DNA from: Clostridia bacterium
GTDB taxonomy: Bacteria; Bacillota; Clostridia; Oscillospirales; Acutalibacteraceae
NCBI GenBank assembly: GCA_900767015.1
Contig: CAAFXQ010000261.1
Location: forward strand, 1-50,475
Reading direction: 5' to 3'
DNA: 50,475 bases
The number at the start of each line of letters is the position of its first letter. Position 1 is the stretch's first letter. Positions 1 to 50,475 of this stretch are shown one piece after another. The notes beneath the pieces are model-generated. The model did not search any database and had not been told where the DNA came from. It saw only the letters and a list, made by a program, of their open reading frames with translations. Made by a program: the position numbers and the translations under genes.

Positions 1-16
1 ATTCGAAAGTAACCAC
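1..16 (-). CDS. 5' end of a second small hydrophobic-peptide gene (paralog of 317..415); the rest runs off the left edge
   Basis: The minus strand reads AAGGGAGGTG-ataagca-GTG GTT ACT TTC GAA T = (M)VTFE.., which aligns with VTYEN of the complete copy. It is preceded by the same promoter/leader element (41..121). Confidence 0.35.
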
Positions 17-40
17 TGCTTATCACCTCCCTTGCGGGAG

Positions 41-121
41 TAACCGCCTACCGTTATGTACAGTACCCTTGGCAGTCAGAGACTGCGTACTATTTATATC
101 ATTCATTGCGGATTTTGTCAA
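41..121 (-). repeat. Copy A of an 81-nt duplicated promoter + 5' leader element
   Basis: Hand alignment with 449..529 shows 2 mismatches in 81 nt. Flanking sequence (22..40 and 122..160) is also similar but more diverged. Confidence 0.85.
93..121 (-). promoter_or_regulatory. Sigma-A-type promoter of the copy-A peptide gene
   Basis: On the minus strand: TTGACA (116..121), 17-nt spacer, TATAAA (93..98). Confidence 0.5.
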
Positions 122-200
122 ATTCACAAAGCAAATTTTGTCTACTTTGCAAATTCCCGTTTATGTAAGAGTATTAAAACAGATCAAAACTTTTCAACAG

Positions 201-229
201 TTGACAAAACGAGGAAAACAGCATATAAT
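201..229 (+). promoter_or_regulatory. Consensus sigma-A promoter convergent with the 317..415 peptide gene
   Basis: TTGACA (201..206), exactly 17 nt, TATAAT (224..229). No plausible protein ORF lies downstream (only ATG ATA AGT TAA). Confidence 0.6.
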
Positions 230-235
230 AAAGAC

Positions 236-328
236 ACAAGGGTACTGCGATAAGCGGTTACAAGCCCTCAAATGATAAGTTAAAAGATTTAACCGTCAGT
301 TTGGTAGGCTGGGCGGTTATTTCTTTTT
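236..328 (+). ncRNA. Putative ~90-nt antisense RNA overlapping the stop codon and 3' UTR of the peptide gene (candidate type I antitoxin)
   Basis: It would start ~7 nt after the 224..229 -10 box and end at the hairpin plus U-tract at 290..328. It has no coding potential and is antisense to the last codons (KKK-stop) and 3' UTR of 317..415. There is no expression evidence. Confidence 0.3.
290..328. terminator. Hairpin usable as a bidirectional terminator by the antisense RNA and the peptide mRNA
   Basis: TAACCGTC (290..297) pairs with GGCGGTTA (312..319) (8 bp, one G-U) around a 14-nt loop. It is followed by TTTCTTTTT on the + strand and by AAATCTTTT on the - strand. The loop is large, so this is only a moderate terminator. 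Confidence 0.4.
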
Positions 329-415
329 ATGTTCAAGAATTATAACTGTTAATTCTATAATGCTTATGACAACAAGCGAAAATGTCAGTAAATTCTCGTA
401 TGTGACATACTGCAT
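317..415 (-). CDS. 32-aa single-TM peptide resembling holin-like toxin (Hol-Tox) / type I toxin peptides
   Basis: Sequence MQYVTYENLLTFSLVVISIIELTVIILEHKKK: internal Met of track ORF 317..529. GGGGGGTGG SD lies 5 nt upstream. The peptide has a hydrophobic core and a KKK C-terminus. The SD can be sequestered in the CCCTCGCAAGGG hairpin of the leader. Confidence 0.55.
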   Translation of the reverse strand: MQYVTYENLLTFSLVVISIIELTVIILEHKKK

Positions 416-448
416 CTGAACCACCCCCCTTGCGAGGGCAAAGAGTTG

Positions 449-529
449 TAACCGCCTACCGTTATGTACAGCACCCTTGGCAGTCAGAGACTGCGTACTA
501 TTTATATCATGCATTGCGGATTTTGTCAA
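449..529 (-). repeat. Copy B of the 81-nt duplicated promoter + 5' leader element
   Basis: Two mismatches versus 41..121. Contains the promoter and ~79-nt 5' UTR of the 317..415 gene. Confidence 0.85.
501..529 (-). promoter_or_regulatory. Sigma-A-type promoter of the 317..415 peptide gene
   Basis: On the minus strand: TTGACA (524..529), 17-nt spacer, TATAAA (501..506). Confidence 0.55.
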
Positions 530-603
530 ACCTTGTGCACAAGGCGCTTTTCAACTGTTCTCTTTGTCAAATTCACCAAGCAATTTTTGTCTGCTTCGTG
601 GAT

Positions 604-632
604 TTACTTTTTCCTTTCTAAAGGTATATAAT
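604..632 (+). promoter_or_regulatory. Possible promoter of the symporter gene
   Basis: TTACTT (604..609), 17 nt, TATAAT (627..632). The -35 box is weak. Confidence 0.3.
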
Positions 633-666
633 GATTATTTGAGAGAGAATGAAAGGAGAAAACTTT

Positions 667-2139
667 ATGAAACAGGAAACCAAAATCCTCACCACAAAAA
701 AAGCGCTGATTTATGCCGTCGGCATCTTCGGCGTTCAGCTTTTCATCGGCTACATGAACAGCTTTCAGACCGAGTTTTACAACAAGATGTACTCGGGCTT
801 TGACGGCAACATTTTTTACGCCTCGGCTGTCATCATCTTCGCTGCGAAGCTCATCAGCTGTATTTTCGACCCGCTCATCGGCGCCATGATCGACAAAAGC
901 CATCTGAAAGGCGGAAAAATGCGGCCGTGGGTGCTTCGAAGTGCGTTCCCGCTTGCGATTCTGACGACGCTGATTTTCATCTATATCCCCTTTGACTCGT
1001 TCGGCTCGGCAGGTAAGCCTTTGCTTTACGCTTACATAACGCTGACGACCGTGCTTTGGAATATTGCCATGAGCTTTGCCGATATTCCGTCGCAGGGTAT
1101 GCTGTCGCTTTTGTCTCCGAACGCCGACGAACGAAACGTCGCCGCAAGCTTTTCGAATATTGCAAAGTCGGTCGCCCTTGCCGTACCGGGCGTATTTGTG
1201 ACCGTTATCATGCTGATGCTCAATCTCATCAAGGGCGAGGGCAACTATCCCGACAAGGAATACTATCTTGTGACGGCGCTTGTCATGCTCGTTCTCGGAA
1301 CTTCCCTTTATCTTTTGATTTATTTCTGTAACCGTGAGACCGTTGCGAGCGGTCAGTCGGCTTCCTCAGTCTCGTTTAAAGAGATGTTTTCCGAAATCAA
1401 GACGAACAAAATGATTCTGATTGTCTTTCTGATCTATATCCTCGGCTTTGCCAGAACGATGCCGCTTATCGTCTGCGTTCAGGCGAACGGCGCTCTTATC
1501 GGCAAGGTCAGCCTGTTGGGTCTTACTATGGACACAACCGCCGACGCCACTTGGCTTCCGGGCCTTTTAGGGGGACTTACGGGCATTATCGGTATCAGCA
1601 TTGTGCCGCTTATCAATAAGAAGCTCGGCGAGAAGAAAACCTATATCGGCTTTTCGGTTGCCACGTTTGTTTTCACCGCCGCCTGCTGTATTTTCTATTG
1701 GCTTGTCCCGGCTGACAGCGCCTTACGCTACGGCAACGCCGCCTTGTTCATGGTCATGATTATGCAGTTTTTCTCGTCGTTCTTTATGTCGGCAAACACC
1801 TACATTCCGCTTGTTATGACGGCGGACATCGTTGATTGGCAGCTTTGGAAAACCGGCAAGAGAAAAGAGGGCGTAAACTTTGCGATTTTAAGTATGGCAA
1901 TCAAGCTGAGCAATGCGCTTTGCGTCGCCGCCGGTCTTCTGATGATTGCCGTTTCGGGCTATACGCAGGTCGTTTATGAGACGGGCAGTATTCCTCTAAG
2001 AACGCAGAACATCATCATGTTCGCTTTCCTGGGCTTTGCCGGCGTTTCGTCGCTTATCAGTGCCGTACCGATGCTGTTTTACAAGATTGACGAAAAGACA
2101 AAGAAGCAAATGCACGAGGCGGTCAGCGTATCGGAATAA
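667..2139 (+). CDS. Glycoside-pentoside-hexuronide (GPH) family / MFS sugar:cation symporter
   Basis: Multi-TM protein with the GPH loop motif DPLIGAMIDKS..GKMRPWVL. Start moved to the ATG at 667 (MKQETK), which has AAAGGAGAA 6-7 nt upstream; the track start at 649 has no SD. Confidence 0.85.
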   Translation: MKQETKILTTKKALIYAVGIFGVQLFIGYMNSFQTEFYNKMYSGFDGNIFYASAVIIFAAKLISCIFDPLIGAMIDKSHLKGGKMRPWVLRSAFPLAILTTLIFIYIPFDSFGSAGKPLLYAYITLTTVLWNIAMSFADIPSQGMLSLLSPNADERNVAASFSNIAKSVALAVPGVFVTVIMLMLNLIKGEGNYPDKEYYLVTALVMLVLGTSLYLLIYFCNRETVASGQSASSVSFKEMFSEIKTNKMILIVFLIYILGFARTMPLIVCVQANGALIGKVSLLGLTMDTTADATWLPGLLGGLTGIIGISIVPLINKKLGEKKTYIGFSVATFVFTAACCIFYWLVPADSALRYGNAALFMVMIMQFFSSFFMSANTYIPLVMTADIVDWQLWKTGKRKEGVNFAILSMAIKLSNALCVAAGLLMIAVSGYTQVVYETGSIPLRTQNIIMFAFLGFAGVSSLISAVPMLFYKIDEKTKKQMHEAVSVSE

Positions 2140-2156
2140 AAATATGACGGGTACGC

Positions 2157-2185
2157 TTGTTTATCCTTGTGTTTTGTGATATAAT
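2157..2185 (+). promoter_or_regulatory. Probable ppa promoter
   Basis: TTGTTT (2157..2162), 17 nt, TATAAT (2180..2185). Confidence 0.45.
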
Positions 2186-2215
2186 CGGGAACAAATGAAA
2201 GGAAGGGAAACCGAC

Positions 2216-2749
2216 ATGAACATATGGCATGATATTTCACCGAAAAGAATCAAACCCGATAAATTTTACGCCGTTATTGAAATCTCCAAGGGCGCAAAAA
2301 ACAAATATGAGCTCGACAAGGAAACCGGTATGTTAAAGCTCGACCGTGTTCTCTTTACCTCGACCCATTATCCCGCAAACTACGGCTTCATTCCCCGGAC
2401 GTTTGCGAGTGACGGCGATCCGCTCGATGTGCTTGTGCTTTGCAGTGAACAGATTCACCCGATGACCATTGTCGAATGTAAGCCGATCGGCGTTTTAAAA
2501 ATGGTCGACAGCGGCGTCAGCGACGAAAAGATTCTTGCCGTTCCGATCAACGATCCGAACTACAACACCTACGAGGACGTGTCGATGCTTCCGGTTCACC
2601 GCTTTGACGAAATCAAGCACTTCTTTGAAGTTTACAAATCGCTCGAGCACGACCGTCAGACCACAGTTTCCGAAATCTGCGGCTGTGATGAAGCGAAACA
2701 GATTATCGCTTCGTGTATCGACCGCTATATTGAAAATTACCAACGATAA
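2216..2749 (+). CDS. ppa: Family I inorganic pyrophosphatase
   Basis: MNIWHDISP..AVIEISKGAKNKYELDK..YPANYGFIP..DGDPLDVLVL is the classic soluble PPase signature. The start at 2216 has AAAGGAAGGG upstream. Confidence 0.93.
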   Translation: MNIWHDISPKRIKPDKFYAVIEISKGAKNKYELDKETGMLKLDRVLFTSTHYPANYGFIPRTFASDGDPLDVLVLCSEQIHPMTIVECKPIGVLKMVDSGVSDEKILAVPINDPNYNTYEDVSMLPVHRFDEIKHFFEVYKSLEHDRQTTVSEICGCDEAKQIIASCIDRYIENYQR

Positions 2750-2753
2750 AAAC

Positions 2754-2797
2754 AGGACGGAATACGAAAAATGTATTCCGTCCTTGTTGTTTTATTT
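2754..2797. terminator. Bidirectional rho-independent terminator between ppa (+) and nrdR (-)
   Basis: 12-bp perfect stem AGGACGGAATAC (2754..2765) / GTATTCCGTCCT (2773..2784). T-runs follow on both strands. Confidence 0.8.
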
Positions 2798-3247
2798 TTC
2801 GCCCAAAAGCTTTGCCAGCTCTTCCATAAAGGTGTTGATGTCCTTAAACTGACGGTAAACGGAGGCGAAGCGGACATAAGCGACCTCGTCGAGCGTCTTC
2901 AGCTTTTCCATCGCCAATTCGCCGATATGAACCGACGTTACTTCACGGTCAAGCGAATTCTGAAGCTCGGCCTCGATCTGACTTACCGCATCTTCAAGCT
3001 GACTGATCGAAACCGGACGCTTTTCACAGGCCCGGAGCATGCCGTTGAACAGCTTCACCCGGTCAAAGGCTTCCCGGGATTTATCTTTTTTGACAACAAT
3101 GATCGGTACGCTTTCAATGATCTCATAGGTCGTAAAACGCTTTCCGCAGGAGATACATTCCCGTCTGCGGCGAATTTTTTCGCCCTCATCGGTGGGTCTT
3201 GAATCGATAACCTTGCTTTCGGTATAGCCGCAAAACGGACACTTCAT
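2792..3247 (-). CDS. nrdR: Transcriptional repressor NrdR (zinc ribbon + ATP-cone)
   Basis: [42 protein letters not shown]. Start taken at 3247, 9 nt after AAAGGAAGG; the ATG at 3253 is too close to the SD. Confidence 0.93.
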
Positions 3248-3282
3248 TGTCATCAGCCTTCCTTTTTCTATTGTTATAGATT

Positions 3283-3311
3283 ATTTTATCATAAAAATAG
3301 ACCGTTTACAA
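3283..3311 (-). promoter_or_regulatory. Probable nrdR promoter
   Basis: On the minus strand: TTGTAA (3306..3311), 17 nt, TAAAAT (3283..3288). Confidence 0.4.
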
Positions 3312-3451
3312 GTTTTTTGTTCGATTTTTTGGGCGTTCTGTCTGACAATTCTATCCTATGCCGTCAGAGCCGTTCGACAATTATTCTGCTTTTTTGACAT
3401 TACAAGTTACAATACTGTAACCTTTAATTTTCTTATTATTAAAAATAATAA

Positions 3452-3480
3452 TTGACTATGTGTATGCATAGTGTTATAAT
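3452..3480 (+). promoter_or_regulatory. Near-consensus extended -10 promoter of the small lipoprotein gene
   Basis: TTGACT (3452..3457), 17 nt, TGtTATAAT (3472..3480). Confidence 0.65.
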
Positions 3481-3544
3481 ACCAACAGCTTCGAAAGGAA
3501 GATTATCCTTTACGGAGAAAAATATATGAAAGGTTATGATTCAA

Positions 3545-3769
3545 ATGAAGAAGATTCTTGCTATCGTACTTGCAGCAGTTCTTTGCCTTGCTCTTGCAGC
3601 TTGCGGCGGAAACAGCGACGCTACCACAGCAGCCGGTGACACCACTACAGCAGCTGACACAACCGTAGCTGATACTACCGTTGCTGAAGACACATCTGCT
3701 GAAGATACAACTGCTGAGGACACAACTGTTGAAGATACTACAGTTGAAGAAACCACAGTTGCTGAATAA
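3545..3769 (+). CDS. Small (74-aa precursor) acidic Thr-rich lipoprotein
   Basis: MKKILAIVLAAVLCLALAAC has a KK n-region and an LAAC lipobox. The mature part is (A/V)(A/E)(D/E)TT pentapeptide repeats. ATG 3536 is an alternative start. Terminator immediately downstream. Confidence 0.75.
   Translation: MKKILAIVLAAVLCLALAACGGNSDATTAAGDTTTAADTTVADTTVAEDTSAEDTTAEDTTVEDTTVEETTVAE
3653..3766 (+). repeat. Tandem 15-nt coding repeats (~7.5 units) inside the lipoprotein gene
   Basis: gct gac aca acc gta / gct gat act acc gtt / gct gaa gac aca tct / gct gaa gat aca act / gct gag gac aca act / gtt gaa gat act aca / gtt gaa gaa acc aca. Confidence 0.8.
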
Positions 3770-3791
3770 TTCAGACGAATTAAGAAATGGA

Positions 3792-3823
3792 AAGGCTTCG
3801 GGACTCCGGAGCTTTTTATTTTT
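3792..3823 (+). terminator. Rho-independent terminator of the small lipoprotein gene
   Basis: GCTTCGG (3795..3801) pairs with CCGGAGC (3806..3812), followed by TTTTTATTTTT. Confidence 0.75.
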
Positions 3824-3847
3824 GTTCATTCCTGATTGCCCATAAAT

Positions 3848-3880
3848 AATCCCTTTCAGTCGAAGAGCCTGAAAGGGATT
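3848..3880 (-). terminator. Terminator hairpin at the end of the long minus-strand cluster
   Basis: Perfect 12-bp stem AATCCCTTTCAG (3848..3859) / CTGAAAGGGATT (3869..3880), 48 nt downstream of the stop at 3928. Confidence 0.6.
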
Positions 3881-3927
3881 GCTTGCTTTTCTATTGGTTT
3901 TCGTAAGTATCTTCCGAAAGCTTTTCG

Positions 3928-4338
3928 TCAGTCGCCGTCCGTATTCAGCTCGGTGCGGTATTCTCCGATAAAGTTTTCCGCTTCGACGGTTACCGTGTAT
4001 GCTCCTGCCTTGTCGGCGGTTACCGTGAACTGCGATGAGGGCAGGTCTTTTCCTTGGTATATCGGTTTTTCTTCTCCGTTTTTTTCAATGCGGATACCAA
4101 GCGTTCCACTTTGCTTTTTAACGGTTATCCCGACTTCAACCGGCTTGCCGTCTTCAACACGGAAGCTCACGGTTTCACGGCCGTTTTTTACTGTGTACGT
4201 CTGTCCGTCGCAAGCCGTTACGACATCAACCTTCATCGAGTTGCCTTGTGTTCCGTCATCTTCCGGTGCACAGCCGAAAAGGGAGCAGACTGTCAACAAG
4301 ACAAAGAGAAACGAGAGCGCTGTTTTTGCGGTTCTCAT
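3928..4338 (-). CDS. Lipoprotein of unknown function
   Basis: MRTAKTALSFLFVLLTVCSLFGC has an LFGC lipobox. Its start overlaps the stop of the upstream permease gene (translational coupling). Confidence 0.75.
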   Translation of the reverse strand: MRTAKTALSFLFVLLTVCSLFGCAPEDDGTQGNSMKVDVVTACDGQTYTVKNGRETVSFRVEDGKPVEVGITVKKQSGTLGIRIEKNGEEKPIYQGKDLPSSQFTVTADKAGAYTVTVEAENFIGEYRTELNTDGD

Positions 4339-5240
4339 TTTCTGTCGCCCCGTTTCTTTACGGCGTTGAGCAGGATATAGCCGCCCACAAGTACGGCGAC
4401 CGAACCGCCTAAAATGAGGTACATGGTATTGATCCCGACCTTATCGCCGAAGAAATAGAGATTGCAGTCAATCGAGTCCTTGATTTCTTCTGTGACCTCC
4501 GGCGGAAAGCCGAGCGTATCCATGGCTTCGAATACGCCCCTGAGGGCGTGGTTGCGAAGCAGACAAGTGCCGTAGGTACCCGGCAAAAAGGAAAGCACTT
4601 TCTGAAGTCCGGGCGAAAACTGCAAAATCGGCATATACGCACCGCAAAGAAAGCCGTAGCCTGCGCTGATGACCGTACCGACCGCCGAAATCTGCCCCTG
4701 CGTCGAAAGAAAGTGATTGATGACAGACGAAAGAGCCGTGCCGAACATAACAAGCAGGAACACATCCAAAAGAAGTAAGGCAATATCGCCGCCCGACAGA
4801 TACCAGCCTTTTTTCACTAAGTACAAAAGGCTGATTCCCACGGCAATAAAGCAGATAATCAGTGTTGAGACAAGCGTTGCAAGGTAATAGCCGAGAGCAA
4901 GCGTGCCTCTTCTTACAGGCGTAATCAGAAGGTCGTGTCTTGCGCCCGAAACCTTGTCCTGTACCGACAGCATATTAGAGCAAAAGGCGACCGTGACACA
5001 GCACACCGCAAGCAGTGAGGACACAAGCTCACCGCCGACACAGCCGCCGATGAGCGAATCCGGAACCGTTGCCCCGAAAGCAGTCAGGGACTCCCGGAAG
5101 ATATCCTCATAGACACTGCTTAAAAAGGTTGCGTACAGCACTAAAAGAATCAGCGGTGTAATCAGGGACGTCAGAAACATACCCTTGTCTTTAAAGTAAA
5201 GCTTGATATTGCGTTTGACAAGTGCAAAAAGTGCCGTCAT
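4335..5240 (-). CDS. ABC-2 type transporter permease
   Basis: About six hydrophobic segments, 301 aa. Start overlaps the stop of the ATPase gene by 4 nt. Confidence 0.85.
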   Translation of the reverse strand: MTALFALVKRNIKLYFKDKGMFLTSLITPLILLVLYATFLSSVYEDIFRESLTAFGATVPDSLIGGCVGGELVSSLLAVCCVTVAFCSNMLSVQDKVSGARHDLLITPVRRGTLALGYYLATLVSTLIICFIAVGISLLYLVKKGWYLSGGDIALLLLDVFLLVMFGTALSSVINHFLSTQGQISAVGTVISAGYGFLCGAYMPILQFSPGLQKVLSFLPGTYGTCLLRNHALRGVFEAMDTLGFPPEVTEEIKDSIDCNLYFFGDKVGINTMYLILGGSVAVLVGGYILLNAVKKRGDRK

Positions 5241-6148
5241 TTTCCTTCCTCCTGTAATTTTTTGCCGGTGACCGCCAAAAAGACATCGTCCATTTTTCCT
5301 TTTGTGATTTCATAGTCGCTGAAAAGCTTCGGATTTTTCAGAATCAGGTCAGTGGCTTTCCTTGTGTCCGGAACAAAGACACGGAACCCGTCACGGACAG
5401 GTTCAAACGGTGAACCGAGTGCTTTCGCCTGCTGTTCGGTCACGCCGTAAAGCGTGATAAAGTCGCCCGTATAGGTGTTTTTCAGCTCCAGCGGCGACCC
5501 CTCGGCGGCGATTTTTCCGCTGTCGAGAATCACAACATAATCGGCGTCAGCAGCCTCCTCCATATAGTGGGTCGTGAGAAAAACCGTCATGTTTTCGTTT
5601 TTTTGAAGCTCGCTTACCACGTTCCATAGCGTCTTTCTCGTCTGCGGGTCAAGACCGGTTGTCGGCTCGTCAAGAATCAGTATTTTGGGCTTATGTAAAA
5701 GCGCACGGGCTACATCAATTCGTCTTCTCTGACCGCCCGAAAGCTTGCCGACGGGGCGCTTGAGTAAATCTTCAAAGTCAAGAAGTCCGGCAAGCTCACA
5801 AAGTCTTTCTTTAAATACGGCTCCCGAAAGCGAATACAGCGCCGCGCGGCTCTCTAAGTTTTCACGCACCGTCAGAGCCTTATCCAAAACGGAATTTTGA
5901 AACACGACGCCGAGATCCCGCTTGATACGGTCTGCGTTTTTATCAAGGTCACAGCCGTCAACAAGGATTTTTCCGCTGTCCTTGTGAAGCTGACCGCAGA
6001 TGATATTGATGGTCGTTGACTTTCCGGCACCGTTGACACCGAGAAAGGCGAACAGCTCACCGGTTTTAACCCGGAAGCTGATGTCCTGAACCGCTTTGAT
6101 GTCGCCGAAGCTTTTTGACAGATGCTCTATTTCAATGATATTGTCCAT
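5237..6148 (-). CDS. ABC transporter ATP-binding protein (ABC-2/DrrA-like exporter subunit)
   Basis: Walker A GVNGAGKST, signature LSGGQRRR, Walker B ILILDEP. Confidence 0.92.
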   Translation of the reverse strand: MDNIIEIEHLSKSFGDIKAVQDISFRVKTGELFAFLGVNGAGKSTTINIICGQLHKDSGKILVDGCDLDKNADRIKRDLGVVFQNSVLDKALTVRENLESRAALYSLSGAVFKERLCELAGLLDFEDLLKRPVGKLSGGQRRRIDVARALLHKPKILILDEPTTGLDPQTRKTLWNVVSELQKNENMTVFLTTHYMEEAADADYVVILDSGKIAAEGSPLELKNTYTGDFITLYGVTEQQAKALGSPFEPVRDGFRVFVPDTRKATDLILKNPKLFSDYEITKGKMDDVFLAVTGKKLQEEGK

Positions 6149-6202
6149 AGTCGGTCAATGCCCCTTTCTTCTTTTCTTTTTTCTTTTGCTGTTTTAAGAA
6201 TA

Positions 6203-6886
6203 TCATATCCCGTGGTTGACAATGTCCGCATATACCTCGTGCGGAATCATCGGAGCGGAAAGCCGGTCAAGCGTTTCTTTGCTCAGGGTTCCGCATTCGG
6301 CATATTCTTTTCCGGCTTCTTTGACAAAAAGTAAAAACGGCTTGGTCACGCTGTCAGCTTCGGGAGCGTTGAACATCGGTGCTTCGCTGACCGTGATGAC
6401 CGTTGACGAGCGGGGGAACATCATTTTAAACTGCATTGTCATCGCTTCGAAATTGTTTTCGCTGTTCGGAAAGCCGCAGCCGCAGATCATCAGATACTTT
6501 AAATGACTGTAATCTCGTTGCGCCGGGTGCTCATACCGTCCGTCAACCTTTTGCATCGCCATTGACGACAGCGGAAGCGTCCGGTCAATCAGGGCTTTCA
6601 GCTTCGCCGGCATACCGTAGCAGTAAAGCGGAAAGCTGAAAATCAAAAGCTCCGAAGCGAGAATTTCCTCGAGAATTTCCGCCATGTCGTCGTCATGAAT
6701 ACACGTTCCGCCGTTTGTCTTGCAGGTAAAACAGCCCGTGCAGAATTCAATATGCTTATCGGCAACCGTAACCGTGTGAATTTCGTTTGGTTCGTGCTCG
6801 TTCATGCCGTCAACGAACGCACGGGTTATATGCATGGTGTCGCTTTTGTCCTTTTTCGGACTGCCGTTAAAAATCAGTATTTTCAT
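6203..6886 (-). CDS. Flavodoxin-like-fold FMN-dependent oxidoreductase (NADPH-dependent FMN reductase / iron-sulfur flavoprotein-like)
   Basis: MKILIFNGSPKKDKS N-terminus, a CTGCFTCKTNGGTC Cys cluster, and LIFSFPLYCYGMPAKLKALIDR. Confidence 0.8.
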   Translation of the reverse strand: MKILIFNGSPKKDKSDTMHITRAFVDGMNEHEPNEIHTVTVADKHIEFCTGCFTCKTNGGTCIHDDDMAEILEEILASELLIFSFPLYCYGMPAKLKALIDRTLPLSSMAMQKVDGRYEHPAQRDYSHLKYLMICGCGFPNSENNFEAMTMQFKMMFPRSSTVITVSEAPMFNAPEADSVTKPFLLFVKEAGKEYAECGTLSKETLDRLSAPMIPHEVYADIVNHGI

Positions 6887-6889
6887 TGT

Positions 6890-7723
6890 TTACGCCGCTT
6901 TCTGAATATCGTTTTCTGAGAACCTGATGCTGATTTCACCGATGCCGCCGTCAATTTCAATCTTGTTTTTGCCGGCACCGTAAACAGAGTCGTCTCTCAT
7001 GCTTTCGCCCTCGAGTCTTGCTTCACCGATGCCCTTGTCGATTTCAATCTGATAGTCCTCACGGCTTCCTAAAAGAGTCAGATTCGCTTCGCCGATTCCG
7101 TAGTTGAGGCTGCTTTTGCCCTCGATGCGGCTTTTGAGCGTCAGCTCGCCGACACCCATGTCCAGTTCGAGGTTGCAAAGCTTTCCGCCGTTTATTGTCA
7201 GCTCTCCGGCGCCGCCGTCAATGTCGGCACGGAAATTTGCCGTAAGATTGTTGATTTCGGCTTCACCGGCACCGAGGGAAAGCGTTAAAACGTCCGCTGA
7301 CAGTGCGTCGATTTTGACTTCGCCTGCGCCGGTTTCGATTGTTGCATCGTCAAAAACGAAGCCCTCGGGAACGTTTAAAACGATCGCAGCGGCTTTTGAA
7401 AATAAAGAGTACGTCTTTTTGGTTTCGTCAATACAAAGCTTGCTGTCGGTCACGCTGACCGAAATATATTTGTGATTGCTTTCGACCGAGAAGCTGTCAG
7501 AGGGCTTGATTCTCAGCTCAGCACCGGTGACGGTAAGCGAAAGAGAAGAGATCTCACCGTCAATCGGGTATACCTGCATTTCGCCGGCAGGTTCTCTGTC
7601 TTTGTCCGAAAAGATGTACGACACGCCGGCAAGCCCCGTAAAGATTCCGCCGATGATGCTGACGCTTAAAAAGACGGCAAACGCCATAGCAAGATATTTG
7701 ATTGCTTTTTGTACCGCTGTCAT
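6890..7723 (-). CDS. DUF4097-family beta-strand-repeat protein (LiaG-like) with an N-terminal TM anchor
   Basis: N-terminal TM helix followed by repeated G(A/I/V)GE(L/A/V) strand motifs (GAGEVKI, GAGEAEI, GAGELTI, GVGELTL, GIGEANL, GIGEARL, GIGEISI). Confidence 0.8.
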   Translation of the reverse strand: MTAVQKAIKYLAMAFAVFLSVSIIGGIFTGLAGVSYIFSDKDREPAGEMQVYPIDGEISSLSLTVTGAELRIKPSDSFSVESNHKYISVSVTDSKLCIDETKKTYSLFSKAAAIVLNVPEGFVFDDATIETGAGEVKIDALSADVLTLSLGAGEAEINNLTANFRADIDGGAGELTINGGKLCNLELDMGVGELTLKSRIEGKSSLNYGIGEANLTLLGSREDYQIEIDKGIGEARLEGESMRDDSVYGAGKNKIEIDGGIGEISIRFSENDIQKAA

Positions 7724-8403
7724 TTGATATCGACACCTCCGAACATACAGGTTGCGTTGACATACACGGTGACGGCACCGGGAACAGTCGGGTTATTTTT
7801 CTTGTCGGAAACACCGCCGAAAATCGAATTCGAATTGATTTTAACGTTCACCGTATCGGGAACAAAAATGTCAATTCCGCCGAAAATGCTTGTGGCGTTG
7901 ATAGCGCAGTCTTTGTCAATGATGGCGTGTCTCAGGTCGCACTTGACGCCGCCGAAAACCGCCGTAAGCTCGGCTCCGCTGAAGTGTTCGCCGTCAAAAT
8001 TCAGGTTCTGACCCGAAAAGGTGGCGCAGCCGGTTGGGATATTTTCGCCGTTCTGCTTTGAGCTTTCAAGAATCTTTGTCGCTTTGTCGCCGAAAACCGC
8101 ACCGAAAATCAGCTTCAGACCAATGAGGACGATAATAGCCGGGACGGCAAGCTTCCAGAGCATATCGAAGTCCAGCACATTCTGACAGCAAAGAAGCAGA
8201 AAGACACCGACCGCAAGTCCGATGAGGTTGCCGATTTTTTCTCTTTCGCTGAAAAGTCCGATAAAGCAGGGAATGATGATAAACAGCGTCCACCAACCGT
8301 CAAAGAAAAGCTCGATGTCGGTGACGCCGAACGCATTCAGGGCGAAGACAACGCCGGCAACAATAAACGCAACGCCCCATAAAATTTTACTGATCTTTTT
8401 CAT
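7720..8403 (-). CDS. LiaF-like cell wall-active antibiotic response protein
   Basis: N-terminal 4-TM region, then C-terminal FGGVKCDLRHA..IFGGIDIFVP..IFGGVSDKK repeats typical of the LiaF/YvqF C-domain. Start moved to 8403 (MKKISKIL), 7 nt after AAAGGAG. Confidence 0.8.
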   Translation of the reverse strand: MKKISKILWGVAFIVAGVVFALNAFGVTDIELFFDGWWTLFIIIPCFIGLFSEREKIGNLIGLAVGVFLLLCCQNVLDFDMLWKLAVPAIIVLIGLKLIFGAVFGDKATKILESSKQNGENIPTGCATFSGQNLNFDGEHFSGAELTAVFGGVKCDLRHAIIDKDCAINATSIFGGIDIFVPDTVNVKINSNSIFGGVSDKKNNPTVPGAVTVYVNATCMFGGVDIK

Positions 8404-8416
8404 GTTTCTACTCCTT

Positions 8417-10012
8417 TTACAGTGTTTCAAAAATTTTTGCGCCCTTCGTGTCAATCCATTTCAAGAGCAATACGCAGATTACCGCAAGAACAATAAAAGC
8501 GGTTATCAGATAAACGAGCGGCGTGATGAATTTCATGACCAGAAGGTAAAGTCCGCCGAGCGCCATGATAATGACCCAACCGCCGAACAGGGCAATCGTT
8601 ACACAAAGACTTTGCTTGACCGGGATGGTCGGATCTGTCCAATTGAGATTCGGCATTTTCAGATTGAGGGCAAGACCGATTAAAGCCATCAGAAAAATGA
8701 AAATCAGTGTGAAAGCTAAAATCGCAATGGCATACGGTAACGAAATTTTAAAAGCGATACAGACGCAGACCGCAAGCAAAACCGCCGGAATGACTGTCAG
8801 AAGAAGATGAAGCTGAAGCTTGGCGTGCAGAACTTTTTTCGCCGGAACCGGGAACGACTGCACAAGCCAGAGGTTTTTGCCCTCGAGGGAAACCGACGGA
8901 GAGGTGATATCGTTCATCGAACAGAGCATACAGACCGCCGCAGCCGCTAAAAGTGGTATGACGGTTGCGTGTTCGCCGAGCATTCCGGACAGCAGAGCGG
9001 CTAGATCCGAACCTTTTATCAGGAGGGCAACGGCCGCAATCGGCATCATCACAATGCCAAGCCCGCAGTTGAGCATATAAATTGAGCAGCCGAGAAAATT
9101 ACGAAGCTCTTTAAACAGCAAAGCCTTTTCGATTGAGGAAGTTTTCGCCGCCTTTTCTTTGTAGGCTTTCTTCGCCGTACCCTTGTTTGCCGTTGCGAGA
9201 GACAGAAAGCTTCTTGACAAAACAAGGTAGGTAACGAAAAACAAAGCGGCAACCATCAGCGTGAAAATGAGGAAAGAAATCACGTCCCCCTCTGCGCCGA
9301 GTCCCATCCGATAAAGCGGATACAGGATACTTTTTACGCTGCTTCCGGCTTTTTCGGGTGCAGCCAGAATCGACTGTATGATTTTTTGGGATTGCATGCA
9401 GATGTAGTAGTAACCGGAAACAAAGACAAGCGACAAAAGAACGGTGATGATGTTCTTGCTTTTGACCTTACTGCTGATTGCGGCGACGAAAAAGCCGAGA
9501 ATGCATGAAAGCGTCAGCACGAAAACCGAAAGAACAACCGGAAGAAGCAGGTTGAACACAACCGACAGCACCGTCGGTTTTACCGACAGAAAATAGACGA
9601 GCATTGTCGGAATCGCAATAATCAGCTCGTACATAAGACCGGTCAGGTAAACGCCGCAAAGTCTTATCAGAAGAATCTTTCCCGGCGGCACGGGAAGCGA
9701 CAAAAGAAAGTCGTTGTCCTTTGCCTTATAAAGGGAGGAATAGGTGCTAAATACACTGCCGAACACACCCATTGCCACAGCAATCAGTCCCATCAGGGCA
9801 AAATACAGCCAGCCGAAGCCAATGTCCGAAAGTGGCTTGCAAAGTGAGTTCGCCATCTGGAAAAAGAACACGCCGAGAAAGATGAAAATAAACAGGTACA
9901 AGGCGGCGTAGCCGATGATTCCGCCTTTTGAACGGCTTTTGCCGTTCTTGCGGTCAAAATAGACCCAGGAGAAAACCTCCAGCATCTGCTTTTTAAATAG
10001 AGCCTTTATCAT
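8417..10012 (-). CDS. Large polytopic membrane protein, putative ABC exporter permease (ABC_export-like)
   Basis: 531 aa with at least 10 hydrophobic segments. Start overlaps the stop of the upstream ATPase gene by 4 nt. Confidence 0.8.
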   Translation of the reverse strand: MIKALFKKQMLEVFSWVYFDRKNGKSRSKGGIIGYAALYLFIFIFLGVFFFQMANSLCKPLSDIGFGWLYFALMGLIAVAMGVFGSVFSTYSSLYKAKDNDFLLSLPVPPGKILLIRLCGVYLTGLMYELIIAIPTMLVYFLSVKPTVLSVVFNLLLPVVLSVFVLTLSCILGFFVAAISSKVKSKNIITVLLSLVFVSGYYYICMQSQKIIQSILAAPEKAGSSVKSILYPLYRMGLGAEGDVISFLIFTLMVAALFFVTYLVLSRSFLSLATANKGTAKKAYKEKAAKTSSIEKALLFKELRNFLGCSIYMLNCGLGIVMMPIAAVALLIKGSDLAALLSGMLGEHATVIPLLAAAAVCMLCSMNDITSPSVSLEGKNLWLVQSFPVPAKKVLHAKLQLHLLLTVIPAVLLAVCVCIAFKISLPYAIAILAFTLIFIFLMALIGLALNLKMPNLNWTDPTIPVKQSLCVTIALFGGWVIIMALGGLYLLVMKFITPLVYLITAFIVLAVICVLLLKWIDTKGAKIFETL

Positions 10013-10719
10013 TTTTCTTCCTCCAATTCAAGGAACACGTCTTCAAGCGAGGTATCGCCCTTCACTTCTTCGATTGTTCCCGATTGAATCAGTTTGCCGT
10101 TTTTGATGATTGCAATTTTGTCGCAAAGCTTTTCGGCGACCTCCAGAACGTGTGTCGAAAAGAAAATAGCGCCGCCATTATCACAAATCCCTCTCATCAG
10201 CTGTTTTAACAGGTGAGACGCTTTCGGGTCAAGTCCGACGAAAGGTTCGTCCATGATGACGAGCTTCGGGGAATGAATCAGGGCGGAAATAATCGCAAGC
10301 TTTTGCTTCATGCCGTGCGAATACGACGAAACCGCTTCGGCAAGAGTGTCGGTGATTTCGAACGCATCCGCAAGCTCACGGATTTTCTTTTGCCGTTCGT
10401 CAGCCGGCACGCCGAAAACGTCCGCCACAAAATTCAGGTACTGAATCCCCGTCATGAAATCGTACAGGTCGGGGTTGTCGGGAATATAAGCAAGAACCGA
10501 CTTACAGATGAGCGGCTTTTCTTTCATCGAAACGCCGTCGATTGTAATTTCGCCGCTGTCAAACTGCAAAATGCCGCAGCAAGACTTGATCGTCGTTGTT
10601 TTTCCGGCGCCGTTATGACCGATGAAGCCGTAGATTTCGCCGGGGGCGATATGAAGCGAAAGGTCGTCAACCGCCTTTTTGTCGCCGTAGGTTTTGGTAA
10701 GATGTTCAATTTTAAGCAT
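10009..10719 (-). CDS. ABC transporter ATP-binding protein
   Basis: Walker A GHNGAGKTT, YSHGMKQK signature variant, Walker B LVIMDEP. Start moved to 10719 (MLKIEHLTKTYG) behind AAGGAG; the track start at 10782 would overlap tetR by 50 nt. Confidence 0.9.
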   Translation of the reverse strand: MLKIEHLTKTYGDKKAVDDLSLHIAPGEIYGFIGHNGAGKTTTIKSCCGILQFDSGEITIDGVSMKEKPLICKSVLAYIPDNPDLYDFMTGIQYLNFVADVFGVPADERQKKIRELADAFEITDTLAEAVSSYSHGMKQKLAIISALIHSPKLVIMDEPFVGLDPKASHLLKQLMRGICDNGGAIFFSTHVLEVAEKLCDKIAIIKNGKLIQSGTIEEVKGDTSLEDVFLELEEEK

Positions 10720-10732
10720 ATTCAAAATCTCC

Positions 10733-11350
10733 TTATGATTTGTTATTGTCCTTTGAGGGGGTGATGACAAACTGATTGGCATAGCCGGATTTTACGAGCA
10801 TCATCATGCCTTTAAAGTTGTCGCTGAGCATTTCGCTGATTTCGTCGTCGGTAAAGTGACAGGTGCCTGTGGCGCACATGACGCAGATTCCGAAGTTGTG
10901 AATCCATGCGTGCTCAAACAAGAGCATCGCCATATCCGGCTCAAGGTGATAATCACGCTCGATAATCTGAATGCAGGCTTTTGCGGTTCTTCCGAGGTTC
11001 GAGAAAACGTCAACAAAGCTGTGTGCAAAACCGTTTTCCGTCATGAACAGAAGCTGAAACAGCTTTGGTTCCTGCTTGGAAAAAAGCACCATCTGCATAC
11101 CGTACTTTTTAAAAGCCGGGGTATAATCAAGCGCTCTTTCGACAAATTCATCGTACCGTTTCATCGCCGCCTCCCGTACTGCCTGTGCGACCTCCTCCAT
11201 ATTTTTAAAAACGGTGAAAATCGGGCGGGAGGAGCTTCCGAGGTAAGCGCTCAGCTCCCGGGCGGTCAGCGCTTCGATGCCGTTTGCGCTGACAAGTGTC
11301 AGGGCGGCTTCAACAATTTCTTCTTTTGTGAATTTCGGTTTAGGCGGCAT
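10733..11350 (-). CDS. TetR/AcrR family transcriptional regulator
   Basis: N-terminal HTH: FTKEEIVEAALTLVSANGIEALTARELSAYLGSSSRPIFTVFKNMEEV. Confidence 0.9.
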   Translation of the reverse strand: MPPKPKFTKEEIVEAALTLVSANGIEALTARELSAYLGSSSRPIFTVFKNMEEVAQAVREAAMKRYDEFVERALDYTPAFKKYGMQMVLFSKQEPKLFQLLFMTENGFAHSFVDVFSNLGRTAKACIQIIERDYHLEPDMAMLLFEHAWIHNFGICVMCATGTCHFTDDEISEMLSDNFKGMMMLVKSGYANQFVITPSKDNNKS

Positions 11351-11363
11351 TTGACAATCAACT

Positions 11364-11418
11364 CCGTTTTAAATTTGTTGTTTTAAAACATCTGTTTTAA
11401 AACGTTTGTTTTATTATA
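11364..11418. promoter_or_regulatory. Array of four phased palindromic operator-like sites (TGTTTTAAAACA type)
   Basis: cGTTTTAAAt (11365..11374), TGTTTTAAAACA (11379..11390, perfect 12-bp palindrome), TGTTTTAAAACg (11393..11404) and TGTTTTAttA (11407..11416, overlapping the -10 box). Site centres are spaced exactly 14 bp apart. Confidence 0.55.
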
Positions 11419-11441
11419 TGACCGGTAAATGAAAAAGTCAA
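11413..11441 (-). promoter_or_regulatory. Consensus promoter of the tetR-led cluster
   Basis: On the minus strand: TTGACT (11436..11441), 17 nt, TATAAT (11413..11418). Confidence 0.65.
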
Positions 11442-11654
11442 GAGAAAAAAGGAAAATGTTTTAAGCTTTTCGACTCATTTTTCGATCATTCTGTTCTTCT
11501 GCTTTTGAGAAATAACAATTCATAAGGTGGGTAAGCAGAAAAGCACAAACCAACCGACCCACATACCTACTATCGAAAGAATTCAAATTGAATTCCACTG
11601 AATAAATCATTCCCATATGCCGATAATAATAAAAAAATATCAGCAGGTGATTCT

Positions 11655-11825
11655 ATGTCTGACCCCAAAAACTTCCCCTCGGAAATACAAAAACGCTTCT
11701 ATTCTCTTCCCCCGTTTATTCAGGAAACCATTCTTCAAAGCGGTGTTCAGGTTCAGTCCGTCGAACAGCTTGACAGTCTTGCAAAAGACCTTGCCAAAGC
11801 GGACAAGACGGAAAACGACAGCTGA
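11655..11825 (+). CDS. 56-aa small protein of unknown function (not in the ORF track; below its length cutoff)
   Basis: MSDPKNFPSEIQKRFYSLPPFIQETILQSGVQVQSVEQLDSLAKDLAKADKTENDS. AGGTGA lies 4 nt upstream. Normal codon and amino-acid composition. Strong hairpin terminator 40 nt downstream. Confidence 0.55.
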   Translation: MSDPKNFPSEIQKRFYSLPPFIQETILQSGVQVQSVEQLDSLAKDLAKADKTENDS

Positions 11826-11865
11826 AAGCCTGATAAGATTTCAGAAAGCGGAAGCCAAACAGAAT

Positions 11866-11915
11866 AAATCACCGCCTTCGGCACATGACCCGAAAGCGGT
11901 GATTTGTTTGTTATG
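11866..11915. terminator. Bidirectional terminator between the 56-aa ORF (+) and the hydrolase gene (-)
   Basis: AAATCACCGC (11866..11875) pairs with GCGGTGATTT (11896..11905), with an inner TTCGG/CCGAA stem. Followed by TGTTTGTTATGTTTT. Confidence 0.7.
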
Positions 11916-11920
11916 TTTTG

Positions 11921-12895
11921 TTATTTTGCGGCAACCTTGGTTTCTGTAATAAACTTGTCAATAAACTCATCAAGCTTTGCCTCGTAATCGGCCTGACCGT
12001 CAATATAACTTTGTGCATGATCGGCGCCGTCAACAATCAGTAAATCCTTGTCACGGCTTGCGCAGGCATCATAAAGAATATACGCCATATAGGTCGGCAC
12101 GAAAACATCGGCTCCGCCGTGAACGAAAAGCATCGGCACACTTGCTTTCTTAACGCTTTCGAGTGCGCTTGTATCTTTAAAATCGAAACCGGCTCTGTGC
12201 TTGTTGATGGCGTTGACGGTATTGAGAATCGGCTGAACCGGAATTTTCATCGCTTTCAGCTTGTATTCAAACTCGTCCCATGCGCTTGTGTATCCGCAGT
12301 CGGAAACGATGAATTTAACGTTCCGGCACAGGTTCCCCGCTCCGCTCATCATCATGACCGTTGCCGCACCCATCGAAACACCGTGTACGATAATCTGAAT
12401 GTTTTCACCGAAAGAATCGGTAAGGAAGGTCAGCCATTTGAGCGCATCGGCATATTCGAAGCGGTCAAAGCTTATGTACTTGCCCTCGCTTTCGCCGGCG
12501 GCGATATGATCGATTAAAAAGACATTGAAGCCCTTTTTGAGATAATACTGCGCAAAGGCGTTGAATTCTTTTCTTCCGTCACTTCTGTATCCGTGACAAC
12601 CGAGAACAAAAACATCGGACGGTTTTTCGGGCTTCATCAGATAGCCGACAAGCCTTTGACCCCGGTCAGATTGAATCGAATATTTTTCATATCCGTAGCC
12701 CTCAAGCCATTTCATGTTGGTTTCACAAAGTTCAGCAAGCGAGGAGATATCCGCTCCGGAAACCTTGTCAGAGAAGGATTGCGGAACCGCATAGCGGCGG
12801 TCTACGAGAAGCTTATCAATCAGGTCGGCCATTACATAATATCCTGTTGCGGCGGCAGCGGCTGTTCCCAGAACGGCTTTTGTTATCTTTTTCAT
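11921..12895 (-). CDS. Alpha/beta hydrolase with an N-terminal membrane anchor
   Basis: GCHGYRSDG.., nucleophile elbow HGVSMGA, C-terminal HGGAD and DGADH. Start moved to 12895 (MKKITKAVLG), downstream of GGGAGAA. Confidence 0.85.
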   Translation of the reverse strand: MKKITKAVLGTAAAAATGYYVMADLIDKLLVDRRYAVPQSFSDKVSGADISSLAELCETNMKWLEGYGYEKYSIQSDRGQRLVGYLMKPEKPSDVFVLGCHGYRSDGRKEFNAFAQYYLKKGFNVFLIDHIAAGESEGKYISFDRFEYADALKWLTFLTDSFGENIQIIVHGVSMGAATVMMMSGAGNLCRNVKFIVSDCGYTSAWDEFEYKLKAMKIPVQPILNTVNAINKHRAGFDFKDTSALESVKKASVPMLFVHGGADVFVPTYMAYILYDACASRDKDLLIVDGADHAQSYIDGQADYEAKLDEFIDKFITETKVAAK

Positions 12896-12988
12896 CGTGC
12901 TTTCTCCCTTCGGATTGGTAAGCTTTATTTTACCATAATTTTCCTCATATAACAAGCGTTCACACTGATTTTCATTTTGTTTTATATT

Positions 12989-13705
12989 CTATTCATCAAT
13001 CAGATCTTTGATAACCTCGCCGGCAATCATCAGCCCGGCAACCGACGGAACAAACGAAACACTTCCGGGTGTGCTTCGGCGGGCGCTGTCCGGCTCCGCC
13101 TGCGGCTGACCCTTCGGCGTCATGGCAGGCTCTTTTGAATAAACAACCTTGAGTTTGCGGATTCCCCTTTTTTTCAGCTCCCGTCTCATGACCCTTGCCA
13201 GCGGACAGACCGAGGTCTGATAAATATCGGCAACTTCAAAAGCAGTCGGATCCAGCTTGTTTCCGGTGCCCATTGAGCTGATAATCGGCACCCCTGCGGC
13301 CGTGCACCTTTCAGCAAGCAAAAGCTTCGCCGTCACGGTGTCTACGGCGTCAATTACATAATCATATCCGGAAAAGTTGAAGTCGTCCGCTGTTTCGGGG
13401 AGAAAAAAGATTCTTCTTTCCGTCACCTCGGCAAGGGGATTGATATCTTCAATCATTTTTTTCATCACTTCGGTTTTGTATTGTCCTACGGTGCTGTGAA
13501 ACGCAACGATCTGACGGTTGATATTCGACAGGGCAACCGTGTCGCTGTCAATCAGTTCGATTTTTCCGACACCCGAGCGGGCAAGGGCCTGTGCAGCAAA
13601 GCCGCCGACACCGCCGACGCCGAAAACGGCAACTCTTGCCGCCGCAAGCTTCGCCATCGCTTCTTCTCCTAACAGCATTTGTGTTCTTGAAAACTCTTCC
13701 CTCAT
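12989..13705 (-). CDS. tcdA: tRNA threonylcarbamoyladenosine dehydratase (ThiF/E1-like)
   Basis: FSRTQMLLGEEAMAKLAAARVAVFGVGGVGGFAAQALARSGVGKIELIDSDTVALSNINRQ. Confidence 0.88.
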   Translation of the reverse strand: MREEFSRTQMLLGEEAMAKLAAARVAVFGVGGVGGFAAQALARSGVGKIELIDSDTVALSNINRQIVAFHSTVGQYKTEVMKKMIEDINPLAEVTERRIFFLPETADDFNFSGYDYVIDAVDTVTAKLLLAERCTAAGVPIISSMGTGNKLDPTAFEVADIYQTSVCPLARVMRRELKKRGIRKLKVVYSKEPAMTPKGQPQAEPDSARRSTPGSVSFVPSVAGLMIAGEVIKDLIDE

Positions 13706-13752
13706 AGCTTTTCTCCCGTTTCTGAAATGAAGACTATAAAATTACATGCTTG

Positions 13753-13781
13753 ATTGTACACGGACAGCGTCCTGATGTCAA
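13753..13781 (-). promoter_or_regulatory. Probable tcdA promoter
   Basis: On the minus strand: TTGACA (13776..13781), 17 nt, TACAAT (13753..13758). Confidence 0.55.
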
Positions 13782-13793
13782 GAAAGCCGGATA

Positions 13794-13826
13794 ACAAAAA
13801 CAGACCGCAGAAAAAACCACGGTCTG
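13794..13826 (-). terminator. Terminator of the 41-aa ORF
   Basis: CAGACCG pairs with CGGTCTG (13801..13807 / 13820..13826), followed on the minus strand by TTTTTGT. Confidence 0.65.
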
Positions 13827-13849
13827 TTCTCGTCAGTATGTTCCAAAGA

Positions 13850-13975
13850 TTATTCTTCGTCTTCACCGTTGTCGGGTACATCAAGTCCTAAAAGAGAACG
13901 GATGATACCGAAGATGAAATTGATAATCTGAAGAATGAGATCTTTGTCTTTTTCTCCCTTTAAAAACTGAAACAT
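13850..13975 (-). CDS. 41-aa small protein of unknown function (not in the ORF track)
   Basis: MFQFLKGEKDKDLILQIINFIFGIIRSLLGLDVPDNGEDEE. GGAGGGAG lies 8 nt upstream. It has its own promoter (14014..14041) and terminator (13794..13826). Confidence 0.55.
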   Translation of the reverse strand: MFQFLKGEKDKDLILQIINFIFGIIRSLLGLDVPDNGEDEE

Positions 13976-14013
13976 AGAAATGTCTCCCTCCGTATGAGTT
14001 AAATACAAGACGT

Positions 14014-14041
14014 ATTATACATACAATTTATGAACAAACAA
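14014..14041 (-). promoter_or_regulatory. Probable promoter of the 41-aa ORF
   Basis: On the minus strand: TTGTTT (14036..14041), 16 nt, TATAAT (14014..14019). Confidence 0.4.
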
Positions 14042-14147
14042 AAAACATAATTTTAACACTGTTTTAAAATTATATAAAAAACTTTATAATCAGGCGATTT
14101 TTGTGTGCAGTTTCCACATATCACGCCGGCTTGTGTTCATAATATGG

Positions 14148-14987
14148 TTATCCGTCGATGCCGCATTTGCGGCAATTCTCCTGATGCTCCCGATACGTTG
14201 ACGCATAATAATAATTGTCGTCCTGATCGGTTACGAAAAAGAAATAATCGGTCTTTTCCGGATACAGAGCGGCTTCAATTGCCTCAAGCCCCGGATTACA
14301 GATGGCGCCTGCCGGAAGTCCGCTGCACTTATAGGTGTTGTAAAGAGCGGCAAAGTCGGTCTCTCCGTCGGTAAGATATTCGGAATCGGTAACATAATCA
14401 TTGATATAGTTGATCGTAACGTCGCATTGAAGCTTTCCATACGCCGGACTTTCAATACGGTTGTGCAAGACAGACGACACCTTTCCCATCTGTTCTTTCA
14501 TGCCGGCTTCTTTTTGAATAATCGAAGCGAGGGCAAGAATCCGGTCAAGCGTATAACCAAGCTGCTCCGCTCTTAACGCATATTCGTCCGTAAGCTTTGA
14601 CGCTGTATTCTTCAAAAATCGTTTCAGCACGCTTTGGGCGTTTTCGCCCCGGTAAAATTCATATGTGTCCGGAAAAAGAAATCCTTCCAAAAGAAACGGC
14701 CGCGCATCGGGATTGTTGATTTCCGCAAGAAACGGAAACTCCTCATAAAAGTCACCCGGAGACTGTACCTGAGCGATAAAATCCTTTGCCGGACAAACAT
14801 CGTTTTCCTCAAGCCGCTTTGCAATCTGAACCGCCGTAAAGCCTTCGGGGAACGTAACTTTAACGGTCGGACTGAGCGTTGTCTGCGGTTCGGTCGTCGG
14901 CTGTGACTGCCCGAGTTTTTCTCCGCCACAGCCGCAAAAAAGGGCAAGTACCAAAAGAAAAGATAAAACAGACGCTATTTTTTTCAT
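14148..14987 (-). CDS. mltG: Endolytic murein transglycosylase MltG (YceG-like), lipoprotein-type signal
   Basis: LALFCGCGG lipobox; LASIIQKEAG, VLHNRI, YNTYKCSGLPAGAICNPGLEAIEAALYP are YceG-family signatures. Confidence 0.9.
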   Translation of the reverse strand: MKKIASVLSFLLVLALFCGCGGEKLGQSQPTTEPQTTLSPTVKVTFPEGFTAVQIAKRLEENDVCPAKDFIAQVQSPGDFYEEFPFLAEINNPDARPFLLEGFLFPDTYEFYRGENAQSVLKRFLKNTASKLTDEYALRAEQLGYTLDRILALASIIQKEAGMKEQMGKVSSVLHNRIESPAYGKLQCDVTINYINDYVTDSEYLTDGETDFAALYNTYKCSGLPAGAICNPGLEAIEAALYPEKTDYFFFVTDQDDNYYYASTYREHQENCRKCGIDG

Positions 14988-15133
14988 GGTTTTTTCCTTT
15001 CATTGTTTTTTGAAATTATACCATAAAAGAGCCTGAAAGCCAAAGAAAATAGCAAAAATGTAAGAAAAAAGTAAAAAACTGACAATTCGTCTGTCAAAAA
15101 TTGTGTATCTGACGATGTTTTTTTTATAAAGAC

Positions 15134-15162
15134 TTGAAAAAAACGACGGATTGTTATAAAAT
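15134..15162 (+). promoter_or_regulatory. Possible efp promoter
   Basis: TTGAAA (15134..15139), 17 nt, TAAAAT (15157..15162). Confidence 0.4.
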
Positions 15163-15196
15163 AAACGGGTAAACTATATACTCGGAGGAATATCAA

Positions 15197-15754
15197 ATGG
15201 TATCAGCAGGAGATTTCAGAAACGGCGTTACTTTCGAAATGGACGGTAACGTACTTCAGATTATTGAATTTCAGCACGTTAAACCCGGTAAGGGTGCGGC
15301 TTTTGTTCGTGCAAAGGTCAGAAACGTAATCACCGGATCGGTCGTTGAGCGTACTTTCAACCCCAGCGACAAGTTCCCGACCGCTTTTGTTGAAAGAAAG
15401 GATATGGAATATTCTTACAACGACGGCGACCTTTATTATTTCATGGATCCCGAAAGCTATGAACTGATTCCGATCGGCAAGAGTGAGCTTTCCGACAACT
15501 TCAAGTTTGTCAAGGAAAACATGGTTTGTAAGATTCTTTCTTACAAAGGCAACGTTTTCGGTGTTGAGCCGCCGAACTTTGTTGAACTTCAGGTTACAAA
15601 GACCGATCCCGGCTTTAAAGGCGACACCGCTACCAACACAACGAAGCCTGCCACGCTTGAAACGGGCGCTGAAGTCAAGGTTCCCCTTTTCATCGATGAG
15701 GGCGAAATGATCCAGATCGACACAAGAACCGGCGAATACATGGGCAGAGCATAA
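15197..15754 (+). CDS. efp: Translation elongation factor P
   Basis: [55 protein letters not shown] upstream. Confidence 0.95.
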
Positions 15755-15799
15755 ACTCCGTACAGGTAACCGGAAACCACACAGAAAGGAAGATGACGT

Positions 15800-16222
15800 A
15801 TGTCAGTATCAGAAAAAGTTGCATATTTAAGAGGCCTTATGGAAGGTCTTGACATCGACGACGACAGCAAGGAGGGCAAGCTTTTTGCCGCTATCGTTGA
15901 TACGCTTGATGAGATTGCATCGGACATCAGCGATATGGAAGAAGATCTGATGGATCTCAATGATTATGTAGAGGAAATTGATATGGATCTCGGTGACGTA
16001 GAAGACTTCGTATACGGCGACGACGATTGTGATTGCTGCTGTGACGACGACTGTGACTGCGACTGCGATTGTGTTGAGATTCATTGTCCCGCTTGTGATG
16101 AGGACGTTTGCATTGATCTTGACTGCATCGATGACGACGGCGTTTGCCAGTGCCCGAACTGCGGAGCAGACATTGAGTTTGAGATTCTCGACGAAGACGA
16201 GGAAGGCGCAGACGAGGAATAA
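15800..16222 (+). CDS. Highly acidic Cys-rich zinc-ribbon protein (resembles the Clostridia 'CD1247 N-terminal domain' proteins found next to efp)
   Basis: N-terminus VAYLRGLMEGLDIDDDSKEGKLF..; a DDDCDCCCDDDCDCDCDC run; C-terminal CPAC...CQCPNCG ribbon. AAAGGAAG SD. The family name is from memory. Confidence 0.8.
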   Translation: MSVSEKVAYLRGLMEGLDIDDDSKEGKLFAAIVDTLDEIASDISDMEEDLMDLNDYVEEIDMDLGDVEDFVYGDDDCDCCCDDDCDCDCDCVEIHCPACDEDVCIDLDCIDDDGVCQCPNCGADIEFEILDEDEEGADEE

Positions 16223-16274
16223 GAACAGCGGTTCTTTTCAGTCGTACGCATTTACTGCACTTAAAAATTCTTTG

Positions 16275-16309
16275 ACCGAAGCTGTATTTTATGCGGCTTC
16301 GGTTTTTTC
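16275..16309 (+). terminator. Terminator of the efp operon
   Basis: ACCGAAGC (16275..16282) pairs with GCTTCGGT (16296..16303), followed by TTTTTT. Confidence 0.75.
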
Positions 16310-16501
16310 ACGCAGGAAAAAGCAGTGCATACGGCGGTTTTATTGGCAGCCAAAAAGAGTCTTGCTTGTATTCGCTTTTCGGCTGTTTATGTACATGGAA
16401 AAGAACATCGTCTTTCAGGAGGGAAATATTGCTGAAACTATAATGAATCCTGACAGGCAAAATAAGCGGACAATAAAACTGACAGATACGACTTTTTGAT
16501 G

Positions 16502-16537
16502 AAAGCATCACCCGGTTGTCGGGTGATGCTTTGTTTT
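16502..16537 (+). terminator. Second, strong plus-strand hairpin terminator with no obvious gene upstream
   Basis: 13-bp stem AAAGCATCACCCG (16502..16514) / CGGGTGATGCTTT (16520..16532), followed by GTTTT. Confidence 0.55.
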
Positions 16538-16539
16538 CC

Positions 16540-16580
16540 GTAAAAAGAAACACAGGGCTGTTGCAAGAAGCAACAGCCCT
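16540..16580 (-). terminator. Terminator of the giant gene
   Basis: 11-bp stem AGGGCTGTTGC / GCAACAGCCCT (16554..16580). On the minus strand it is followed by GTGTTTCTTTTT. It lies 20 nt after the stop at 16601. Confidence 0.75.
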
Positions 16581-16600
16581 ATTGTTATTGGGATTGGCTC

Positions 16601-19600
16601 TTACTTGAAGACTGAGAAGATCTTCTGGAAGAATGCCTTGATCTTAGCAAGAAGCTTCTGGAACCAGTTGAGTGTCTTTTCACCTTCGTCAACAGCGTCA
16701 TGGTACTGATCGTGGTCACCGATGGTGTCGTTCCATGTGCCGGTGATTTCTTCCATTACCTGAGCGATGCTGCCGTAGATACAGGTGTCATTCGAACCGA
16801 GTGCGTCGAAGATTTCCTGATAGATCTTCTGGATCTTGTTGATGTCGCCGCTGAATGCTGCGTCAACCTGAATGGCAATTCCGAGAGCCTGGAAGAGAGC
16901 TGCGACGATGATGTCGGGTACCTCATACTTCGAGCAGGTATCGAACATCTTGTCGATGCCGTAGGCTACGGTCTGCTTTGCACCGCTCTGGAGCATGAAT
17001 ACATCTGCGAGCCAGTTGACGAGTGCTTCACGGTTGTGAGCATCACCGAACATCTCAAGAGCCCAGGTGATAACAAGTGTCAGCGTGTCACCCTTATCGG
17101 ATACGATGAAGGTCTGCGTCGACTTGTTGGCCCAACCGTCATACTTGCCGGTGCCGTAATCGTTGATGTACGGGAACGGATCAGTCGGTGTGGTGAAGGA
17201 GTTTGCAGAGTACGAACGTGAGGTTGCAACTTCCTTCGTTGAGGTGCCGCCCTCCTGAGCAAGCTTGTAGAAGTCGATTTCAGGAATCTTGAAGTCATAC
17301 TTCTGACCGAGTACCTGAATGTTGAAGCCGATGTTGTGGAGAAGCTTAGAAACATTGAGCATGCTTACGAAGTCCATGTTATAAGCTCTGCCGACAAGTT
17401 CAAGGATTGAGAATACAGGTGCTACGATATTTCTTACGGCAAGGTATACGCCTTCGTTGGAGATGAAGTACGCTACGTTCGGAAGTATTGTTGTAAGCGT
17501 ATCGACAGGTCTGTCGAGAAGTCTTTCAGCAAATACGCCGATCTTGGTAAGGATATAACCGATTACCTGCGTGTGATCCTTTTCACAAAGAGCCTTGTAC
17601 TCGTTGTAAGTAAGAACCTCTTCAGCGGTGAGGCCGAAGGCTTCGAGAATCGGGATAATACCGTAGTCGTAGCCGTTGCCGCCGCCGATCTTGACGATGT
17701 CAAGAATGTTGAGTGCTTTGCCTTCGCCCATGAGGAGAAGTTCAAGTACGGAGTTGAGCGGAGTCAGAACGTCGGTAAGAACTCTCAGGAAGCCCTGGAT
17801 GTCGCCGTCCTTGATGCCCCAGTCGGTGCCAGCGAAGGAGCCGACGTCAGCCCATGTTCCGTCTTCCTTGGCTGCCGCCGCTTCAAGAAGCTTAGCGCCG
17901 TTGTTCAGGAATACGTTGCCGGCCTGATACTTGGAGGTATCGGTGTAGTAATCGTAGTTGTCGATGAACTTAGCGTAGTAGCCCTGAACGGTGAAGTCAA
18001 GGTCAGTTTCTTCGGTGCTCATGCTCTTAACAACGTTAAGAATATTTGCTACCGTCGAGCCGCCGAGAAGCGGTACGAGCTTATCAAGAAGAAGGTTGAT
18101 TGTTGCATTGTTGATGTACTTCTGACCGAGCAGGCCCTTGAGTGAACCGAAGTCAGTCTTGCCGAGAATCTTCATGATCAGATCATCAAGGTTGTTGGCG
18201 ATGATGTCTGCATTGGCTTCTGTCAGCATGATGTACGTCGAGTAATCGAACTTCTTGGTCTTGATGGATCTGTTCTGTACGGGGATGTAGGAAACGTCTC
18301 CGCCGCCGATGAGATCAACGATAATATCGATAAGCTTGGTCGGATCCTTAATGATTTCCTCAATCAGCGAATCAATCGGTTCACCGAAGCCGTCAGGCTT
18401 GCCGAGGATTTCAAGAAGCTTCTCGTAGTTCTCCTGCGTGAGGATAAGCTTAACGAGGGTTACGAAGGTGTCTGCCGGATCTCCGACAACGTTCTGATAG
18501 TCAGCGCCGTTGTAGATATCGTACTTCGTGCTCATGGAGGAGCCGGTCATGTCGATAAACTTGTCGCCGTCGGTGTTAGCTGCTGCGGTTGCCGCAAGCT
18601 TGAGCCAGTCAAGCTCGAGGGTGATGCCGAGCGGCTTGCCGTTAATGGCGATACCGGCAAGTACATTGTTGAGAAGTACTGCAAGGTCGCTGCCCTTAAC
18701 GGTGATCTGTACGCCTGCGTCAACGCCCGGATGTGCCTTGCCGATGTAGGTTTCTGCGATCGACTTGTCAGTACCGATGTTGCCGAGGTTTACGTTGATA
18801 GCGATCGGGAAGATCGGGTCAACAGCTTCGAGAAGGTTGTTTACAGGAGCGATGAGGTTCTGAACGATCGTTTCAAGGTTGTCGTTGCCGATTACATAGC
18901 AGAGGTTTGCAAGAATCGGAAGAACGTTTGCGATCGGTTTGTCGAGAATCTCGTCTACCTTTGCGAAGACAGCGTCAAGGATGTACTTGAGGGTGCTGCC
19001 GTGGTTTGCTGCAACGTAGGCTTCATATTCAGCCTGAGTCTTGGCGCTGATGCCGAGAAGCTCAAGAACCGGAATGACTGCGTAGTTGTAGCCGTTGCCG
19101 CCGATAACGTTGATTTCGTCAAATGCCGTAATCTTGCTGCCGTTGTGTACGCCGGTCTTTTCGAAGGCTGCTCTGTCTGTGCCGCCCATCAAGAGGAGAG
19201 CCAGAACACCGTCGAGCGGGAGAAGCATATCACAGACAAGGTTTACAAGGTCTGCGGTTGAGGTGATGCCCCAATCGAAGGCTGTTGCAGTTCTTGTAAC
19301 GGTTCCGTCTTCAGCGGTGGTTTCTTCACTGTGTGCAAGCCATACTTCGTTCCAGGTCTTGGCTGTGCCGATGTAAGCGGCAAGCTTCGAGCCGAACTTG
19401 GTATTTGTGAAGGCCTGCGGGTTGATGTCAAGGTCAGTCAGGTTTGTAAGCTGATGTACATAACCGATGACCTGATCAATTGTTTCAGCCGGAAGTCCCG
19501 AGAGAAGCTTCGCAATCGAGGAGACAAGGAGGTTCGCAATGTCGTCCTTAACGAACAGCGGATAAACGATGTCCTTAAGGCTCGAGTTGCTGCCGTCGCC

Positions 19601-22600
19601 GATGAAGCCGAGAACAACCGGGATAATGGAGTCAAGGTTCATGAGAGCTTCGTTGAGCTGCTCGTGAGACTTAGCGCTTGAATAGGTTACTTCGATCTTT
19701 TCGAGCTGCGGCTGGTTGTAAGCCTTATACTCTACAAGATACTTCTTCAGAAGCTTAACGAGAATCTTGGCAACGTCTTCGCTCTTTCCGTCAAGCGAGA
19801 GAATGATATCTCCGGCTGTGGAGGTTGTGTCGAGGTTCAGCGTTGTGCAAAGGATCTTCAGGAAGTCTTTGGTGAGAACCGTATCAAGTACGTACAGCAA
19901 GGTGTCGCCGTTTTCAACGTGCCACAGGGTGACGTCATCGTCAACATTCAGTGCACCTGTCGGAGCGTCAATTCTGACTGCCGCCTTGGCAAGCTCTTCG
20001 AAGAAGTTGGTCGGGAGAGCCTTGATGACGTATACGGTTTCGCCGGTCTCGCTGTCCTTGATTTCAATCTTGCTGAGAAGATCATTGATAAGGTTGATGA
20101 GGTTTTCGCCCTTGTTGCCTGCGATGCCGATGATGTCGCTCAGTCCCATACCGATGAAGCCCTTCAGAAGGCCGTCGATCTGATCTCTTGAGATGACGCC
20201 ATCGAGTGCGTCGAGGATACCGAGTACAGGAGCCGCAAGGTTCTGGATTGCAATTTCGACGTCGTTGTTAGCGATGAAGAAGCTCAGGTTGCCGACAACC
20301 GTAAGGATCGTCGAGAACGGAGCCGCACATACTTTGTCAACGAGTGCGAATACATAATCGAGAACGTTTTCAACTGCCTGATTTGCGGTAGCCGCATCCT
20401 TCTTGGCTACGCCGAGATCCTTAAGGCCGAGGCCTGTGATGATCAGCGGTACAAGTGCCGACTCGTAAGCGTTGCCGCCCTTGAGGCTGAGACTTGTGGA
20501 TTCATCAACGCTGATCTTGAGATCCTTACCGGTGAGCAGGAAGGCCAGTACGCTTTCAAGCGGAGTAAGGAGATCGAGAACGGTGCTTACGAATGCATCC
20601 TTGCTGCCGACTCCGGTGAATACCGGATCGATCTTGACGATTGCGTCGCCGTTTTCGTCAACTTTGCCTGTCTCGTGGCTGTGAGCCTTGAGAACGTCTG
20701 CCCATGTTACGCCTGCTTCTGTGTCAGCCGGAGTAACGGTTACATAAGCGATAAGCTGTGCGTTGCCTGTTGCCGCTGCGAAAGCAGTCGGGGCAAGGTT
20801 TACGCCAAGAAGTTTGTTCAGCGTATTCGCAAGGTCTGCGGTCAGGAAGCCGGCGAGAGCCTTGACAAGTGCGCTTGTGATGGTTGCCATCATATCGTCG
20901 GTGAAGAGCATCGAGCCGAGGAGATAATCTACGATGTCTGCAAGGTCTGCGTCTGCCTTACCTTCGATAGCCTTTGCAATCTTTTCAAGGAGCGTCCACT
21001 CTGCTTCATCCTTTGAGGTGTCTGCAAGCATGGTGATCACTACCGGAGCTGCCTTGTTGAGTACCTTGTCGAGGCTTACGATTGCATCGTCAAGACCGTC
21101 GATGTTGTTGAAGTCAACAGTGCCGAGGAACTTGTAGATGTACGGAAGAATGGTCACATCGTAGGAGCCTGTCAAAATCAGGACAACGGTTGCAACAAGG
21201 TTCTTGATTGCGTTCGGGTCATTGAGAATGTCGTTAATGATATTCTTGATGGTTTCGTCAAGGGTTACATCCTTCAGAAGTCCCTCAACGAGGTTCTTGA
21301 TGTTTTCGCTGTTTTCCGCCGTGAGAGCAGTATCAAGAAGTGTTACCAGCGTATCAGCCGGGTCACCGGTGATATTCTCGAGGTCATCGCCGTCTTCACA
21401 AACAGGATACTTCGTATAGTCCTGCTTGGTGTCGATGGTGATGATATTGCCGGCACCATCCTTCTTAGCCATCTTTGCGGCAAGAGCGTTCCAGTCGAGG
21501 TCGAGTGAAAGCTTAATCTCAGTGCCGTTGATGTTAAGCGAACCGATTGCCTTATTGATGAAGTCAGCCAGTGCTTCACCGGAAACATTGATGCTGATTC
21601 CGTCGGGGATACCGTCGTGAGCGACGCCGATGTAGGTATCAACAATCTTTGCGGCCGCAAGGTCGATGCGGATTGCGATCGGATATACATCGTCGATCTC
21701 ATCGATAAGGGTGTTAACCGGAGCAAGAAGGTTTTCAGCGATTGTGTTGATGCCGTCAGAGCCGATGAAGTAGAAGAGGTTGGCAAGTCTTGAAAGCAGT
21801 TCGTTTACAGGTGTTGCGAGGATTTCGTCAACCTCTGTGAAGAGAACTTCAAGGATGTACTTGAGTGACGAACCGTCAGTTCTTACTCTCGATTCATACT
21901 GAACCTGCGTAAGCGGGTCAGCACCGAAGGCTTCAAGAAGCGGAAGTACTGCGTAGTTGTAGCCGTAGCCGCCGTTGATTCTGATGTCAGCTCTTCTCTC
22001 TACTTCCGGATCCTCAATGGCTATGATCTGTCTACCGCAAAGGAGAACCTGGAAGACAACATCGAGCGGAGCGAGAAGATCACAGGCGAAGTTTGCAAGG
22101 TCTTCCTTCGTGGAGATCTTCCAATCGAAGGTGCTGTGCATCGTCTTGTTGGCGGTTGCTTCTACGAGGGTTACGGCAACTTCGGCTGTATCCTTGTTGT
22201 TGTCAACGTCAGCCGTCAAAAGGTCAGCCTTGTCGCTGTAATAGTACTCAGTTTTGTCTGAACCGTCTTCAGCGGTTACCGTGTATGAATACTTGTAGGT
22301 CTTAACCTGTGTGACTTCGACGTCAGCGGTCGTGCTGTTGTTGTCAACGTCAGCCATGGTCAGTCCGTCAAGCGTACTGTAATAGGTTGCAGCCTTACCG
22401 TTTGCGTCAGTGTAGGTGTATACATACTTCGTGTATGTCTTTTCAACGTCTTTCCATGTGACTTTTGCAAGTTCTGCATCGGAAATGCTTCCGTCGCCGT
22501 CAGCGTCGGTGGCCGCAGCCGTGATGAAGTTCTTCAGCTGTGAGCCGAACGTGTCGTTTGCGAATACCGACGGGGCAAGACTACTGATACCAAGGTTGGT

Positions 22601-25600
22601 CAGTTCGTTGACATAGGAGAGAATGTCTTCAAGGTTAAGCTTGGCGAGAACCGGAACAAGCAGGTTCATCAGAAGGTTGCCGAGGTCAGCGTCGCTGATA
22701 AGTCCGTCGATGAGGGACTTCAGGTCGCCTACGCCGAGCATTCCGAGTACGCTTACAAGAAGCGGATCGAGAGCCTTGATTGCGTCAGTCGTGTTCTTGT
22801 GGTCAAGTGCACCGTAGTACGGAGCCGTTGCCGTACCAAGGTCAGCCTGCTGAATTCTCTTATAAGTGATGCTGTAATCGTTCAGGAGCATGATGATGAC
22901 GTCTGCCAGATCATATTCCTTGTCAGCGAGTGTCAGGAGCGTTGCGCCGAGGTCTTCGCTTGTATTAACGCCGACCTTCGTGAAGATGGTCTTCAGGAAG
23001 TTTTCGTCGAGTACGGTTGCGAGGATATACATCAGAGCGTTGCCGGTGTTGACATCCCAATCGTTTGTCTCTGTACCGATGTTTGCGTCTGCGTGGACAA
23101 CATCCTGAACGTCGATTGCATATTTGCTCAATTCAACGAAGAAGTCCTCAGGCAGCAGGTTGATTGTGTAAATTACTTTATCGTTTTCATCTTTGATTTC
23201 AATGCCCTTAATGAGCTCATTGATGAAGCCGATAAGGTTTGCGCCGCCGTTATTACCGATTTCGATAATATCGGTCAGACCCATTCCGATTAAGCCCTTC
23301 AGGATTCCGTCAAGCTGGTCTCTCGAGATGATCGAAGAGGCCAAGTCAACAATACCGAGGATCGGAGCCGCAAGATTTTCGATAAGCGGCTGGAGATTGT
23401 CGTTGGCGATGAAGAAGCTGAGGTTGCTCAGAACGCTGAGAATCGTTGTAAGCGGAGCTTCACAGATCATGTCAACGAGTTCGAATACATAGTCAACCAC
23501 ATTGCCGATTGCTTCGTTAGCCGTTGCCGCAGAGTTCGTTTCAATGCCGAGCGCTCTGATCAGCGGGTTGATTGCCTTTTCGAAGGCTCTTCCGCCCTTA
23601 AGCTGGATACCCTCAATTTCGAATTCGAGCGGTGTGCCCATGAGAACGAAGGAGAGGATCGGTTCAAGCGGCTTGAGAAGGTCAAGTACGAGACCGACGA
23701 AGCTGTCCTTATCGTTAGCAGCCCAATCGTAAGGCTTGAATTTATATTCGGTATCACTGATCTTGTCTGCTCTGAGAGCAAGAACATCGTTCCATGTTGC
23801 ACTGTCGCCGACATAGTTGATTACCTTGCTGTTGCCGGTTGCGGCGGCAAACGCCTTAGGAGCAAGATCAATACCGAGGAGATTATCGATTGTCTTGGTA
23901 AGGTCTGCGGTGAGAGCACCGGCAAGAGCCTTAACAATTGTGTTAATGAGTTTCGAGAAGGTGTCGTTGTTGAAGGCATACTCTGTAAGTGCCCAGTTAA
24001 CAATGCTTTCAAGCGTTGCATCTTCGCCGACACCGTCTGCAAGCTTCTTCAGGAACGAGTCTTCTTTTGCCGTTGCGCCGAGGATCTTGACGACGGTCGG
24101 AACAGCTCTGCCGATCATGTTGTCGAACTTCTCAATGGCCGTATTCAGGTCATTCATCTTGCTGTAATCGCTGAAGTCAAGTGCGCCGAGGAAGGCGTAG
24201 AAGAAGTCCTTGCTGTCATCGACATTGTACTGGCCGCAAAGGACGAGAACAACAACACCGATGAGGTTTTCAATCGCATCCGGGTCGTTCAGAACGTCAT
24301 AGATGATCTGAGCGATTGTCGAATCGAGCGAAGCCGGGATAAGCGACTTGATCAGAGCGGCAATGCCTTCGGTGTTATCCGCCGTAAGGATTGTCTGAAG
24401 AAGTGTAATGAAGGTATCGACTACATCGCCTTCAATGTTTACATAGTCGTCAACTTCGTCCTTGTTGGTAACTTCGCCGATGTTGTAAACCTGCTTGGAC
24501 GGGTTCTTGACAAGTTCGGCGCCCAAAGTATCCTTTTCAGCCGGATCCTGGGTTCTTGCCATCTTGGAAGCAATTTCGTTCCAATCAAGGTTCAGCGAAA
24601 GGTTGATGACGCTGTCACCGATCTTGATTGAGCCGATCGCCGAGTTGATAAGATCAGCAAGGTCTGTCGAAGCAACGTTGACGGAAAGACCGGCCTTGAG
24701 ACCCGGATGTTCTTTTCCGAGATAGGTTACAAGAATCTTGCTGTTGTCAACGCCGAGCATATTCAGGTCGACAGAGATGGCAAGCGGATATACATCGTCG
24801 ATTTCGTCAATCAGAACGTTGATCGGAGCAACGAGGTTGGATACAACACCGTTGATTCCTTCAGAGCCGACGAAGTAGAAGATATTTGCGAGTTTTTCGA
24901 GAAGAGTCTGAACCGGAGCGTTCAGAAGGTCTTCAACCATTGTGACGATTTCATCAAGAATGTACTTGATTGACGAGCCGCTGTAAATACTGTCAATTGA
25001 CGCATCATAGTCGGCCTGTGAAAGCGGGTCAATTCCGAAGGCTTCAAGAAGCGGGATAATCGCATAGTTGTAGCCGTTTCCGCCGTAGATTCTGATGTCA
25101 TTTTCGTCCGGATCCTGGAGAACGATGATCTGATCGCCCTGAAGAATGACTCTGAAGATGATGTCGAACGGAAGAAGCATATCACAAACAAGATTTACGA
25201 TATCTTCAAGACCGTTGAGCTTCCAGTCGAAATCGCTCTTGACAGCTGTTACCTGCTTGTCGGTTTCGACTTCGTTGCCTTCAGCGTCGGTTTCTTTTAC
25301 ATAGACCGGCTTCAGGTCGTAGGTCTTTGCATCTTCGCCTTCGCCGACAATGTACTTGGTTTCACCTTCTGCGCCGTAATAGGACTGTTCCTTACCGTCG
25401 GCGTCAATGTAGGTGTAAGCATATTTCGTGTATTTCGCCTGAACGTCACTCCATGTCTTGGCGTCGCCGATGAAGTTGGCAAGCTGGCTGCCGAACTTAC
25501 CGTTTGTGAAGGCTGCCGGAGTGATGTCAAGGTCAATGTTGGTGACTTCCTTAACATAGCCAAGGATCTCAGCAATGTCAACGCTGCCGTTGTCAAGTTT

Positions 25601-28600
25601 GGCAAGAACCGGAACGAGCAGGTTCATGACAAGGTTGCCGAGGTCAGCTTTCTTGAGAAGATCATTGATGATGCTTTCAAGTGTTGCGCCGTTGCCCTTA
25701 ACAAGGCCAAGGACTGTCGGGATAATTCCGTCGATTGCGGTAAGAGCACTTTCGATGTTTGTATCGGTAATGCGTGTATCCTTCATCGAAACCGGAATCT
25801 TTGTAATATCCTCCTGACGGATCTTGCTGTACTTGATGGAATACTCAGTTACGAGCATTACGATGATATCAACGATTTCATCTTCCTTGCCGGCAAGCGA
25901 CTTGACGACAGAAGCAAGCTGTTCGTTTGTATCAATACCGGCCGCCTTACAGATGAAGTCGAGAATGTCGTCCGTAAATACGGTCTGAAGCAGGTACATG
26001 AGGACATCGGTCTTATCGACGCTCCACTCATTGGTGGGTTTGTCTACTTCGCTGGTATCCTTAACGTCGATGCCGTACTTGCTCAGTTCTTCGAAGAAGT
26101 CAGCGTCGAGAAGCTTGGTAACCGGTGTTGTTCCGTCAGGTCCGACAATGTTCAGACCGGCGACTGCTTCGTTAATCAGTGCAACAAGTTTTTCACCGTG
26201 TTCACCGGCGATGGTCGTAATGTCTTCAATGCTGATCTTCAGATAGTTCTTCATAATCGCATTGATGTCGTCCATGGTTACGATGTTTTCAACGATTGAA
26301 AGCAGGCTCGTAATCGGAGACAGCAAGCTGTTGAGTGAAGTTTCTATACCGTTGTTAGCGATGAAGAAGGACGCACTGCCGACGAGTTCAAGAATTGTTG
26401 AAAGCGGAGCTTTTTCGAGCTTGTCGACAAGTCCGAAGATTCCGTCAACAACTTCTCTGATCATATCGTTCGAGGTGGCAATCTGATCACCGGCCTTCAG
26501 GCTGATGCCGAGTGCCTTACCGAGCGGAACGATGGCATTGTCATAGGTGTTTGCACCCTTGAGGACGAAGCCGTCAATGAGTACTCTGATGTTTTCGCCG
26601 CGAAGCAGGAAGTCAAGAAGATCTTCGAAGATCGCAGTCAGTTCATAAACAACGCCGAAGAAGCTTTCCTTGTCAGTTACATTCCATACGTAGTCAAGAA
26701 TGACCTTCGTTTTCTGATTCTCTGATTCGTCAAGATCCGGAGTAAGCGAATATTCCTTACCGTCGATTGTCTCTTTTTGAAGACCCTTGGCACCGTAATA
26801 GGTTTCCGTGATATCCTGGCCTTCCGCATTCTGACCGGTTACATAGGTGTATGCGTACTTCGTATAGGCGTTTGCAACATCAGCCCATGTTAAGCCCTTT
26901 TCGGTATCGGAAGCGGTTACCGTCGCAATCAGACCGGCTATCTTGCCGCCGTTTGCGTTGGAGATTGCTGCTACACCGGCCGGTGTAAGGTCGATTTCGA
27001 CAATCTGATCAACAAGCGTCTGGATAAGATCCATCGTCTTTGCGTCAAGTCCGCCGAGAACGCCGATGAGAAGTCCGACAAGGGTATTGGCCATACCGTC
27101 GTTAAACGCATATTTCTTAAGTGCCCAATCAACAATGTTTTCAATTGTTGCGTTGTCACCGAGTGCTTTGTAGATGTCAGCAATCAGCTGGATCGGTTTT
27201 TCCTGCGTTGCAAGAATCTTGATGACCTTCGGAACGGCATTGCCGACGATCTTGTCGAGCTTGCCGATTGCTCTGGTCGTTGAGGACTTCCATACGCCGT
27301 CGTCTCTGTAATCGTAATCTTCTGCGCCGAGATACTTGTAGATCATGACGATCGTCTCGACATCATATCTACCGTTGAGAAGCTTGATGATTGCATCGAC
27401 AAGCGACTGCGGATCCTTGATTGCGTTGTTGATGATATCCTGAAGTTCCTGCGGAAGCTTGGTCAGGTCTACCTTGAGAAGCTTGAGAACCGCATCAATA
27501 TTTTCAGGTGTGAGAATCATTTCGGCAAGAGCAATCAGGGTGTCGGCTGCGTTACCGGTGATATTTCCGCCCGGAGTTCCGATGCAGATATCCCAGTTGG
27601 AGTTGACCTTAGACGGGTTGAGCGTGATTGTTCCGCCTTCGCCAACCGCTACTGCCTGAGCGGCAAGTCTTGCTGTGTTGAAATCAAGGTCAAGAGCCGG
27701 AATGAACTTCTGGATCGCTGCTCTTACAAGTTCCTCAAGTGTTGCGGCGTTAAGGTCGATGTTGACACCGACTTCAGCGTTATGCTGTGCAACCTGGTCA
27801 CCGAGGTAAACCTGAAGAATTTCCGTATTGTTGATAAGACCCATCAGGTTCAGCGTTACCGAAACGGGGATGACGCCCTGAACAGCTTTGATCAGTTCGC
27901 TGATCGGAGCGATCAGGTTCGAAATAATCGTTGTCAGACCGTTCTTGCTTACGGTATACGCAAGGTTTGCGATAAAGCCGAGCAGGTAGTTGAGGGGTTC
28001 GTCAAGGTTGTCGTTGAGTGTCTTGAGGATGGCGTTAAGAATGTAAGCCAGTGAGCTTTCGCCGGTTTCAAGCTGGAGATCATATTCAGCCTGAGTATAA
28101 ACGTTCTGAACACCGAGTGCTTCAAGAAGCGGGATAATAGCGTAGTTGTATCCGCTACCGCCCATGATGTTGATTTCTCCGAACGCACCGAGCGAGTCAC
28201 CGTATGTGCCGTTTGCAGCGAAATTATAGGTTCCGCCGGAAAGGAGAAGCTTCAGGATCGGATCGAACGGCTTCAGAAGTGCGGTAACAGCGTCAACAAG
28301 AGCTTCTGCTTTTGCATCCTTACCGACTGCCGCCGAAACGCCCCATTCGCAGTTGATATTGAGCTTCGTGATCGGCTTGCCGTCCTTAAGCTCATATTCC
28401 TTATCGCCAATTGTTGCGGTCGTAAGTCCGGGAGCGCCGTTGTAGGTTGCGGTTTTATCCTTACCGTCAGTATCCTTTTCGCCTGTAAGGTAAGTGTACT
28501 GATATACCGGTGTCAGTTCGACTTCCTTATCGCCAATGTTTGCTTTAAGAAGGTCTTTTGCACCGTAATAGGTTGCTGTGATATCGTTACCTTCCGCATC

Positions 28601-31600
28601 CTTTTCACCGGTCAGATAGCTGTACTCATATTCAGTGTACGTATCTGCTACTTGCTTCCATGTTGTGGATTCACCGATAAAGGCTTTCAGTTCCTTGGAG
28701 AGCTTTGCATAGCCCTGCGGGGTGATGTCGATATCAACATTGATGATATCCTTTACATAGCCAAGTACGGTGTTGATCGTATCCCATGTTTTGTCGTCAA
28801 GATTTGCAATCAGGCCGACAAGAGCATTCAGGATAAGATTTACGATATTGTCTGTGTAGAGATACTGATTCAGAAGGCCTTCAAGTGAGCCGAACTCGAA
28901 AATGCCAAGAATTGCGCCGATAAGATCGTCAGCATTGTTGATTGCATTCAGAGTGTCCGCTTGTGTTACCGTACGTTTGCTGTAATCGATAACAATCTTC
29001 TGAAGTGCCTCAGCAGGATCTTCGATCGCCTTATATTCAACAACATACTTGTTCAGAAGCTTGATGAATACATCGACGATGTTCGATACAGCGTCTTCGC
29101 CGGTTACGTTGTTGATGATCTGCTGAACGATTTCAGGTAGTGACGCCGTCATATCGGACGTTACAAGCTTACCGAGAATGTCATCGCTCAGTACGAAGTC
29201 GATAAGGCCGGTAAAGATGTACTTGTGAGAACCGACAATTGTCGTAATCTTTCTGCCGGCTGCGGCAAGCTGTTCCTCGGTAAGGACATTACCGTCTTTG
29301 TCAACGTAACGGCCTTCGTCGTCAATAAGGGCAATGTTCGCATTCGATCTCAAGGAATCAATAACCTTATATTCACCGATCTTGCCTGCAAGGTCGAAGA
29401 GCATGTCGGTTGTGATTCTGATGTCGATGTTTGCTTTTGCAAGTGCCTCATTGATCGTGGAAAGAAGACCCTTTTCACTTCCGGTGTCTTCAAGCTTGAG
29501 CACGTTGAAGTGGAGTCTGATACCGCCTTCGTAATAGATCGGGTCAATGACAGCCGCAACAGCGTTGATGGCGCCAATCAAGGTGTCAACAAGCTTGAAT
29601 ATGCCGTCGTTTGCAATGTAGTAAACGAGCGAAGCAAGGTTGTCGGAAAGGAAGGCAACAGGATCTGCTACAAGATCGTCAACAAGGAAGAATACAAGCT
29701 TGAACAGATAGTCAAGCAATTCTTCGACGGTCTTAATCTGGTTGAATTCAGCCTGTGTCTTGATTTCGCCCGGATGCTTATCTGCGCCCTGAAGCGTATC
29801 AACAAGCGGAAGAATTGCAATCTCGTAGCCGTTTGTACCCTGAAGTCGGATATAACCGTTTCCGATGATCTTATCGTCGTCAGTCGGTGATACGTCTTCT
29901 TCATCAACCTTAACATAGGATTCAGCCGTATGTGAGAAGATTGAAAGGGTCTTGCCCTGCGTTGCTACCTGAAGAATCGGGAAGAGCGGGTAAAGGATTA
30001 CAGAAAGGGCAGCCTTGAAGGTTGCAAGATCTTTTACACCGAAGTCAAGCGTCGGAAGTTTTCCGTCTTCCGGAGCTGTGTTGCGGTCAACAACTTCCTG
30101 CCAAGTCTTGCAGTCGCCGATAACTTCTGCCATTGCGATGGTGCGCTTATCGGCTGCGCCGTAGTGCGCCTTAATCAGACTGATATAGCCCTGCGGATCA
30201 AGCGTGTAATCGCCGTAAGTGAAGACGGTGAATACAAGATTTACAATCTGAATGTTGCATACCGTCGGGATCAGTCTTGCGATCATTGATGTCATTTCAT
30301 CGGTATAAAGCTTACCGCTGAGAAGTGCATCAACAATGCCTCTAAGGGAAGCGGTATCACTTTCCGTGAGACTGTCAAGATATTCGCAAAGGAATGTGTA
30401 AATTACACTGGGTTTTTCTGTCTCTCCGGTTGCTTCGTCTGTCTTCGGCGCAAGAAGCGTCTTAAGAATCGGAAGCAGGGTCGGGATAGCATTGTCAATT
30501 ATTGTATCAAGCTGTGACGGAACATTCTCGATCTTGTTTTTCTGGTCAGCAGTAAGTTCGTCATATGCGGAATGATCCGGCGTGATGAGCTTACCGTTCA
30601 GCTCTGCGTACGTTACTTCGTAGCCTTCGAAGAGCTTGGTGACGATATCGGAAACAACAAGTCCGTTGAAGTTGCCGTTGATGAGGTTGTTCAGAATGAC
30701 GGAGATTGCGTTGCCTTCATCGTTAAGATCCGCATTAAGCATATCGGCAATAACACCGAGAATGTCTTCTGAAAGAACCGTATCAAGCAGGAATACAAGG
30801 GAGTCAGCGATATCAACACTGAAGTTTTCAACAACGTAGCGTTCACGGGTAACTGCACCCATTGTTGCAAGGTCATAATCGGTTGAAGCAACCTTGACTG
30901 ACTTGCCGGTTACAGGATCGTTGTACCAGTAATACCACTTGGAGTTGTTGTTTGATTCGTTGATCTTAATCGTATGCTGAGCGTACGACTCGAAGGTTGA
31001 GTTGTCGAGAACCTGAAGGGTTTCGTACTGCTCGCCGTCTTCCTTGCTTGTTACAAGGAAGGAGGAAACAAGCTTATTGATGATCGTTACAAGGTTCGAA
31101 CCGTTTTCACCGGCGATGCCTGTGATTTCCTTAACTGTGTAAACCTTGTAGGTTTCTTTCTTGGTTTCACCTGTTTCAGGATCAGTAACGTCTCTTTCGT
31201 ACGGTGTACCGGCATCGGCAGGCATGTAAGGCTCAAGATACGGGCTTACAAGCGGTCCGATCAGGTTGTCAAGGATAGGACCGACAACCGGCTCGGCAAG
31301 ATCGAAGATTGCAAAGATCGGTGAAAGCAGGTTTTCAAGGAAGAACTGAACACCGTTACAGGAGATGAAGTAGGACAGTGACGGAAGAAGAGTGAGAATG
31401 AACTCAATCGGCTTCTCGCAAAGGGTGTCAATGACAACGAAGATGGCATCGGTCAATGCTGTCAGCGTTGTGGCTGTGCCTCTTGCTCCGTTGTAGGTTG
31501 ACGGGTCAACAAGCGTACCGCCGGCGAACTGGTCAACAGCAAGAGCCTGAAGCAGCGGATAGATTGCGTTTTCATAACCGTTGTTGCCCTTGAGTGTGAG

Positions 31601-34600
31601 AACAGCATTTTCGCCGTGTTCATCGGTGAGGATCTTGATGTCGTCACTGCGGAGTACGAAGTTGAGAATCGGTTCAAGCGGATTGATGAGACCGGCAAGA
31701 ATGCTTACAAATGCATTCTTTCTTGCATTATAATCGCCATCGATGCCCCAATCATAAGCTTCGCCGCCGACTTTCGTCTCTCTTGCATCGTTTTCAGCGT
31801 CACGGGTAAGCGTATATTCGGTCGTGGTTTCACCGGAGGTTACTTTATAAACAGTTTCATCCGAGTTCGTGAAGGTAATCGTCTTAACGACGTCTTTGCC
31901 GCTCTCCGTTACCGTATAAGTATAAGCGTAGTTTACAATTTGCTCGAGAGGATAAGTCTCGCTGCCTACTGTATAGGTTGTTGCATCCTTATTTCTCAGA
32001 TATACCGTCTCGGTTGTTTCTTCGCCATCAGCACCGTTTACCGTATAGGTATAGCCGTAAGCCGTGTAATAGGAAACAACGTCAGCCCATGTTGCGGTAT
32101 GCGGTTTTGTTGTCGGGTTGCCTTCCTCGTCGAGAACCGGTTTGCCGTTTTCATCGAGAACCGGATCCGTTGCGGGAGCAGCATCAACAGCAGCGCTTAT
32201 AAATTCGTTGAGCGCATCGGACGAAGTGTGCGTAAACGCTTCGGGAGAAATGTCCAGACCGACAACGTTGTCAAGAAGCGGAATAAGGGTTGCGAGCGTA
32301 CCGCTGAGGTTTTCGCCGCCGAGAAGTCCGATCAACATGCCGATAAGCGAGGTCATCGTTTCATTGTTGAATGCATAAGCGTTGAGAATGTCATGAACAA
32401 GATCTTTCAGACTCTGCTTATGGTAGCCGCCGATCTTATCAAGTATAGCGGCAAAGGTATCGTTGCTTTCAAGCAGCGGAACAAGGTTCGGGATTGCGGC
32501 AAGAAGCGCCTTATCGAACTTCTTAATGGCACGTCTGAGCTTACGCTGTGTAAGGGTTGTGCCTTCTACATAGTCGGTATATGCATAGTCGGCCTTCTTG
32601 AAGGACAGGTATTCAAGAGCCATTGTCTCAACGTCATAATCGTTGAAATACTTCAGAAGAACCTTGAAGATGACATAGCGGTTGTCGCCGGTTACGGCAT
32701 TTATAATGGTTTCAACATTTTCGTTCAGCGTTACACCGAGTGCGGCAAGAATTCCCTTGAGGAATTCACCGCTGAGAACTGTCTCACTGACAATCTGGAT
32801 AAGCGTATCCGCACGATTTGCAAGAACACCCTTGACAACACGAGTGTTGGAGGAGGTTACGGTTGCACCGAAGTAGCGGACTGTTTCGACGTCTGTGATC
32901 GTGCAGCACTTGCCGATGATATCTTTGAAGAGCGTTTCGATCTTAAAGTCGCCGAGGTCGACGGTTACGCCCTTATCTTCCTCATATTTTGCAATGACTT
33001 TCTTGAGAAGGTTCTGAAGTCCTTCTGCGGTCAGGAAGACATTGACAAGACCATAGATATCGGATACATGGTCAAGACCGAGAGCATCCATAACCTTCGT
33101 GTTGATGAGGTCGGTAATGAGGGCATAAATGTCGAGAGCAACCAGTGCATCCTCTCTGCCGTCAACGTTGATTTTCTGAGCGGTTACATCGTTGACAAGG
33201 TCAACAAGCGTGATGATCGGAGCGACAAGCTGTTCAACGCTCTGTGCGAGGCCTTCGGAATAGATGAAGAAGAACAGCTGCGGAAGAGCATCAACGATTG
33301 TCTGAATCGGTGAGAATGCGATCTTCGAAATGATGGCATCGATGTAGGAAATAACCTTAGCGGTGAAATCATTGTCTGAAAGTTCGGCAAATTCATATTT
33401 ATCCATGATGTTTTCGATACCGAATACTTCAAAGAGAGGAACTATGAATCTGTCGTAGCCGTCGCCGGCAGTAATGGTGATACCGTCAAGAAGAACAAGG
33501 TTATCTTCCGTGAGCATCAGTCTGAGAACTTTTGCAAGCGGGGTGAGAATGTCAGCAAGAAGATCAAGAACATCCTGATACTCCTTGATGCCGAAGCTGT
33601 TTGCGTTCTTCAGTTCAACATCATACTGATATTCGAATACCGGGTTGCCGTCGGTGTCTGTTTCAACAACATAGGCGCCTTCGATTACATCACCTGTTCC
33701 GTCACCGGCGGTTGTGTAGTATGTTGTGTCACCAATCTTAACGATCGTACTTGTCGTTGTTGCCGGGATCTGCTTACCTTCTGCGTCAAGTTCATAAACC
33801 GGCTTGGAGGTATCATAGATGAATCCGTCTTTGTCCTGAGCCGGAACAATAATTTTACCTTCGCTGTCTTTTTCAGCAGTTGTTTCGTCAAATTTAACTT
33901 TAACCTTGTGTGCCTCATAAGCATCTTCCCATGTCTCGCAGTCTGCGAAATAGGTAGCGAATGCCGGTGAGGAAGCCTTGAAGTATTCGAGCGAAAGGTC
34001 AAGGCCGGGAACGATTTCCTTAAGCATCGGGATAACCGTTACTAAAGTTTCGTTTCCGCCGAGAAGCTTAACGAGCATCGCAACAAGCTTTGTCATGTTG
34101 CCGGTCGTGACAACGGTTTCGCCGTCAACCGTTGTGCTACTGTCGGCAAGAAGTCCGACAACAAGGTTGTGGAGAATTTCTTCTACGCTTGTGCCCTCAA
34201 GCTTAAGCGAGCCAAGTGCACCCTCGGGAAGCATTGTCATGACGGCCGGAAGAATAGCGTTAACAAGGGAATCAAGGTCAGCCGGAAGCTTTTCAAGCTG
34301 TGCCTTGTCAATGCCGATATTTTCGTAATCGATCGGGTCAGCCTGTGCAACTTCTGAATAGTCTGTCTTGGTTCTCTGCGCACGGTATTCAACTTCGTAC
34401 CATGAAAGCAGGTCGATAACCAGTCTTTCCACCGCTTCTGCATCGTCGAATACGCTGTACAGAAGAACGGTAAGAAGATAGTTGTCGTCTTCCTTCTGAA
34501 TGGTGGTCAGGGAATCGAAGTCAATGTTCAGAAGACCGCCGACTGTGTCACGGACACCTGCATTGAATACAACCCAATCAAGAACCTTCAGAAGTACGGT

Positions 34601-37600
34601 CTCACGGTCAACGGTATATTCGGTTGCCGGAGTTCTTGTAATCTGGCCGCTTCTTCTGTCGTCGTTGATTTCAACCTTAGCAACATAGCTGCCGTTTTCG
34701 GGAAGCCATGCACAGGAAGCAAGGTCGATAAAGAGGGTATCGCCGACGATATCTCTGAGTGCGATTTCGTTGCCGTTAATGGTGAAGGTTACACCGTCAA
34801 TAACCTGCCAGATGATGTCAAGGAAGGTCATTTCGGGTTCTTCGGTTTGTGTTTCAGCACCTTCGTCAGCAAGAGCCATAATGTCTTCGCTGAGAACGTT
34901 AGCCATTACGTCTTCGCTTGAAGCTTCGTTATCTTCAACAATGTCAAGGACATAGGCCGCAGCCGCAGCGGAGGCAACTGTCTGTGCTTCCGGCTCGTAG
35001 CTTGTTGTCGCTACGCCGGCGTCAGCGTTGGCATTCTTGATCAGGTTCTTCAGAAGCGACTTGACGGTTCCGAGAAGATCGATGTTGTAAATAACGCTGA
35101 TCTTTTCGGTGATGGTTGTAACCGGAGCAAGAAGATTTTCAAGAATGGTGTCAATGCCCTTGCTTTCAAGGAAGCGTGCAAGATAGGGCAGGATCGTTGC
35201 GATTGTGGAAACCGGTCTGTCGCAGACGGAGTCTACAAGGGCAAAGATTGCATCAACGATCGACTTGAGGAGAAGCTCAAGATTGTCGTCATCGTTACCT
35301 CTTACGAGATCCTCGCCGTAAACAGCCTTTTCAAAAGCTTCGTAGGTAGCGTAGTAGTTTGTGTAATAGAGGTTCGTTGTCTCTTTGCCGTTTTCGTCAA
35401 GCTGATAGAGATGGTCAATACCGAGAGCTTTAATCAGCGGGAGGATAACGCCCTTGTAGCCTTCAAGACCTCTGATGTTCGCCTTTTCGTAAATGGAAAG
35501 GTTACCGCCGGTAAGAAGAACTTCAAAGATGGTTGAAAGCGGCTGAACAAGGCTCCAGACCATATCAACGAACTGATCACGAGTGTTAATATTCCATGTT
35601 GCATGGATCTGAACGGCCTGCTTCTGAACGTCAGTGTAAACCGGCTTGGTCTTCGCTTCGTCTTCCCAAAGAGCGTTGCCGTCCTTATCGGTAGCCTGAA
35701 CGTAAACCGGTGTTACGGCGTGGCCGTCGATGTTGGTTTTGTTCTCGTCCGGGCTGTAAACGGTTACAGTCTTGTCGCCGTCCTTATATTCGTAGACATA
35801 TTCCATGTGGCTAGCGGCAACCTGGCTCCATTTCTTGGAGGTGCCGATAATATCCTTGAGTGCCGGAACGTTCTTAGCGTATGTCTGCGGAGTCAGGGAG
35901 TAGCCTGCGCCTTCTGCGATGCTTACGACGATATTGACAATTTGTGCATTCTTCTTGTCACCGAGTAAGCCGATGAGAAGACTTACGATCTTATTGATAT
36001 TTTCGTCCTTGTAGAGATAGCCCTTCAAAAGTGCATCAACTGCATTTTTCAGAGTAATATCATCATCAGCCGTCAAGCCAAGCTTTGCAAAGAGACCGGT
36101 TTCGTCAACATCTGTTGTTGCCGGATCGTCCTGCTTGGTGAGCTCAGCCTTGAAGAGGTTGAGAATGGTTCCGATCAGGCGGTCGAGATTGTCAATTGCA
36201 GCCGAAGTCTTTACTCTCGAAAGCTCGGTTACATCCTGACCGGCTTCAATTGCCTTAAGAACCTCTTCGTGAGAAGCATAGCCGGCATCTTCAAAGAATT
36301 CTCTGTGTGTTTCGGATTCGATATTAACAAGCGTAATCTCCTTTTGACCCTTGACGGTGTAAGAGGTGAACAAGCCAACAATTACTTCAACAAGGGCTTC
36401 GGGATTCTGGAATACGTTGGTGATGATTTCATCAAGAAGTTCAGCGTCGTCACCGTTTTCGTCGGTAAGGTTATAACCAAGAAGGTTACCGAGAACTTGC
36501 TTAATGGTTGTGTTCTCAAACAGGAAGTTGAGAAGGAACATCAGAAGCTCAGCACGGCTGACCTTTACCTGACCGTTATTGTCAATGGCAACAAGATTGC
36601 TGTCGGTCTTCGGGTCGCCGAGGGCGGCAATTGACTTGAAGAAGTTCTTCAGGGCGTCGCCGCGCATTTTTCTTGCCAAGGTGACATCTTCCTCATTTTC
36701 GGAAGCGGCAAGTTTTTTGGCTTCAACTTCAGTGTCCTTATCGATGAACAGAACGATGCTGTACTTGTAGTCATTTCTGTTTTCATCGGTGATTACGGTA
36801 TCCTTCGAGGCAAGTACGGACGAAAGATCAAATTCCATTGAACCGATGTAGCGAAGAAGAGAATCCGTAAAGGACTTGACAGCAACTTCGTGTACGATAA
36901 TTTCACCGGTATCCGGATCGATTTCAACATAACTCTGGAGAGCTTCCTGGAAGGACTCCCAAGAGCCGGTCGCAAGAACGTCAACAAGGCCGGAGGCGAT
37001 TGCGTTCAGGTCAAGGTTGATGATCTCCTTGAGTCTGTTGGTAAAGGTTGTAAGCGGAATCAGAACATTCGAGACAAGCGTGGTCAGACCGTCGCCGTAA
37101 ATGAAGTAGGCGAGAGTCGGAAGAGCCGTCGAAAGAGATGAAACCGGGCAGGTAACAAGAATTTCGAGGAAGTAGAAGACATAGTTGCAGAATGTCTTAA
37201 CCGCTTTGCCCATGCCGTCAACATCAAGTTTTCCGGCATCGTCATAAACGAGATCATAATATTCGTCAGCGGTCATAACCTGAGTCGGGATCTTCTGACC
37301 GGCCGGCTTGCCCTCGTTCATGGTTTCATAGATTGTCTTGCCGGTTACAGGATCTGTCGTATTCTGAATGTATTCAAGAACGCCGTTCAGGCCAAAGGCA
37401 TTCAGGAGCGGAAGAAGTACATTTTCGTAGCCCTTATTGCCTTCAATGTTCAGGCCGCCGTCAAACAGCTTGAGTCCGTCACCGGCGATAAGCATTGAGA
37501 ACAAGGGGGCAAACGGAGTAAGGAGCTCCCAAAGGTCATTGAGGAGTTGATCTTTCTTTGCGGTGAAGATCGTCTGGGTGGTGTCGCCTGTGCAGGCATC

Positions 37601-40600
37601 AATGCCCCACGACCAGTTCGGCGCATCCTCGGTGTTGTGTTTAGCGCTGAGCTTGTAGGTGACAGCATCTTCGCCTTCGCCGACAGTATATACCTTAAGC
37701 TGATCGTACTTGAGTGAAACCGTTTGTTCAGCGCCGTCTTTGTCCGTATAGGTATAAACGTACTTGTCGCCGTCCATGGTACGGGTGTAGCCGGACGAGA
37801 GCATCGTCTTCGAGTATACCGGCGTTTCGGAAACAAGCTTTCCGTCTGCGTCATACTCTTTTTCTGTCTTGTCGACAAGGTTACCGGCTTCGTCCTTAAC
37901 CTGAACAACAGCATACTTCGGCTTGCCGTCGACAAGAATGATTTCGTTGTTTTCGTCGAAGGCATAAGCAAGCACAGCGTGATTGTCATAAATCGCCGCC
38001 CAGGTAAGCTCGGTTCTATTACCGCCTTCATATACGTATATTCTGCCGGTCTTAGTATCTTTTTCGATTCGATAATTGCCGGTGCTGTCCTTATCAAAGC
38101 CGTAAAGCATATAAGAAGCAAACTGTGTCAGAGTTGTGCCGTCCGCTTTGTAGAGATACTTAGCGGTCGAAACGTCGAAGCCGGCAGACTTGAGAATGGA
38201 AATAACCATCTCGGTCGTCTTGGAGTCGCTGCTGCCGAAGATTTTGACAAACAGATTGCCGATGGCGTTCATGATGTCGTCTGTCAGGAGGTTTTCGCTG
38301 GCAACAGACTGAATGAAGGACCACAGACCTTCTCCGTTTGTGAAGTCATAGTCGATCGGAAGATTCTTGATGACGCCTTCCTCAAGAAGGGCAGCAAGTA
38401 CGTCGGGAACGGCCTTTTGAATGACATAATCGATGTTGTCAATGGCCTGTTCCGTACCGTCTTTTGTAAACTTATCTTTTGTGGCTTCCCAATCGTAGCC
38501 GCTGTGTTCGATTCCGTACTCTTCCTTGGCGGCTTCTGCGATTGCGGCGTCAGCACTGTTGAGAAGATTGTAGAAGTAAGCGTTGCCGTCGTCCGGCGTG
38601 TAGTCGGTAAGAAGGTCGATCAGGATACCGGTTACGATATCAACACGAACCGCACCGTTGCCGTTTTCAAGAATGGCATTCAGATTGTGAGCAATGTTTT
38701 CAACAATCTTTTCAATTCTTTCCTGTGCTTCAACGTCCTCAGCGTCAACGATATCTTTTTCATTGTTGATACCGGCGAGAACTGTGTCAGCGATGAACTG
38801 AACAAGCTCCGGTGACATGAGGTTTCTCATGAGCGTGATGAGAAGCTGACCGGCGGTCGAGTCAAATTTTGTGAAGGTTGTGACACCGTTGCCTCTCTTG
38901 GTCGAAGCGTTGACATCGGCCTTTGTCGCTGAATCGGCGGCAATCTTACCGAAGTCGATCATCTTCATGTTGACCGTTGCATTTTCGTCACCCATGAACC
39001 TTGAAAGCATTGTGTTAAGCAAGGTTTCAAAGTCAAGGTACTGTTCAAGAAGTGCGTTGATGTCAAGGTTTACAACTCTTGAAAGAATCGGATCTGCGAT
39101 TTCAAGAAGCTTGAGAACCGGCGCAACCAGGTTAAGAACAGCAACAGAAAGGTTGTTCGTTGTCTTGGCTGAACCGTCGGCTTTCTTTTCGCCTGTCGGA
39201 TACTGATACAGGAAGTATGCAATATTCGGAAGCTTTTCAAAGAGCGTTGCAATCGGAGCTTTGAGAAGTCCACGATCGGCTTCGGTTGCACCGATGAGCA
39301 GGTCAATCAGAGCGTTGAGAACGAGCGTAAGCGGTGAGTTTGTCATCGTTGCCATTCTCTTACCGTTTTTATTGATTGTTGTGCTACCGTAAACATACTG
39401 GTTAAATTCGGCTTGCGTCTTGCAGGCAGAATCAAGACCAAACGCTTCAAGAAGCGGTACGATTGCTCTTGAATAGCCCTCGTTGCCCTGAATAGTCAGT
39501 TCATCCATAAGGGTGATGTCTTCACCGGTCAGGATAACGGCAAGCAGGGGATTGAGCGGCGTCAGAAGGTCGCTTACGAAATCCGTGAAGTTTTCGAAAG
39601 ACTTTCTTGTATTGGCATAGCTATCAAAGCCTGCAACGGTGAACCAGGTGTTGCCTTCGTGAACACCGATGTCAGCCCATGTCATGTTTGCAAGCTCTGT
39701 TTTTGCAAGATCTACGCTGATGCCGCCGGCTGCACCGTATTTATGTCTGCCGGCCTGATAGTTGAGCCATCTTGCGATATTATCGTTTTTGCCTGCTCCG
39801 CTTAATGCGCTGTTATAGAAGCCGAGCGGAGTAAGGTCAATGCCGAATTCGGCAAGGGCGGCGGCAAGCTTATTGACAATGCTTGTCGGGTCGCCGAGCA
39901 GACCGCCGAGAAGTCCTTTATCTTCTTTGCCGGTTTCCGGATCCACTTCGTGCGTACCGACAAGAAGCTTCATGAGCATTGCAACAAGATCATTCGAGAT
40001 AAAGAGACTGCCGAGAACCTGCGTAACGGTTGTCAGTTCGCCGTTTTTAACCTGCTGGATAACCTTGTCAAAGCCAAGCTTCGTGAGGGTTTCACCGGCA
40101 GCGGTACCTTCGGTAAGGTCGCCGAGAAGGGAAACGATCATCGGAACGAGAGAAGTCAGAACCTTATCGAAGTTCTCAACAGCAAGGTCAGCCTTTGCCA
40201 TCTTCTGCTCATAGGTTGTGTTCGGGTTTGCGGGGTCGCCGCTGTCAGCCAGCGATTCGTTGAGGTAATTGCCAAGCTGGAATTTGGTTGTATTATCGGG
40301 GTTCAGATACGAAACGCCGCTGTCGTCGACAAAGGTGCCGTCCTTAACGGGATCTTTGTATGCGTCAAAGTCGATGTTGTAATCGTTGAGCAAGCAGATA
40401 AGAACCGCCATAAGGCTGTCAGCCTGGCCGTTGGCAATCTGAAGGATCGTGTCGGTCGTACTTTTTTCACTGTCAGCAGTGTCAAGCATACCTCTTAAGA
40501 GCGGAGCGATTTCGTAAATAACACCGTCGTCAAAGAGCCATCTGAAGAGGTTGAGCAGGGTATCGCCCGGGTCGGTTTTCGCATGATAGGTTGTCATTGT

Positions 40601-43600
40601 GCCGTTGAATCCGGCAAATGTTGTTTTTTGTATTGTGCTTGTTGAAAGGAATCTGTTAACAGGGAAGTGAAGCGGAACGGCTTTTGTCTGATTGTTTGCA
40701 ACCTTTGCTCCGTCCCAAATCCAGTCAATAAGCGTATCACCAAACATGTTATACAGGGTCTGCGTCAGCAAACCGATATTTGTAAAGTAATACTTTGTGC
40801 CTGTGCCGTTGTTCTGATAATATGCGGGCTCTGTTTTAGAAACCGTTTTGTTTCCGTCAGCATCAGTTGTAACCTGCATCAAAACATTATCAAAGGTGGT
40901 CGGCTTCGATGTAGTTGATGTCGCTTTAATTAAAAGCGCAAGCAAACCGTCTGTGCCGTTGCTGAGAGCATCAACAAGACCCAATTTTGTCAAGGTGGAT
41001 TCAAGCAAATCCCAAACCTTGAGTTCTATAACATCAATTCCGCCTAAAAGATCAACAATAATTTTAGCTGATACATTTTTTAGTTTCGGAATAATCTGGT
41101 CGTATTCGAGTGCAGCAAGGAGGTTCGGCAAAATTTCAAGAATTGTCTGAACCGGTTTGACAAACAGAACATTATCAAGCCAATAGGTGATCGGTTCAAG
41201 AAGATATTGGAATAAAGTAACACCGTTGTTTGTCAAAACTACCAAGTCGCCTTTTTCTTCGGTTTGACAAGCAGCATCAATATCTGCTCTTGAATGGAAG
41301 CCGTTCGGATTCGAGCTCGAACGTTCATTGATACCCAAAAGTTTATAAAGAGGTACAAACAATCGATCATAAAGGGAGTCACCGGTGTTTTGAACGTTAA
41401 TTGTAACATTGAGACTACCAACCGCACCGGTTACTGACTTTGTTTGTCCGGTTACTAATGCTGCAAGGGGAGAACCGAGACCAGAGAAAACAGCGGCGAG
41501 AGAATGATACAAGTCATCAGGATTTTTTATGTGCCAGCATTCTTCATTACTCGTTATTTTTGTCCAATCAACATCATCCCAATATGTGTAACTACCTTTT
41601 ATTGGGATAAAAGCAATCGTGGCCATTTTTTCACTTTTTGTAGCTCCTACGGTGGCGCAAGCTTGAATTATTTGAGAATAATTATAGTTCGAGCCCATGA
41701 ACTGACCATCGAAAAAGTGTCCCCATGTTACATCGGTAGTCTTGTCACTTTGATTTCCAAAGTTAGTGTTCCAGAAGAAATGGTGAGGCTGATTCGGAAT
41801 AGCAGTTTTCGCAACTGAAGGAACAGTTCTTGGAAGATATACATTACCTACTCCGACATTTATATCTGCACTACTTCCATATGTACTTTCTGTCATAAGG
41901 GCATTGCCAAGCATCGGATAAATCGTCTGGAACAACATTGTCTGAATATTGCCGGAATAGAGAAGCTTCAGAATCGTGTTGATAAGGAATTCACGAAGAT
42001 TGTTAATCTTAGAACCTGCCGTGTGTTTTGTGCCGTTTGCTTCTGTGTATGCATATTTCCATGTACCAAGCCCCTCTCCGTTTTGCTCCATAAGCTTTCC
42101 GAGAAGAGTACCAAGGTCATCCGAAATAATCATGTTATCGAAATCGGCAACAGCGGCATCCATAAGATTTCTAACCTGTGTAACGTCTACGTCTCCGATT
42201 TTAAGACCGATTTTGTTGACAGCGTCTTTGATAATGGTTACATCAAGCTTATTAACAGCCGTCAGCCAGCCCCAGTTGTAATAATTGTTACCGCTCGAGC
42301 TTGAAACATCTTTAAAGAGATACTGAAGAATCTTCCTATCATGTGTTGCGCCGTTATTATTGTCCGAAATTGCGTCGGATTTCAGCTTTCCAAGATTTGT
42401 CTTGAAATCAACGGCAGAGTTATAGTAACCTGCGATTGTATTGAAACGTGTGTTGAGGTTGTCAACTGACGGCATACCGTCAGCCGGAACGTAAGCGGGC
42501 GCACTGTCAAGGTACATACCGAGAGTTGCAATGTCGGTTTCGATAGCATTATAACTGTCTATAATCGCTTCGAAGTTGTAGTATACAACTTTGTTGCCGC
42601 CTTCTTTATAGTAGGTTTCAACTCTCGTAACCTGGTCAACGATTCTCTGCGCAACAGCACCTTTAATCGTATTGATATAGGTTGTATACTCATCGATGCC
42701 GTCCGGATAGACTGCGGCATAAACAGCCGCATTGTTTGTATCCTTGCTGAGGGCAACAGCCTTATTGTAAAGTGTTCTGAATTCTTCGGAATACGCCGTC
42801 AACTGCTTATAGGTCATTCCGTTGAATACCGTTGTCTTGATGAGGTTATCCATCTTGGCTTTGTTTTCGAAATGCTGATAACCGTTAACATCAATCTTAA
42901 CCGTGTCCATTTTCGCAAGAAGCTGGTTATACAGGGCTTCCGTTATACGGTTTCCGGTTGCGGAGAAAGACTCCTTAACGTCCTCGAATGTACCGTATCC
43001 GAGAACGAACGTGTCAATGTTTTCTTTCAGAACCGTTGCTCTGTTGATGAAGTCCTTGGCTTTGGCTTCATCTGCACTGCCCGGCCATGCTGCGGTTGCG
43101 TCTTCACTCTCATGGTCATAAGTGGGTACTTCTTCCGCAAGGAGCGCAGCAAGCTCATCGGCATATACTTTAGCATATGCTCTTGCAACGTCAGCTTTCA
43201 AGGTTGCCATGTATTTTGTTACGGTTACATTGTAATAGTCAGCACCGCCGTCAAAATGCGGAAGAATCAGAGCAAAGATATTTTCACCTTTATAGTTGGT
43301 CTGATTATGTAAATTGTTATCAATGGCAACAACGCTTTTATAGAAAGCGAGAAGTTCATCGGCCGTATAAGCGGAATAATCCGTTGCCATTTTCTCGTCA
43401 AACTGCTTTTTATAGCTGGAAGCGTAAGCGTTGTTAATAGCGTCAAGAAGACCGTTGTTGATCCAGTCTTCGGTTTCGGCGTAAGTCTTTCCGACTCTCT
43501 CTGCGACATAGTGATCCCAAAGCTCATCGGGTTCTGCTGACTGAGAAAGAATTGCCGCCGTCTGGAACGCAGACAAAACGTTTGCGCACGACTTATCGCC

Positions 43601-44383
43601 GACAACAAGCTCCATAATCTGATCAACCGTCATGGAGGCAAGATCAAGATTGAACCATGTGATAAATGCGTCCGGAGCGACACAGTCGGTCAAGGCTGCC
43701 TTGATTGCGGCAACCGTCGTATCTTCTTCGGGGTTCAGAACCGTTGTCGAAGTAAAGGAAATCGTGTCGGGCGTAATGGCAAAAACGCTGCCCTTCGTTG
43801 TAATCGTAAACTTCAACTGAGCGGTATAATATGTACGGTCGGTTTCGATATCCTCAATCTTGTCGTAAGCAAGGATATCATAGCCCGTACCGATATTGAG
43901 GGTACGAGAGAGACTACTTCCCGTAAATCCGCCGGTTTCAGTAGTGCCGAACGTGAAGTAGCTCAAAACTTTCTGCACGTCGGCCTGCGTCGCACCGGTC
44001 GAGCCGTCCGCACTGGTAAGACCGCCACTTACCATGTCGCTTACGGCCTTATCAACAATGTCCTTATAGGTGTTGACAGTACCGGTTGTGGACGATGTGA
44101 CCGCCTTTGCATAAGCGGAGAACGCTTTTGCGACGTTATACCATCCCGAATGATAGGTATCGACCGCAACCGCATAGTTGGTGCCGCTTGTCAGCGACGG
44201 GACTCGAGAGGTATCTCCGGAATTGATTGCTTCCATCAAGCCGTCGTAGTCCATGTTGATTTGCGTGTACAGGTTTCTCAGCTGTGATTCACCGGCGCCA
44301 AGAACGCTGAAGCACACAGAAACACTGGATACTATCATCATGATAGCTAACACGCAACTCAATGCTTTCTTTCCAAGTTTCAT
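16601..44383 (-). CDS. Giant (9,260-aa, ~1 MDa) secreted modular repeat protein of unknown function
   Basis: Uninterrupted 27,783-nt ORF. AAGGAGGA lies 7 nt upstream of the ATG. The N-terminus MKLGKKALSCVLAIMMIVSSVSVCFSVLGAG/ES is a Sec-type signal. A terminator lies directly downstream. By eye I saw no LPXTG, SLH, RTX nonapeptides, NRPS/PKS core motifs or Ig/cadherin-type adhesin repeats. Confidence 0.9.
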   Translation of the reverse strand: MKLGKKALSCVLAIMMIVSSVSVCFSVLGAGESQLRNLYTQINMDYDGLMEAINSGDTSRVPSLTSGTNYAVAVDTYHSGWYNVAKAFSAYAKAVTSSTTGTVNTYKDIVDKAVSDMVSGGLTSADGSTGATQADVQKVLSYFTFGTTETGGFTGSSLSRTLNIGTGYDILAYDKIEDIETDRTYYTAQLKFTITTKGSVFAITPDTISFTSTTVLNPEEDTTVAAIKAALTDCVAPDAFITWFNLDLASMTVDQIMELVVGDKSCANVLSAFQTAAILSQSAEPDELWDHYVAERVGKTYAETEDWINNGLLDAINNAYASSYKKQFDEKMATDYSAYTADELLAFYKSVVAIDNNLHNQTNYKGENIFALILPHFDGGADYYNVTVTKYMATLKADVARAYAKVYADELAALLAEEVPTYDHESEDATAAWPGSADEAKAKDFINRATVLKENIDTFVLGYGTFEDVKESFSATGNRITEALYNQLLAKMDTVKIDVNGYQHFENKAKMDNLIKTTVFNGMTYKQLTAYSEEFRTLYNKAVALSKDTNNAAVYAAVYPDGIDEYTTYINTIKGAVAQRIVDQVTRVETYYKEGGNKVVYYNFEAIIDSYNAIETDIATLGMYLDSAPAYVPADGMPSVDNLNTRFNTIAGYYNSAVDFKTNLGKLKSDAISDNNNGATHDRKILQYLFKDVSSSSGNNYYNWGWLTAVNKLDVTIIKDAVNKIGLKIGDVDVTQVRNLMDAAVADFDNMIISDDLGTLLGKLMEQNGEGLGTWKYAYTEANGTKHTAGSKINNLREFLINTILKLLYSGNIQTMLFQTIYPMLGNALMTESTYGSSADINVGVGNVYLPRTVPSVAKTAIPNQPHHFFWNTNFGNQSDKTTDVTWGHFFDGQFMGSNYNYSQIIQACATVGATKSEKMATIAFIPIKGSYTYWDDVDWTKITSNEECWHIKNPDDLYHSLAAVFSGLGSPLAALVTGQTKSVTGAVGSLNVTINVQNTGDSLYDRLFVPLYKLLGINERSSSNPNGFHSRADIDAACQTEEKGDLVVLTNNGVTLFQYLLEPITYWLDNVLFVKPVQTILEILPNLLAALEYDQIIPKLKNVSAKIIVDLLGGIDVIELKVWDLLESTLTKLGLVDALSNGTDGLLALLIKATSTTSKPTTFDNVLMQVTTDADGNKTVSKTEPAYYQNNGTGTKYYFTNIGLLTQTLYNMFGDTLIDWIWDGAKVANNQTKAVPLHFPVNRFLSTSTIQKTTFAGFNGTMTTYHAKTDPGDTLLNLFRWLFDDGVIYEIAPLLRGMLDTADSEKSTTDTILQIANGQADSLMAVLICLLNDYNIDFDAYKDPVKDGTFVDDSGVSYLNPDNTTKFQLGNYLNESLADSGDPANPNTTYEQKMAKADLAVENFDKVLTSLVPMIVSLLGDLTEGTAAGETLTKLGFDKVIQQVKNGELTTVTQVLGSLFISNDLVAMLMKLLVGTHEVDPETGKEDKGLLGGLLGDPTSIVNKLAAALAEFGIDLTPLGFYNSALSGAGKNDNIARWLNYQAGRHKYGAAGGISVDLAKTELANMTWADIGVHEGNTWFTVAGFDSYANTRKSFENFTDFVSDLLTPLNPLLAVILTGEDITLMDELTIQGNEGYSRAIVPLLEAFGLDSACKTQAEFNQYVYGSTTINKNGKRMATMTNSPLTLVLNALIDLLIGATEADRGLLKAPIATLFEKLPNIAYFLYQYPTGEKKADGSAKTTNNLSVAVLNLVAPVLKLLEIADPILSRVVNLDINALLEQYLDFETLLNTMLSRFMGDENATVNMKMIDFGKIAADSATKADVNASTKRGNGVTTFTKFDSTAGQLLITLMRNLMSPELVQFIADTVLAGINNEKDIVDAEDVEAQERIEKIVENIAHNLNAILENGNGAVRVDIVTGILIDLLTDYTPDDGNAYFYNLLNSADAAIAEAAKEEYGIEHSGYDWEATKDKFTKDGTEQAIDNIDYVIQKAVPDVLAALLEEGVIKNLPIDYDFTNGEGLWSFIQSVASENLLTDDIMNAIGNLFVKIFGSSDSKTTEMVISILKSAGFDVSTAKYLYKADGTTLTQFASYMLYGFDKDSTGNYRIEKDTKTGRIYVYEGGNRTELTWAAIYDNHAVLAYAFDENNEIILVDGKPKYAVVQVKDEAGNLVDKTEKEYDADGKLVSETPVYSKTMLSSGYTRTMDGDKYVYTYTDKDGAEQTVSLKYDQLKVYTVGEGEDAVTYKLSAKHNTEDAPNWSWGIDACTGDTTQTIFTAKKDQLLNDLWELLTPFAPLFSMLIAGDGLKLFDGGLNIEGNKGYENVLLPLLNAFGLNGVLEYIQNTTDPVTGKTIYETMNEGKPAGQKIPTQVMTADEYYDLVYDDAGKLDVDGMGKAVKTFCNYVFYFLEILVTCPVSSLSTALPTLAYFIYGDGLTTLVSNVLIPLTTFTNRLKEIINLDLNAIASGLVDVLATGSWESFQEALQSYVEIDPDTGEIIVHEVAVKSFTDSLLRYIGSMEFDLSSVLASKDTVITDENRNDYKYSIVLFIDKDTEVEAKKLAASENEEDVTLARKMRGDALKNFFKSIAALGDPKTDSNLVAIDNNGQVKVSRAELLMFLLNFLFENTTIKQVLGNLLGYNLTDENGDDAELLDEIITNVFQNPEALVEVIVGLFTSYTVKGQKEITLVNIESETHREFFEDAGYASHEEVLKAIEAGQDVTELSRVKTSAAIDNLDRLIGTILNLFKAELTKQDDPATTDVDETGLFAKLGLTADDDITLKNAVDALLKGYLYKDENINKIVSLLIGLLGDKKNAQIVNIVVSIAEGAGYSLTPQTYAKNVPALKDIIGTSKKWSQVAASHMEYVYEYKDGDKTVTVYSPDENKTNIDGHAVTPVYVQATDKDGNALWEDEAKTKPVYTDVQKQAVQIHATWNINTRDQFVDMVWSLVQPLSTIFEVLLTGGNLSIYEKANIRGLEGYKGVILPLIKALGIDHLYQLDENGKETTNLYYTNYYATYEAFEKAVYGEDLVRGNDDDNLELLLKSIVDAIFALVDSVCDRPVSTIATILPYLARFLESKGIDTILENLLAPVTTITEKISVIYNIDLLGTVKSLLKNLIKNANADAGVATTSYEPEAQTVASAAAAAYVLDIVEDNEASSEDVMANVLSEDIMALADEGAETQTEEPEMTFLDIIWQVIDGVTFTINGNEIALRDIVGDTLFIDLASCAWLPENGSYVAKVEINDDRRSGQITRTPATEYTVDRETVLLKVLDWVVFNAGVRDTVGGLLNIDFDSLTTIQKEDDNYLLTVLLYSVFDDAEAVERLVIDLLSWYEVEYRAQRTKTDYSEVAQADPIDYENIGIDKAQLEKLPADLDSLVNAILPAVMTMLPEGALGSLKLEGTSVEEILHNLVVGLLADSSTTVDGETVVTTGNMTKLVAMLVKLLGGNETLVTVIPMLKEIVPGLDLSLEYFKASSPAFATYFADCETWEDAYEAHKVKVKFDETTAEKDSEGKIIVPAQDKDGFIYDTSKPVYELDAEGKQIPATTTSTIVKIGDTTYYTTAGDGTGDVIEGAYVVETDTDGNPVFEYQYDVELKNANSFGIKEYQDVLDLLADILTPLAKVLRLMLTEDNLVLLDGITITAGDGYDRFIVPLFEVFGIENIMDKYEFAELSDNDFTAKVISYIDAIISKIAFSPIQTIVDALPQLFFFIYSEGLAQSVEQLVAPIITLVDLVNDVTAQKINVDGREDALVALDIYALITDLINTKVMDALGLDHVSDIYGLVNVFLTAEGLQNLLKKVIAKYEEDKGVTVDLGDFKIETLFKDIIGKCCTITDVETVRYFGATVTSSNTRVVKGVLANRADTLIQIVSETVLSGEFLKGILAALGVTLNENVETIINAVTGDNRYVIFKVLLKYFNDYDVETMALEYLSFKKADYAYTDYVEGTTLTQRKLRRAIKKFDKALLAAIPNLVPLLESNDTFAAILDKIGGYHKQSLKDLVHDILNAYAFNNETMTSLIGMLIGLLGGENLSGTLATLIPLLDNVVGLDISPEAFTHTSSDALNEFISAAVDAAPATDPVLDENGKPVLDEEGNPTTKPHTATWADVVSYYTAYGYTYTVNGADGEETTETVYLRNKDATTYTVGSETYPLEQIVNYAYTYTVTESGKDVVKTITFTNSDETVYKVTSGETTTEYTLTRDAENDARETKVGGEAYDWGIDGDYNARKNAFVSILAGLINPLEPILNFVLRSDDIKILTDEHGENAVLTLKGNNGYENAIYPLLQALAVDQFAGGTLVDPSTYNGARGTATTLTALTDAIFVVIDTLCEKPIEFILTLLPSLSYFISCNGVQFFLENLLSPIFAIFDLAEPVVGPILDNLIGPLVSPYLEPYMPADAGTPYERDVTDPETGETKKETYKVYTVKEITGIAGENGSNLVTIINKLVSSFLVTSKEDGEQYETLQVLDNSTFESYAQHTIKINESNNNSKWYYWYNDPVTGKSVKVASTDYDLATMGAVTRERYVVENFSVDIADSLVFLLDTVLSEDILGVIADMLNADLNDEGNAISVILNNLINGNFNGLVVSDIVTKLFEGYEVTYAELNGKLITPDHSAYDELTADQKNKIENVPSQLDTIIDNAIPTLLPILKTLLAPKTDEATGETEKPSVIYTFLCEYLDSLTESDTASLRGIVDALLSGKLYTDEMTSMIARLIPTVCNIQIVNLVFTVFTYGDYTLDPQGYISLIKAHYGAADKRTIAMAEVIGDCKTWQEVVDRNTAPEDGKLPTLDFGVKDLATFKAALSVILYPLFPILQVATQGKTLSIFSHTAESYVKVDEEDVSPTDDDKIIGNGYIRLQGTNGYEIAILPLVDTLQGADKHPGEIKTQAEFNQIKTVEELLDYLFKLVFFLVDDLVADPVAFLSDNLASLVYYIANDGIFKLVDTLIGAINAVAAVIDPIYYEGGIRLHFNVLKLEDTGSEKGLLSTINEALAKANIDIRITTDMLFDLAGKIGEYKVIDSLRSNANIALIDDEGRYVDKDGNVLTEEQLAAAGRKITTIVGSHKYIFTGLIDFVLSDDILGKLVTSDMTASLPEIVQQIINNVTGEDAVSNIVDVFIKLLNKYVVEYKAIEDPAEALQKIVIDYSKRTVTQADTLNAINNADDLIGAILGIFEFGSLEGLLNQYLYTDNIVNLILNALVGLIANLDDKTWDTINTVLGYVKDIINVDIDITPQGYAKLSKELKAFIGESTTWKQVADTYTEYEYSYLTGEKDAEGNDITATYYGAKDLLKANIGDKEVELTPVYQYTYLTGEKDTDGKDKTATYNGAPGLTTATIGDKEYELKDGKPITKLNINCEWGVSAAVGKDAKAEALVDAVTALLKPFDPILKLLLSGGTYNFAANGTYGDSLGAFGEINIMGGSGYNYAIIPLLEALGVQNVYTQAEYDLQLETGESSLAYILNAILKTLNDNLDEPLNYLLGFIANLAYTVSKNGLTTIISNLIAPISELIKAVQGVIPVSVTLNLMGLINNTEILQVYLGDQVAQHNAEVGVNIDLNAATLEELVRAAIQKFIPALDLDFNTARLAAQAVAVGEGGTITLNPSKVNSNWDICIGTPGGNITGNAADTLIALAEMILTPENIDAVLKLLKVDLTKLPQELQDIINNAIKDPQSLVDAIIKLLNGRYDVETIVMIYKYLGAEDYDYRDDGVWKSSTTRAIGKLDKIVGNAVPKVIKILATQEKPIQLIADIYKALGDNATIENIVDWALKKYAFNDGMANTLVGLLIGVLGGLDAKTMDLIQTLVDQIVEIDLTPAGVAAISNANGGKIAGLIATVTASDTEKGLTWADVANAYTKYAYTYVTGQNAEGQDITETYYGAKGLQKETIDGKEYSLTPDLDESENQKTKVILDYVWNVTDKESFFGVVYELTAIFEDLLDFLLRGENIRVLIDGFVLKGANTYDNAIVPLGKALGISLKAGDQIATSNDMIREVVDGIFGLVDKLEKAPLSTILELVGSASFFIANNGIETSLNSLLSPITSLLSIVENIVTMDDINAIMKNYLKISIEDITTIAGEHGEKLVALINEAVAGLNIVGPDGTTPVTKLLDADFFEELSKYGIDVKDTSEVDKPTNEWSVDKTDVLMYLLQTVFTDDILDFICKAAGIDTNEQLASVVKSLAGKEDEIVDIIVMLVTEYSIKYSKIRQEDITKIPVSMKDTRITDTNIESALTAIDGIIPTVLGLVKGNGATLESIINDLLKKADLGNLVMNLLVPVLAKLDNGSVDIAEILGYVKEVTNIDLDITPAAFTNGKFGSQLANFIGDAKTWSDVQAKYTKYAYTYIDADGKEQSYYGAEGETKYIVGEGEDAKTYDLKPVYVKETDAEGNEVETDKQVTAVKSDFDWKLNGLEDIVNLVCDMLLPFDIIFRVILQGDQIIVLQDPDENDIRIYGGNGYNYAIIPLLEAFGIDPLSQADYDASIDSIYSGSSIKYILDEIVTMVEDLLNAPVQTLLEKLANIFYFVGSEGINGVVSNLVAPINVLIDEIDDVYPLAISVDLNMLGVDNSKILVTYLGKEHPGLKAGLSVNVASTDLADLINSAIGSIKIGDSVINLSLNLDWNEIASKMARTQDPAEKDTLGAELVKNPSKQVYNIGEVTNKDEVDDYVNIEGDVVDTFITLLQTILTADNTEGIAALIKSLIPASLDSTIAQIIYDVLNDPDAIENLIGVVVLVLCGQYNVDDSKDFFYAFLGALDFSDYSKMNDLNTAIEKFDNMIGRAVPTVVKILGATAKEDSFLKKLADGVGEDATLESIVNWALTEYAFNNDTFSKLINTIVKALAGALTADLTKTIDNLLGIDLAPKAFAAATGNSKVINYVGDSATWNDVLALRADKISDTEYKFKPYDWAANDKDSFVGLVLDLLKPLEPILSFVLMGTPLEFEIEGIQLKGGRAFEKAINPLIRALGIETNSAATANEAIGNVVDYVFELVDMICEAPLTTILSVLSNLSFFIANDNLQPLIENLAAPILGIVDLASSIISRDQLDGILKGLIGMGLTDIIEIGNNGGANLIGFINELIKGIEIKDENDKVIYTINLLPEDFFVELSKYAIDVQDVVHADANIGTETNDWDVNTGNALMYILATVLDENFLKTIFTKVGVNTSEDLGATLLTLADKEYDLADVIIMLLNDYSITYKRIQQADLGTATAPYYGALDHKNTTDAIKALDPLLVSVLGMLGVGDLKSLIDGLISDADLGNLLMNLLVPVLAKLNLEDILSYVNELTNLGISSLAPSVFANDTFGSQLKNFITAAATDADGDGSISDAELAKVTWKDVEKTYTKYVYTYTDANGKAATYYSTLDGLTMADVDNNSTTADVEVTQVKTYKYSYTVTAEDGSDKTEYYYSDKADLLTADVDNNKDTAEVAVTLVEATANKTMHSTFDWKISTKEDLANFACDLLAPLDVVFQVLLCGRQIIAIEDPEVERRADIRINGGYGYNYAVLPLLEAFGADPLTQVQYESRVRTDGSSLKYILEVLFTEVDEILATPVNELLSRLANLFYFIGSDGINTIAENLLAPVNTLIDEIDDVYPIAIRIDLAAAKIVDTYIGVAHDGIPDGISINVSGEALADFINKAIGSLNINGTEIKLSLDLDWNALAAKMAKKDGAGNIITIDTKQDYTKYPVCEDGDDLENITGDPADTLVTLLDTALTAENSENIKNLVEGLLKDVTLDETIKNIINDILNDPNAIKNLVATVVLILTGSYDVTILPYIYKFLGTVDFNNIDGLDDAIVSLDKVLNKAAPVVITMLADTSKDEAEWTLLEKIAKAIEGKADADLADIVDYLLGSMLFTDDMMATITSALVKALAGFLTADLANTLNKLLGVNLAPTAFAAATGNAQLIAYVTVTPADTEAGVTWADVLKAHSHETGKVDENGDAIVKIDPVFTGVGSKDAFVSTVLDLLTPLESVLAFLLTGKDLKISVDESTSLSLKGGNAYESALVPLIITGLGLKDLGVAKKDAATANQAVENVLDYVFALVDKVCAAPFSTILTVVGNLSFFIANNDVEIAIQNLAAPVLGILDALDGVISRDQIDGLLKGFIGMGLSDIIGIAGNKGENLINLINDLLSKIEIKDSETGETVYVIKALPTNFFEELAKAAVRIDAPTGALNVDDDVTLWHVENGDTLLYVLDTVLTKDFLKILCTTLNLDTTSTAGDIILSLDGKSEDVAKILVKLLKKYLVEYKAYNQPQLEKIEVTYSSAKSHEQLNEALMNLDSIIPVVLGFIGDGSNSSLKDIVYPLFVKDDIANLLVSSIAKLLSGLPAETIDQVIGYVHQLTNLTDLDINPQAFTNTKFGSKLAAYIGTAKTWNEVWLAHSEETTAEDGTVTRTATAFDWGITSTADLVNLVCDMLLPLDGVLALLLMGGTDRAAFEKTGVHNGSKITAFDEINVIGGNGYNYAVIPVLELLGISAKTQAEYEAYVAANHGSTLKYILDAVFAKVDEILDKPIANVLPILANLCYVIGNDNLETIVQNLIAPVNNLLEAVDPIFPIAINVNLGNIGTDKSIAETYIGKAHPGVDAGVQITVKGSDLAVLLNNVLAGIAINGKPLGITLELDWLKLAATAAANTDGDKFIDMTGSSMSTKYDIYNGADYQNVVGDPADTFVTLVKLILTQENYEKLLEILGKPDGFGEPIDSLIEEIIKDPTKLIDIIVDLIGGGDVSYIPVQNRSIKTKKFDYSTYIMLTEANADIIANNLDDLIMKILGKTDFGSLKGLLGQKYINNATINLLLDKLVPLLGGSTVANILNVVKSMSTEETDLDFTVQGYYAKFIDNYDYYTDTSKYQAGNVFLNNGAKLLEAAAAKEDGTWADVGSFAGTDWGIKDGDIQGFLRVLTDVLTPLNSVLELLLMGEGKALNILDIVKIGGGNGYDYGIIPILEAFGLTAEEVLTYNEYKALCEKDHTQVIGYILTKIGVFAERLLDRPVDTLTTILPNVAYFISNEGVYLAVRNIVAPVFSILELVGRAYNMDFVSMLNVSKLLHNIGFNIQVLGQKYDFKIPEIDFYKLAQEGGTSTKEVATSRSYSANSFTTPTDPFPYINDYGTGKYDGWANKSTQTFIVSDKGDTLTLVITWALEMFGDAHNREALVNWLADVFMLQSGAKQTVAYGIDKMFDTCSKYEVPDIIVAALFQALGIAIQVDAAFSGDINKIQKIYQEIFDALGSNDTCIYGSIAQVMEEITGTWNDTIGDHDQYHDAVDEGEKTLNWFQKLLAKIKAFFQKIFSVFK
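16900..29060 (-). repeat. ~3-kb two-module (A+B) super-repeat, about four copies, in the 3' half of the giant gene
   Basis: A-type cores (GG[NSY]GYNYA[IV][IL]P[LV]LE) lie at ~28135, 25055, 21945 and 19075. B-type cores (G[AG][NR][TA][YF][DE].A[IL].PL) lie at ~26530, 23570 and 20450. Spacing is 2.9-3.1 kb. Some stretches are ~85-90% identical at the DNA level, e.g. 22630-22690 vs 25590-25640 (LGNL[LV]MNLLVPVLAKL). Confidence 0.75.
16900..41400 (-). repeat. 15 divergent tandem coding modules (~1.35-2.05 kb each) making up most of the giant gene
   Basis: The core G-x-x-G-Y-x-x-A-[IVL]-x-P-L-[LI]-x-A-[FL]-G is encoded at ~41325-41385, 39428-39490, 37382-37445, 35411-35472, 33410-33472, 31530-31592, 29780-29842, 28105-28165, 26501-26560, 25027-25085, 23541-23600, 21915-21975, 20425-20480, 19048-19103 and 17632-17689. 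A boundary motif [LIV][LIV]xxYx[VI]x[YF] is encoded near 40410, 38620, 36380, 34420, 32660, 30630, 29060, 27385, 25860, 24240, 22890, 21180, 19750 and 18310. Confidence 0.85.
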
Positions 44384-44527
44384 GAAAGTTTCCTCCTTAG
44401 AATGAAGTATATATTACAAATAGGTCGTCCCTATAGAATACCGAAAGTCAGCCGAACCGGAAAACCGGGCGGCAGAAATTTCAAAAAGGGTACAATTCAC
44501 CCCATAAAGACACCTATAACTATAGGT

Positions 44528-44556
44528 AGTATAACATTCCGTTGTCAGCATTTCAA
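44528..44556 (-). promoter_or_regulatory. Probable promoter of the giant gene (extended -10)
   Basis: On the minus strand: TTGAAA (44551..44556), 17 nt, TGtTATACT (-10 at 44528..44533). This implies a ~135-nt 5' UTR. Confidence 0.5.
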
Positions 44557-44851
44557 TATAAATTTTAATTATTTTTTTATTTCTGCGTTTTGTATAGCCG
44601 AAGAGTTTTATTTTTGTGCAGATTTACCATTCGGCGTTATTAACAAAATTTATTCGGACTATCGGTGAAAATTGCATAAAACAATGGTTTTTTCTTATGT
44701 TTCGTTTAAAGTATACAATAGCTTGATTGATTTCGCTTATTATTACTGTATGTTGTATGCAATAATTTTGCTGCTTGTTTCCGATAAAAACCGGGGCTGC
44801 CTTGTCGTTTTTGCCGAACTGTTTTTCTTGTTCCTGCTGCTTTGCAAAACT

Positions 44852-44883
44852 AACAGCCGACAAGCTACTGTCTGCCGGCTGTT
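44852..44883 (-). terminator. ridA terminator hairpin
   Basis: AACAGCCGACA...TGCCGGCTGTT stem (one mismatch) directly after the ridA stop, then TAGTTTTGC on the minus strand. A T-run also follows on the + strand. Confidence 0.6.
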
Positions 44884-44893
44884 CTCTCTGTTT

Positions 44894-45268
44894 TTATTTT
44901 TCCGCAATCACTTCAACTTCAACCAATGCACCTTTCGGAAGTTCCTTTACTGCCACACAGGAACGAGCGGGCTTTCCGCTGAAATATTCGGCGTAAACTT
45001 CGTTAAATGCTGCAAAATCGGTCATCTCTTTTAAGAAGCAGACCGTCTTGACTGCCTTATCAAGGGAAGAACCTGCCGCTTCTAACACGGCTTTCAGATT
45101 CCGGCAAACCCGGTGAGTCTGTTCTGCGATTGCCGTTCCCTCTATGGCTCCCGTTTTCGGATTCAGCGGAATCTGACCCGAGGTAAATACAAGATTGGCG
45201 ACAACGGTTGCCTGCGAATACGGTCCGATTGCCGCCGGTGCGTTTTCTGTCTGAACTTTACTGATCAT
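44894..45268 (-). CDS. ridA: RidA family (YjgF/L-PSP) reactive-intermediate deaminase
   Basis: MISKVQTENAPAAIGPYSQATVVANLVFTSGQIPLNPKTG..; C-terminal ARSCVAVKELPKGALVEVEVIA. Confidence 0.92.
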   Translation of the reverse strand: MISKVQTENAPAAIGPYSQATVVANLVFTSGQIPLNPKTGAIEGTAIAEQTHRVCRNLKAVLEAAGSSLDKAVKTVCFLKEMTDFAAFNEVYAEYFSGKPARSCVAVKELPKGALVEVEVIAEK

Positions 45269-45337
45269 TTCAATTTCTTCCTTTCATTCGTAACAGATTC
45301 AGCTTCGCCTCTCACTTTCCGAAGCTTTTGTACTAAG

Positions 45338-45367
45338 AAGGGTGCAGGTTCAAACCTGCACCCCTTG
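45338..45367 (-). terminator. Terminator of the InlB B-repeat protein gene
   Basis: GGGTGCAGGT pairs with ACCTGCACCC (10 bp, loop TTGA on the minus strand), 16 nt after the stop at 45383. Confidence 0.7.
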
Positions 45368-45382
45368 TGTGTTAACTTGGCA

Positions 45383-48300
45383 TCAGCTGTAATATCTCGG
45401 ATCCGGATTCTTACAGCACTTGAAGTCACCGACAAGCATCTTGATAATCTTGTGGAAGAAGCGGAAGATTGTCGGCCAGAAGCCGTCTCTGTGGCATGTG
45501 CAGGTACATTTTTCAACGTGAATCGTCGGTACCTTGCTCATGTCAATTGAGCCGTCCGGGTTAACCGTTACATCGGCGGTAACCGTATCAACGTCCTCGC
45601 CGGAAATAACGATTGTGTACGCCTTTGCTTCTTCGACAACAAGGGTTACCTTGCCGTTCTGGTCAGTGATACCGGAGGTTACAAATTCGCCCTTGTCGTA
45701 AAGCGATACGGTTGCGCCCTGTACGGGAGCGCCGTCCTGATCAACGAGCGTGATGTTGACGAAGATGTAATCCTTATCGGGAATAATTTCTTCCTTTGTT
45801 TCGCCGCAGCGGTCACACTGATACTTGATGTAGCCGGCCTGTTCATATGTCGGCTCCTTCGTTTCAATAACGATCCAATTGTGTCCGAGAGGCTTACCGG
45901 TGCTTACGGTGTAGCTGTATCCGCAGTCGCTGCAGGTGTAGGTTGTGCCTGCGCCGTGCGTGCAGTCAGCTTCCGTCTTAGCAGAGGTGTACGTATGTTC
46001 AATCTTCTTGAACTTAGCGACGATATAAAGCGTCTCCGTTACAATTTCGTCGTTTCTTGACCAACCGTCAAAGACATAGTGGCCGTAAGCATCAACATCA
46101 GATTTTGTCGGAGTTTTGCCCGTGTAAGCGGGAACAGGACTTCCGCCTTGTACGTCTTTGAAGATCTGAAGGACGTTATCGGAATCGATGGCATAGATAA
46201 CATTGTAATACTTCGGTTTTTCGTTATAGGTTGCCGTATAGGTTGCGTCGCCGGTTACGATTTTCTTAACCTCCGGCGTCCAGCCGGCAAACTCATAGGA
46301 AACAGAAGCGGTGTCTTCCTTCGATGCGGTCGGGATCATATCGGAAATATCCGTACCGTATTTCAGATAGCCGAGTGTTTTGATAATGGAGCCGTCATCG
46401 TTGAGGAATTTTACCATGTAGATTGTATCGTCTTCAACAACCTTGATGCAACGTTCACACTTCTTGACGCTGTTGCCGTTTTCATCGATATACGGTACGC
46501 CCCATGAGTGGCCGAGCGCCGGTGTTGTGTCTTCGGTTACGGTATAGCCGCACTCACATTTAAACGTGGTTGTACCTGCTGTTTCACAATCAGCCTCAGT
46601 GGAATGAATTGCATTCTTGATGTGTTTTACGGCCGTGAACTTCGGTGTTACATAGGTCGGAGCCAGAATGTTTTCAAGGCTGTCGGACCAGCCGGAGAAT
46701 ACATAATGATTGTCAGCGTCGTAAGCCTTTGTCGGTGTTGCACCGGTGTAAACCGCTGTCTCGCCGGCCTTGACGGTCATGGTCAGAATTACATTGTCTG
46801 TATCATAGCCAAAGACAACCGTGTACTCTCTGCGTACTGCCTCGTAAACCGGAACGAGAATTGCATCGGAAGCGACAATTTTCCATGTCTTTGATGCGGT
46901 TGCATCAGCTGCGCCCTGTTTCTTCCAACCGATATAAACGTAATCGTTAAGCGCTGTGGATTTCTTTTCGGGGGCTTCGGGAAGATTGACAACCTCTTCG
47001 TTATGGAGATAACCGATCTTCTGAATCTGTGTTGTTGTTCCGTCTGTGTTTTCTCTTACGAGGGTGACGGCATAGTTGACATATCTTGAATCATAGACAG
47101 CCTTCAGGGTGATGTTCGCCTTGACCTCAAGCGGAAGCGTTACGGTGTTGCCCTTTGCGTCTTCCCAATGTGAGAAAGTATACTTATAAGTGGCGTCGCT
47201 GTCCTTTGCGGTTGCGGGCGCTTCCGTTGCGATAACGGTTTCGCCTTCAAGCTTCTTCACCGTTGTCGGAGTACCTTCTACGTCGAACGTTACGGTGTAG
47301 GAAACAGCCGGATCAACGTAATCGCCCTGTTTGAAGTGGCCTTCTGTTTCTTCCGGACAGTTCTGGCATTCATAAATTGTATAGCCCTTTTCGGTCTCTG
47401 TCGGCGGAACGACTTGTTTAACCTTGTAGCTGTGGCCGGTTGCCGGAATTTCTTCCTGAGCCTGAACTTCGGTTGTGTCGCACTTCGAGCAATATTGTAC
47501 CTGTAAGCCCTTCTCAAGGCAGGAGGCCGGCTGTGTTACAACCCAGATACCGCTTGCCGTGTGGCCGGTTTTCTCGATTGGTGTAACATCCTTGTAGCCG
47601 CAGTATTTACATTCTTTGGTGATCGAGCCGTTCTCGGTGCAGGTCGGCTTAACTGTTACGGGATAGTAATACTTATGGGCATCGGGATCGATTTCACGCA
47701 GTTCTGTTTTGGTCTGGCTGCAAATCGAGCAGGTATAGGTGTCATAGCCCTCTTTTGAGCAGGTCGAATCCGCATAAGCGGTCAGAACCCAATCGTGCTC
47801 GCCCTTTGTTGACGGATTGTCTTCCCGGATTACCTGATAGCCGCACTTTCTGCAGGTATAGGTTGTAAAGCCGTTTGCTTCACAGGTCGGCTTGGTGTAT
47901 ACGCCGGAATCCATATCGTGACCCTGGGATTCAATCAGAATTCTTCCGCCGATCTCCTGTTGGCAAAGCAGACACTTTCTATACTGATAGCCGTCTTCTT
48001 CACGACCGTCTTTATAGCAGACAGGAGCAACCGTATAGGTCTTTTCCGCATGCTTTCCGACAACCTCGAAGTTCTTCTTTGCTTCGTTGCCGGCGGTATC
48101 CGTAACGACTACCTGATAAAGACCGGCATCGGTAACGGTATATTTTCCGTCAACCAGTTCGATTGCTTCACCGTTGAGCTTTATGGATTCAATTTCTCTG
48201 TTGTCAGAAGCGGTAATGGTCGCTTCGACGCAGTGCTTGTCGTTATAGTGATGATCACTTGAAACGCTGACTTCCGGCTTGGTTGTATCATAAACAAGAA

Positions 48301-50451
48301 GTCCGGAGTTGATATAGGAGACGTTGTTGAGACGGTCGACAATCTTACCGTAGATGACAAACTGGCAGTCATTTTCAAGGTTTGTACCGTCAGCATAGGT
48401 CTTGATGTTGCCGAGGGTGCCCGAAGCGTTTGCTCTCAGGGTAGCCATATAGGCGTCAACTTCCGCAAGCTTCTCCTTGAGAATAGCCTCGTCGCCGCCG
48501 GCTTCGGTTTCAGCCTGAGCGGTCAGATAAGCTTTCGTTTGGTCATAGTTGAATTTTTCTACCCACTGATCATCGGCTATTGCGGCGGGATCAACCTCAC
48601 CGTACTGAACGCTGTATGCGATGATACCAACGCCTGCGCCCTTGCTTCCGTCCTTGTTGAACAGTTCATGAACGTCACCGGCATCAGCGGTGTTGATAAT
48701 AACATTGTTGTCCGGAGCGGCGGGAACAGCGTTTTCAAAGTCAGCCGTATCGCCGGTTACCCATGTTGTGTCTTTTACATAAAGCTTTGCTGTCGGAGCA
48801 ACTTTGTCGGTAAGCTTAGGAATCGTAATTTCTCTTACCATACCGCAGGAACATTTTTCCGTGCCGACGCCTTCTTCAAAGAAGGTCGGTGCCGTCTTGA
48901 CAACGTCAATAGCAAAGGAATGGGCTTCCGTCGTATAGGTAGCGGTGTAAGTCGTATTCTTATCGGTTACGGTTGTATTTTCATCTGTGCCTGCCCAGCC
49001 GGCGAAGGTGTAATGTTCGTCTTCTGTTGAAAGCTTAACCGGAGTCGTGTAAGCGATATCGTCAAGCTTCGTTCCGTACGGAACCTTGAATTCCTGAAGA
49101 ACGGTTGTTCCGTCGTCGTCAAGGAACGTTACGTTACAGGTCATGCCGACTTCTTCATAGGTCGCTTTATATCTTGCCTCGCCGGTGATTCTGTCGCCAC
49201 GTGTATAATAGGTATCGGTCGTACCCTCAAGAAGCCAGCCCTTGAATACCATTTCATAGTTTTCGCCCTTTGTCGGGGTCTTACTTGTCTCGGGCTGCGT
49301 CAGCGGCGCATTGATTCTTTCGTTATAGATATAGCTTTCCTGTTTAAATACATTGCCGTTTTCATCGAGCCATGTTACGGGGTAATAAATATATGACTTT
49401 CTGTATGTTGCCGTATAAACTGCGTCGCCGTTACATACGGTCGAAACATCATTGTCCCATGCCTTGAATTCGTAGCGGTAGGTGTTGTCGGAGGGTTTTG
49501 CTCTTTGTTCCTCGGTCGGAACGGTGACCTTGTCGCCGTAATGAAGAGTCTGTTCGGGAATCATGTCGGTTCCGTCGTCTTTGAGGAACTTAACCGAATA
49601 CTCGGTAACGTCGGCGGTATAGTGTGCATACAGGTCGATTCCGCCGTCGGGCATCGTTGTCACTTCGTTGCCGTCCTTGTCACGCCAGCCGGCGAAAACA
49701 TAATTGGTTGCATAAAGGTCGTCGGCCTTTGTCGGGGTAGCGCCGGTATAGGCGGGAATCGTTCTGCCGGCAACTTCCTTAGCGGATTCAAGGAACTCGT
49801 CGCCGTTATAGTAGTTGACAGTCATAAGCTCTGTCTTGTCATAAACGGCATAGTAGTCAATGTCTCTTGTTGCCGGGATACTACTACTACCGGCGGCTAT
49901 TGTTGAACCGTCCGCAGCCTCAAACCGATTGAAGTTGTACTCATAGGAGTCATCTCTGTATGTCTGTGTTGCGTTAATCTCTCCTACATCGACAGACGAA
50001 CCATGATCAAACTGATTTTTGCCGCTGTTAATCAGCGTACCGTCATAATCATAGAAGTTGATGGTATAGACAGCGGGAGTAACTTCATAATAAGCCTTGT
50101 ATGCGGCGTCACCTTCAACCGTTGCCGGGGGAGTGACTTCGGTCGTGCCGTCTATTGTCCAATATTTATAAGTATATCTGTAACCGTCTTTTGTATAGGA
50201 TTCCGCCGGAACGGGAACTTCATAGGTTTCGCCGTAATGAAGTCCGGGGTAACCGGTCTTGTTGTCTACTCCGTCATAAGAGAAGCTGATTGTATATTCC
50301 TTATATACTTTTTCAAAAACAGGAACATAGACTGCGTCTGTTCTGACGGTGAAATCGGTTGTGATGGGAACATAGTTTTCGCCTTCATAACCGTTTTCAT
50401 CAACAAGATAATAAGCGGTTCTGCCTTCCGGAACTTTTGTAACTTTTGTCC
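45383..50451 (-). CDS. Very large surface/secreted protein with InlB B-repeats (Listeria-Bacteroides repeat), Cys-rich zinc-ribbon-like mini-modules, a CarboxypepD_reg-like domain and a Cys-rich amphipathic tail; 5' end missing at the contig edge
   Basis: My hand translation of the same frame from 49826 up to 50451 finds no stop codon, and the B-repeat pattern continues (..YTINFYDYDGTLINSGKNQFDHGSSV.., ..YTISFSYDGVDNKTGYPGLHYGETYEVP..). Met at 49825 is therefore internal, and at least 1,689 codons are visible. Repeats are of the form Y.V.F.d.dG.....v.yG......P..p.k.....Y.F.GW. Confidence 0.88.
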
Positions 50452-50475
50452 AGATCGGAAGAGCGTCGTGTAGGG
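50452..50475. other. Illumina TruSeq adapter remnant (non-biological)
   Basis: AGATCGGAAGAGCGTCGTGTAGGG equals the start of the standard read-2 adapter-trimming sequence (reverse complement of ...CCCTACACGACGCTCTTCCGATCT of the universal adapter). Confidence 0.95.

Follow-up and report, generated by a model that had tools for sequence, protein, structure and literature searches.

The left end of the window, by which we mean the whole stretch of 50,475 nucleotides analysed here, raises the question of what two small repeated units encode and how their expression may be controlled. Positions 1-640 hold two direct minus-strand copies of one cassette, A and B. This had been proposed in the first-pass annotation and is confirmed by direct sequence reading and repeat detection: one direct repeat (40-122 and 448-530) is 98% identical over 83 nt and a second (114-162 and 563-611) is 80% identical. 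The cassette opens with a sigma-70 promoter and a 5' hairpin, followed by a conserved leader, a Shine-Dalgarno (SD) hairpin capped by a GNRA loop and a tiny hydrophobic ORF with a lysine tail. The reading we favour, and regard as likely, is that the cassettes are chromosomal type I toxin-antitoxin loci of the BsrG/TxpA ('Hol_Tox') kind, operating by the mechanism proposed below. A local hairpin that masks the SD, a long-distance contact between the 5' and 3' parts of the mRNA and an antisense RNA overlapping at the 3' side count among the hallmarks of such systems (PMC8594479; PMC6563280). The features concerned are the following:

501..529, minus strand: cassette B toxin promoter, with -35 TTGACA at 529..524, a 17-nt spacer and -10 TATAAA at 506..501
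480..494, minus strand: 5'-terminal hairpin of the cassette B toxin mRNA, GCAGUC-UCU-GACUGC, from predicted folds
469..479, minus strand: leader segment X (CAAGGGUGCUG), 5' strand of the long-range helix H1, from duplex prediction and covariation
448..465, minus strand: conserved leader core AUAACGGUAGGCGGUUAC, containing CGGUAGGCGGUU (461..450), the 5' strand of helix H2
421..439, minus strand: SD-sequestering hairpin of cassette B, with anti-SD GCCCUC 439..434, GNRA loop GCAA 433..430 and SD GGGGGGUGG 429..421
317..415, minus strand: toxin ORF B, 32 aa MQYVTYENLLTFSLVVISIIELTVIILEHKKK plus stop (ATG at 415, stop 319..317), from translation and coding signature
291..329, both strands: bidirectional terminator T1, with the stem at 291-318 and the plus-strand sRNA U-tract at 319-329, from a predicted fold
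237..269, minus strand: toxin-strand 3'UTR element pairing with the leader, GAGGGC 269..264 (H3), GUAACCGCUUAUCG 261..248 (H2) and CAGUACCCUUG 247..237 (H1)
236..329, plus strand: predicted antisense sRNA of about 93 nt, putative antitoxin, with a 5' stem-loop domain at 239-269 and the terminator at 291-329
201..229, plus strand: antisense sRNA promoter TTGACA-17-TATAAT
93..121, minus strand: cassette A toxin promoter, TTGACA 121..116, 17-nt spacer, TATAAA 98..93
24..86, minus strand: cassette A leader, with 5' hairpin 86..72, X 71..61 and core 57..40
40..27, minus strand: cassette A SD hairpin CUCCC-GCAA-GGGAG, with SD GGGAGGUG at 31..24
1..16, minus strand: start of toxin ORF A (GTG 16..14), then (M)VTFE, cut by the window edge

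Copy A had already been read as starting (M)VTFE and truncated at the window edge. Syntenic contigs bear this out and supply the full peptide of 27 aa, MVTFELLVAFTVMLIQLITLCYLIFKK, with homologues in loci L001, L018, L025 and L038. A 70-aa ORF noted earlier is indeed present (317..529), but it results from reading in frame through the non-coding leader. Through gene callers, this leader read-through ORF has entered databases as 'proteins' of 58-70 aa. A homology search with the artefactual 70-aa ORF returned just five near-identical entries; peptide databases are thus nearly blind to the family, and DNA patterns were needed to find it.

Such cassettes recur widely. We collected 37 unique genome cassettes from 33 loci, mostly in MAGs of Acutalibacteraceae/Oscillospiraceae and often several per genome, and a scan of gut metagenomes gave at least 120 matches, yielding at least 66 further unique cassettes. 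The hosts are Clostridia, namely Oscillospirales and some Lachnospiraceae; the leader core is also present in a cultured bacterium, Fusicatenibacter faecihominis CLA-AA-H277, on NZ_JAJEPR010000076 (L030). Genome and metagenome cassettes keep the promoter, the leader, the SD hairpin, the Lys-tailed ORF, the bidirectional terminator and the antisense promoter, and one RNA scaffold carries at least six peptide types in approximately 100 or more unique cassettes of gut Clostridia. The toxin promoter (TTGACA-17-TATAAA/TATAAT) is found at the equivalent position in most related cassettes, and the stem of the 5' hairpin is maintained with different sequences elsewhere (e.g. GAUGC/GCAUC and GGAAC/GUUCC). 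Within the leader, about 80 nt long in cassette B, the 12-nt element CGGUAGGCGGUU is nearly invariant across the family, and the leader core is exact in 51 of the 66 cassettes found via the sRNA side only, among the matches listed. SD sequestration involves a GNRA loop in types A and B and a four-element version in types C and D; folding predicts an SD accessibility of no more than 0.33 for each modelled cassette and state.

The peptides themselves are under purifying selection to judge from their sequences, in which the marks of coding are clear. The second codon position varies least (150 differences against about 300 in type B, 111 against 278 in type A), and single-nucleotide codon differences are synonymous rather than non-synonymous at 150:56 in type A and 31:7 in type C. 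The peptide of ORF B has a hydrophobic stretch of 19 residues and an HKKK tail. Across the family the length ranges from 21 to 35 aa; among the matches listed there are 79 unique peptides with a median of 29 aa, and 66 of these have at least two K/R in the last four residues. A short, hydrophobic, membrane-type ORF with a charged C-terminus and selection at the protein level, as expected of a type I toxin, is accordingly what the cassettes contain.

The relationship to known toxins was approached by profile searches. The window peptide scores 17.6 bits on Pfam Hol_Tox PF16935 (E=0.0036, model positions 3-33 of 34), below the curated gathering cut-off of 23.3 bits, and its best close relative reaches 20.0 bits. 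Two peptides carried on the same RNA scaffold exceed the cut-off, with 26.5 and 24.9 bits, and the validated type I toxin BsrG of B. subtilis scores 34.5 bits; Hol_Tox therefore includes the BsrG type I toxin, and the bsrG/SR4 analogy drawn at first pass is apt. Nine of 24 'VTYE'-type peptides match Hol_Tox, and no other family was matched repeatedly. Direct comparison with BsrG by BLASTP gave no alignment, and hhalign of a 24-peptide profile against BsrG alone gave a non-significant probability of 2.9%. By sequence, the window peptide is probably a peripheral Hol_Tox relative, not a demonstrated member. The initial assignment to the Hol-Tox family was right in kind, with two scaffold-mates and BsrG above the threshold, but for the window peptide it is not proven. 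A search of NCBIfam gave no relevant match.

That Pfam calls this family 'holin-like' could suggest that the locus is what remains of a phage-type gene for a holin or for lysis. A weak holin match in PHROGs (E=0.16) was obtained for one unrelated scaffold peptide, in a search without any significant match. A phage holin is expected within a lysis module and with similarity to a holin family; the cassettes were found in no such setting and have no endolysin partner. The neighbours of the window cassette are housekeeping genes (an MFS_2 transporter, a pyrophosphatase, NrdR and a short-chain dehydrogenase), and no cassette matched in the viral contigs, plasmids and phage genomes searched. We find this origin hardly credible.

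One may also ask whether the peptides are toxic at all, or are instead ordinary small membrane proteins, such as regulators or stress peptides, whose expression is adjusted by an antisense RNA encoded in cis. For the majority of peptide types (C, E and others) there is no match to any toxin family, and Gram-positive bacteria commonly have small membrane proteins (PMC10730256). Against this stand the Lys-rich tails and the Hol_Tox/BsrG matches, the tandem arrangement with many copies per genome, the exchange of unrelated peptides on one scaffold, and three predicted layers of repression, i.e. the SD hairpin, a long-range closure of the mRNA and an antisense RNA from a consensus promoter. In combination these features are those described for type I toxins (PMC2887945; PMC6563280), and we consider a non-toxic role quite improbable.

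The plus-strand promoter of the antisense gene at 201..229, previously called perfect, matches the consensus at 12/12 positions; a looser scan (at least 9/12) finds five sites in 1 kb, where shuffled sequences have 2.0±1.7. Of the 37 unique genome cassettes, 32 have an antisense -10 box reading exactly TATAAT, which lies 16-17 nt from TTGACA, and the spacer shows no conservation (0-0.7 bits). The sRNA, with a predicted start at about 236, has a fold z-score of -3.98 and is kept in all complete cassettes. Its terminator T1 overlaps the last codons of ORF B. A shared bidirectional hairpin had been placed at 290..328 in the first-pass annotation; the hairpin is there, but its extent had to be corrected, the stem being 291-318. 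The accompanying remark that the U-tract is the complement of the KKK codons proved accurate, since 319-329 complements the HKKK codons. The toxin-strand 5' arm of T1, UAACCGCC, which overlaps the stop codon, is a complement of the leader core, and (A/U)AACCGCC is found at the stop in 21 of 36 unique cassettes and, among the matches listed, in 29 of 52. At sequence level, therefore, a cis-encoded antisense RNA overlapping the toxin gene is equipped with both a promoter and a terminator. Rfam gave no relevant match for window positions 1-1200 at E up to 10, including the bsrG/SR4 and txpA/RatA antitoxin RNA models, and none at gathering score for nine related loci. A literature search for the core sequences likewise gave no relevant match.

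A new finding, absent from the first-pass annotation, is that the 5' domain of the sRNA is a same-sense copy of the toxin leader. The 3'UTR element at 237..269 on the toxin strand is the exact complement of this domain, so that leader and toxin-strand 3'UTR can form a helix of about 25-30 bp. All 12 long mRNAs that were folded contain this long-range helix in their minimum-free-energy structure. The leader:3'UTR duplex has a mean energy of -45.0 kcal/mol against -36.8 for the mirror duplex and is the more stable of the two in 36 of 37 cassettes. An ungapped alignment of 14 diverse cassettes has 95.8% of its cells paired; none of 500 shuffles is as high, slid controls give 30-48%, and compensatory changes affect 10 of the 11 pairs of H1. 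Among the matches listed, 44 cassettes found from the sRNA side only are 93% paired in H2/H3 (0/500 shuffles as high, slid controls 29-49%), and cognate X:X' combinations form 8.35 of 9 pairs against 6.26 for non-cognate ones. In the close relatives of the window cassette (alignment A4) the helix is conserved, with 90.5% paired, and hardly covaries; the covariation evidence comes from cassettes more distant than these. Substitutions were counted by duplex and by column, global pairwise alignment of leader and sRNA being too noisy.

The direction of the remaining mismatches is informative. Non-Watson-Crick cells comprise 43 G·U against 3 A·C, and the metagenome set has 152 G·U against 15 A·C in H1 and H2, among the matches listed. 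This excess places the helix on the toxin-sense RNA, and it argues against plain gene conversion between inverted repeats. A G·U excess could in principle also stem from a mutation bias confined to one strand (C-to-T on the toxin-sense strand), and gene conversion between the inverted arms could account for part of the covariation.

A further proposal is that the inverted repeats of leader and sRNA 5' domain are a DNA-level feature, perhaps the ends of a small mobile or recombining cassette whose likeness gene conversion maintains, with no RNA helix. In its favour, a single chromosomal site holds type C cargo in L001 and type A cargo in L002/L003 between nearly identical flanks, the cassette order is B then A in the window and A then B in L001/L018, and cassettes of one genome have identical X and core segments despite different toxins. 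Gene conversion, however, would be expected to leave symmetric mismatches without favouring G·U on one strand, the positions of the repeats are exactly those of structured RNA parts predicted as transcribed, and neither a transposase nor a target-site duplication was seen adjoining the cassettes read, to which the lack of matches in phage, plasmid and viral contigs may be added. A purely DNA-level explanation is in our judgement very improbable.

The place where the toxin mRNA ends bears on how the sRNA would act. The conserved pairing of the mRNA 5' leader with its 3' end that defines fold-back of the hok/sok type would exist here only if the mRNA reaches position 237. In cassette B a strict scan for a toxin-strand terminator, at T1 or beyond, found none. 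Under an alternative view of the same type I locus, the toxin mRNA ends at T1 and the sRNA acts mainly in trans, its 5'-domain copy of the anti-SD pairing with the SD as SprA1AS does in S. aureus, while the likeness of leader and sRNA reflects a shared fold. T1 has the shape of a classical bidirectional terminator, with a good toxin-strand U-tract in 13 of 39 cassettes, the sRNA segment following GGUUAC repeats whichever anti-SD or first leader element its own cassette has (GCCCUC in B, ACUCC in A), and the interactions of Fst/RNAII and SprA1/SprA1as lie outside the overlap according to T1TAdb. The G·U:A·C ratios in both sets, however, fit pairing of the leader with its toxin-strand complement and not mimicry alone. 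The anti-SD copy is moreover buried in the outer stem of the sRNA in its predicted fold and offers the SD just 5-6 bp, and 15 of 39 cassettes have a second toxin-strand intrinsic terminator around the sRNA -35 box, i.e. beyond the sRNA promoter. We hold an mRNA end at T1 with action in trans to be unlikely; very probably transcription of the toxin mRNA continues past the shared terminator, and the molecule folds back onto its leader.

In keeping with a type I toxin mRNA, the SD is predicted to be sequestered in the folded molecule, by the local hairpin 439..421 together with the covariation-supported long-distance helix. Partition-function folding revealed no sizeable change in SD accessibility from the long-range helix or from sRNA binding, the mean being 0.15 against 0.11, slightly more closed when the sRNA target is blocked. 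An ON state, in which the helix would capture the anti-SD and free the SD, was also considered and dropped, the SD being closed with or without the helix in this folding.

Returning to the type I toxin-antitoxin reading, we infer the existence of both transcripts, the end of the toxin mRNA, the toxicity of the peptides and the direction of regulation, and propose the following course of events. A strong sigma-70 promoter would produce an mRNA for a single-helix, Lys-tailed membrane peptide of 21-35 aa, translationally silent from birth by virtue of its 5' hairpin cap and an SD held in a local hairpin. This mRNA would pass the weak toxin-strand side of the bidirectional terminator, and its 3'UTR, the complement of the sRNA 5' domain, would pair with segment X, the CGGUAGGCGGUUAC core and the adjacent anti-SD region of the leader, closing the mRNA from 5' to 3' by 25-30 bp. 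The convergent consensus promoter would give an sRNA of about 90 nt whose full length complements the toxin mRNA, beginning within the final codons of the ORF and running across the terminator into the 3'UTR. The sRNA and the leader would then compete for one 3'UTR segment, the sRNA with a perfect match and the leader with one containing wobbles. Binding of the sRNA would create a duplex of about 90 bp, and by analogy with bsrG/SR4 and txpA/RatA this may be expected to lead to RNase III-dependent decay and to keep the SD closed.

The type I architecture suggested at the outset, an SD-sequestering leader with a convergent 3'-overlapping sRNA, is supported by the comparative data from 37 genome and at least 66 metagenome cassettes and by the coding signature. 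Recurrence of the scaffold in more than 100 cassettes of gut Clostridia points to a widespread and undescribed branch of a known toxin-antitoxin class. One may speculate beyond this. X and CGGUAGGCGGUU are identical in all cassettes of a genome, including those with unrelated toxins, so each sRNA could cross-react with every toxin mRNA. It is possible, if doubtful, that the sRNA is a mimic of the toxin leader which opens a 5'-3'-closed mRNA rather than simply coating it, within a cross-reacting genome-wide network in which toxin ORFs have been recombined into a plug-in scaffold.

Among known systems, bsrG/SR4 and txpA/RatA of B. subtilis share with the window cassettes convergent genes and a 3' overlap. 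With bsrG/SR4 the likeness extends to a small hydrophobic toxin with an xTYExL N-terminus and a KKK tail, to an SD in a short double-stranded region and to an antitoxin RNA pairing with the 3' part of the toxin mRNA; the Pfam family that includes BsrG is also the only one touched by the window peptide. The bsrG/SR4 overlap spans about 120 nt, and decay there depends on RNase III (PMC4342826); SR4 is dual-acting, on decay and on translation (PMC6563280). The cassettes described here differ in having no nucleotide or Rfam similarity to that locus, in their hosts, which are Clostridia and not Bacilli, and in their shorter peptides, of which the window copy stays below the Pfam cut-off. Furthermore, the sRNA is apparently wholly nested in the toxin 3'UTR, and its 5' domain copies the leader in the same sense, with a predicted leader:3'UTR helix to compete with. 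To our knowledge, neither such a leader-copying domain nor its competing helix has been described for bsrG.

Closure of the toxin mRNA by pairing of the 5' leader with the 3' end, rendering the SD inaccessible, is shared with hok/sok and AapA1/IsoA1, here as a prediction. In hok/sok, the antisense RNA Sok is directed at the 5' region, and the mRNA becomes active once its 3' end is trimmed. In the cassettes, by contrast, the antisense RNA would target the 3' strand of the closing helix itself, and the host is Gram-positive. Closure between 5' and 3' ends that keeps the SD inaccessible is held to be a general principle (PMC8594479). SprA1/SprA1AS of S. aureus and Fst/RNAII (par) of E. faecalis resemble the cassettes in their convergent genes with a common terminator. 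Functional contacts can be outside the overlap in both, and the sRNA 5' domain here has an anti-SD-like sequence that could reach the SD. Direct DNA repeats give RNAs with complementary 5' ends in par, whereas the repeats of leader and sRNA gene are inverted here and give same-sense RNAs; nor was there any Fst_toxin match in the Pfam searches. The C. difficile type I systems (CD2517.1/RCd8 and relatives) also have clostridial hosts, convergent overlapping genes and toxins with a hydrophobic N-terminus and a Lys-rich C-terminus that were missed by annotation. Those toxins have 50-53 aa, are often on prophages or beside CRISPR arrays and are without homology to other toxins (PMC6563280), whereas the present peptides have 21-35 aa and are chromosomal, with no phage link and on one invariant RNA scaffold.

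Hardly any type I toxin-antitoxin systems are known from the dominant and mostly uncultured gut Clostridia; in Clostridia they have been reviewed essentially for C. difficile only, with a few TxpA-like and Fst-like sequences in C. bolteae and C. asparagiforme (PMC6563280). The present family is common in gut metagenomes (at least 120 matches), multi-copy and invisible to annotation, gene callers giving a wrong product of 58-70 aa, and it connects the BsrG/TxpA toxins of Bacillus with Clostridia. A simple search signature for such loci is provided by the invariant 12-nt leader element in combination with the conserved antisense promoter. With approximately 100 or more cassettes and at least 37 distinct helix sequences, the family constitutes a natural data set on the silencing of toxin mRNAs, in which a leader:3'UTR helix and an antisense RNA are predicted to compete for one strand.

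The two minus-strand cassettes at the left end of the window, B complete and A cut by the window edge, were read on both strands and match the description in the first-pass annotation almost base for base. The antisense promoter proposed there, at 201-229 of the plus strand, agrees with the consensus at 12 of 12 positions. The small RNA (sRNA, the putative antitoxin) predicted to start at about 236 has a fold z-score of −3.98, and its terminator U-tract is indeed, as had been claimed, the complement of the HKKK codons.

Features of the window cassettes (window positions)
529..524 and 506..501, minus: cassette B promoter, TTGACA and TATAAA with a 17-nt spacer, read from the sequence
494..480, minus: cassette B 5′ hairpin
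Minus: cassette B leader, length about 80 nt
439..421, minus: cassette B SD hairpin, GCCCUC-GCAA-GGGGGG
415..317, minus: cassette B ORF, product MQYVTYENLLTFSLVVISIIELTVIILEHKKK
121..93, minus: cassette A promoter
31..24, minus: cassette A SD
16..14, minus: cassette A start GTG; the peptide reads (M)VTFE, then leaves the window
From about 236, plus: predicted sRNA, folding into a 5′ stem-loop domain and a terminator (stem 291-318, U-tract 319-329)
40-122 and 448-530: direct repeat of promoter and leader, 98% identity
114-162 and 563-611: direct repeat of a spacer of about 49 nt with an extra TTGACA, preceding both cassette promoters, 80% identity

The bidirectional terminator of cassette B has a poor U-tract on the toxin strand (UUAAAUCUUUU) and a good one on the sRNA side (UUAUUUCUUUUU). 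A clear second intrinsic terminator lies on the toxin strand around the sRNA −35 box in 15 of 39 cassettes; the terminator scan detected no strong one on this strand of cassette B. Directly upstream of the cassette B −35 box is a perfect 14-nt palindrome, CCTTGTGCACAAGG (531..544), which, like the spacer repeat (563..611 and 114..162), could serve as a terminator/insulator or an operator. A divergent promoter (TTTACT-18-TATAAT, 10/12 consensus, 603..632, plus strand) and an SD precede the adjoining gene for a 496-aa MFS_2-type transporter (649/667..2139, plus strand). Elsewhere the window holds a giant 9260-aa ORF (16601..44383, minus strand) and, on the same strand, a neighbouring ORF of 1480 aa (45383..49825).

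The 70-aa ORF of the ORF track (317..529) is the genuine 32-aa ORF lengthened by in-frame reading of the non-coding leader. In public databases the cassette appears as 58-70-aa proteins predicted by gene callers (clusters P0001-P0005), a systematic mis-annotation of the same kind. The contigs encoding these proteins share synteny with the window (MFS_2 transporter, pyrophosphatase, NrdR), and carry cassette A entire (27 aa, MVTFELLVAFTVMLIQLITLCYLIFKK) and, at 2 kb distance, a third cassette with a different peptide, MEYYILLVLILIAATGYILSIKK.

Scanning genomes for the 18-nt leader core gave 33 loci. In two of these, L026 and L033, no other cassette part is present, and the match looks fortuitous. 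The others are mostly from Acutalibacteraceae/Oscillospiraceae MAGs of gut and rumen, often on several contigs per genome, and yielded 37 unique complete cassettes. A metagenome scan keyed to the sRNA side alone (3′UTR core plus antisense promoter) gave at least 120 matches and at least 66 further unique cassettes; no cassette was matched in the viral contigs, phage genomes and plasmids searched. The core is also present in a cultured Lachnospiraceae isolate, Fusicatenibacter faecihominis CLA-AA-H277 (L030; NZ_JAJEPR010000076, positions 1-300), where a much longer leader and an ORF start (MSILDFIAVVSFGLTCFCAGY...) truncated by the contig end come after it; this strain is a possible experimental host.

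Every complete cassette contains a sigma-70 promoter, a 5′ hairpin whose pairing is maintained while its stem sequence varies, the leader core, an SD-sequestering structure, an ORF, a bidirectional terminator and a convergent promoter (TATAAT exact in 32/37, spacer unconserved). An exact CGGUAGGCGGUU core occurs in 51 of 66 sRNA-side metagenome cassettes among the matches listed, and the toxin-strand 5′ arm of the terminator, UAACCGCC, usually overlaps the stop codon. The ORFs (17-50 aa, median 29) are hydrophobic, usually with a K/R-rich end, and fall into at least six mutually unalignable types, of which A, B and D have a VTYEELF-like N-terminus in common. Codon-position and synonymous/non-synonymous counts show that they are, as judged from their sequences, translated and under purifying selection. 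Four metagenome loci on the same scaffold (L047, L092, L109, L123) have different-looking peptides (MPITLTFHIF..TV.IR...RNRHSAK), Arg/His-rich and less hydrophobic, with UGACGGUUUCU downstream in place of UAACCGCC. In three further copies (L008 −805, L016 −1899, L037 +951) the usual promoter, the 5′ hairpin and the variable leader segment are missing, and unrelated sequence (…GUAUCGUGUUCGGCUUUUGUCUGCU…) precedes the core or SD; these could be decayed copies or ones driven in another way.

Over its first ~30 nt the sRNA (AAGGGUACUG-CGAUAA-GCGGUUAC...) repeats the leader (AAGGGURCUG-UACAUAACGGUAG-GCGGUUAC...) in the same sense; the window repeat search returned this as an inverted repeat at the DNA level. 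The variable leader segment (X) and the segment after GGUUAC differ between cassettes, but do so jointly in leader and sRNA. Since these segments are same-sense they cannot pair with each other; the leader does have a partner in the toxin-strand sequence opposite the sRNA 5′ domain. A toxin mRNA, if it extends past the terminator, would fold closed on itself.

Parts of the leader:3′UTR helix
H1: X with its 3′UTR partner X′, 9-11 bp
Bulge after H1: 5-7 nt
H2: CGGUAGGCGGUUAC with GUAACCGYYUAUCG, 13-14 bp, two G·U pairs
H3, usual: reaches the anti-SD in types A and B, the first leader element in types C and D

This helix is in the minimum-free-energy fold of 12/12 long mRNAs folded, and its duplex is more stable than the mirror duplex of sRNA with the complement of the leader in 36/37 cassettes (mean −45.0 versus −36.8 kcal/mol). 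An ungapped alignment of 14 diverse cassettes has 95.8% of its cells paired and compensatory changes in 10/11 H1 pairs (0/500 shuffles reach these values; slid controls 30-48%). Among the metagenome matches listed, H2 and H3 are paired in 93% of cells of 44 sRNA-side-only cassettes (0/500 shuffles as high; slid controls 29-49%), and X:X′ pairs score 8.35/9 when cognate against 6.26 when non-cognate under the same optimisation. Non-Watson-Crick cells of the helix are G·U in 43 cases and A·C in 3; for H1 and H2 of the metagenome set, among the matches listed, the counts are 152 and 15. This asymmetry is expected from selection acting on a toxin-sense RNA helix, but not under neutral paralogy or under gene conversion between inverted repeats; strand-biased C-to-T mutation pressure is a formal alternative source of the G·U excess. 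Leader/sRNA likeness with a predicted long-range helix is an unusual RNA feature with good support.

The conserved cassette architecture in related loci upholds, at the sequence level, the earlier suggestion of a type I toxin-antitoxin module, which is the best-supported reading of the window locus. The local SD hairpin would silence the toxin mRNA (predicted SD accessibility is ≤0.33 in all cassettes and states modelled by folding), and the 5′ hairpin and leader:3′UTR helix would compact it. The strongly promoted sRNA has a perfect match, by complementarity, to the last codons, to the terminator and to the 3′UTR strand of the helix, and would therefore have to displace the leader for binding. 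The resulting duplex of ~90 bp would be an expected RNase III substrate by analogy with bsrG/SR4, where this enzyme acts on the duplex of toxin mRNA and antitoxin RNA (PMC4342826; PMC6563280). Short-mRNA folds also show the leader core paired with the terminator 5′ arm UAACCGCC, and one may speculate that this could promote read-through.

The resemblance of the peptide to Hol_Tox (Pfam PF16935) proposed in the first-pass annotation stands in part. It is the sole family touched, but at 17.6 bits the window peptide is under the 23.3-bit cut-off, with none of its close relatives above 20.0 bits. Two peptides of the same scaffold exceed the cut-off (26.5 and 24.9 bits), and 9/24 VTYE-type peptides match. 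BsrG of B. subtilis, a toxin characterised by experiment (sequence from PMC4342826), scores 34.5 bits, so the family takes in BsrG; by family annotation it probably also includes the TxpA type I toxins. BLASTP and hhalign gave no significant match of window-type peptides to BsrG alone. The window peptide is probably related to Hol_Tox at the family's periphery, membership not being demonstrated. The RNA parts matched no Rfam family and nothing in a literature text search. As in other Gram-positive type I loci the antisense RNA is on the 3′ side, but here it appears wholly nested in the toxin 3′UTR, which T1TAdb gives for Gram-negative families alone (PMC8594479), and it mimics the leader.

Peptides also differ at one and the same site. 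L002 carries yet another peptide at the site of the third cassette, within near-identical flanks. Between an abhydrolase gene and its downstream gene, L001 (5290-5610) has a type C and L002/L003 a type A toxin, each with its terminator and with near-identical promoter/leader and sRNA flanks, a pattern resembling exchange of cargo through recombination inside the scaffold. In the window (1-530) cassette B comes before A; in L001 (2540-3300) and L018 (3790-4630) A comes before B. The same inter-cassette spacer stands behind whichever is first; the array has been rearranged. Transcripts, toxicity, neutralisation and RNase dependence are all predicted; the cassettes probably represent a new, widespread clostridial variant of type I toxin-antitoxin system.

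Follow-up and report, generated by a model that had tools for sequence, protein, structure and literature searches.

Within the window (the whole stretch of 50,475 nt that was analysed) we observed one giant gene on the minus strand, with candidate expression signals at both of its ends.

44528..44556, minus strand: promoter-like element of the sigma-70 type, TTGAAA-17 nt (TG-extended)-TATACT, agreeing with the consensus at 10 of 12 positions (consensus match only)
44392..44398, minus strand: Shine-Dalgarno sequence AAGGAGG, 8 nt 5′ of the ATG
16601..44383, minus strand: giant open reading frame with ATG start, 9,260 codons and TAA stop
16552..16582, minus strand: intrinsic-terminator-like hairpin (13 bp, 7 G-C pairs) with a T-run, beginning 19 nt past the stop (consensus match only)

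The two remaining reading frames across 16601..44383 contain 325 and 725 stop codons; a frame open over 9,260 codons could not, therefore, have arisen by chance. The computed product has a mass of 1,009,331 Da, a pI of 4.33, a net charge of about −639 and a Cys content of 0.41%. Collinear orthologues were found in many independent assemblies, among them one with 92% identity over 1,575 aa (L056) and one with 67.5% identity over 5,100 aa and the same flanking genes (L014). The open frame together with these orthologues indicates a genuine gene on which selection acts. Since the DNA repeats within the gene are short and diverged (at most ~150 nt, 60–86% identical), and given the collinear orthologues, an assembly chimera is unlikely. 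The first-pass annotation, which had called a real gene of 9,260 codons and ~1 MDa with a strong Shine-Dalgarno sequence, its own promoter candidate and a terminator, is borne out in these points, the promoter and the terminator at the level of consensus.

The position of the promoter implies a 5′ UTR of ~135–140 nt; no Rfam family was found anywhere in the window, the ~140-nt leader included. The flanks of the giant gene are housekeeping and envelope genes, e.g. YceG, LiaF-like and EF-P. Across 58 loci we saw no conserved partner gene downstream of the giant. Judging by this context, the gene is likely to be a stand-alone unit, with a putative promoter and terminator of its own and no shared downstream partner.

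The protein was resolved into a signal peptide, a 940-aa head, 15 diverged modules and a C-terminal Phe/Lys amphipathic helix.

44291..44383, minus strand: signal-peptide-like N-terminus, aa 1–31, MKLGKKALSCVLAIMMIVSSVSVCFSVLGAG (hydropathy and inspection by eye)
41477..44290, minus strand: lineage-specific head, aa 32–969 (~940 aa), without internal repeats (no self-matches)
39596..41476, minus strand: module 0 (M0), aa 970–1596, the most diverged copy (HMM i-Evalue 2.8e-28, positions 15–464)
28307..39595, minus strand: modules M1–M6, aa 1597–5359, 566–684 aa each (i-Evalues 1e-114 to 1e-144)
17804..28306, minus strand: modules M7–M13, aa 5360–8860, 448–546 aa each (self-BLAST chunks and module HMM)
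16679..17803, minus strand: terminal module M14, aa 8861–9235 (HMM positions 2–364, 4.4e-84)
16604..16678, minus strand: amphipathic Phe/Lys helix, aa 9236–9260, KTLNWFQKLLAKIKAFFQKIFSVFK, proposed to serve in membrane tethering or sorting

Repeats were detected by chunked BLAST; self-BLAST of the whole protein gave the identity match only. The modules are about 400–684 aa long and 18–48% identical to one another, and the module HMM recovered 14 of the 15 copies with i-Evalues from 4e-84 to 1e-160, the one diverged copy scoring 3e-28. Within M1–M6 (boundaries at aa 2281, 2938, 3603, 4218 and 4784) mutual identity is 20–30%. In M7–M13 (boundaries at aa 5906, 6393, 6893, 7427, 7929 and 8377) two subtypes, M7/9/11/13 and M8/10/12, alternate, with identities of 32–48% and 36–42% inside subtypes and 22–28% across them. 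M14 has the core and middle parts of the module, lacks the tail and the beta insert, and lines up collinearly with the second module in 860-aa family members. An earlier reading of the translation had suggested helical modules of ~500 aa, each with one Tyr/Thr-rich beta-like insert; the modular build holds, refined to 15 modules, and the insert is present but varies in length, from <40 aa in M5, M9 and M11–M13 to 74 to ~120 aa in M1–M4, M6–M8 and M10.

The core motif that defines the family's module (~450–680 aa), L.PL..(x)L..LL.G ... I.I.GG.GY..AI.PLLEALG ... P(V)..L...L.N..YFI..G......NL.AP., is present in the giant. Pro, Gly, Tyr and Trp residues and a single Asp are invariant. AlphaFold2 models of M11+M12 and M13+M14 (mean pLDDT 63 and 70, module cores 80–92) are helix bundles with hairpins, predicted with moderate confidence. 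Given the invariant residues, the modelled helix bundles and the lack of a match to any catalytic family, the modules appear to serve a structural and not an enzymatic role.

With Foldseek, run against PDB twice and against BFVD once, a fold match would have required E≤1e-3 or a TM-score of meaningful size. For the two models the best hits in PDB had E=0.16 and 0.53 (TM≤0.13), and the best hit in BFVD, to phage tail/tape-measure helices, was sub-threshold as well (E=0.11, TM≤0.17). Overall, Foldseek returned only proteins of generic helical-repeat, membrane-protein or tape-measure type (TM≤0.17), which we did not count as matches. Searches by structure thus yielded no known fold for the module; the models, being of moderate confidence, stop short of proving a new one. 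When PDB sequences were searched with profiles of the whole module and of its core, no hit scored better than E=0.15, so that neither route produced the confident match to a characterised family that would speak against novelty.

Searches of Pfam, NCBIfam and PHROGs with both halves of the giant detected no family at E≤0.01, and Pfam searches with 11 relatives gave no match; the head on its own had no match in Pfam or NCBIfam. LPxTG, LP.[TSA]G, HHxxxDG and DTACSS motifs are absent from the giant, and the one GGxGxD string it contains belongs to GGNGYD, a motif of the module. By Pfam, NCBIfam and motif scan there are no RTX arrays, NRPS/PKS cores, Rhs/YD repeats, FHA or toxin domains. The absence of these hallmarks, and of FIVAR-type repeats and LPXTG or SLH anchors, had been noted by eye in the first pass and was confirmed here. 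In the literature we found no description of the module family; the giants described there are of the RCC1 type, or of the S-layer/MBG type on megaplasmids.

The protein is, all the same, no orphan. Word-index searches with profiles of the module recovered only a few relatives, none of them a giant; the giants came from an exhaustive HMM search, which collected 676 cluster representatives (364 with E≤1e-30). An initial impression of a protein with no recognisable family therefore stands as far as curated families are concerned and falls as regards orphan status, as the protein belongs to a large unnamed family. Its members range from two-module proteins of 850 aa to giants of 7,700 aa, with module copy number across the family from 2 to 15, as could be expected of a length-tunable fibre; all named members are labelled ‘hypothetical protein’. 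A scan of genome contigs, done with an alignment of eight closer cores, gave matches exclusively from gut and rumen metagenome-assembled genomes of Oscillospirales type, in which the family is widespread. No protein identical to the giant was found in a collection of 15 billion sequences. Among the 150 listed representatives and a few word-search matches, the head was kept only in the closest giants, P0022 (38–54%), P0020 and P0102.

One group of relatives consists of membrane proteins of Clostridia with two modules (850–1,100 aa; P0002, P0005, P0007 and ~90 relatives). These are true homologues of the giant: they share the signal peptide and the core L.PL...L..LL.G...I.I.GG.GY..AI.PLLEALG ... 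P...L...LPN..YF, with profile E-values of 1e-58 to 1e-69. In contrast to the giant, they have two modules instead of 15, end in a transmembrane (TM) helix and a Lys-rich tail, and lack the head and the long Tyr/Thr inserts; all are hypothetical proteins.

The giant has both termini characteristic of the family, a signal-peptide-like N-terminus and a C-terminal Phe/Lys helix (in other members, a TM helix with a Lys-rich tail). In MKLGKKALSCVLAIMMIVSSVSVCFSVLGAG a basic n-region is followed by an h-region of ~20 residues (Kyte-Doolittle 2.52 across 19 aa) and by small residues ahead of the likely cleavage site, which is the shape of a Sec signal; most full-length family members start with the pattern KK.LS..LA..M..SS.SVCF. 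By hydropathy and by eye, the canonical Sec signal peptide reported earlier is confirmed at the sequence level, and we infer that the giant is Sec-exported.

At the other end, LNWFQRLIKKIKEFFQKIFSIFK is nearly invariant in ~55 orthologues, from about 55 species, in which the protein bodies are 40–60% identical, and the hydrophobic moment of the helix, 0.566, is within the top 1% of the giant's own 18-mers. Near-invariance and high moment together suggest that the C-terminus is functionally critical. Some family members have, at the position of the amphipathic helix, a TM helix followed by KKKK or a Lys-rich tail; at least 92 of the 150 listed representatives end in a helix of the giant's type and at least 16 of the 150 in a TM anchor, so that the two elements appear to be positional alternatives. 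C-terminal peptides matched no curated sorting-signal family in Pfam and NCBIfam, TIGR01167 and PF00746 included; sub-threshold matches to phiKZ_IP (E=0.001) and ApoC-I (E=0.044) were treated as noise. It had been stated previously that no wall anchor was visible; LPXTG and SLH are indeed absent, but the conserved helix, a proposed retention element, had been overlooked. From the conserved helix, and from the TM helix and Lys-rich tail at that position in paralogues, it appears more likely that the giant is tethered than that it is freely secreted. The positive-inside rule, applied to the signal peptide, modules and C-terminal TM helix with Lys tail of the paralogues, would place the modules, and so the bulk of the giant, probably outside the cell.

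Conservation along the protein is uneven. In comparison with the syntenic L014, the C-terminal 1,900 aa are 85–95% identical and the distal part 46–70%, with flanking genes at 92–100%.

22186..23084, minus strand: approximate divergence breakpoint against L014, aa ~7100–7400 (identity drop)

The C-terminal block was the most conserved one in 8 of 13 close pairs; the sharp mosaic is that of one genome pair, and in most of the other close pairs the gradient is only mild. Such a polarity, high at the proximal and low at the distal end, fits a C-terminal tether with an exposed distal end.

We therefore favour, with a probability of roughly 0.55, a Sec-exported surface fibre of ~1 MDa, tethered to the membrane at its C-terminus and variable at its exposed distal end. 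In a monoderm gut or rumen clostridium of the Oscillospirales, the polypeptide would be exported via Sec and held on the outer face of the cytoplasmic membrane by the amphipathic Phe/Lys helix. The 15 modules, mostly α-helical with β-hairpin or sheet elements and Tyr/Thr inserts, may form a long, very acidic fibre, whose extended shape is assumed, spanning the wall and reaching beyond it; the 940-aa head and distal modules would be its exposed, fast-changing end. The likeliest role would be that of a spacer, shield or adhesive fibre, making strain-specific contacts with particles, mucus, cells or phages. No ligand or binding domain was identified in the giant, so the role as adhesin, spacer or shield rests on analogy. 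The signal peptide, the conserved termini and the TM-bearing paralogues lend support to the initial proposal of a giant extracellular scaffold, fibre or envelope-associated machine.

The closest analogues are Ebh/GSSP of Staphylococcus aureus and Embp of S. epidermidis, also ~1 MDa proteins encoded by a single gene of ~30 kb, with an N-terminal export signal and helix-rich repeats. By comparison with the Ebh module of ~126 aa, the modules of the giant are ~500 aa long, contain β-hairpins and Tyr/Thr inserts and have no Foldseek match. FIVAR, GA and DUF1542 were not detected in the giant (Pfam, whole protein, E≤0.1), and no sequence or profile relationship to Ebh or Embp was seen; the C-terminal element differs too, being an amphipathic helix rather than a TM segment, and so does the host lineage. 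Ebh is a membrane-anchored, fibre-like protein of 1.1 MDa, over-expression of which blocks clumping (PMC3868527). An effect of Ebh on osmotic stress tolerance is reported as well, and the roles expected of it, steric shielding or adhesion, serve as the model for the giant. A similar C-terminal membrane attachment and fibre-like projection are predicted for the giant from sequence-level indications, the helix and the TM-bearing paralogues. With Ebh as precedent for a megadalton, helix-rich, membrane-tethered surface protein, the giant is new in its building block and not in the kind of system it represents: of the undescribed system proposed at the outset, the module family is indeed undescribed, but the kind of object is not new.

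Other giants of Clostridia, including RCC1-type giants of Oscillospiraceae, are likewise predicted to be extracellular, have tandem repeats and occur in the mammalian gut; their repeats are RCC1 β-propeller, Listeria-Bacteroides, YG or dockerin (West-Roberts et al. 2023, bioRxiv 10.1101/2023.11.21.568195). In contrast, the 9,260-aa protein has no Pfam match to RCC1 (PF00415) or to another of these families, and is predicted to be mainly helical. With LPXTG or SLH/CWB2 surface proteins it shares a signal peptide, repeats and a C-terminal retention element; unlike them and the MSCRAMMs, it has no LPXTG, Gram_pos_anchor, SLH or CWB2 match, and retention by a helix at the membrane surface is proposed instead.

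The alternative that survives best, though we consider it unlikely, is a released scaffold of the extracellular matrix or biofilm. The hydrophobic residues of the helix fit the a/d positions of a heptad (L1, F4, I8, I11, F15, I18 and F22), so that it could drive oligomerisation or binding of a partner instead of membrane binding; it would then be a coiled-coil oligomeriser or a secretion/sorting signal. The maximum Kyte-Doolittle value over the last 60 aa, 0.79, is too low to span a membrane, and the lack of a wall-anchor motif would suit release too. Yet the TM helix and Lys-rich tail of relatives at the same position argue that the shared need is membrane attachment, and the 58 loci share no downstream gene dedicated to secretion or sorting.

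We rate somewhat lower a ruler or strut that would organise the envelope from within the wall or membrane zone, rather than project outward. The giant is organised like Ebh, for which an envelope phenotype is cited in PMC3868527; the neighbouring genes (YceG, LiaF-like, EF-P) include envelope genes next to housekeeping ones; and the net charge of about −639 could allow binding of cations or wall polymers. The fast, mosaic divergence of the distal part and a copy number between 2 and 15 are better matched by the exposed, diversifying surface of the membrane-tethered fibre.

A cytoplasmic, membrane-associated giant is very improbable. Its N-terminal stretch would not be a signal, and its C-terminal amphipathic sequence, which may resemble MinD/FtsA-type membrane-targeting helices, would act on the inner face of the membrane; in the tethered fibre, by contrast with MinD, the helix would lie on the outer face. 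The basic n-region and ~20-residue h-region recur family-wide, the Lys-rich tail after the TM helix in paralogues puts the modules outside, and low Cys (0.41%) and low Arg with high Asp/Thr/Asn are typical for an exported Firmicute protein.

More improbable again is a polymorphic toxin or contact-dependent effector, or a structural protein of a phage or mobile element, for which one could point to the large size, the signal peptide, the variable region and the sub-threshold tape-measure hits. The C-terminus, however, is where the protein is conserved best, and not where it varies most; scans showed no domain of the toxin, Rhs, RTX or FHA type, and there is no immunity-like gene or conserved neighbour downstream in 58 loci, no PHROGs family and no match to the giant in 72,556 plasmids and 50,697 phage records, and the flanks are housekeeping genes. 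Prophage, plasmid and toxin readings were accordingly rejected. Least credible is an assembly artefact or decaying pseudogene: the window seems to come from a metagenome and no identical protein turned up among the 15 billion sequences, but 9,260 codons without a stop against 325–725 stops in the other frames, short and diverged internal repeats, and collinear orthologues in independent assemblies with start and end motifs conserved all speak against it.

One could extend the preferred reading, that of a membrane-tethered surface fibre, further. The giant might represent an undescribed class of megadalton surface fibres in those Oscillospirales of gut and rumen that are abundant and mostly uncultured, made up of a ~500-aa module of new fold and retained outside the membrane by a new, portable Phe/Lys helix that would also end an unrelated neighbouring surface protein, with a distal end recombined between strains that sets interactions with mucus, particles, cells and phages. 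We offer this version tentatively, as possible rather than probable.

Few bacteria of gut and rumen are as common, or as little cultured, as the Oscillospirales (Acutalibacteraceae, Ruminococcaceae, Oscillospiraceae), and to our knowledge little has been described of their surface contacts with host, diet and phages. A gene of ~28 kb would take up ~1% of the genome, assuming 2–3 Mb, and its family amounts to hundreds of sequence clusters without any annotation. The module as defined here is a domain ready for Pfam, and the helix is a candidate for a new membrane-retention signal of Gram-positive surface proteins. Once the module is defined, along with the conserved ends and the direction in which conservation falls off, a stretch labelled ‘hypothetical protein’ becomes open to testing. 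The distal part is likely to be a strain-variable surface determinant, which may be of use in strain typing and in studies of phage receptors and colonisation.

The giant gene, described in the first-pass annotation as a real 27.8-kb reading frame with a strong Shine-Dalgarno sequence, a promoter candidate and a terminator, is a single ORF of 9,260 codons running from an ATG start to a TAA stop. Because the other two frames of the same DNA hold 325 and 725 stops, a chance origin is excluded, and all three of the signals were located:

15800-16222, plus strand: 140-aa ORF between EF-P and the giant's terminator
16582-16552, minus strand: terminator-like G+C-rich hairpin of 13 bp with a T-run, beginning 19 nt past the stop codon
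16601-44383, minus strand: ORF of the giant
8 nt 5' of the giant ATG, minus strand: Shine-Dalgarno sequence AAGGAGG
~140 nt upstream of the giant ATG, minus strand: promoter-like TTGAAA-17(TG)-TATACT, a sequence match
45383-50475, minus strand: upstream ORF, open to the window edge and running off the end

The leader that follows the promoter-like site and precedes the ATG (44384-44527, minus strand; ~140 nt) matched no Rfam family, nor did any other part of the window. A second hairpin (16502-16532, plus strand), situated after the 140-aa ORF, stands back to back with the giant's terminator hairpin, which can be read on the plus strand as well; together the two would form a bidirectional terminator region between convergent genes (16502-16582).

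The gene, with its own promoter-like and terminator-like sites, lies amid housekeeping genes. Downstream are the hyper-acidic 140-aa ORF, EF-P, YceG, ThiF, an alpha/beta hydrolase, TetR, ABC transporters and a LiaF-like protein; upstream are RidA and a large Listeria-Bacteroides-repeat surface protein. The 140-aa ORF is Cys-rich (…DDDCDCCCDDDCDCDCDC…CPNCG…) and has no Pfam match; as L014, the locus of a relative, has it in the equivalent place at 97.6% identity, it probably encodes a genuine small protein of metal-binding or zinc-ribbon type. The upstream ORF, earlier given as 1,480 aa, has at least 1,696 aa, being open to the window edge; it encodes a Listeria-Bacteroides-repeat/CarboxypepD_reg surface protein unrelated to the giant.

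Leu, Ala, Asp, Thr, Ile and Val abound in the giant product (1,009,331 Da, pI 4.33, net charge ~-639), and Cys (0.41%) and Arg (1.4%) are scarce. Self-comparison in chunks, together with an HMM made from the repeat copies, divided it into 15 modules, M0 to M14 from the N- to the C-terminus, while self-comparison of the first 969 residues, after the signal, revealed no internal repeats:

aa 970-1596: M0, the most diverged copy
aa 1597, 2281, 2938, 3603, 4218, 4784, 5360: starts of M1 to M7
aa 5906, 6393, 6893, 7427, 7929, 8377, 8861: starts of M8 to M14

Module length falls from ~680 to ~450 aa towards the C-terminus, and M1-M14 share 18-48% identity. From M7 onwards (M7-M13, 17804-28306) two subtypes alternate, M7/9/11/13 (32-48% identity within the subtype) and M8/10/12 (36-42%), with 22-28% between them; thus, the array has probably lengthened through the duplication of two modules as one unit. 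Two is also exactly the module number of the smallest family members.

Each module comprises a conserved core of ~160-240 aa with the motif L.PL…L..LL.G…I.I.GG.GY..AI.PLLEALG…P…L…L.N..YFI..G…NL.AP., a helical middle and tail of lower conservation, and a Tyr/Thr-rich beta-like insert of variable length, which precedes the next core and ends with a motif of the (D)W(G)I type. The insert stretch, counted from a conserved TW.DV motif to the module end, has 18 to ~120 aa, being short in M5, M9 and M11-M13 and long in M3, M4, M6 and M10. The invariant positions (Pro, Gly, Tyr, Trp and one Asp) point to a structural rather than a catalytic module.

The giant is no orphan: when 1.84 billion cluster representatives were searched exhaustively with the core-profile HMM, 676 proteins were returned at E<=1e-3, 364 of them at E<=1e-30. 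Relatives among the matches listed have 2 to 14 module copies in 850 to 7,691 aa, and the giant exceeds every one of these in length. Family members, where named, are called only 'hypothetical protein'; their precomputed Pfam domains amount to one CAP-domain fragment, and Pfam scans of 11 representatives were empty. In the smallest members (~860 aa) a signal peptide and a short tail-like segment precede two modules, after which come a TM helix and a basic tail; their genes lie among housekeeping genes, with no partner gene common to their neighbourhoods.

A pattern scan, run on one genome from each species, produced 338 confirmed matches, from which 58 loci were kept; all 58 belong to MAGs of gut or rumen origin with the labels Acutalibacteraceae, Ruminococcus/Ruminococcaceae, Oscillospiraceae, 'uncultured Faecalibacterium', Eubacteriales or Clostridia. 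The mapping of neighbours, proposed in the first-pass annotation together with that of distribution, gave no downstream gene conserved across the 58 loci. At nearly all of them the ORF spans the whole 10-kb upstream flank and stops ~5.6 kb past the match, which makes these ORFs orthologous giants of >5,200 aa. Two different giant paralogues (L009 and L021), each closest to a different orthologue group, occur together in at least one MAG, RGIG4739; two loci of MAG SUG439 (L007 and L056) may be pieces of one gene.

The earlier claim of no recognizable family held in profile and structure searches alike. Neither half of the giant matched Pfam-A, NCBIfam or PHROGs at E<=0.01, module and core profiles found nothing among PDB sequences (best E 0.15), and LPXTG, RTX, NRPS/PKS cores, Rhs and FHA domains are absent, as first read from the translation. 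Two AlphaFold2 models, of M11+M12 (17 aligned rows; mean pLDDT 63, pTM 0.44) and of M13+M14 with the C-terminus (35 rows, 28 of them from homologous two-module proteins; mean pLDDT 70.4, pTM 0.59, cores 80-92), predict helix bundles with beta hairpins and small sheets in between. Foldseek gave nothing significant for them in PDB (best E=0.16 and 0.53, TM<=0.13) or BFVD (best E=0.11); as the models are moderately confident and multi-domain, this indicates 'no detectable similarity', short of proof of a new fold.

The flanking genes of L014 are nearly those of the window (EF-P 100%, the 140-aa ORF 98%, YceG 93% and ThiF 92% identical), yet the two giants share only 67.5% identity overall: 85-95% from aa ~7390 to the end and 46-70% between aa ~4240 and ~7240, the change at aa ~7100-7400 being fairly abrupt. 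The C-terminal 400-aa block was the most conserved in 8 of 13 close orthologue pairs; a strong identity step was seen in this pair only, and a lesser one in L009-L032. The presumed membrane-near end is thus constrained, with a distal part that evolves faster and appears to have been replaced by recombination at least once; the pattern fits an exposed distal end, the sharp mosaic resting on one pair. At L056, where neither EF-P nor YceG separates the giant from ThiF, the giant's C-terminus is 92% identical to the window's, yet the flanking genes are 85-87%. Such incongruence (giant above flanks in L056, flanks above giant in L014) suggests that lineages have exchanged segments of the giant gene.

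The N-terminus, MKLGKKALSCVLAIMMIVSSVSVCFSVLGAG, follows the n/h/c arrangement of Sec signals, in agreement with the signal peptide reported before, and the pattern KK.LS..LA..M..SS.SVCF opens most full-length family members. The last 25 residues, KTLNWFQKLLAKIKAFFQKIFSVFK, are strongly amphipathic (hydrophobic moment 0.566, in the top 1% of the giant's own 18-mers) and matched no curated sorting-signal model. Family members end either in an amphipathic aromatic/basic helix (…NGFI.FFQKI..FFKNLF, or LNWFQRLIKKIKEFFQKIFSIFK in the giant's clade; a strict test counted at least 92 of 150 representatives, and inspection by eye more) or in a hydrophobic TM helix that leads into KKKK or a long, Lys-rich tail (at least 16 of the 150, plus several with longer tails), whose modules the positive-inside rule would place outside the cell. 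The C-terminal end is the most conserved element of the giant: its last 23 residues are almost invariant in ~55 orthologous giants with bodies only 40-60% identical. The simplest reading is a common requirement for a C-terminus attached to the membrane, whether by crossing it or by lying on its outer face. The upstream ORF ends in GFWPTIFRFFHKIIKMLVG and a Cys-rich tail; this aromatic/basic amphipathic stretch in an unrelated protein, resembling the giant's C-terminal helix, is a hint that the signal, for retention or sorting, may be portable.

We favour, with a probability of roughly 0.55, a Sec-exported megadalton fibre tethered at the membrane by its C-terminus, in line with the extracellular fibre or envelope-associated machine first proposed. 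The helix-rich modules would cross the wall and reach beyond it, and the distal modules, with the lineage-specific N-terminal 940 aa before M0, would make up the exposed, variable end.

The hydrophobic residues of the C-terminal helix also fit a/d heptad positions, so oligomerization or partner binding is a live alternative; a released scaffold with a coiled-coil C-terminus is conceivable, though to be weighed against the membrane helix that ends the TM-type members. An intramural envelope strut is somewhat more doubtful, given the distal divergence. A cytoplasmic, membrane-associated protein would suit an amphipathic C-terminus and is improbable beside the Sec-like N-terminus; still less probable is a toxin or mobile-element protein, nothing similar to the giant having been found in plasmid and phage collections. 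Least credible is an artefact: the intragenic DNA repeats are short (<=~150 nt) and 60-86% identical, which makes repeat-driven misassembly unlikely, and independent assemblies contain collinear orthologues.

As a kind of object, giant repeat-built Gram-positive surface proteins are already known, and the undescribed system suggested at first stands only in its parts: new with respect to the literature, where our searches found no description of the module family, are the module with its apparent fold and the retention element at the C-terminus. Clostridia giants described there are of RCC1, Listeria-Bacteroides, YG or dockerin types, or of S-layer/MBG types on megaplasmids. Ebh/GSSP of Staphylococcus aureus, a membrane-anchored, fibre-like protein of 1.1 MDa whose over-expression blocks clumping (PMC3868527), is parallel in organization, but homology is absent. 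By this analogy, together with the conservation pattern, the giant may serve as a spacer, a shield, an adhesin or a phage-interaction surface.

Follow-up and report, generated by a model that had tools for sequence, protein, structure and literature searches.

The Ebh or Mrp-type proteins of staphylococci are FIVAR-GA repeat rods, in which a single polypeptide of roughly 10,000 aa carries a signal peptide, a unique N-terminal region and dozens of largely helical tandem modules, each unit being a helical FIVAR-GA pair of ~126 aa covered by Pfam. Ebh is thought to form a long fibre, and its C-terminus is anchored in the membrane rather than through an LPXTG signal. In E. coli, the exported PBP5 and PBP6 stay on the outside of the cytoplasmic membrane through a basic amphipathic helix at their terminus. 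Giant1-5 of Apilactobacillus kunkeei are reported as extracellular proteins of 3,000-8,000 aa that are predicted to be long and elongated, bear a distinct N-terminal head and represent a lineage-specific expansion; the N-terminus of Giant1-4 is reported as a beta-solenoid resembling that of serine-rich repeat adhesins (PMC12863079). The 'Hodor' megaplasmids of the gut encode giant secreted proteins of >7,300 aa with S-layer and MBG (YGX-type) domains, their genes lying on the plasmid beside sortases and extra Sec genes (PMC12934698).

The 50,475-nt stretch of DNA analysed here (the window) contains a giant ORF that stays open over 27.8 kb and encodes a very acidic protein (1,326 D+E against 687 K+R). 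Residue numbers convert to window coordinates as nt = 44383-3*(aa-1). The ORF has the look of a real, expressed gene, apparently a single transcription unit independent of others: it is preceded by a Shine-Dalgarno sequence and, ~145 nt upstream of the ATG, by a promoter-like site, a terminator-like hairpin follows 19 nt past the stop codon (Table 1), and syntenic orthologues of 9,109 and 9,395 aa are intact in other, independent metagenome assemblies. Repeats are prone to mis-assembly, and phage portal proteins occur among the top Foldseek matches, all insignificant, as might be expected of an assembly artefact, a decaying pseudogene or a structural protein of a prophage or mobile element (tail fibre, tape measure). 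Such an origin is nevertheless exceedingly improbable. The modules are merely 20-49% identical at the protein level (compared with module 10, M10), so an assembler cannot collapse or duplicate them; the long frame is uninterrupted, and collinear intact orthologues recur in many independent assemblies. PHROGs matches are absent, the portal-protein matches are insignificant (TM <0.1, E >0.01), and the flanks hold chromosomal housekeeping genes (EF-P, YceG, ThiF, NrdR) and no phage genes.

Table 1. Features of the giant gene and its protein. Cores are given by residue number; E, leave-one-out profile E-value.
Feature	Residues (aa)	Window position	Strand	Core (aa)	E	Remarks
Promoter-like site		44528..44556	-			TTGAAA-17-TATACT, extended -10 TG; consensus match only
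Shine-Dalgarno AAGGAGG		44392..44398	-			8 nt ahead of ATG; read from sequence
Giant ORF	1-9260 plus stop	16601..44383	-			no internal stops
Signal-peptide-like N-terminus	1-30	44294..44383	-			MKLGKKALSCVLAIMMIVSSVSVCFSVLGA; by hydropathy and family resemblance
N-terminal head	31-736	42176..44293	-			non-repetitive; outside module repeats
Module 1	737-1330	40394..42175	-	1001		degenerate; core GDSLYDRLFVPLYKLLG; i-E 1.5e-15, hmm 30-523
Module 2	1331-1923	38615..40393	-	1633	1.2e-36	
Module 3	1924-2670	36374..38614	-	2315	1.2e-52	longest beta insert
Module 4	2671-3324	34412..36373	-	2972	1.2e-58	
Module 5	3325-3911	32651..34411	-	3640	7.3e-52	
Module 6	3912-4583	30635..32650	-	4265	8.4e-78	
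Module 7	4584-5108	29060..30634	-	4849	4.5e-38	
Module 8	5109-5667	27383..29059	-	5408	1.5e-74	subtype A
Module 9	5668-6176	25856..27382	-	5943	3.6e-85	subtype B
Module 10	6177-6714	24242..25855	-	6434	6.2e-107	subtype A; core GGNGYNYAIIPLLEAFG; AlphaFold2-modelled
Module 11	6715-7165	22889..24241	-	6930	2.9e-84	subtype B; beta insert nearly absent
Module 12	7166-7736	21176..22888	-	7471	2.1e-95	subtype A
Module 13	7737-8210	19754..21175	-	7969	5.5e-76	subtype B
Module 14	8211-8691	18311..19753	-	8428	1.6e-92	subtype A
Module 15	8692-9161	16901..18310	-	8900	6.7e-40	HMM stretches 5-155 + 207-524
C-terminal tail	9162-9260	16604..16900	-			conserved; ends in helix NWFQKLLAKIKAFFQKIFSVFK
Cationic aromatic amphipathic helix	9239-9260	16604-16669	-			NWFQKLLAKIKAFFQKIFSVFK; hydrophobic moment 0.56
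Terminator-like hairpin		16552..16582	-			13 bp stem then T-rich tail; pattern match only

The protein is built largely of 15 paralogous modules in tandem, each 451-747 aa long, with a unit of ~550 residues and a shared order of elements. The first-pass annotation had proposed fifteen modules of common internal order, and both leave-one-out profiles (E from 1e-36 to 6e-107) and an end-to-end alignment of the 14 full modules, in which all seven elements follow in the proposed order, confirm this. Boundary motifs mark the starts of modules 2-15, and 15 core motifs were located. Module 1 is indeed degenerate, and was detected by an HMM that had not been trained on it. The core had also been called strictly conserved; it recurs in all 15 modules, but only 4 of them fit GY..A[ILV].PL[LI]EA[FL]G, and the invariant columns of the 14 full modules are limited to D42, W135, P268 and P314 (M10 numbering). 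Overlooked at first pass was the alternation of two subtypes from M8 to M14, which yields a super-repeat of ~1,000 aa: subtype A comprises M8/10/12/14 (GYNYAIIPLLEAFG), and subtype B, with the core [AT][YF]-x-x-A-x-x-PL (e.g. AYESALVPLI), comprises M9/11/13. Neither non-repetitive end is as long as had been described. The N-terminal one, put at ~1,000 aa, spans aa 1-736 because module 1 begins near aa 737, and most of the ~300 aa assigned to the C-terminal one belongs to the second half of module 15, leaving a unique tail of about aa 9162-9260. The head matches neither the module HMM with filters off nor Pfam, NCBIfam or PHROGs, and is common only to the full-length relatives P0025, P0024 and P0038.

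The module family comprises 640 representatives at 50% identity with E <= 1e-3 (371 with E <= 1e-30), many of them 2,000-7,700 aa long, and protein length follows module number closely (r = 0.95). All 60 genome loci derive from Oscillospirales or Clostridia MAGs of the gut or rumen, and we found no published literature on the family. Modules are individually maintained, as judged from positional orthology in sequence comparisons: those of the relative P0021 are collinear with the modules described here and 41-68% identical to their orthologues, against 23-43% between paralogues, while P0025 is without M8-M13. Within orthologues, identity is 67% in the core and 49% in the variable insert, where 7% of residues are unaligned. 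Among relatives 81% identical, indels of >=5 aa fall mostly around the T-W helix, the beta insert and the loop just before the core.

Neither the whole protein (Pfam, NCBIfam) nor parts of it (NCBIfam, PHROGs) match a known domain, and Pfam finds zero domains in 14 diverse relatives totalling about 47,600 residues. A profile search of PDB sequences with the module returns nothing below E = 0.06. The AlphaFold2 model of M10 is a confident alpha/beta structure (pLDDT 82.4, pTM 0.81), with a beta sheet at 143-205 (about 91-94) and core helices at 216-352 (87-94); in Foldseek searches with it against PDB and BFVD nothing matches at E <= 0.001, and TM does not rise beyond about 0.1. By sequence and model, the module has no counterpart among described domains or solved structures. 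Each module appears to fold independently and to comprise three parts, the first of them helical and at the N-terminus, the second a Tyr/Thr-rich beta-sheet that varies in length and begins directly after the T-W-x-D-V helix, and the third a central bundle of some five helices that leads into a mixed alpha/beta region and the closing helices. Stacked helical hairpins recall the alpha-solenoid repeats (HEAT/ARM-like), and the alpha-solenoids SF3b, Syo1, the RyR helical domains and AP2 are the top, insignificant, Foldseek matches of a two-module model. Membership in that class was rejected: E is >= 0.07 and TM <= 0.10, and the module is ten times the length of a HEAT repeat and has two beta regions.

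Confidence in the two-module model is lowest at the junction (pLDDT 36-47), and pTM drops to 0.49, which does not support the idea, raised at first pass, that the core might form an inter-module interface. The junctions are probably flexible, and the protein would then form a long beads-on-a-string fibre. Low junction confidence could also stem from alignment depth, since the alignment behind the two-module model comprised just 14 rows and was in part out of register.

The first-pass annotation took the repeated core for a structural or ligand-binding, possibly catalytic, site; the structural part of this proposal agrees with family-wide column statistics that cover 757 instances of the module. 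The most conserved positions are F219 (89%), G254 (93%), G257 (85%), Y258 (92%), P264 (82%), A268 (77%), L269 (81%), G270 (82%), P310 (84%), P319 (84%), Y323 (84%) and F324 (79%), nearly all of them Gly, Pro or else aromatic or aliphatic residues, and they lie in the most confident stretch of the model (helices 216-239, 261-272, 297-312, 314-330 and 333-352, pLDDT 87-94). A number of the motifs look like helix caps, in which T, S, N or D, often followed by Pro, immediately precedes the helix start: in T-W-x-[DE]-V the helix begins at W135, D-[LI]-[TSN]-P is another such case, and G-Y opens and F-G closes helix 261-272. Residue type, secondary structure and pLDDT together suggest that the conserved residues are buried. 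The D-L-T-P, T-W-x-D-V and F..L..LL.P motifs, and likewise G-x-x-G-Y-x-x-A-I-x-P-L-L-E-A-F-G, P...LPNL.YFI and NL.AP, would be caps, kinks and buried hydrophobics of the central bundle, conserved because they specify the fold rather than a catalytic site. This supports reading the short motifs as the module's folding core and not as an active site.

Alternatively, each module could be a binding or catalytic unit in which the G-Y...P-L-L-E-A-F-G core and neighbouring motifs form a pocket for a ligand, for instance a glycan, a lipid or a metal; the protein would then act as a processive enzyme or as a multivalent binder with 15 sites. No part of the module is better conserved over the 757 instances than this motif, the Tyr (92%), the Glu (74%) and two Asn (59%, 78%) could line a site, and individual maintenance of modules between species is expected if each copy functions. 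We consider this unlikely, since Gly, Pro, Leu, Phe and Ala dominate the conserved positions, and the motif sits within the most confidently packed helices. In the core, Ser, His, Cys, Lys and Asp columns are all at <=50%, and several modules of this protein have N, K, Q, D, R or I in place of the Glu. There is no likeness to enzyme or binding domains in Pfam, NCBIfam, PDB sequences or PDB folds. E267 (74%) and N336 (78%) are the sole well-kept polar residues, and no Ser/His/Cys/Asp/Lys constellation is conserved in the 757 instances, which leaves the catalytic reading without support.

The two termini point to the cell envelope. Residues 10-28 form by far the most hydrophobic 19-mer of the protein (mean KD 2.52); the next four reach 1.91-1.97, and no 19-mer outside the signal peptide exceeds 1.97. 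The N-terminal pattern K-K-x-L-S-V-x-L-A..M..S..SV recurs in similar form in most family members, and by hydropathy the N-terminus is signal-peptide-like in 107 of 150 representatives. At the other end, tblastn matches the final ~160 aa (aa 9100-9260) in 57 of 60 related loci, and a tail HMM finds the same terminal helix in all 60. These last 22 residues are predicted to form a cationic, Phe-rich amphipathic helix, whose hydrophobic moment is in the top 0.4% of the protein's 22-mers. Its family-wide form, APNGFI.FFQKI..FF..I..FFKNLF, occurs in at least 76 of 150 representatives by strict regular expression and in many more by eye; in at least 10 of the 150 a TM helix followed by KKKK appears to take its place. 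The helix most likely tethers the C-terminus to the outer side of the cytoplasmic membrane. Cell-wall-binding, SLH and sortase signals are absent from the giant protein, with LP.TG nowhere, so surface retention would hang wholly on this putative anchor. Alternatively, the helix might act as a tag for secretion or sorting, or serve in oligomerisation.

A membrane-seeking end, together with two markedly hydrophobic helices per module (19-mer KD to 1.9-2.0, e.g. LVCDMLLPLDGVLALLLMG and LSVAVLNLVAPVLKLLEIA) and top, if insignificant, Foldseek matches that are all-helical proteins, might also suit a colicin- or apolipoprotein-like bundle, whose modules would be membrane-active or lipid-carrying; the protein would then be a giant toxin, lipid carrier or membrane-remodelling factor rather than a passive fibre. 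We regard this as very unlikely. Such KD values are usual for buried helices of soluble proteins and lie well under that of the signal peptide; Foldseek matched the fold to no pore-forming or lipid-binding family, the C-terminus is conserved rather than polymorphic, and the housekeeping neighbours include no toxin or immunity genes.

The reading we favour, and hold to be somewhat probable from sequence and models, is a beads-on-a-string fibre at the cell surface, exported by Sec and tethered through its C-terminus, with fold-specifying motifs. The host, an uncultured gut bacterium of the Oscillospirales (Clostridia), would thus make one giant, strongly acidic envelope protein, laid out as a signal peptide, a unique head of ~700 aa and 15 paralogous alpha/beta modules. 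Sequence features and hydropathy suggest its localisation to the envelope, and we infer that it is exported, tethered to the membrane and fibrous, and that its role is adhesive or structural. The outward-projecting, interacting surface would consist of the head together with the variable beta inserts, and the proposed role is adhesion, or envelope spacing and shielding.

This proposed architecture is shared with Ebh in its monoderm host, giant size, signal peptide, unique N-terminal region, tandem modules and non-LPXTG C-terminal membrane anchorage. The unit here, however, is 450-750 aa long, alpha/beta, and carries a variable beta-sheet insert; Pfam detects no FIVAR, GA or DUF1542 in the protein or its relatives, PDB profile and Foldseek searches indicate no sequence or fold relationship, and the putative anchor is an amphipathic helix, whereas that of Ebh is a TM segment. 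Giant1-5 are likewise giant Firmicute products with a predicted elongated shape, an N-terminal head and lineage-specific expansion, but differ in taxon (Lactobacillales against Oscillospirales) and repeat unit, and the beta-solenoid of Giant1-4 has no counterpart or similarity here. The Hodor proteins, too, exceed 7,000 aa, carry a signal peptide, are predicted to lie at the surface and come from human-gut Firmicutes; the present protein differs in having neither S-layer/MBG domains nor a sortase signal, and in its chromosomal housekeeping context. For NWFQKLLAKIKAFFQKIFSVFK we propose the mechanism of PBP5 and PBP6, with membrane binding here predicted; the sequences are unrelated, and the helix of the giant protein is heptad-like, Phe-rich (FFxKIxx repeated) and conserved across the whole family.

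The 9,260-aa giant protein is encoded by a single ORF on the minus strand (window 16601..44383) with no internal stops, and the first-pass annotation had proposed that it consists of 15 modules sharing a common internal order of short motifs. Core motifs are found at aa 1001, 1633, 2315, 2972, 3640, 4265, 4849, 5408, 5943, 6434, 6930, 7471, 7969, 8428 and 8900. Cutting the sequence at the 14 occurrences of the boundary motif yields 14 pieces of 451-747 aa, the last of which (569 aa) includes the C-terminal tail, and the end-to-end MAFFT alignment of these pieces displays every described element in the same order. To avoid circularity, 14 leave-one-out profiles were built, with E-values computed for a nominal database of one million sequences; every omitted module was matched at E = 1e-36 to 6e-107. 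The degenerate module 1 (M1, aa 737-1329) was matched by the profile of modules 2-15 with an i-E of 1.5e-15, and a loose core pattern was observed 11 times against a mean of 0.04 in 2,000 shuffles. These results together confirm both the periodicity and the common order, and leave the repeat as real, with high significance. When the whole protein was aligned to itself by BLAST, the identity match alone came back, and paralogues were compared by chunk-wise BLAST. With the module family defined by an HMM match carrying F..L..LL.P, G..GY....P[LI]LEALG, P...LPNL.YFI and NLL.PV in this order, the module HMM finds 15 matches in the giant protein. Modules 8 to 14 (window 18311-29059) alternate between subtype A (M8/10/12/14) and subtype B (M9/11/13), forming a super-repeat of about 1,000 aa.

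Several details of the initial description require revision. The core is not strictly conserved: the strict pattern occurs in 4/15 cores, invariance is limited to four columns, and the identity of other modules to module 10 ranges from 20 to 49%. The non-repetitive N-terminal region, put at about 1,000 aa, is reduced to aa 1-736, since module 1 begins at its end; no additional module-like signal was detected in this stretch by the module HMM with all filters off. The supposedly non-repetitive C-terminal 300 aa or so are mostly the second half of module 15, and the unique tail spans approximately aa 9162-9260.

The nature of the conserved positions bears on the proposal that the repeated core is a structural or ligand-binding, possibly catalytic, site. 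Column statistics from 757 family module instances give the consensus F219 (89%), L227, P229, L234, L237-L238 and G240; G254 (93%)-x-x-G257 (85%)-Y258 (92%)-x5-P264 (82%)-[LI]-L-E267 (74%)-A-L-G270 (82%); and P310 (84%), L318-P319 (84%)-N-L-x-Y323 (84%)-F324 (79%)-I, G329 and N336 (78%)-L-L-x-P-V. Conserved columns are almost all Gly, Pro, aromatic or aliphatic and lie in the stretch of highest model confidence. Several motifs look like helix N-caps, in which T, S, N or D comes directly before the helix and Pro frequently follows, or like a C-terminal Gly cap. Among the 757 instances, Ser, His, Cys, Lys and Asp each stay at or below 50% in every core column, and several modules of the giant protein have N, K, Q, D, R or I in place of Glu in P-L-L-E. 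The short motifs are therefore read as fold-determining, and we infer their burial from residue type, secondary structure and model confidence. The structural half of the proposal is thereby favoured by column statistics and model confidence, and the catalytic half is left unsupported.

AlphaFold2 modelling of module 10, from an alignment of 21 rows of paralogous and homologous modules, produced a confident model (mean pLDDT 82.4, pTM 0.81), whose elements are listed in the table together with features of the DNA. A two-module model of modules 10 and 11 retains both module folds with pTM reduced to 0.49; its confidence is lowest at the junction (residues 541-568, pLDDT 36-47), and one row of its input alignment was unaligned. 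The best PDB matches of this model are alpha-solenoid proteins and are insignificant.

Features in and around the giant gene, and elements of the predicted module 10 (M10) structure
Feature	Position	Strand	Remarks
Large upstream gene	window 45383-50475	minus	frame open to window edge; longer than the listed 1,480-aa ORF
Small ORF between the two large genes	window 44894-45268	minus	124 aa
Shine-Dalgarno AAGGAGG	8 nt upstream of giant-gene ATG	minus	canonical sequence
Promoter-like site, extended -10	~145 nt upstream of giant gene	minus	
13-bp hairpin with T-rich tail	19 nt past giant-gene stop codon	minus	
M10 model, helices	31-104		
M10 model, short helix			starts exactly at invariant Trp of T-W-x-D-V
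M10 model, seven-strand beta region	143-205		the Tyr/Thr-rich 'insert'
M10 model, long helix	216-239		F..L..LL.P element
M10 model, beta hairpin	242-257		
M10 model, helix	261-272		G-Y-N-Y-A-I-I-P-L-L-E-A, terminating at F-G
M10 model, helices	280-289 and 297-312		
M10 model, helix	314-330		P...L.NL.YF
M10 model, helix	333-352		NL.AP
M10 model, mixed alpha/beta part, then closing helices	closing helices 478-537		

None of the libraries of sequences and structures searched (Pfam, NCBIfam, PHROGs, PDB and BFVD) contains a recognisable relative of the module. Neither the giant protein, its termini nor P0005, a two-module relative, has a significant Pfam match, the best (E = 0.011, 16.6 bits) lying below its gathering cut-off of 25; NCBIfam matches of the same sequences are all far under cut-offs. 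Pfam recognised 0 domains in 14 diverse family members (~47,600 residues), and these 14 and the giant protein had no Pfam match to SLH, CWB2/CW_binding or choline-binding wall repeats, or to the cohesin and dockerin domains of the cellulosomal scaffoldins of Ruminococcaceae. The Tyr/Thr-rich inserts match no repeat family. A profile search of PDB chain sequences gave nothing with E < 0.06, and Foldseek comparison of the module 10 model with PDB and BFVD gave no match at E <= 0.001, with all TM-scores around 0.1 or lower. A phage structural protein (tail fibre, tape measure or portal) was considered and rejected: PHROGs gave no match, portal matches in BFVD and PDB were confined to E >= 0.03 and TM <= 0.1, and the neighbouring genes are housekeeping ones. 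A literature search found analogous giant proteins and nothing on the module family.

The module family itself is large. A profile search that covered 1.84 billion representative proteins exhaustively matched 640 representatives at E <= 1e-3, of which 371 reach E <= 1e-30. Many of the matches span 2,000-7,700 aa, with as many as 19 stretches hit by the profile, and protein length correlates with module number (r = 0.95); the giant protein is longer than all of the best 150 of the 640. A pattern scan of one genome per species found 60 loci, all in MAGs, labelled Acutalibacteraceae, Ruminococcaceae, Oscillospiraceae, 'Faecalibacterium', Eubacteriales or Clostridia, and many of these carry names taken from gut and rumen samples of humans or animals. 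The scan was seeded by a pattern from four subtype-A modules, so the 60 loci are biased to the close subfamily and under-sample the wider family.

Orthologous modules in the related protein P0021 are 41-68% identical to those of the giant protein and collinear with them, against 23-43% between paralogues, and collinear matches extend through two further relatives, P0024 and P0025. The duplications therefore predate the species splits, and each position has been maintained since; a recent repeat expansion is rejected on the same grounds, as paralogues sharing just 23-43% identity are older than these splits. P0025, a full-length relative of 5,829 aa, contains modules 1-7, 14 and 15 and lacks modules 8-13, which places the amplification of the A-B pair in the window's own lineage. 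Identity between orthologues is highest in the core (67%) and lowest in the T-W/beta-insert region (49%), which also has the most unaligned residues. Indels of at least 5 aa in 81%-identical relatives fall mostly around the T-W helix, the beta insert and the loop directly preceding the core.

The N-terminus of the giant protein, MKLGKKALSCVLAIMMIVSSVSVCFSVLGA-GES, combines K2, K5 and K6 with an h-region at aa 10-28 (KD 2.52) and an A-x-A-like 'LGA', and by these features the protein is predicted to be Sec-exported. The h-region is by far its most hydrophobic segment, the mean hydropathy of other 19-residue windows being at most 1.97 vs 2.52. Comparable N-termini, with a recurrent K-K-x-L-S-V-x-L-A..M..S..SV, occur in 107/150 representatives. 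A lipoprotein is rejected, as the Cys of 'SVCF' has no lipobox and is not conserved in the family. The signal-peptide region (window 44294-44383, minus strand) is unusually conserved among the family proteins P0021-P0170, as K-K-x-L-S-V-x-L-A-x-x-M-x-x-S-x-x-SV-C-F. Common descent could account for this; alternatively, the region could direct the proteins to a specialised route of export, in the manner of the YSIRK and KxYKxGKxW signals.

The giant protein is very acidic (1,326 Asp+Glu vs 687 Lys+Arg), and its last 22 residues, NWFQKLLAKIKAFFQKIFSVFK, are basic, with a hydrophobic moment that ranks within the protein's top 0.4%. The extreme C-terminus carries a recognisable Phe-rich, heptad-like motif across the family (APNGFI.FFQKI..FF..I..FFKNLF), and by the tail HMM 60/60 related loci end in it. 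In a minority of relatives its place is taken by a hydrophobic helix, then KKKK, then a short acidic tail. The two-module relatives of 910 aa (P0005-P0020) close with DVPTGD, then a hydrophobic helix and RKKK; this looks like a sorting signal, albeit not a canonical LPXTG, and is matched by no NCBIfam sorting-domain model. A third type of C-terminus, ...GD[ST]DEVI..LVELL...A, has neither the Phe-rich amphipathic helix nor a TM helix and was seen in six family proteins (P0077, P0097, P0118, P0123, P0169 and P0170). A sortase-anchored LPXTG protein is rejected, LP.TG being absent throughout the 9,260 aa and the C-terminus being an amphipathic helix without a hydrophobic segment; a polymorphic toxin is likewise rejected, as the C-terminus is conserved. 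A search for the tail in proteins outside the family returned only eight fragments of 48-77 aa, and the tail HMM matched only family genes among all ORFs of 67 loci and the window; these results lend no support to the idea that unrelated proteins carry the tail as a portable tag.

The giant gene is surrounded by ordinary chromosomal genes, encoding EF-P, YceG, ThiF, an alpha/beta hydrolase, TetR, ABC transporters, a LiaF-like protein, NrdR, a pyrophosphatase and an MFS transporter, and its neighbours in the window show no sign of a prophage, plasmid or dedicated secretion system. Across the 60 loci the ±10-kb flanks are nearly all giant gene, and the recurrent clusters of neighbours are antisense shadow ORFs. 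The small ORF preceding the giant gene is, we presume from its sequence (…GPYSQA…), RidA/YjgF-like. The large upstream gene, whose open frame places its N-terminus outside the window, looks like a second large surface protein because of its Listeria-Bacteroides repeat (Flg_new, E 2.5e-11) and CarboxypepD_reg/Big_1-like domain; an exact-sequence look-up of its product found no match. Its C-terminus (CTCTCHRDGFWPTIFRFFHKIIKMLVGDFKCC) resembles by eye the CxCxCH...FFFKIANFFRRLFG...CxC tails of the family proteins P0064, P0099 and P0103, a likeness without statistical significance (tail HMM, 2.9 bits; BLASTP E = 5.4).

Close syntenic relatives contain giant genes of 9,109 and 9,395 aa. Contigs encoding an identical 185-aa EF-P (window 15197-15754) split into two groups, loci L064 and L065 vs L066, L067 and the window. 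In one group a giant gene (9,109-9,395 aa) lies a short way downstream of EF-P; in the other this place is taken by pyruvate:ferredoxin oxidoreductase genes, and a giant gene is absent within 10 kb. The contrast reflects either presence and absence of the giant gene or another genome arrangement in a related species. A minus-strand cluster at window 6890-11350 (a TetR-family regulator, an ABC ATPase, a 12-TM permease-like protein, a LiaF-like protein and a DUF4097 'toastrack' protein) looks like a module for the response to cell-envelope stress or antimicrobial peptides and is also kept in the close relatives L053, L066 and L067. GC skew of the plus strand stays positive throughout the giant gene (+0.045 to +0.12, window 16001-42000) and is about zero or below outside it. 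The coding strand thus has more C than G, and the probable source is the usage of codons and amino acids (C-ending codons for Asp, Thr, Ile, Ala and Leu). Long antisense ORFs occupy the plus strand at window 16700-40498, for example 31616-33313 (565 aa) and 37724-38815 (363 aa), and similar Ser/Arg-rich ORFs recur in related loci because they shadow giant genes. They are most likely non-coding by-products of codon composition.

In the simplest reading, the protein would be exported by Sec and then tethered at the membrane by its C-terminus, whether the amphipathic or the hydrophobic ending. It may form a long fibre, with the unique head at the distal end and the modules displaying their variable beta inserts, and might serve as an adhesin, spacer or shield, or as something else. 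A bolder proposal is possible, though on balance we think it unlikely: that the ~550-aa module is a new fold family specific to gut and rumen Oscillospirales and building surface fibres >100 nm long, that the Phe-rich tail is a new type of signal for envelope anchoring or sorting in Gram-positive bacteria and can be exchanged for a TM helix and KKKK, and that the 15 individually conserved modules, through their variable Tyr/Thr beta inserts, make up a multivalent and position-specific array that binds dietary particles, mucus or other cells.

Oscillospirales (Acutalibacteraceae, Ruminococcaceae and Oscillospiraceae) are abundant and mostly uncultured in human and animal gut microbiomes, and to our knowledge little has been established about how they present themselves to food particles, mucus, phages and the host. 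The giant protein is a member of a sizeable, undescribed family of giant, predicted exported proteins of gut Oscillospirales, whose function we infer. The 27.8 kb coding sequence belongs to a family with hundreds of diverged representatives, many of them thousands of residues long and all outside the coverage of Pfam, NCBIfam and solved structures. The module definition (boundaries, a confident model and the consensus F..L..LL.P / G..GY....PLLEALG / LPNL.YFI / NLL.PV) provides an annotation handle for much 'hypothetical' sequence, and it singles out a candidate new repeat fold and, for monoderm bacteria, what may be a new signal for C-terminal anchoring. Should the protein be merely an inert spacer, the biological impact would be modest and the annotation value would stay.

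The staphylococcal Ebh type comprises giant, largely helical, C-terminally membrane-anchored surface proteins defined by FIVAR, GA and DUF1542, and is the closest functional analogue known to us. In contrast to Ebh, the giant protein has no FIVAR, GA or DUF1542 by Pfam at E <= 1, and its module is four to five times larger and alpha/beta. Anchoring by a C-terminal amphipathic helix has a precedent in PBP5/6 of E. coli. Giant1-5 of Apilactobacillus kunkeei are alike in size and predicted location and consist of other domains (PMC12863079). The proteins of >7,300 aa encoded by the 'Hodor' gut megaplasmids are analogous in size and predicted location but differ in their domains and in their sortase context (PMC12934698). 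The giant protein belongs to none of these systems. Giant repetitive surface proteins are already a known kind; what is notable here is the 9,260 unannotated residues and a confident fold without a match.
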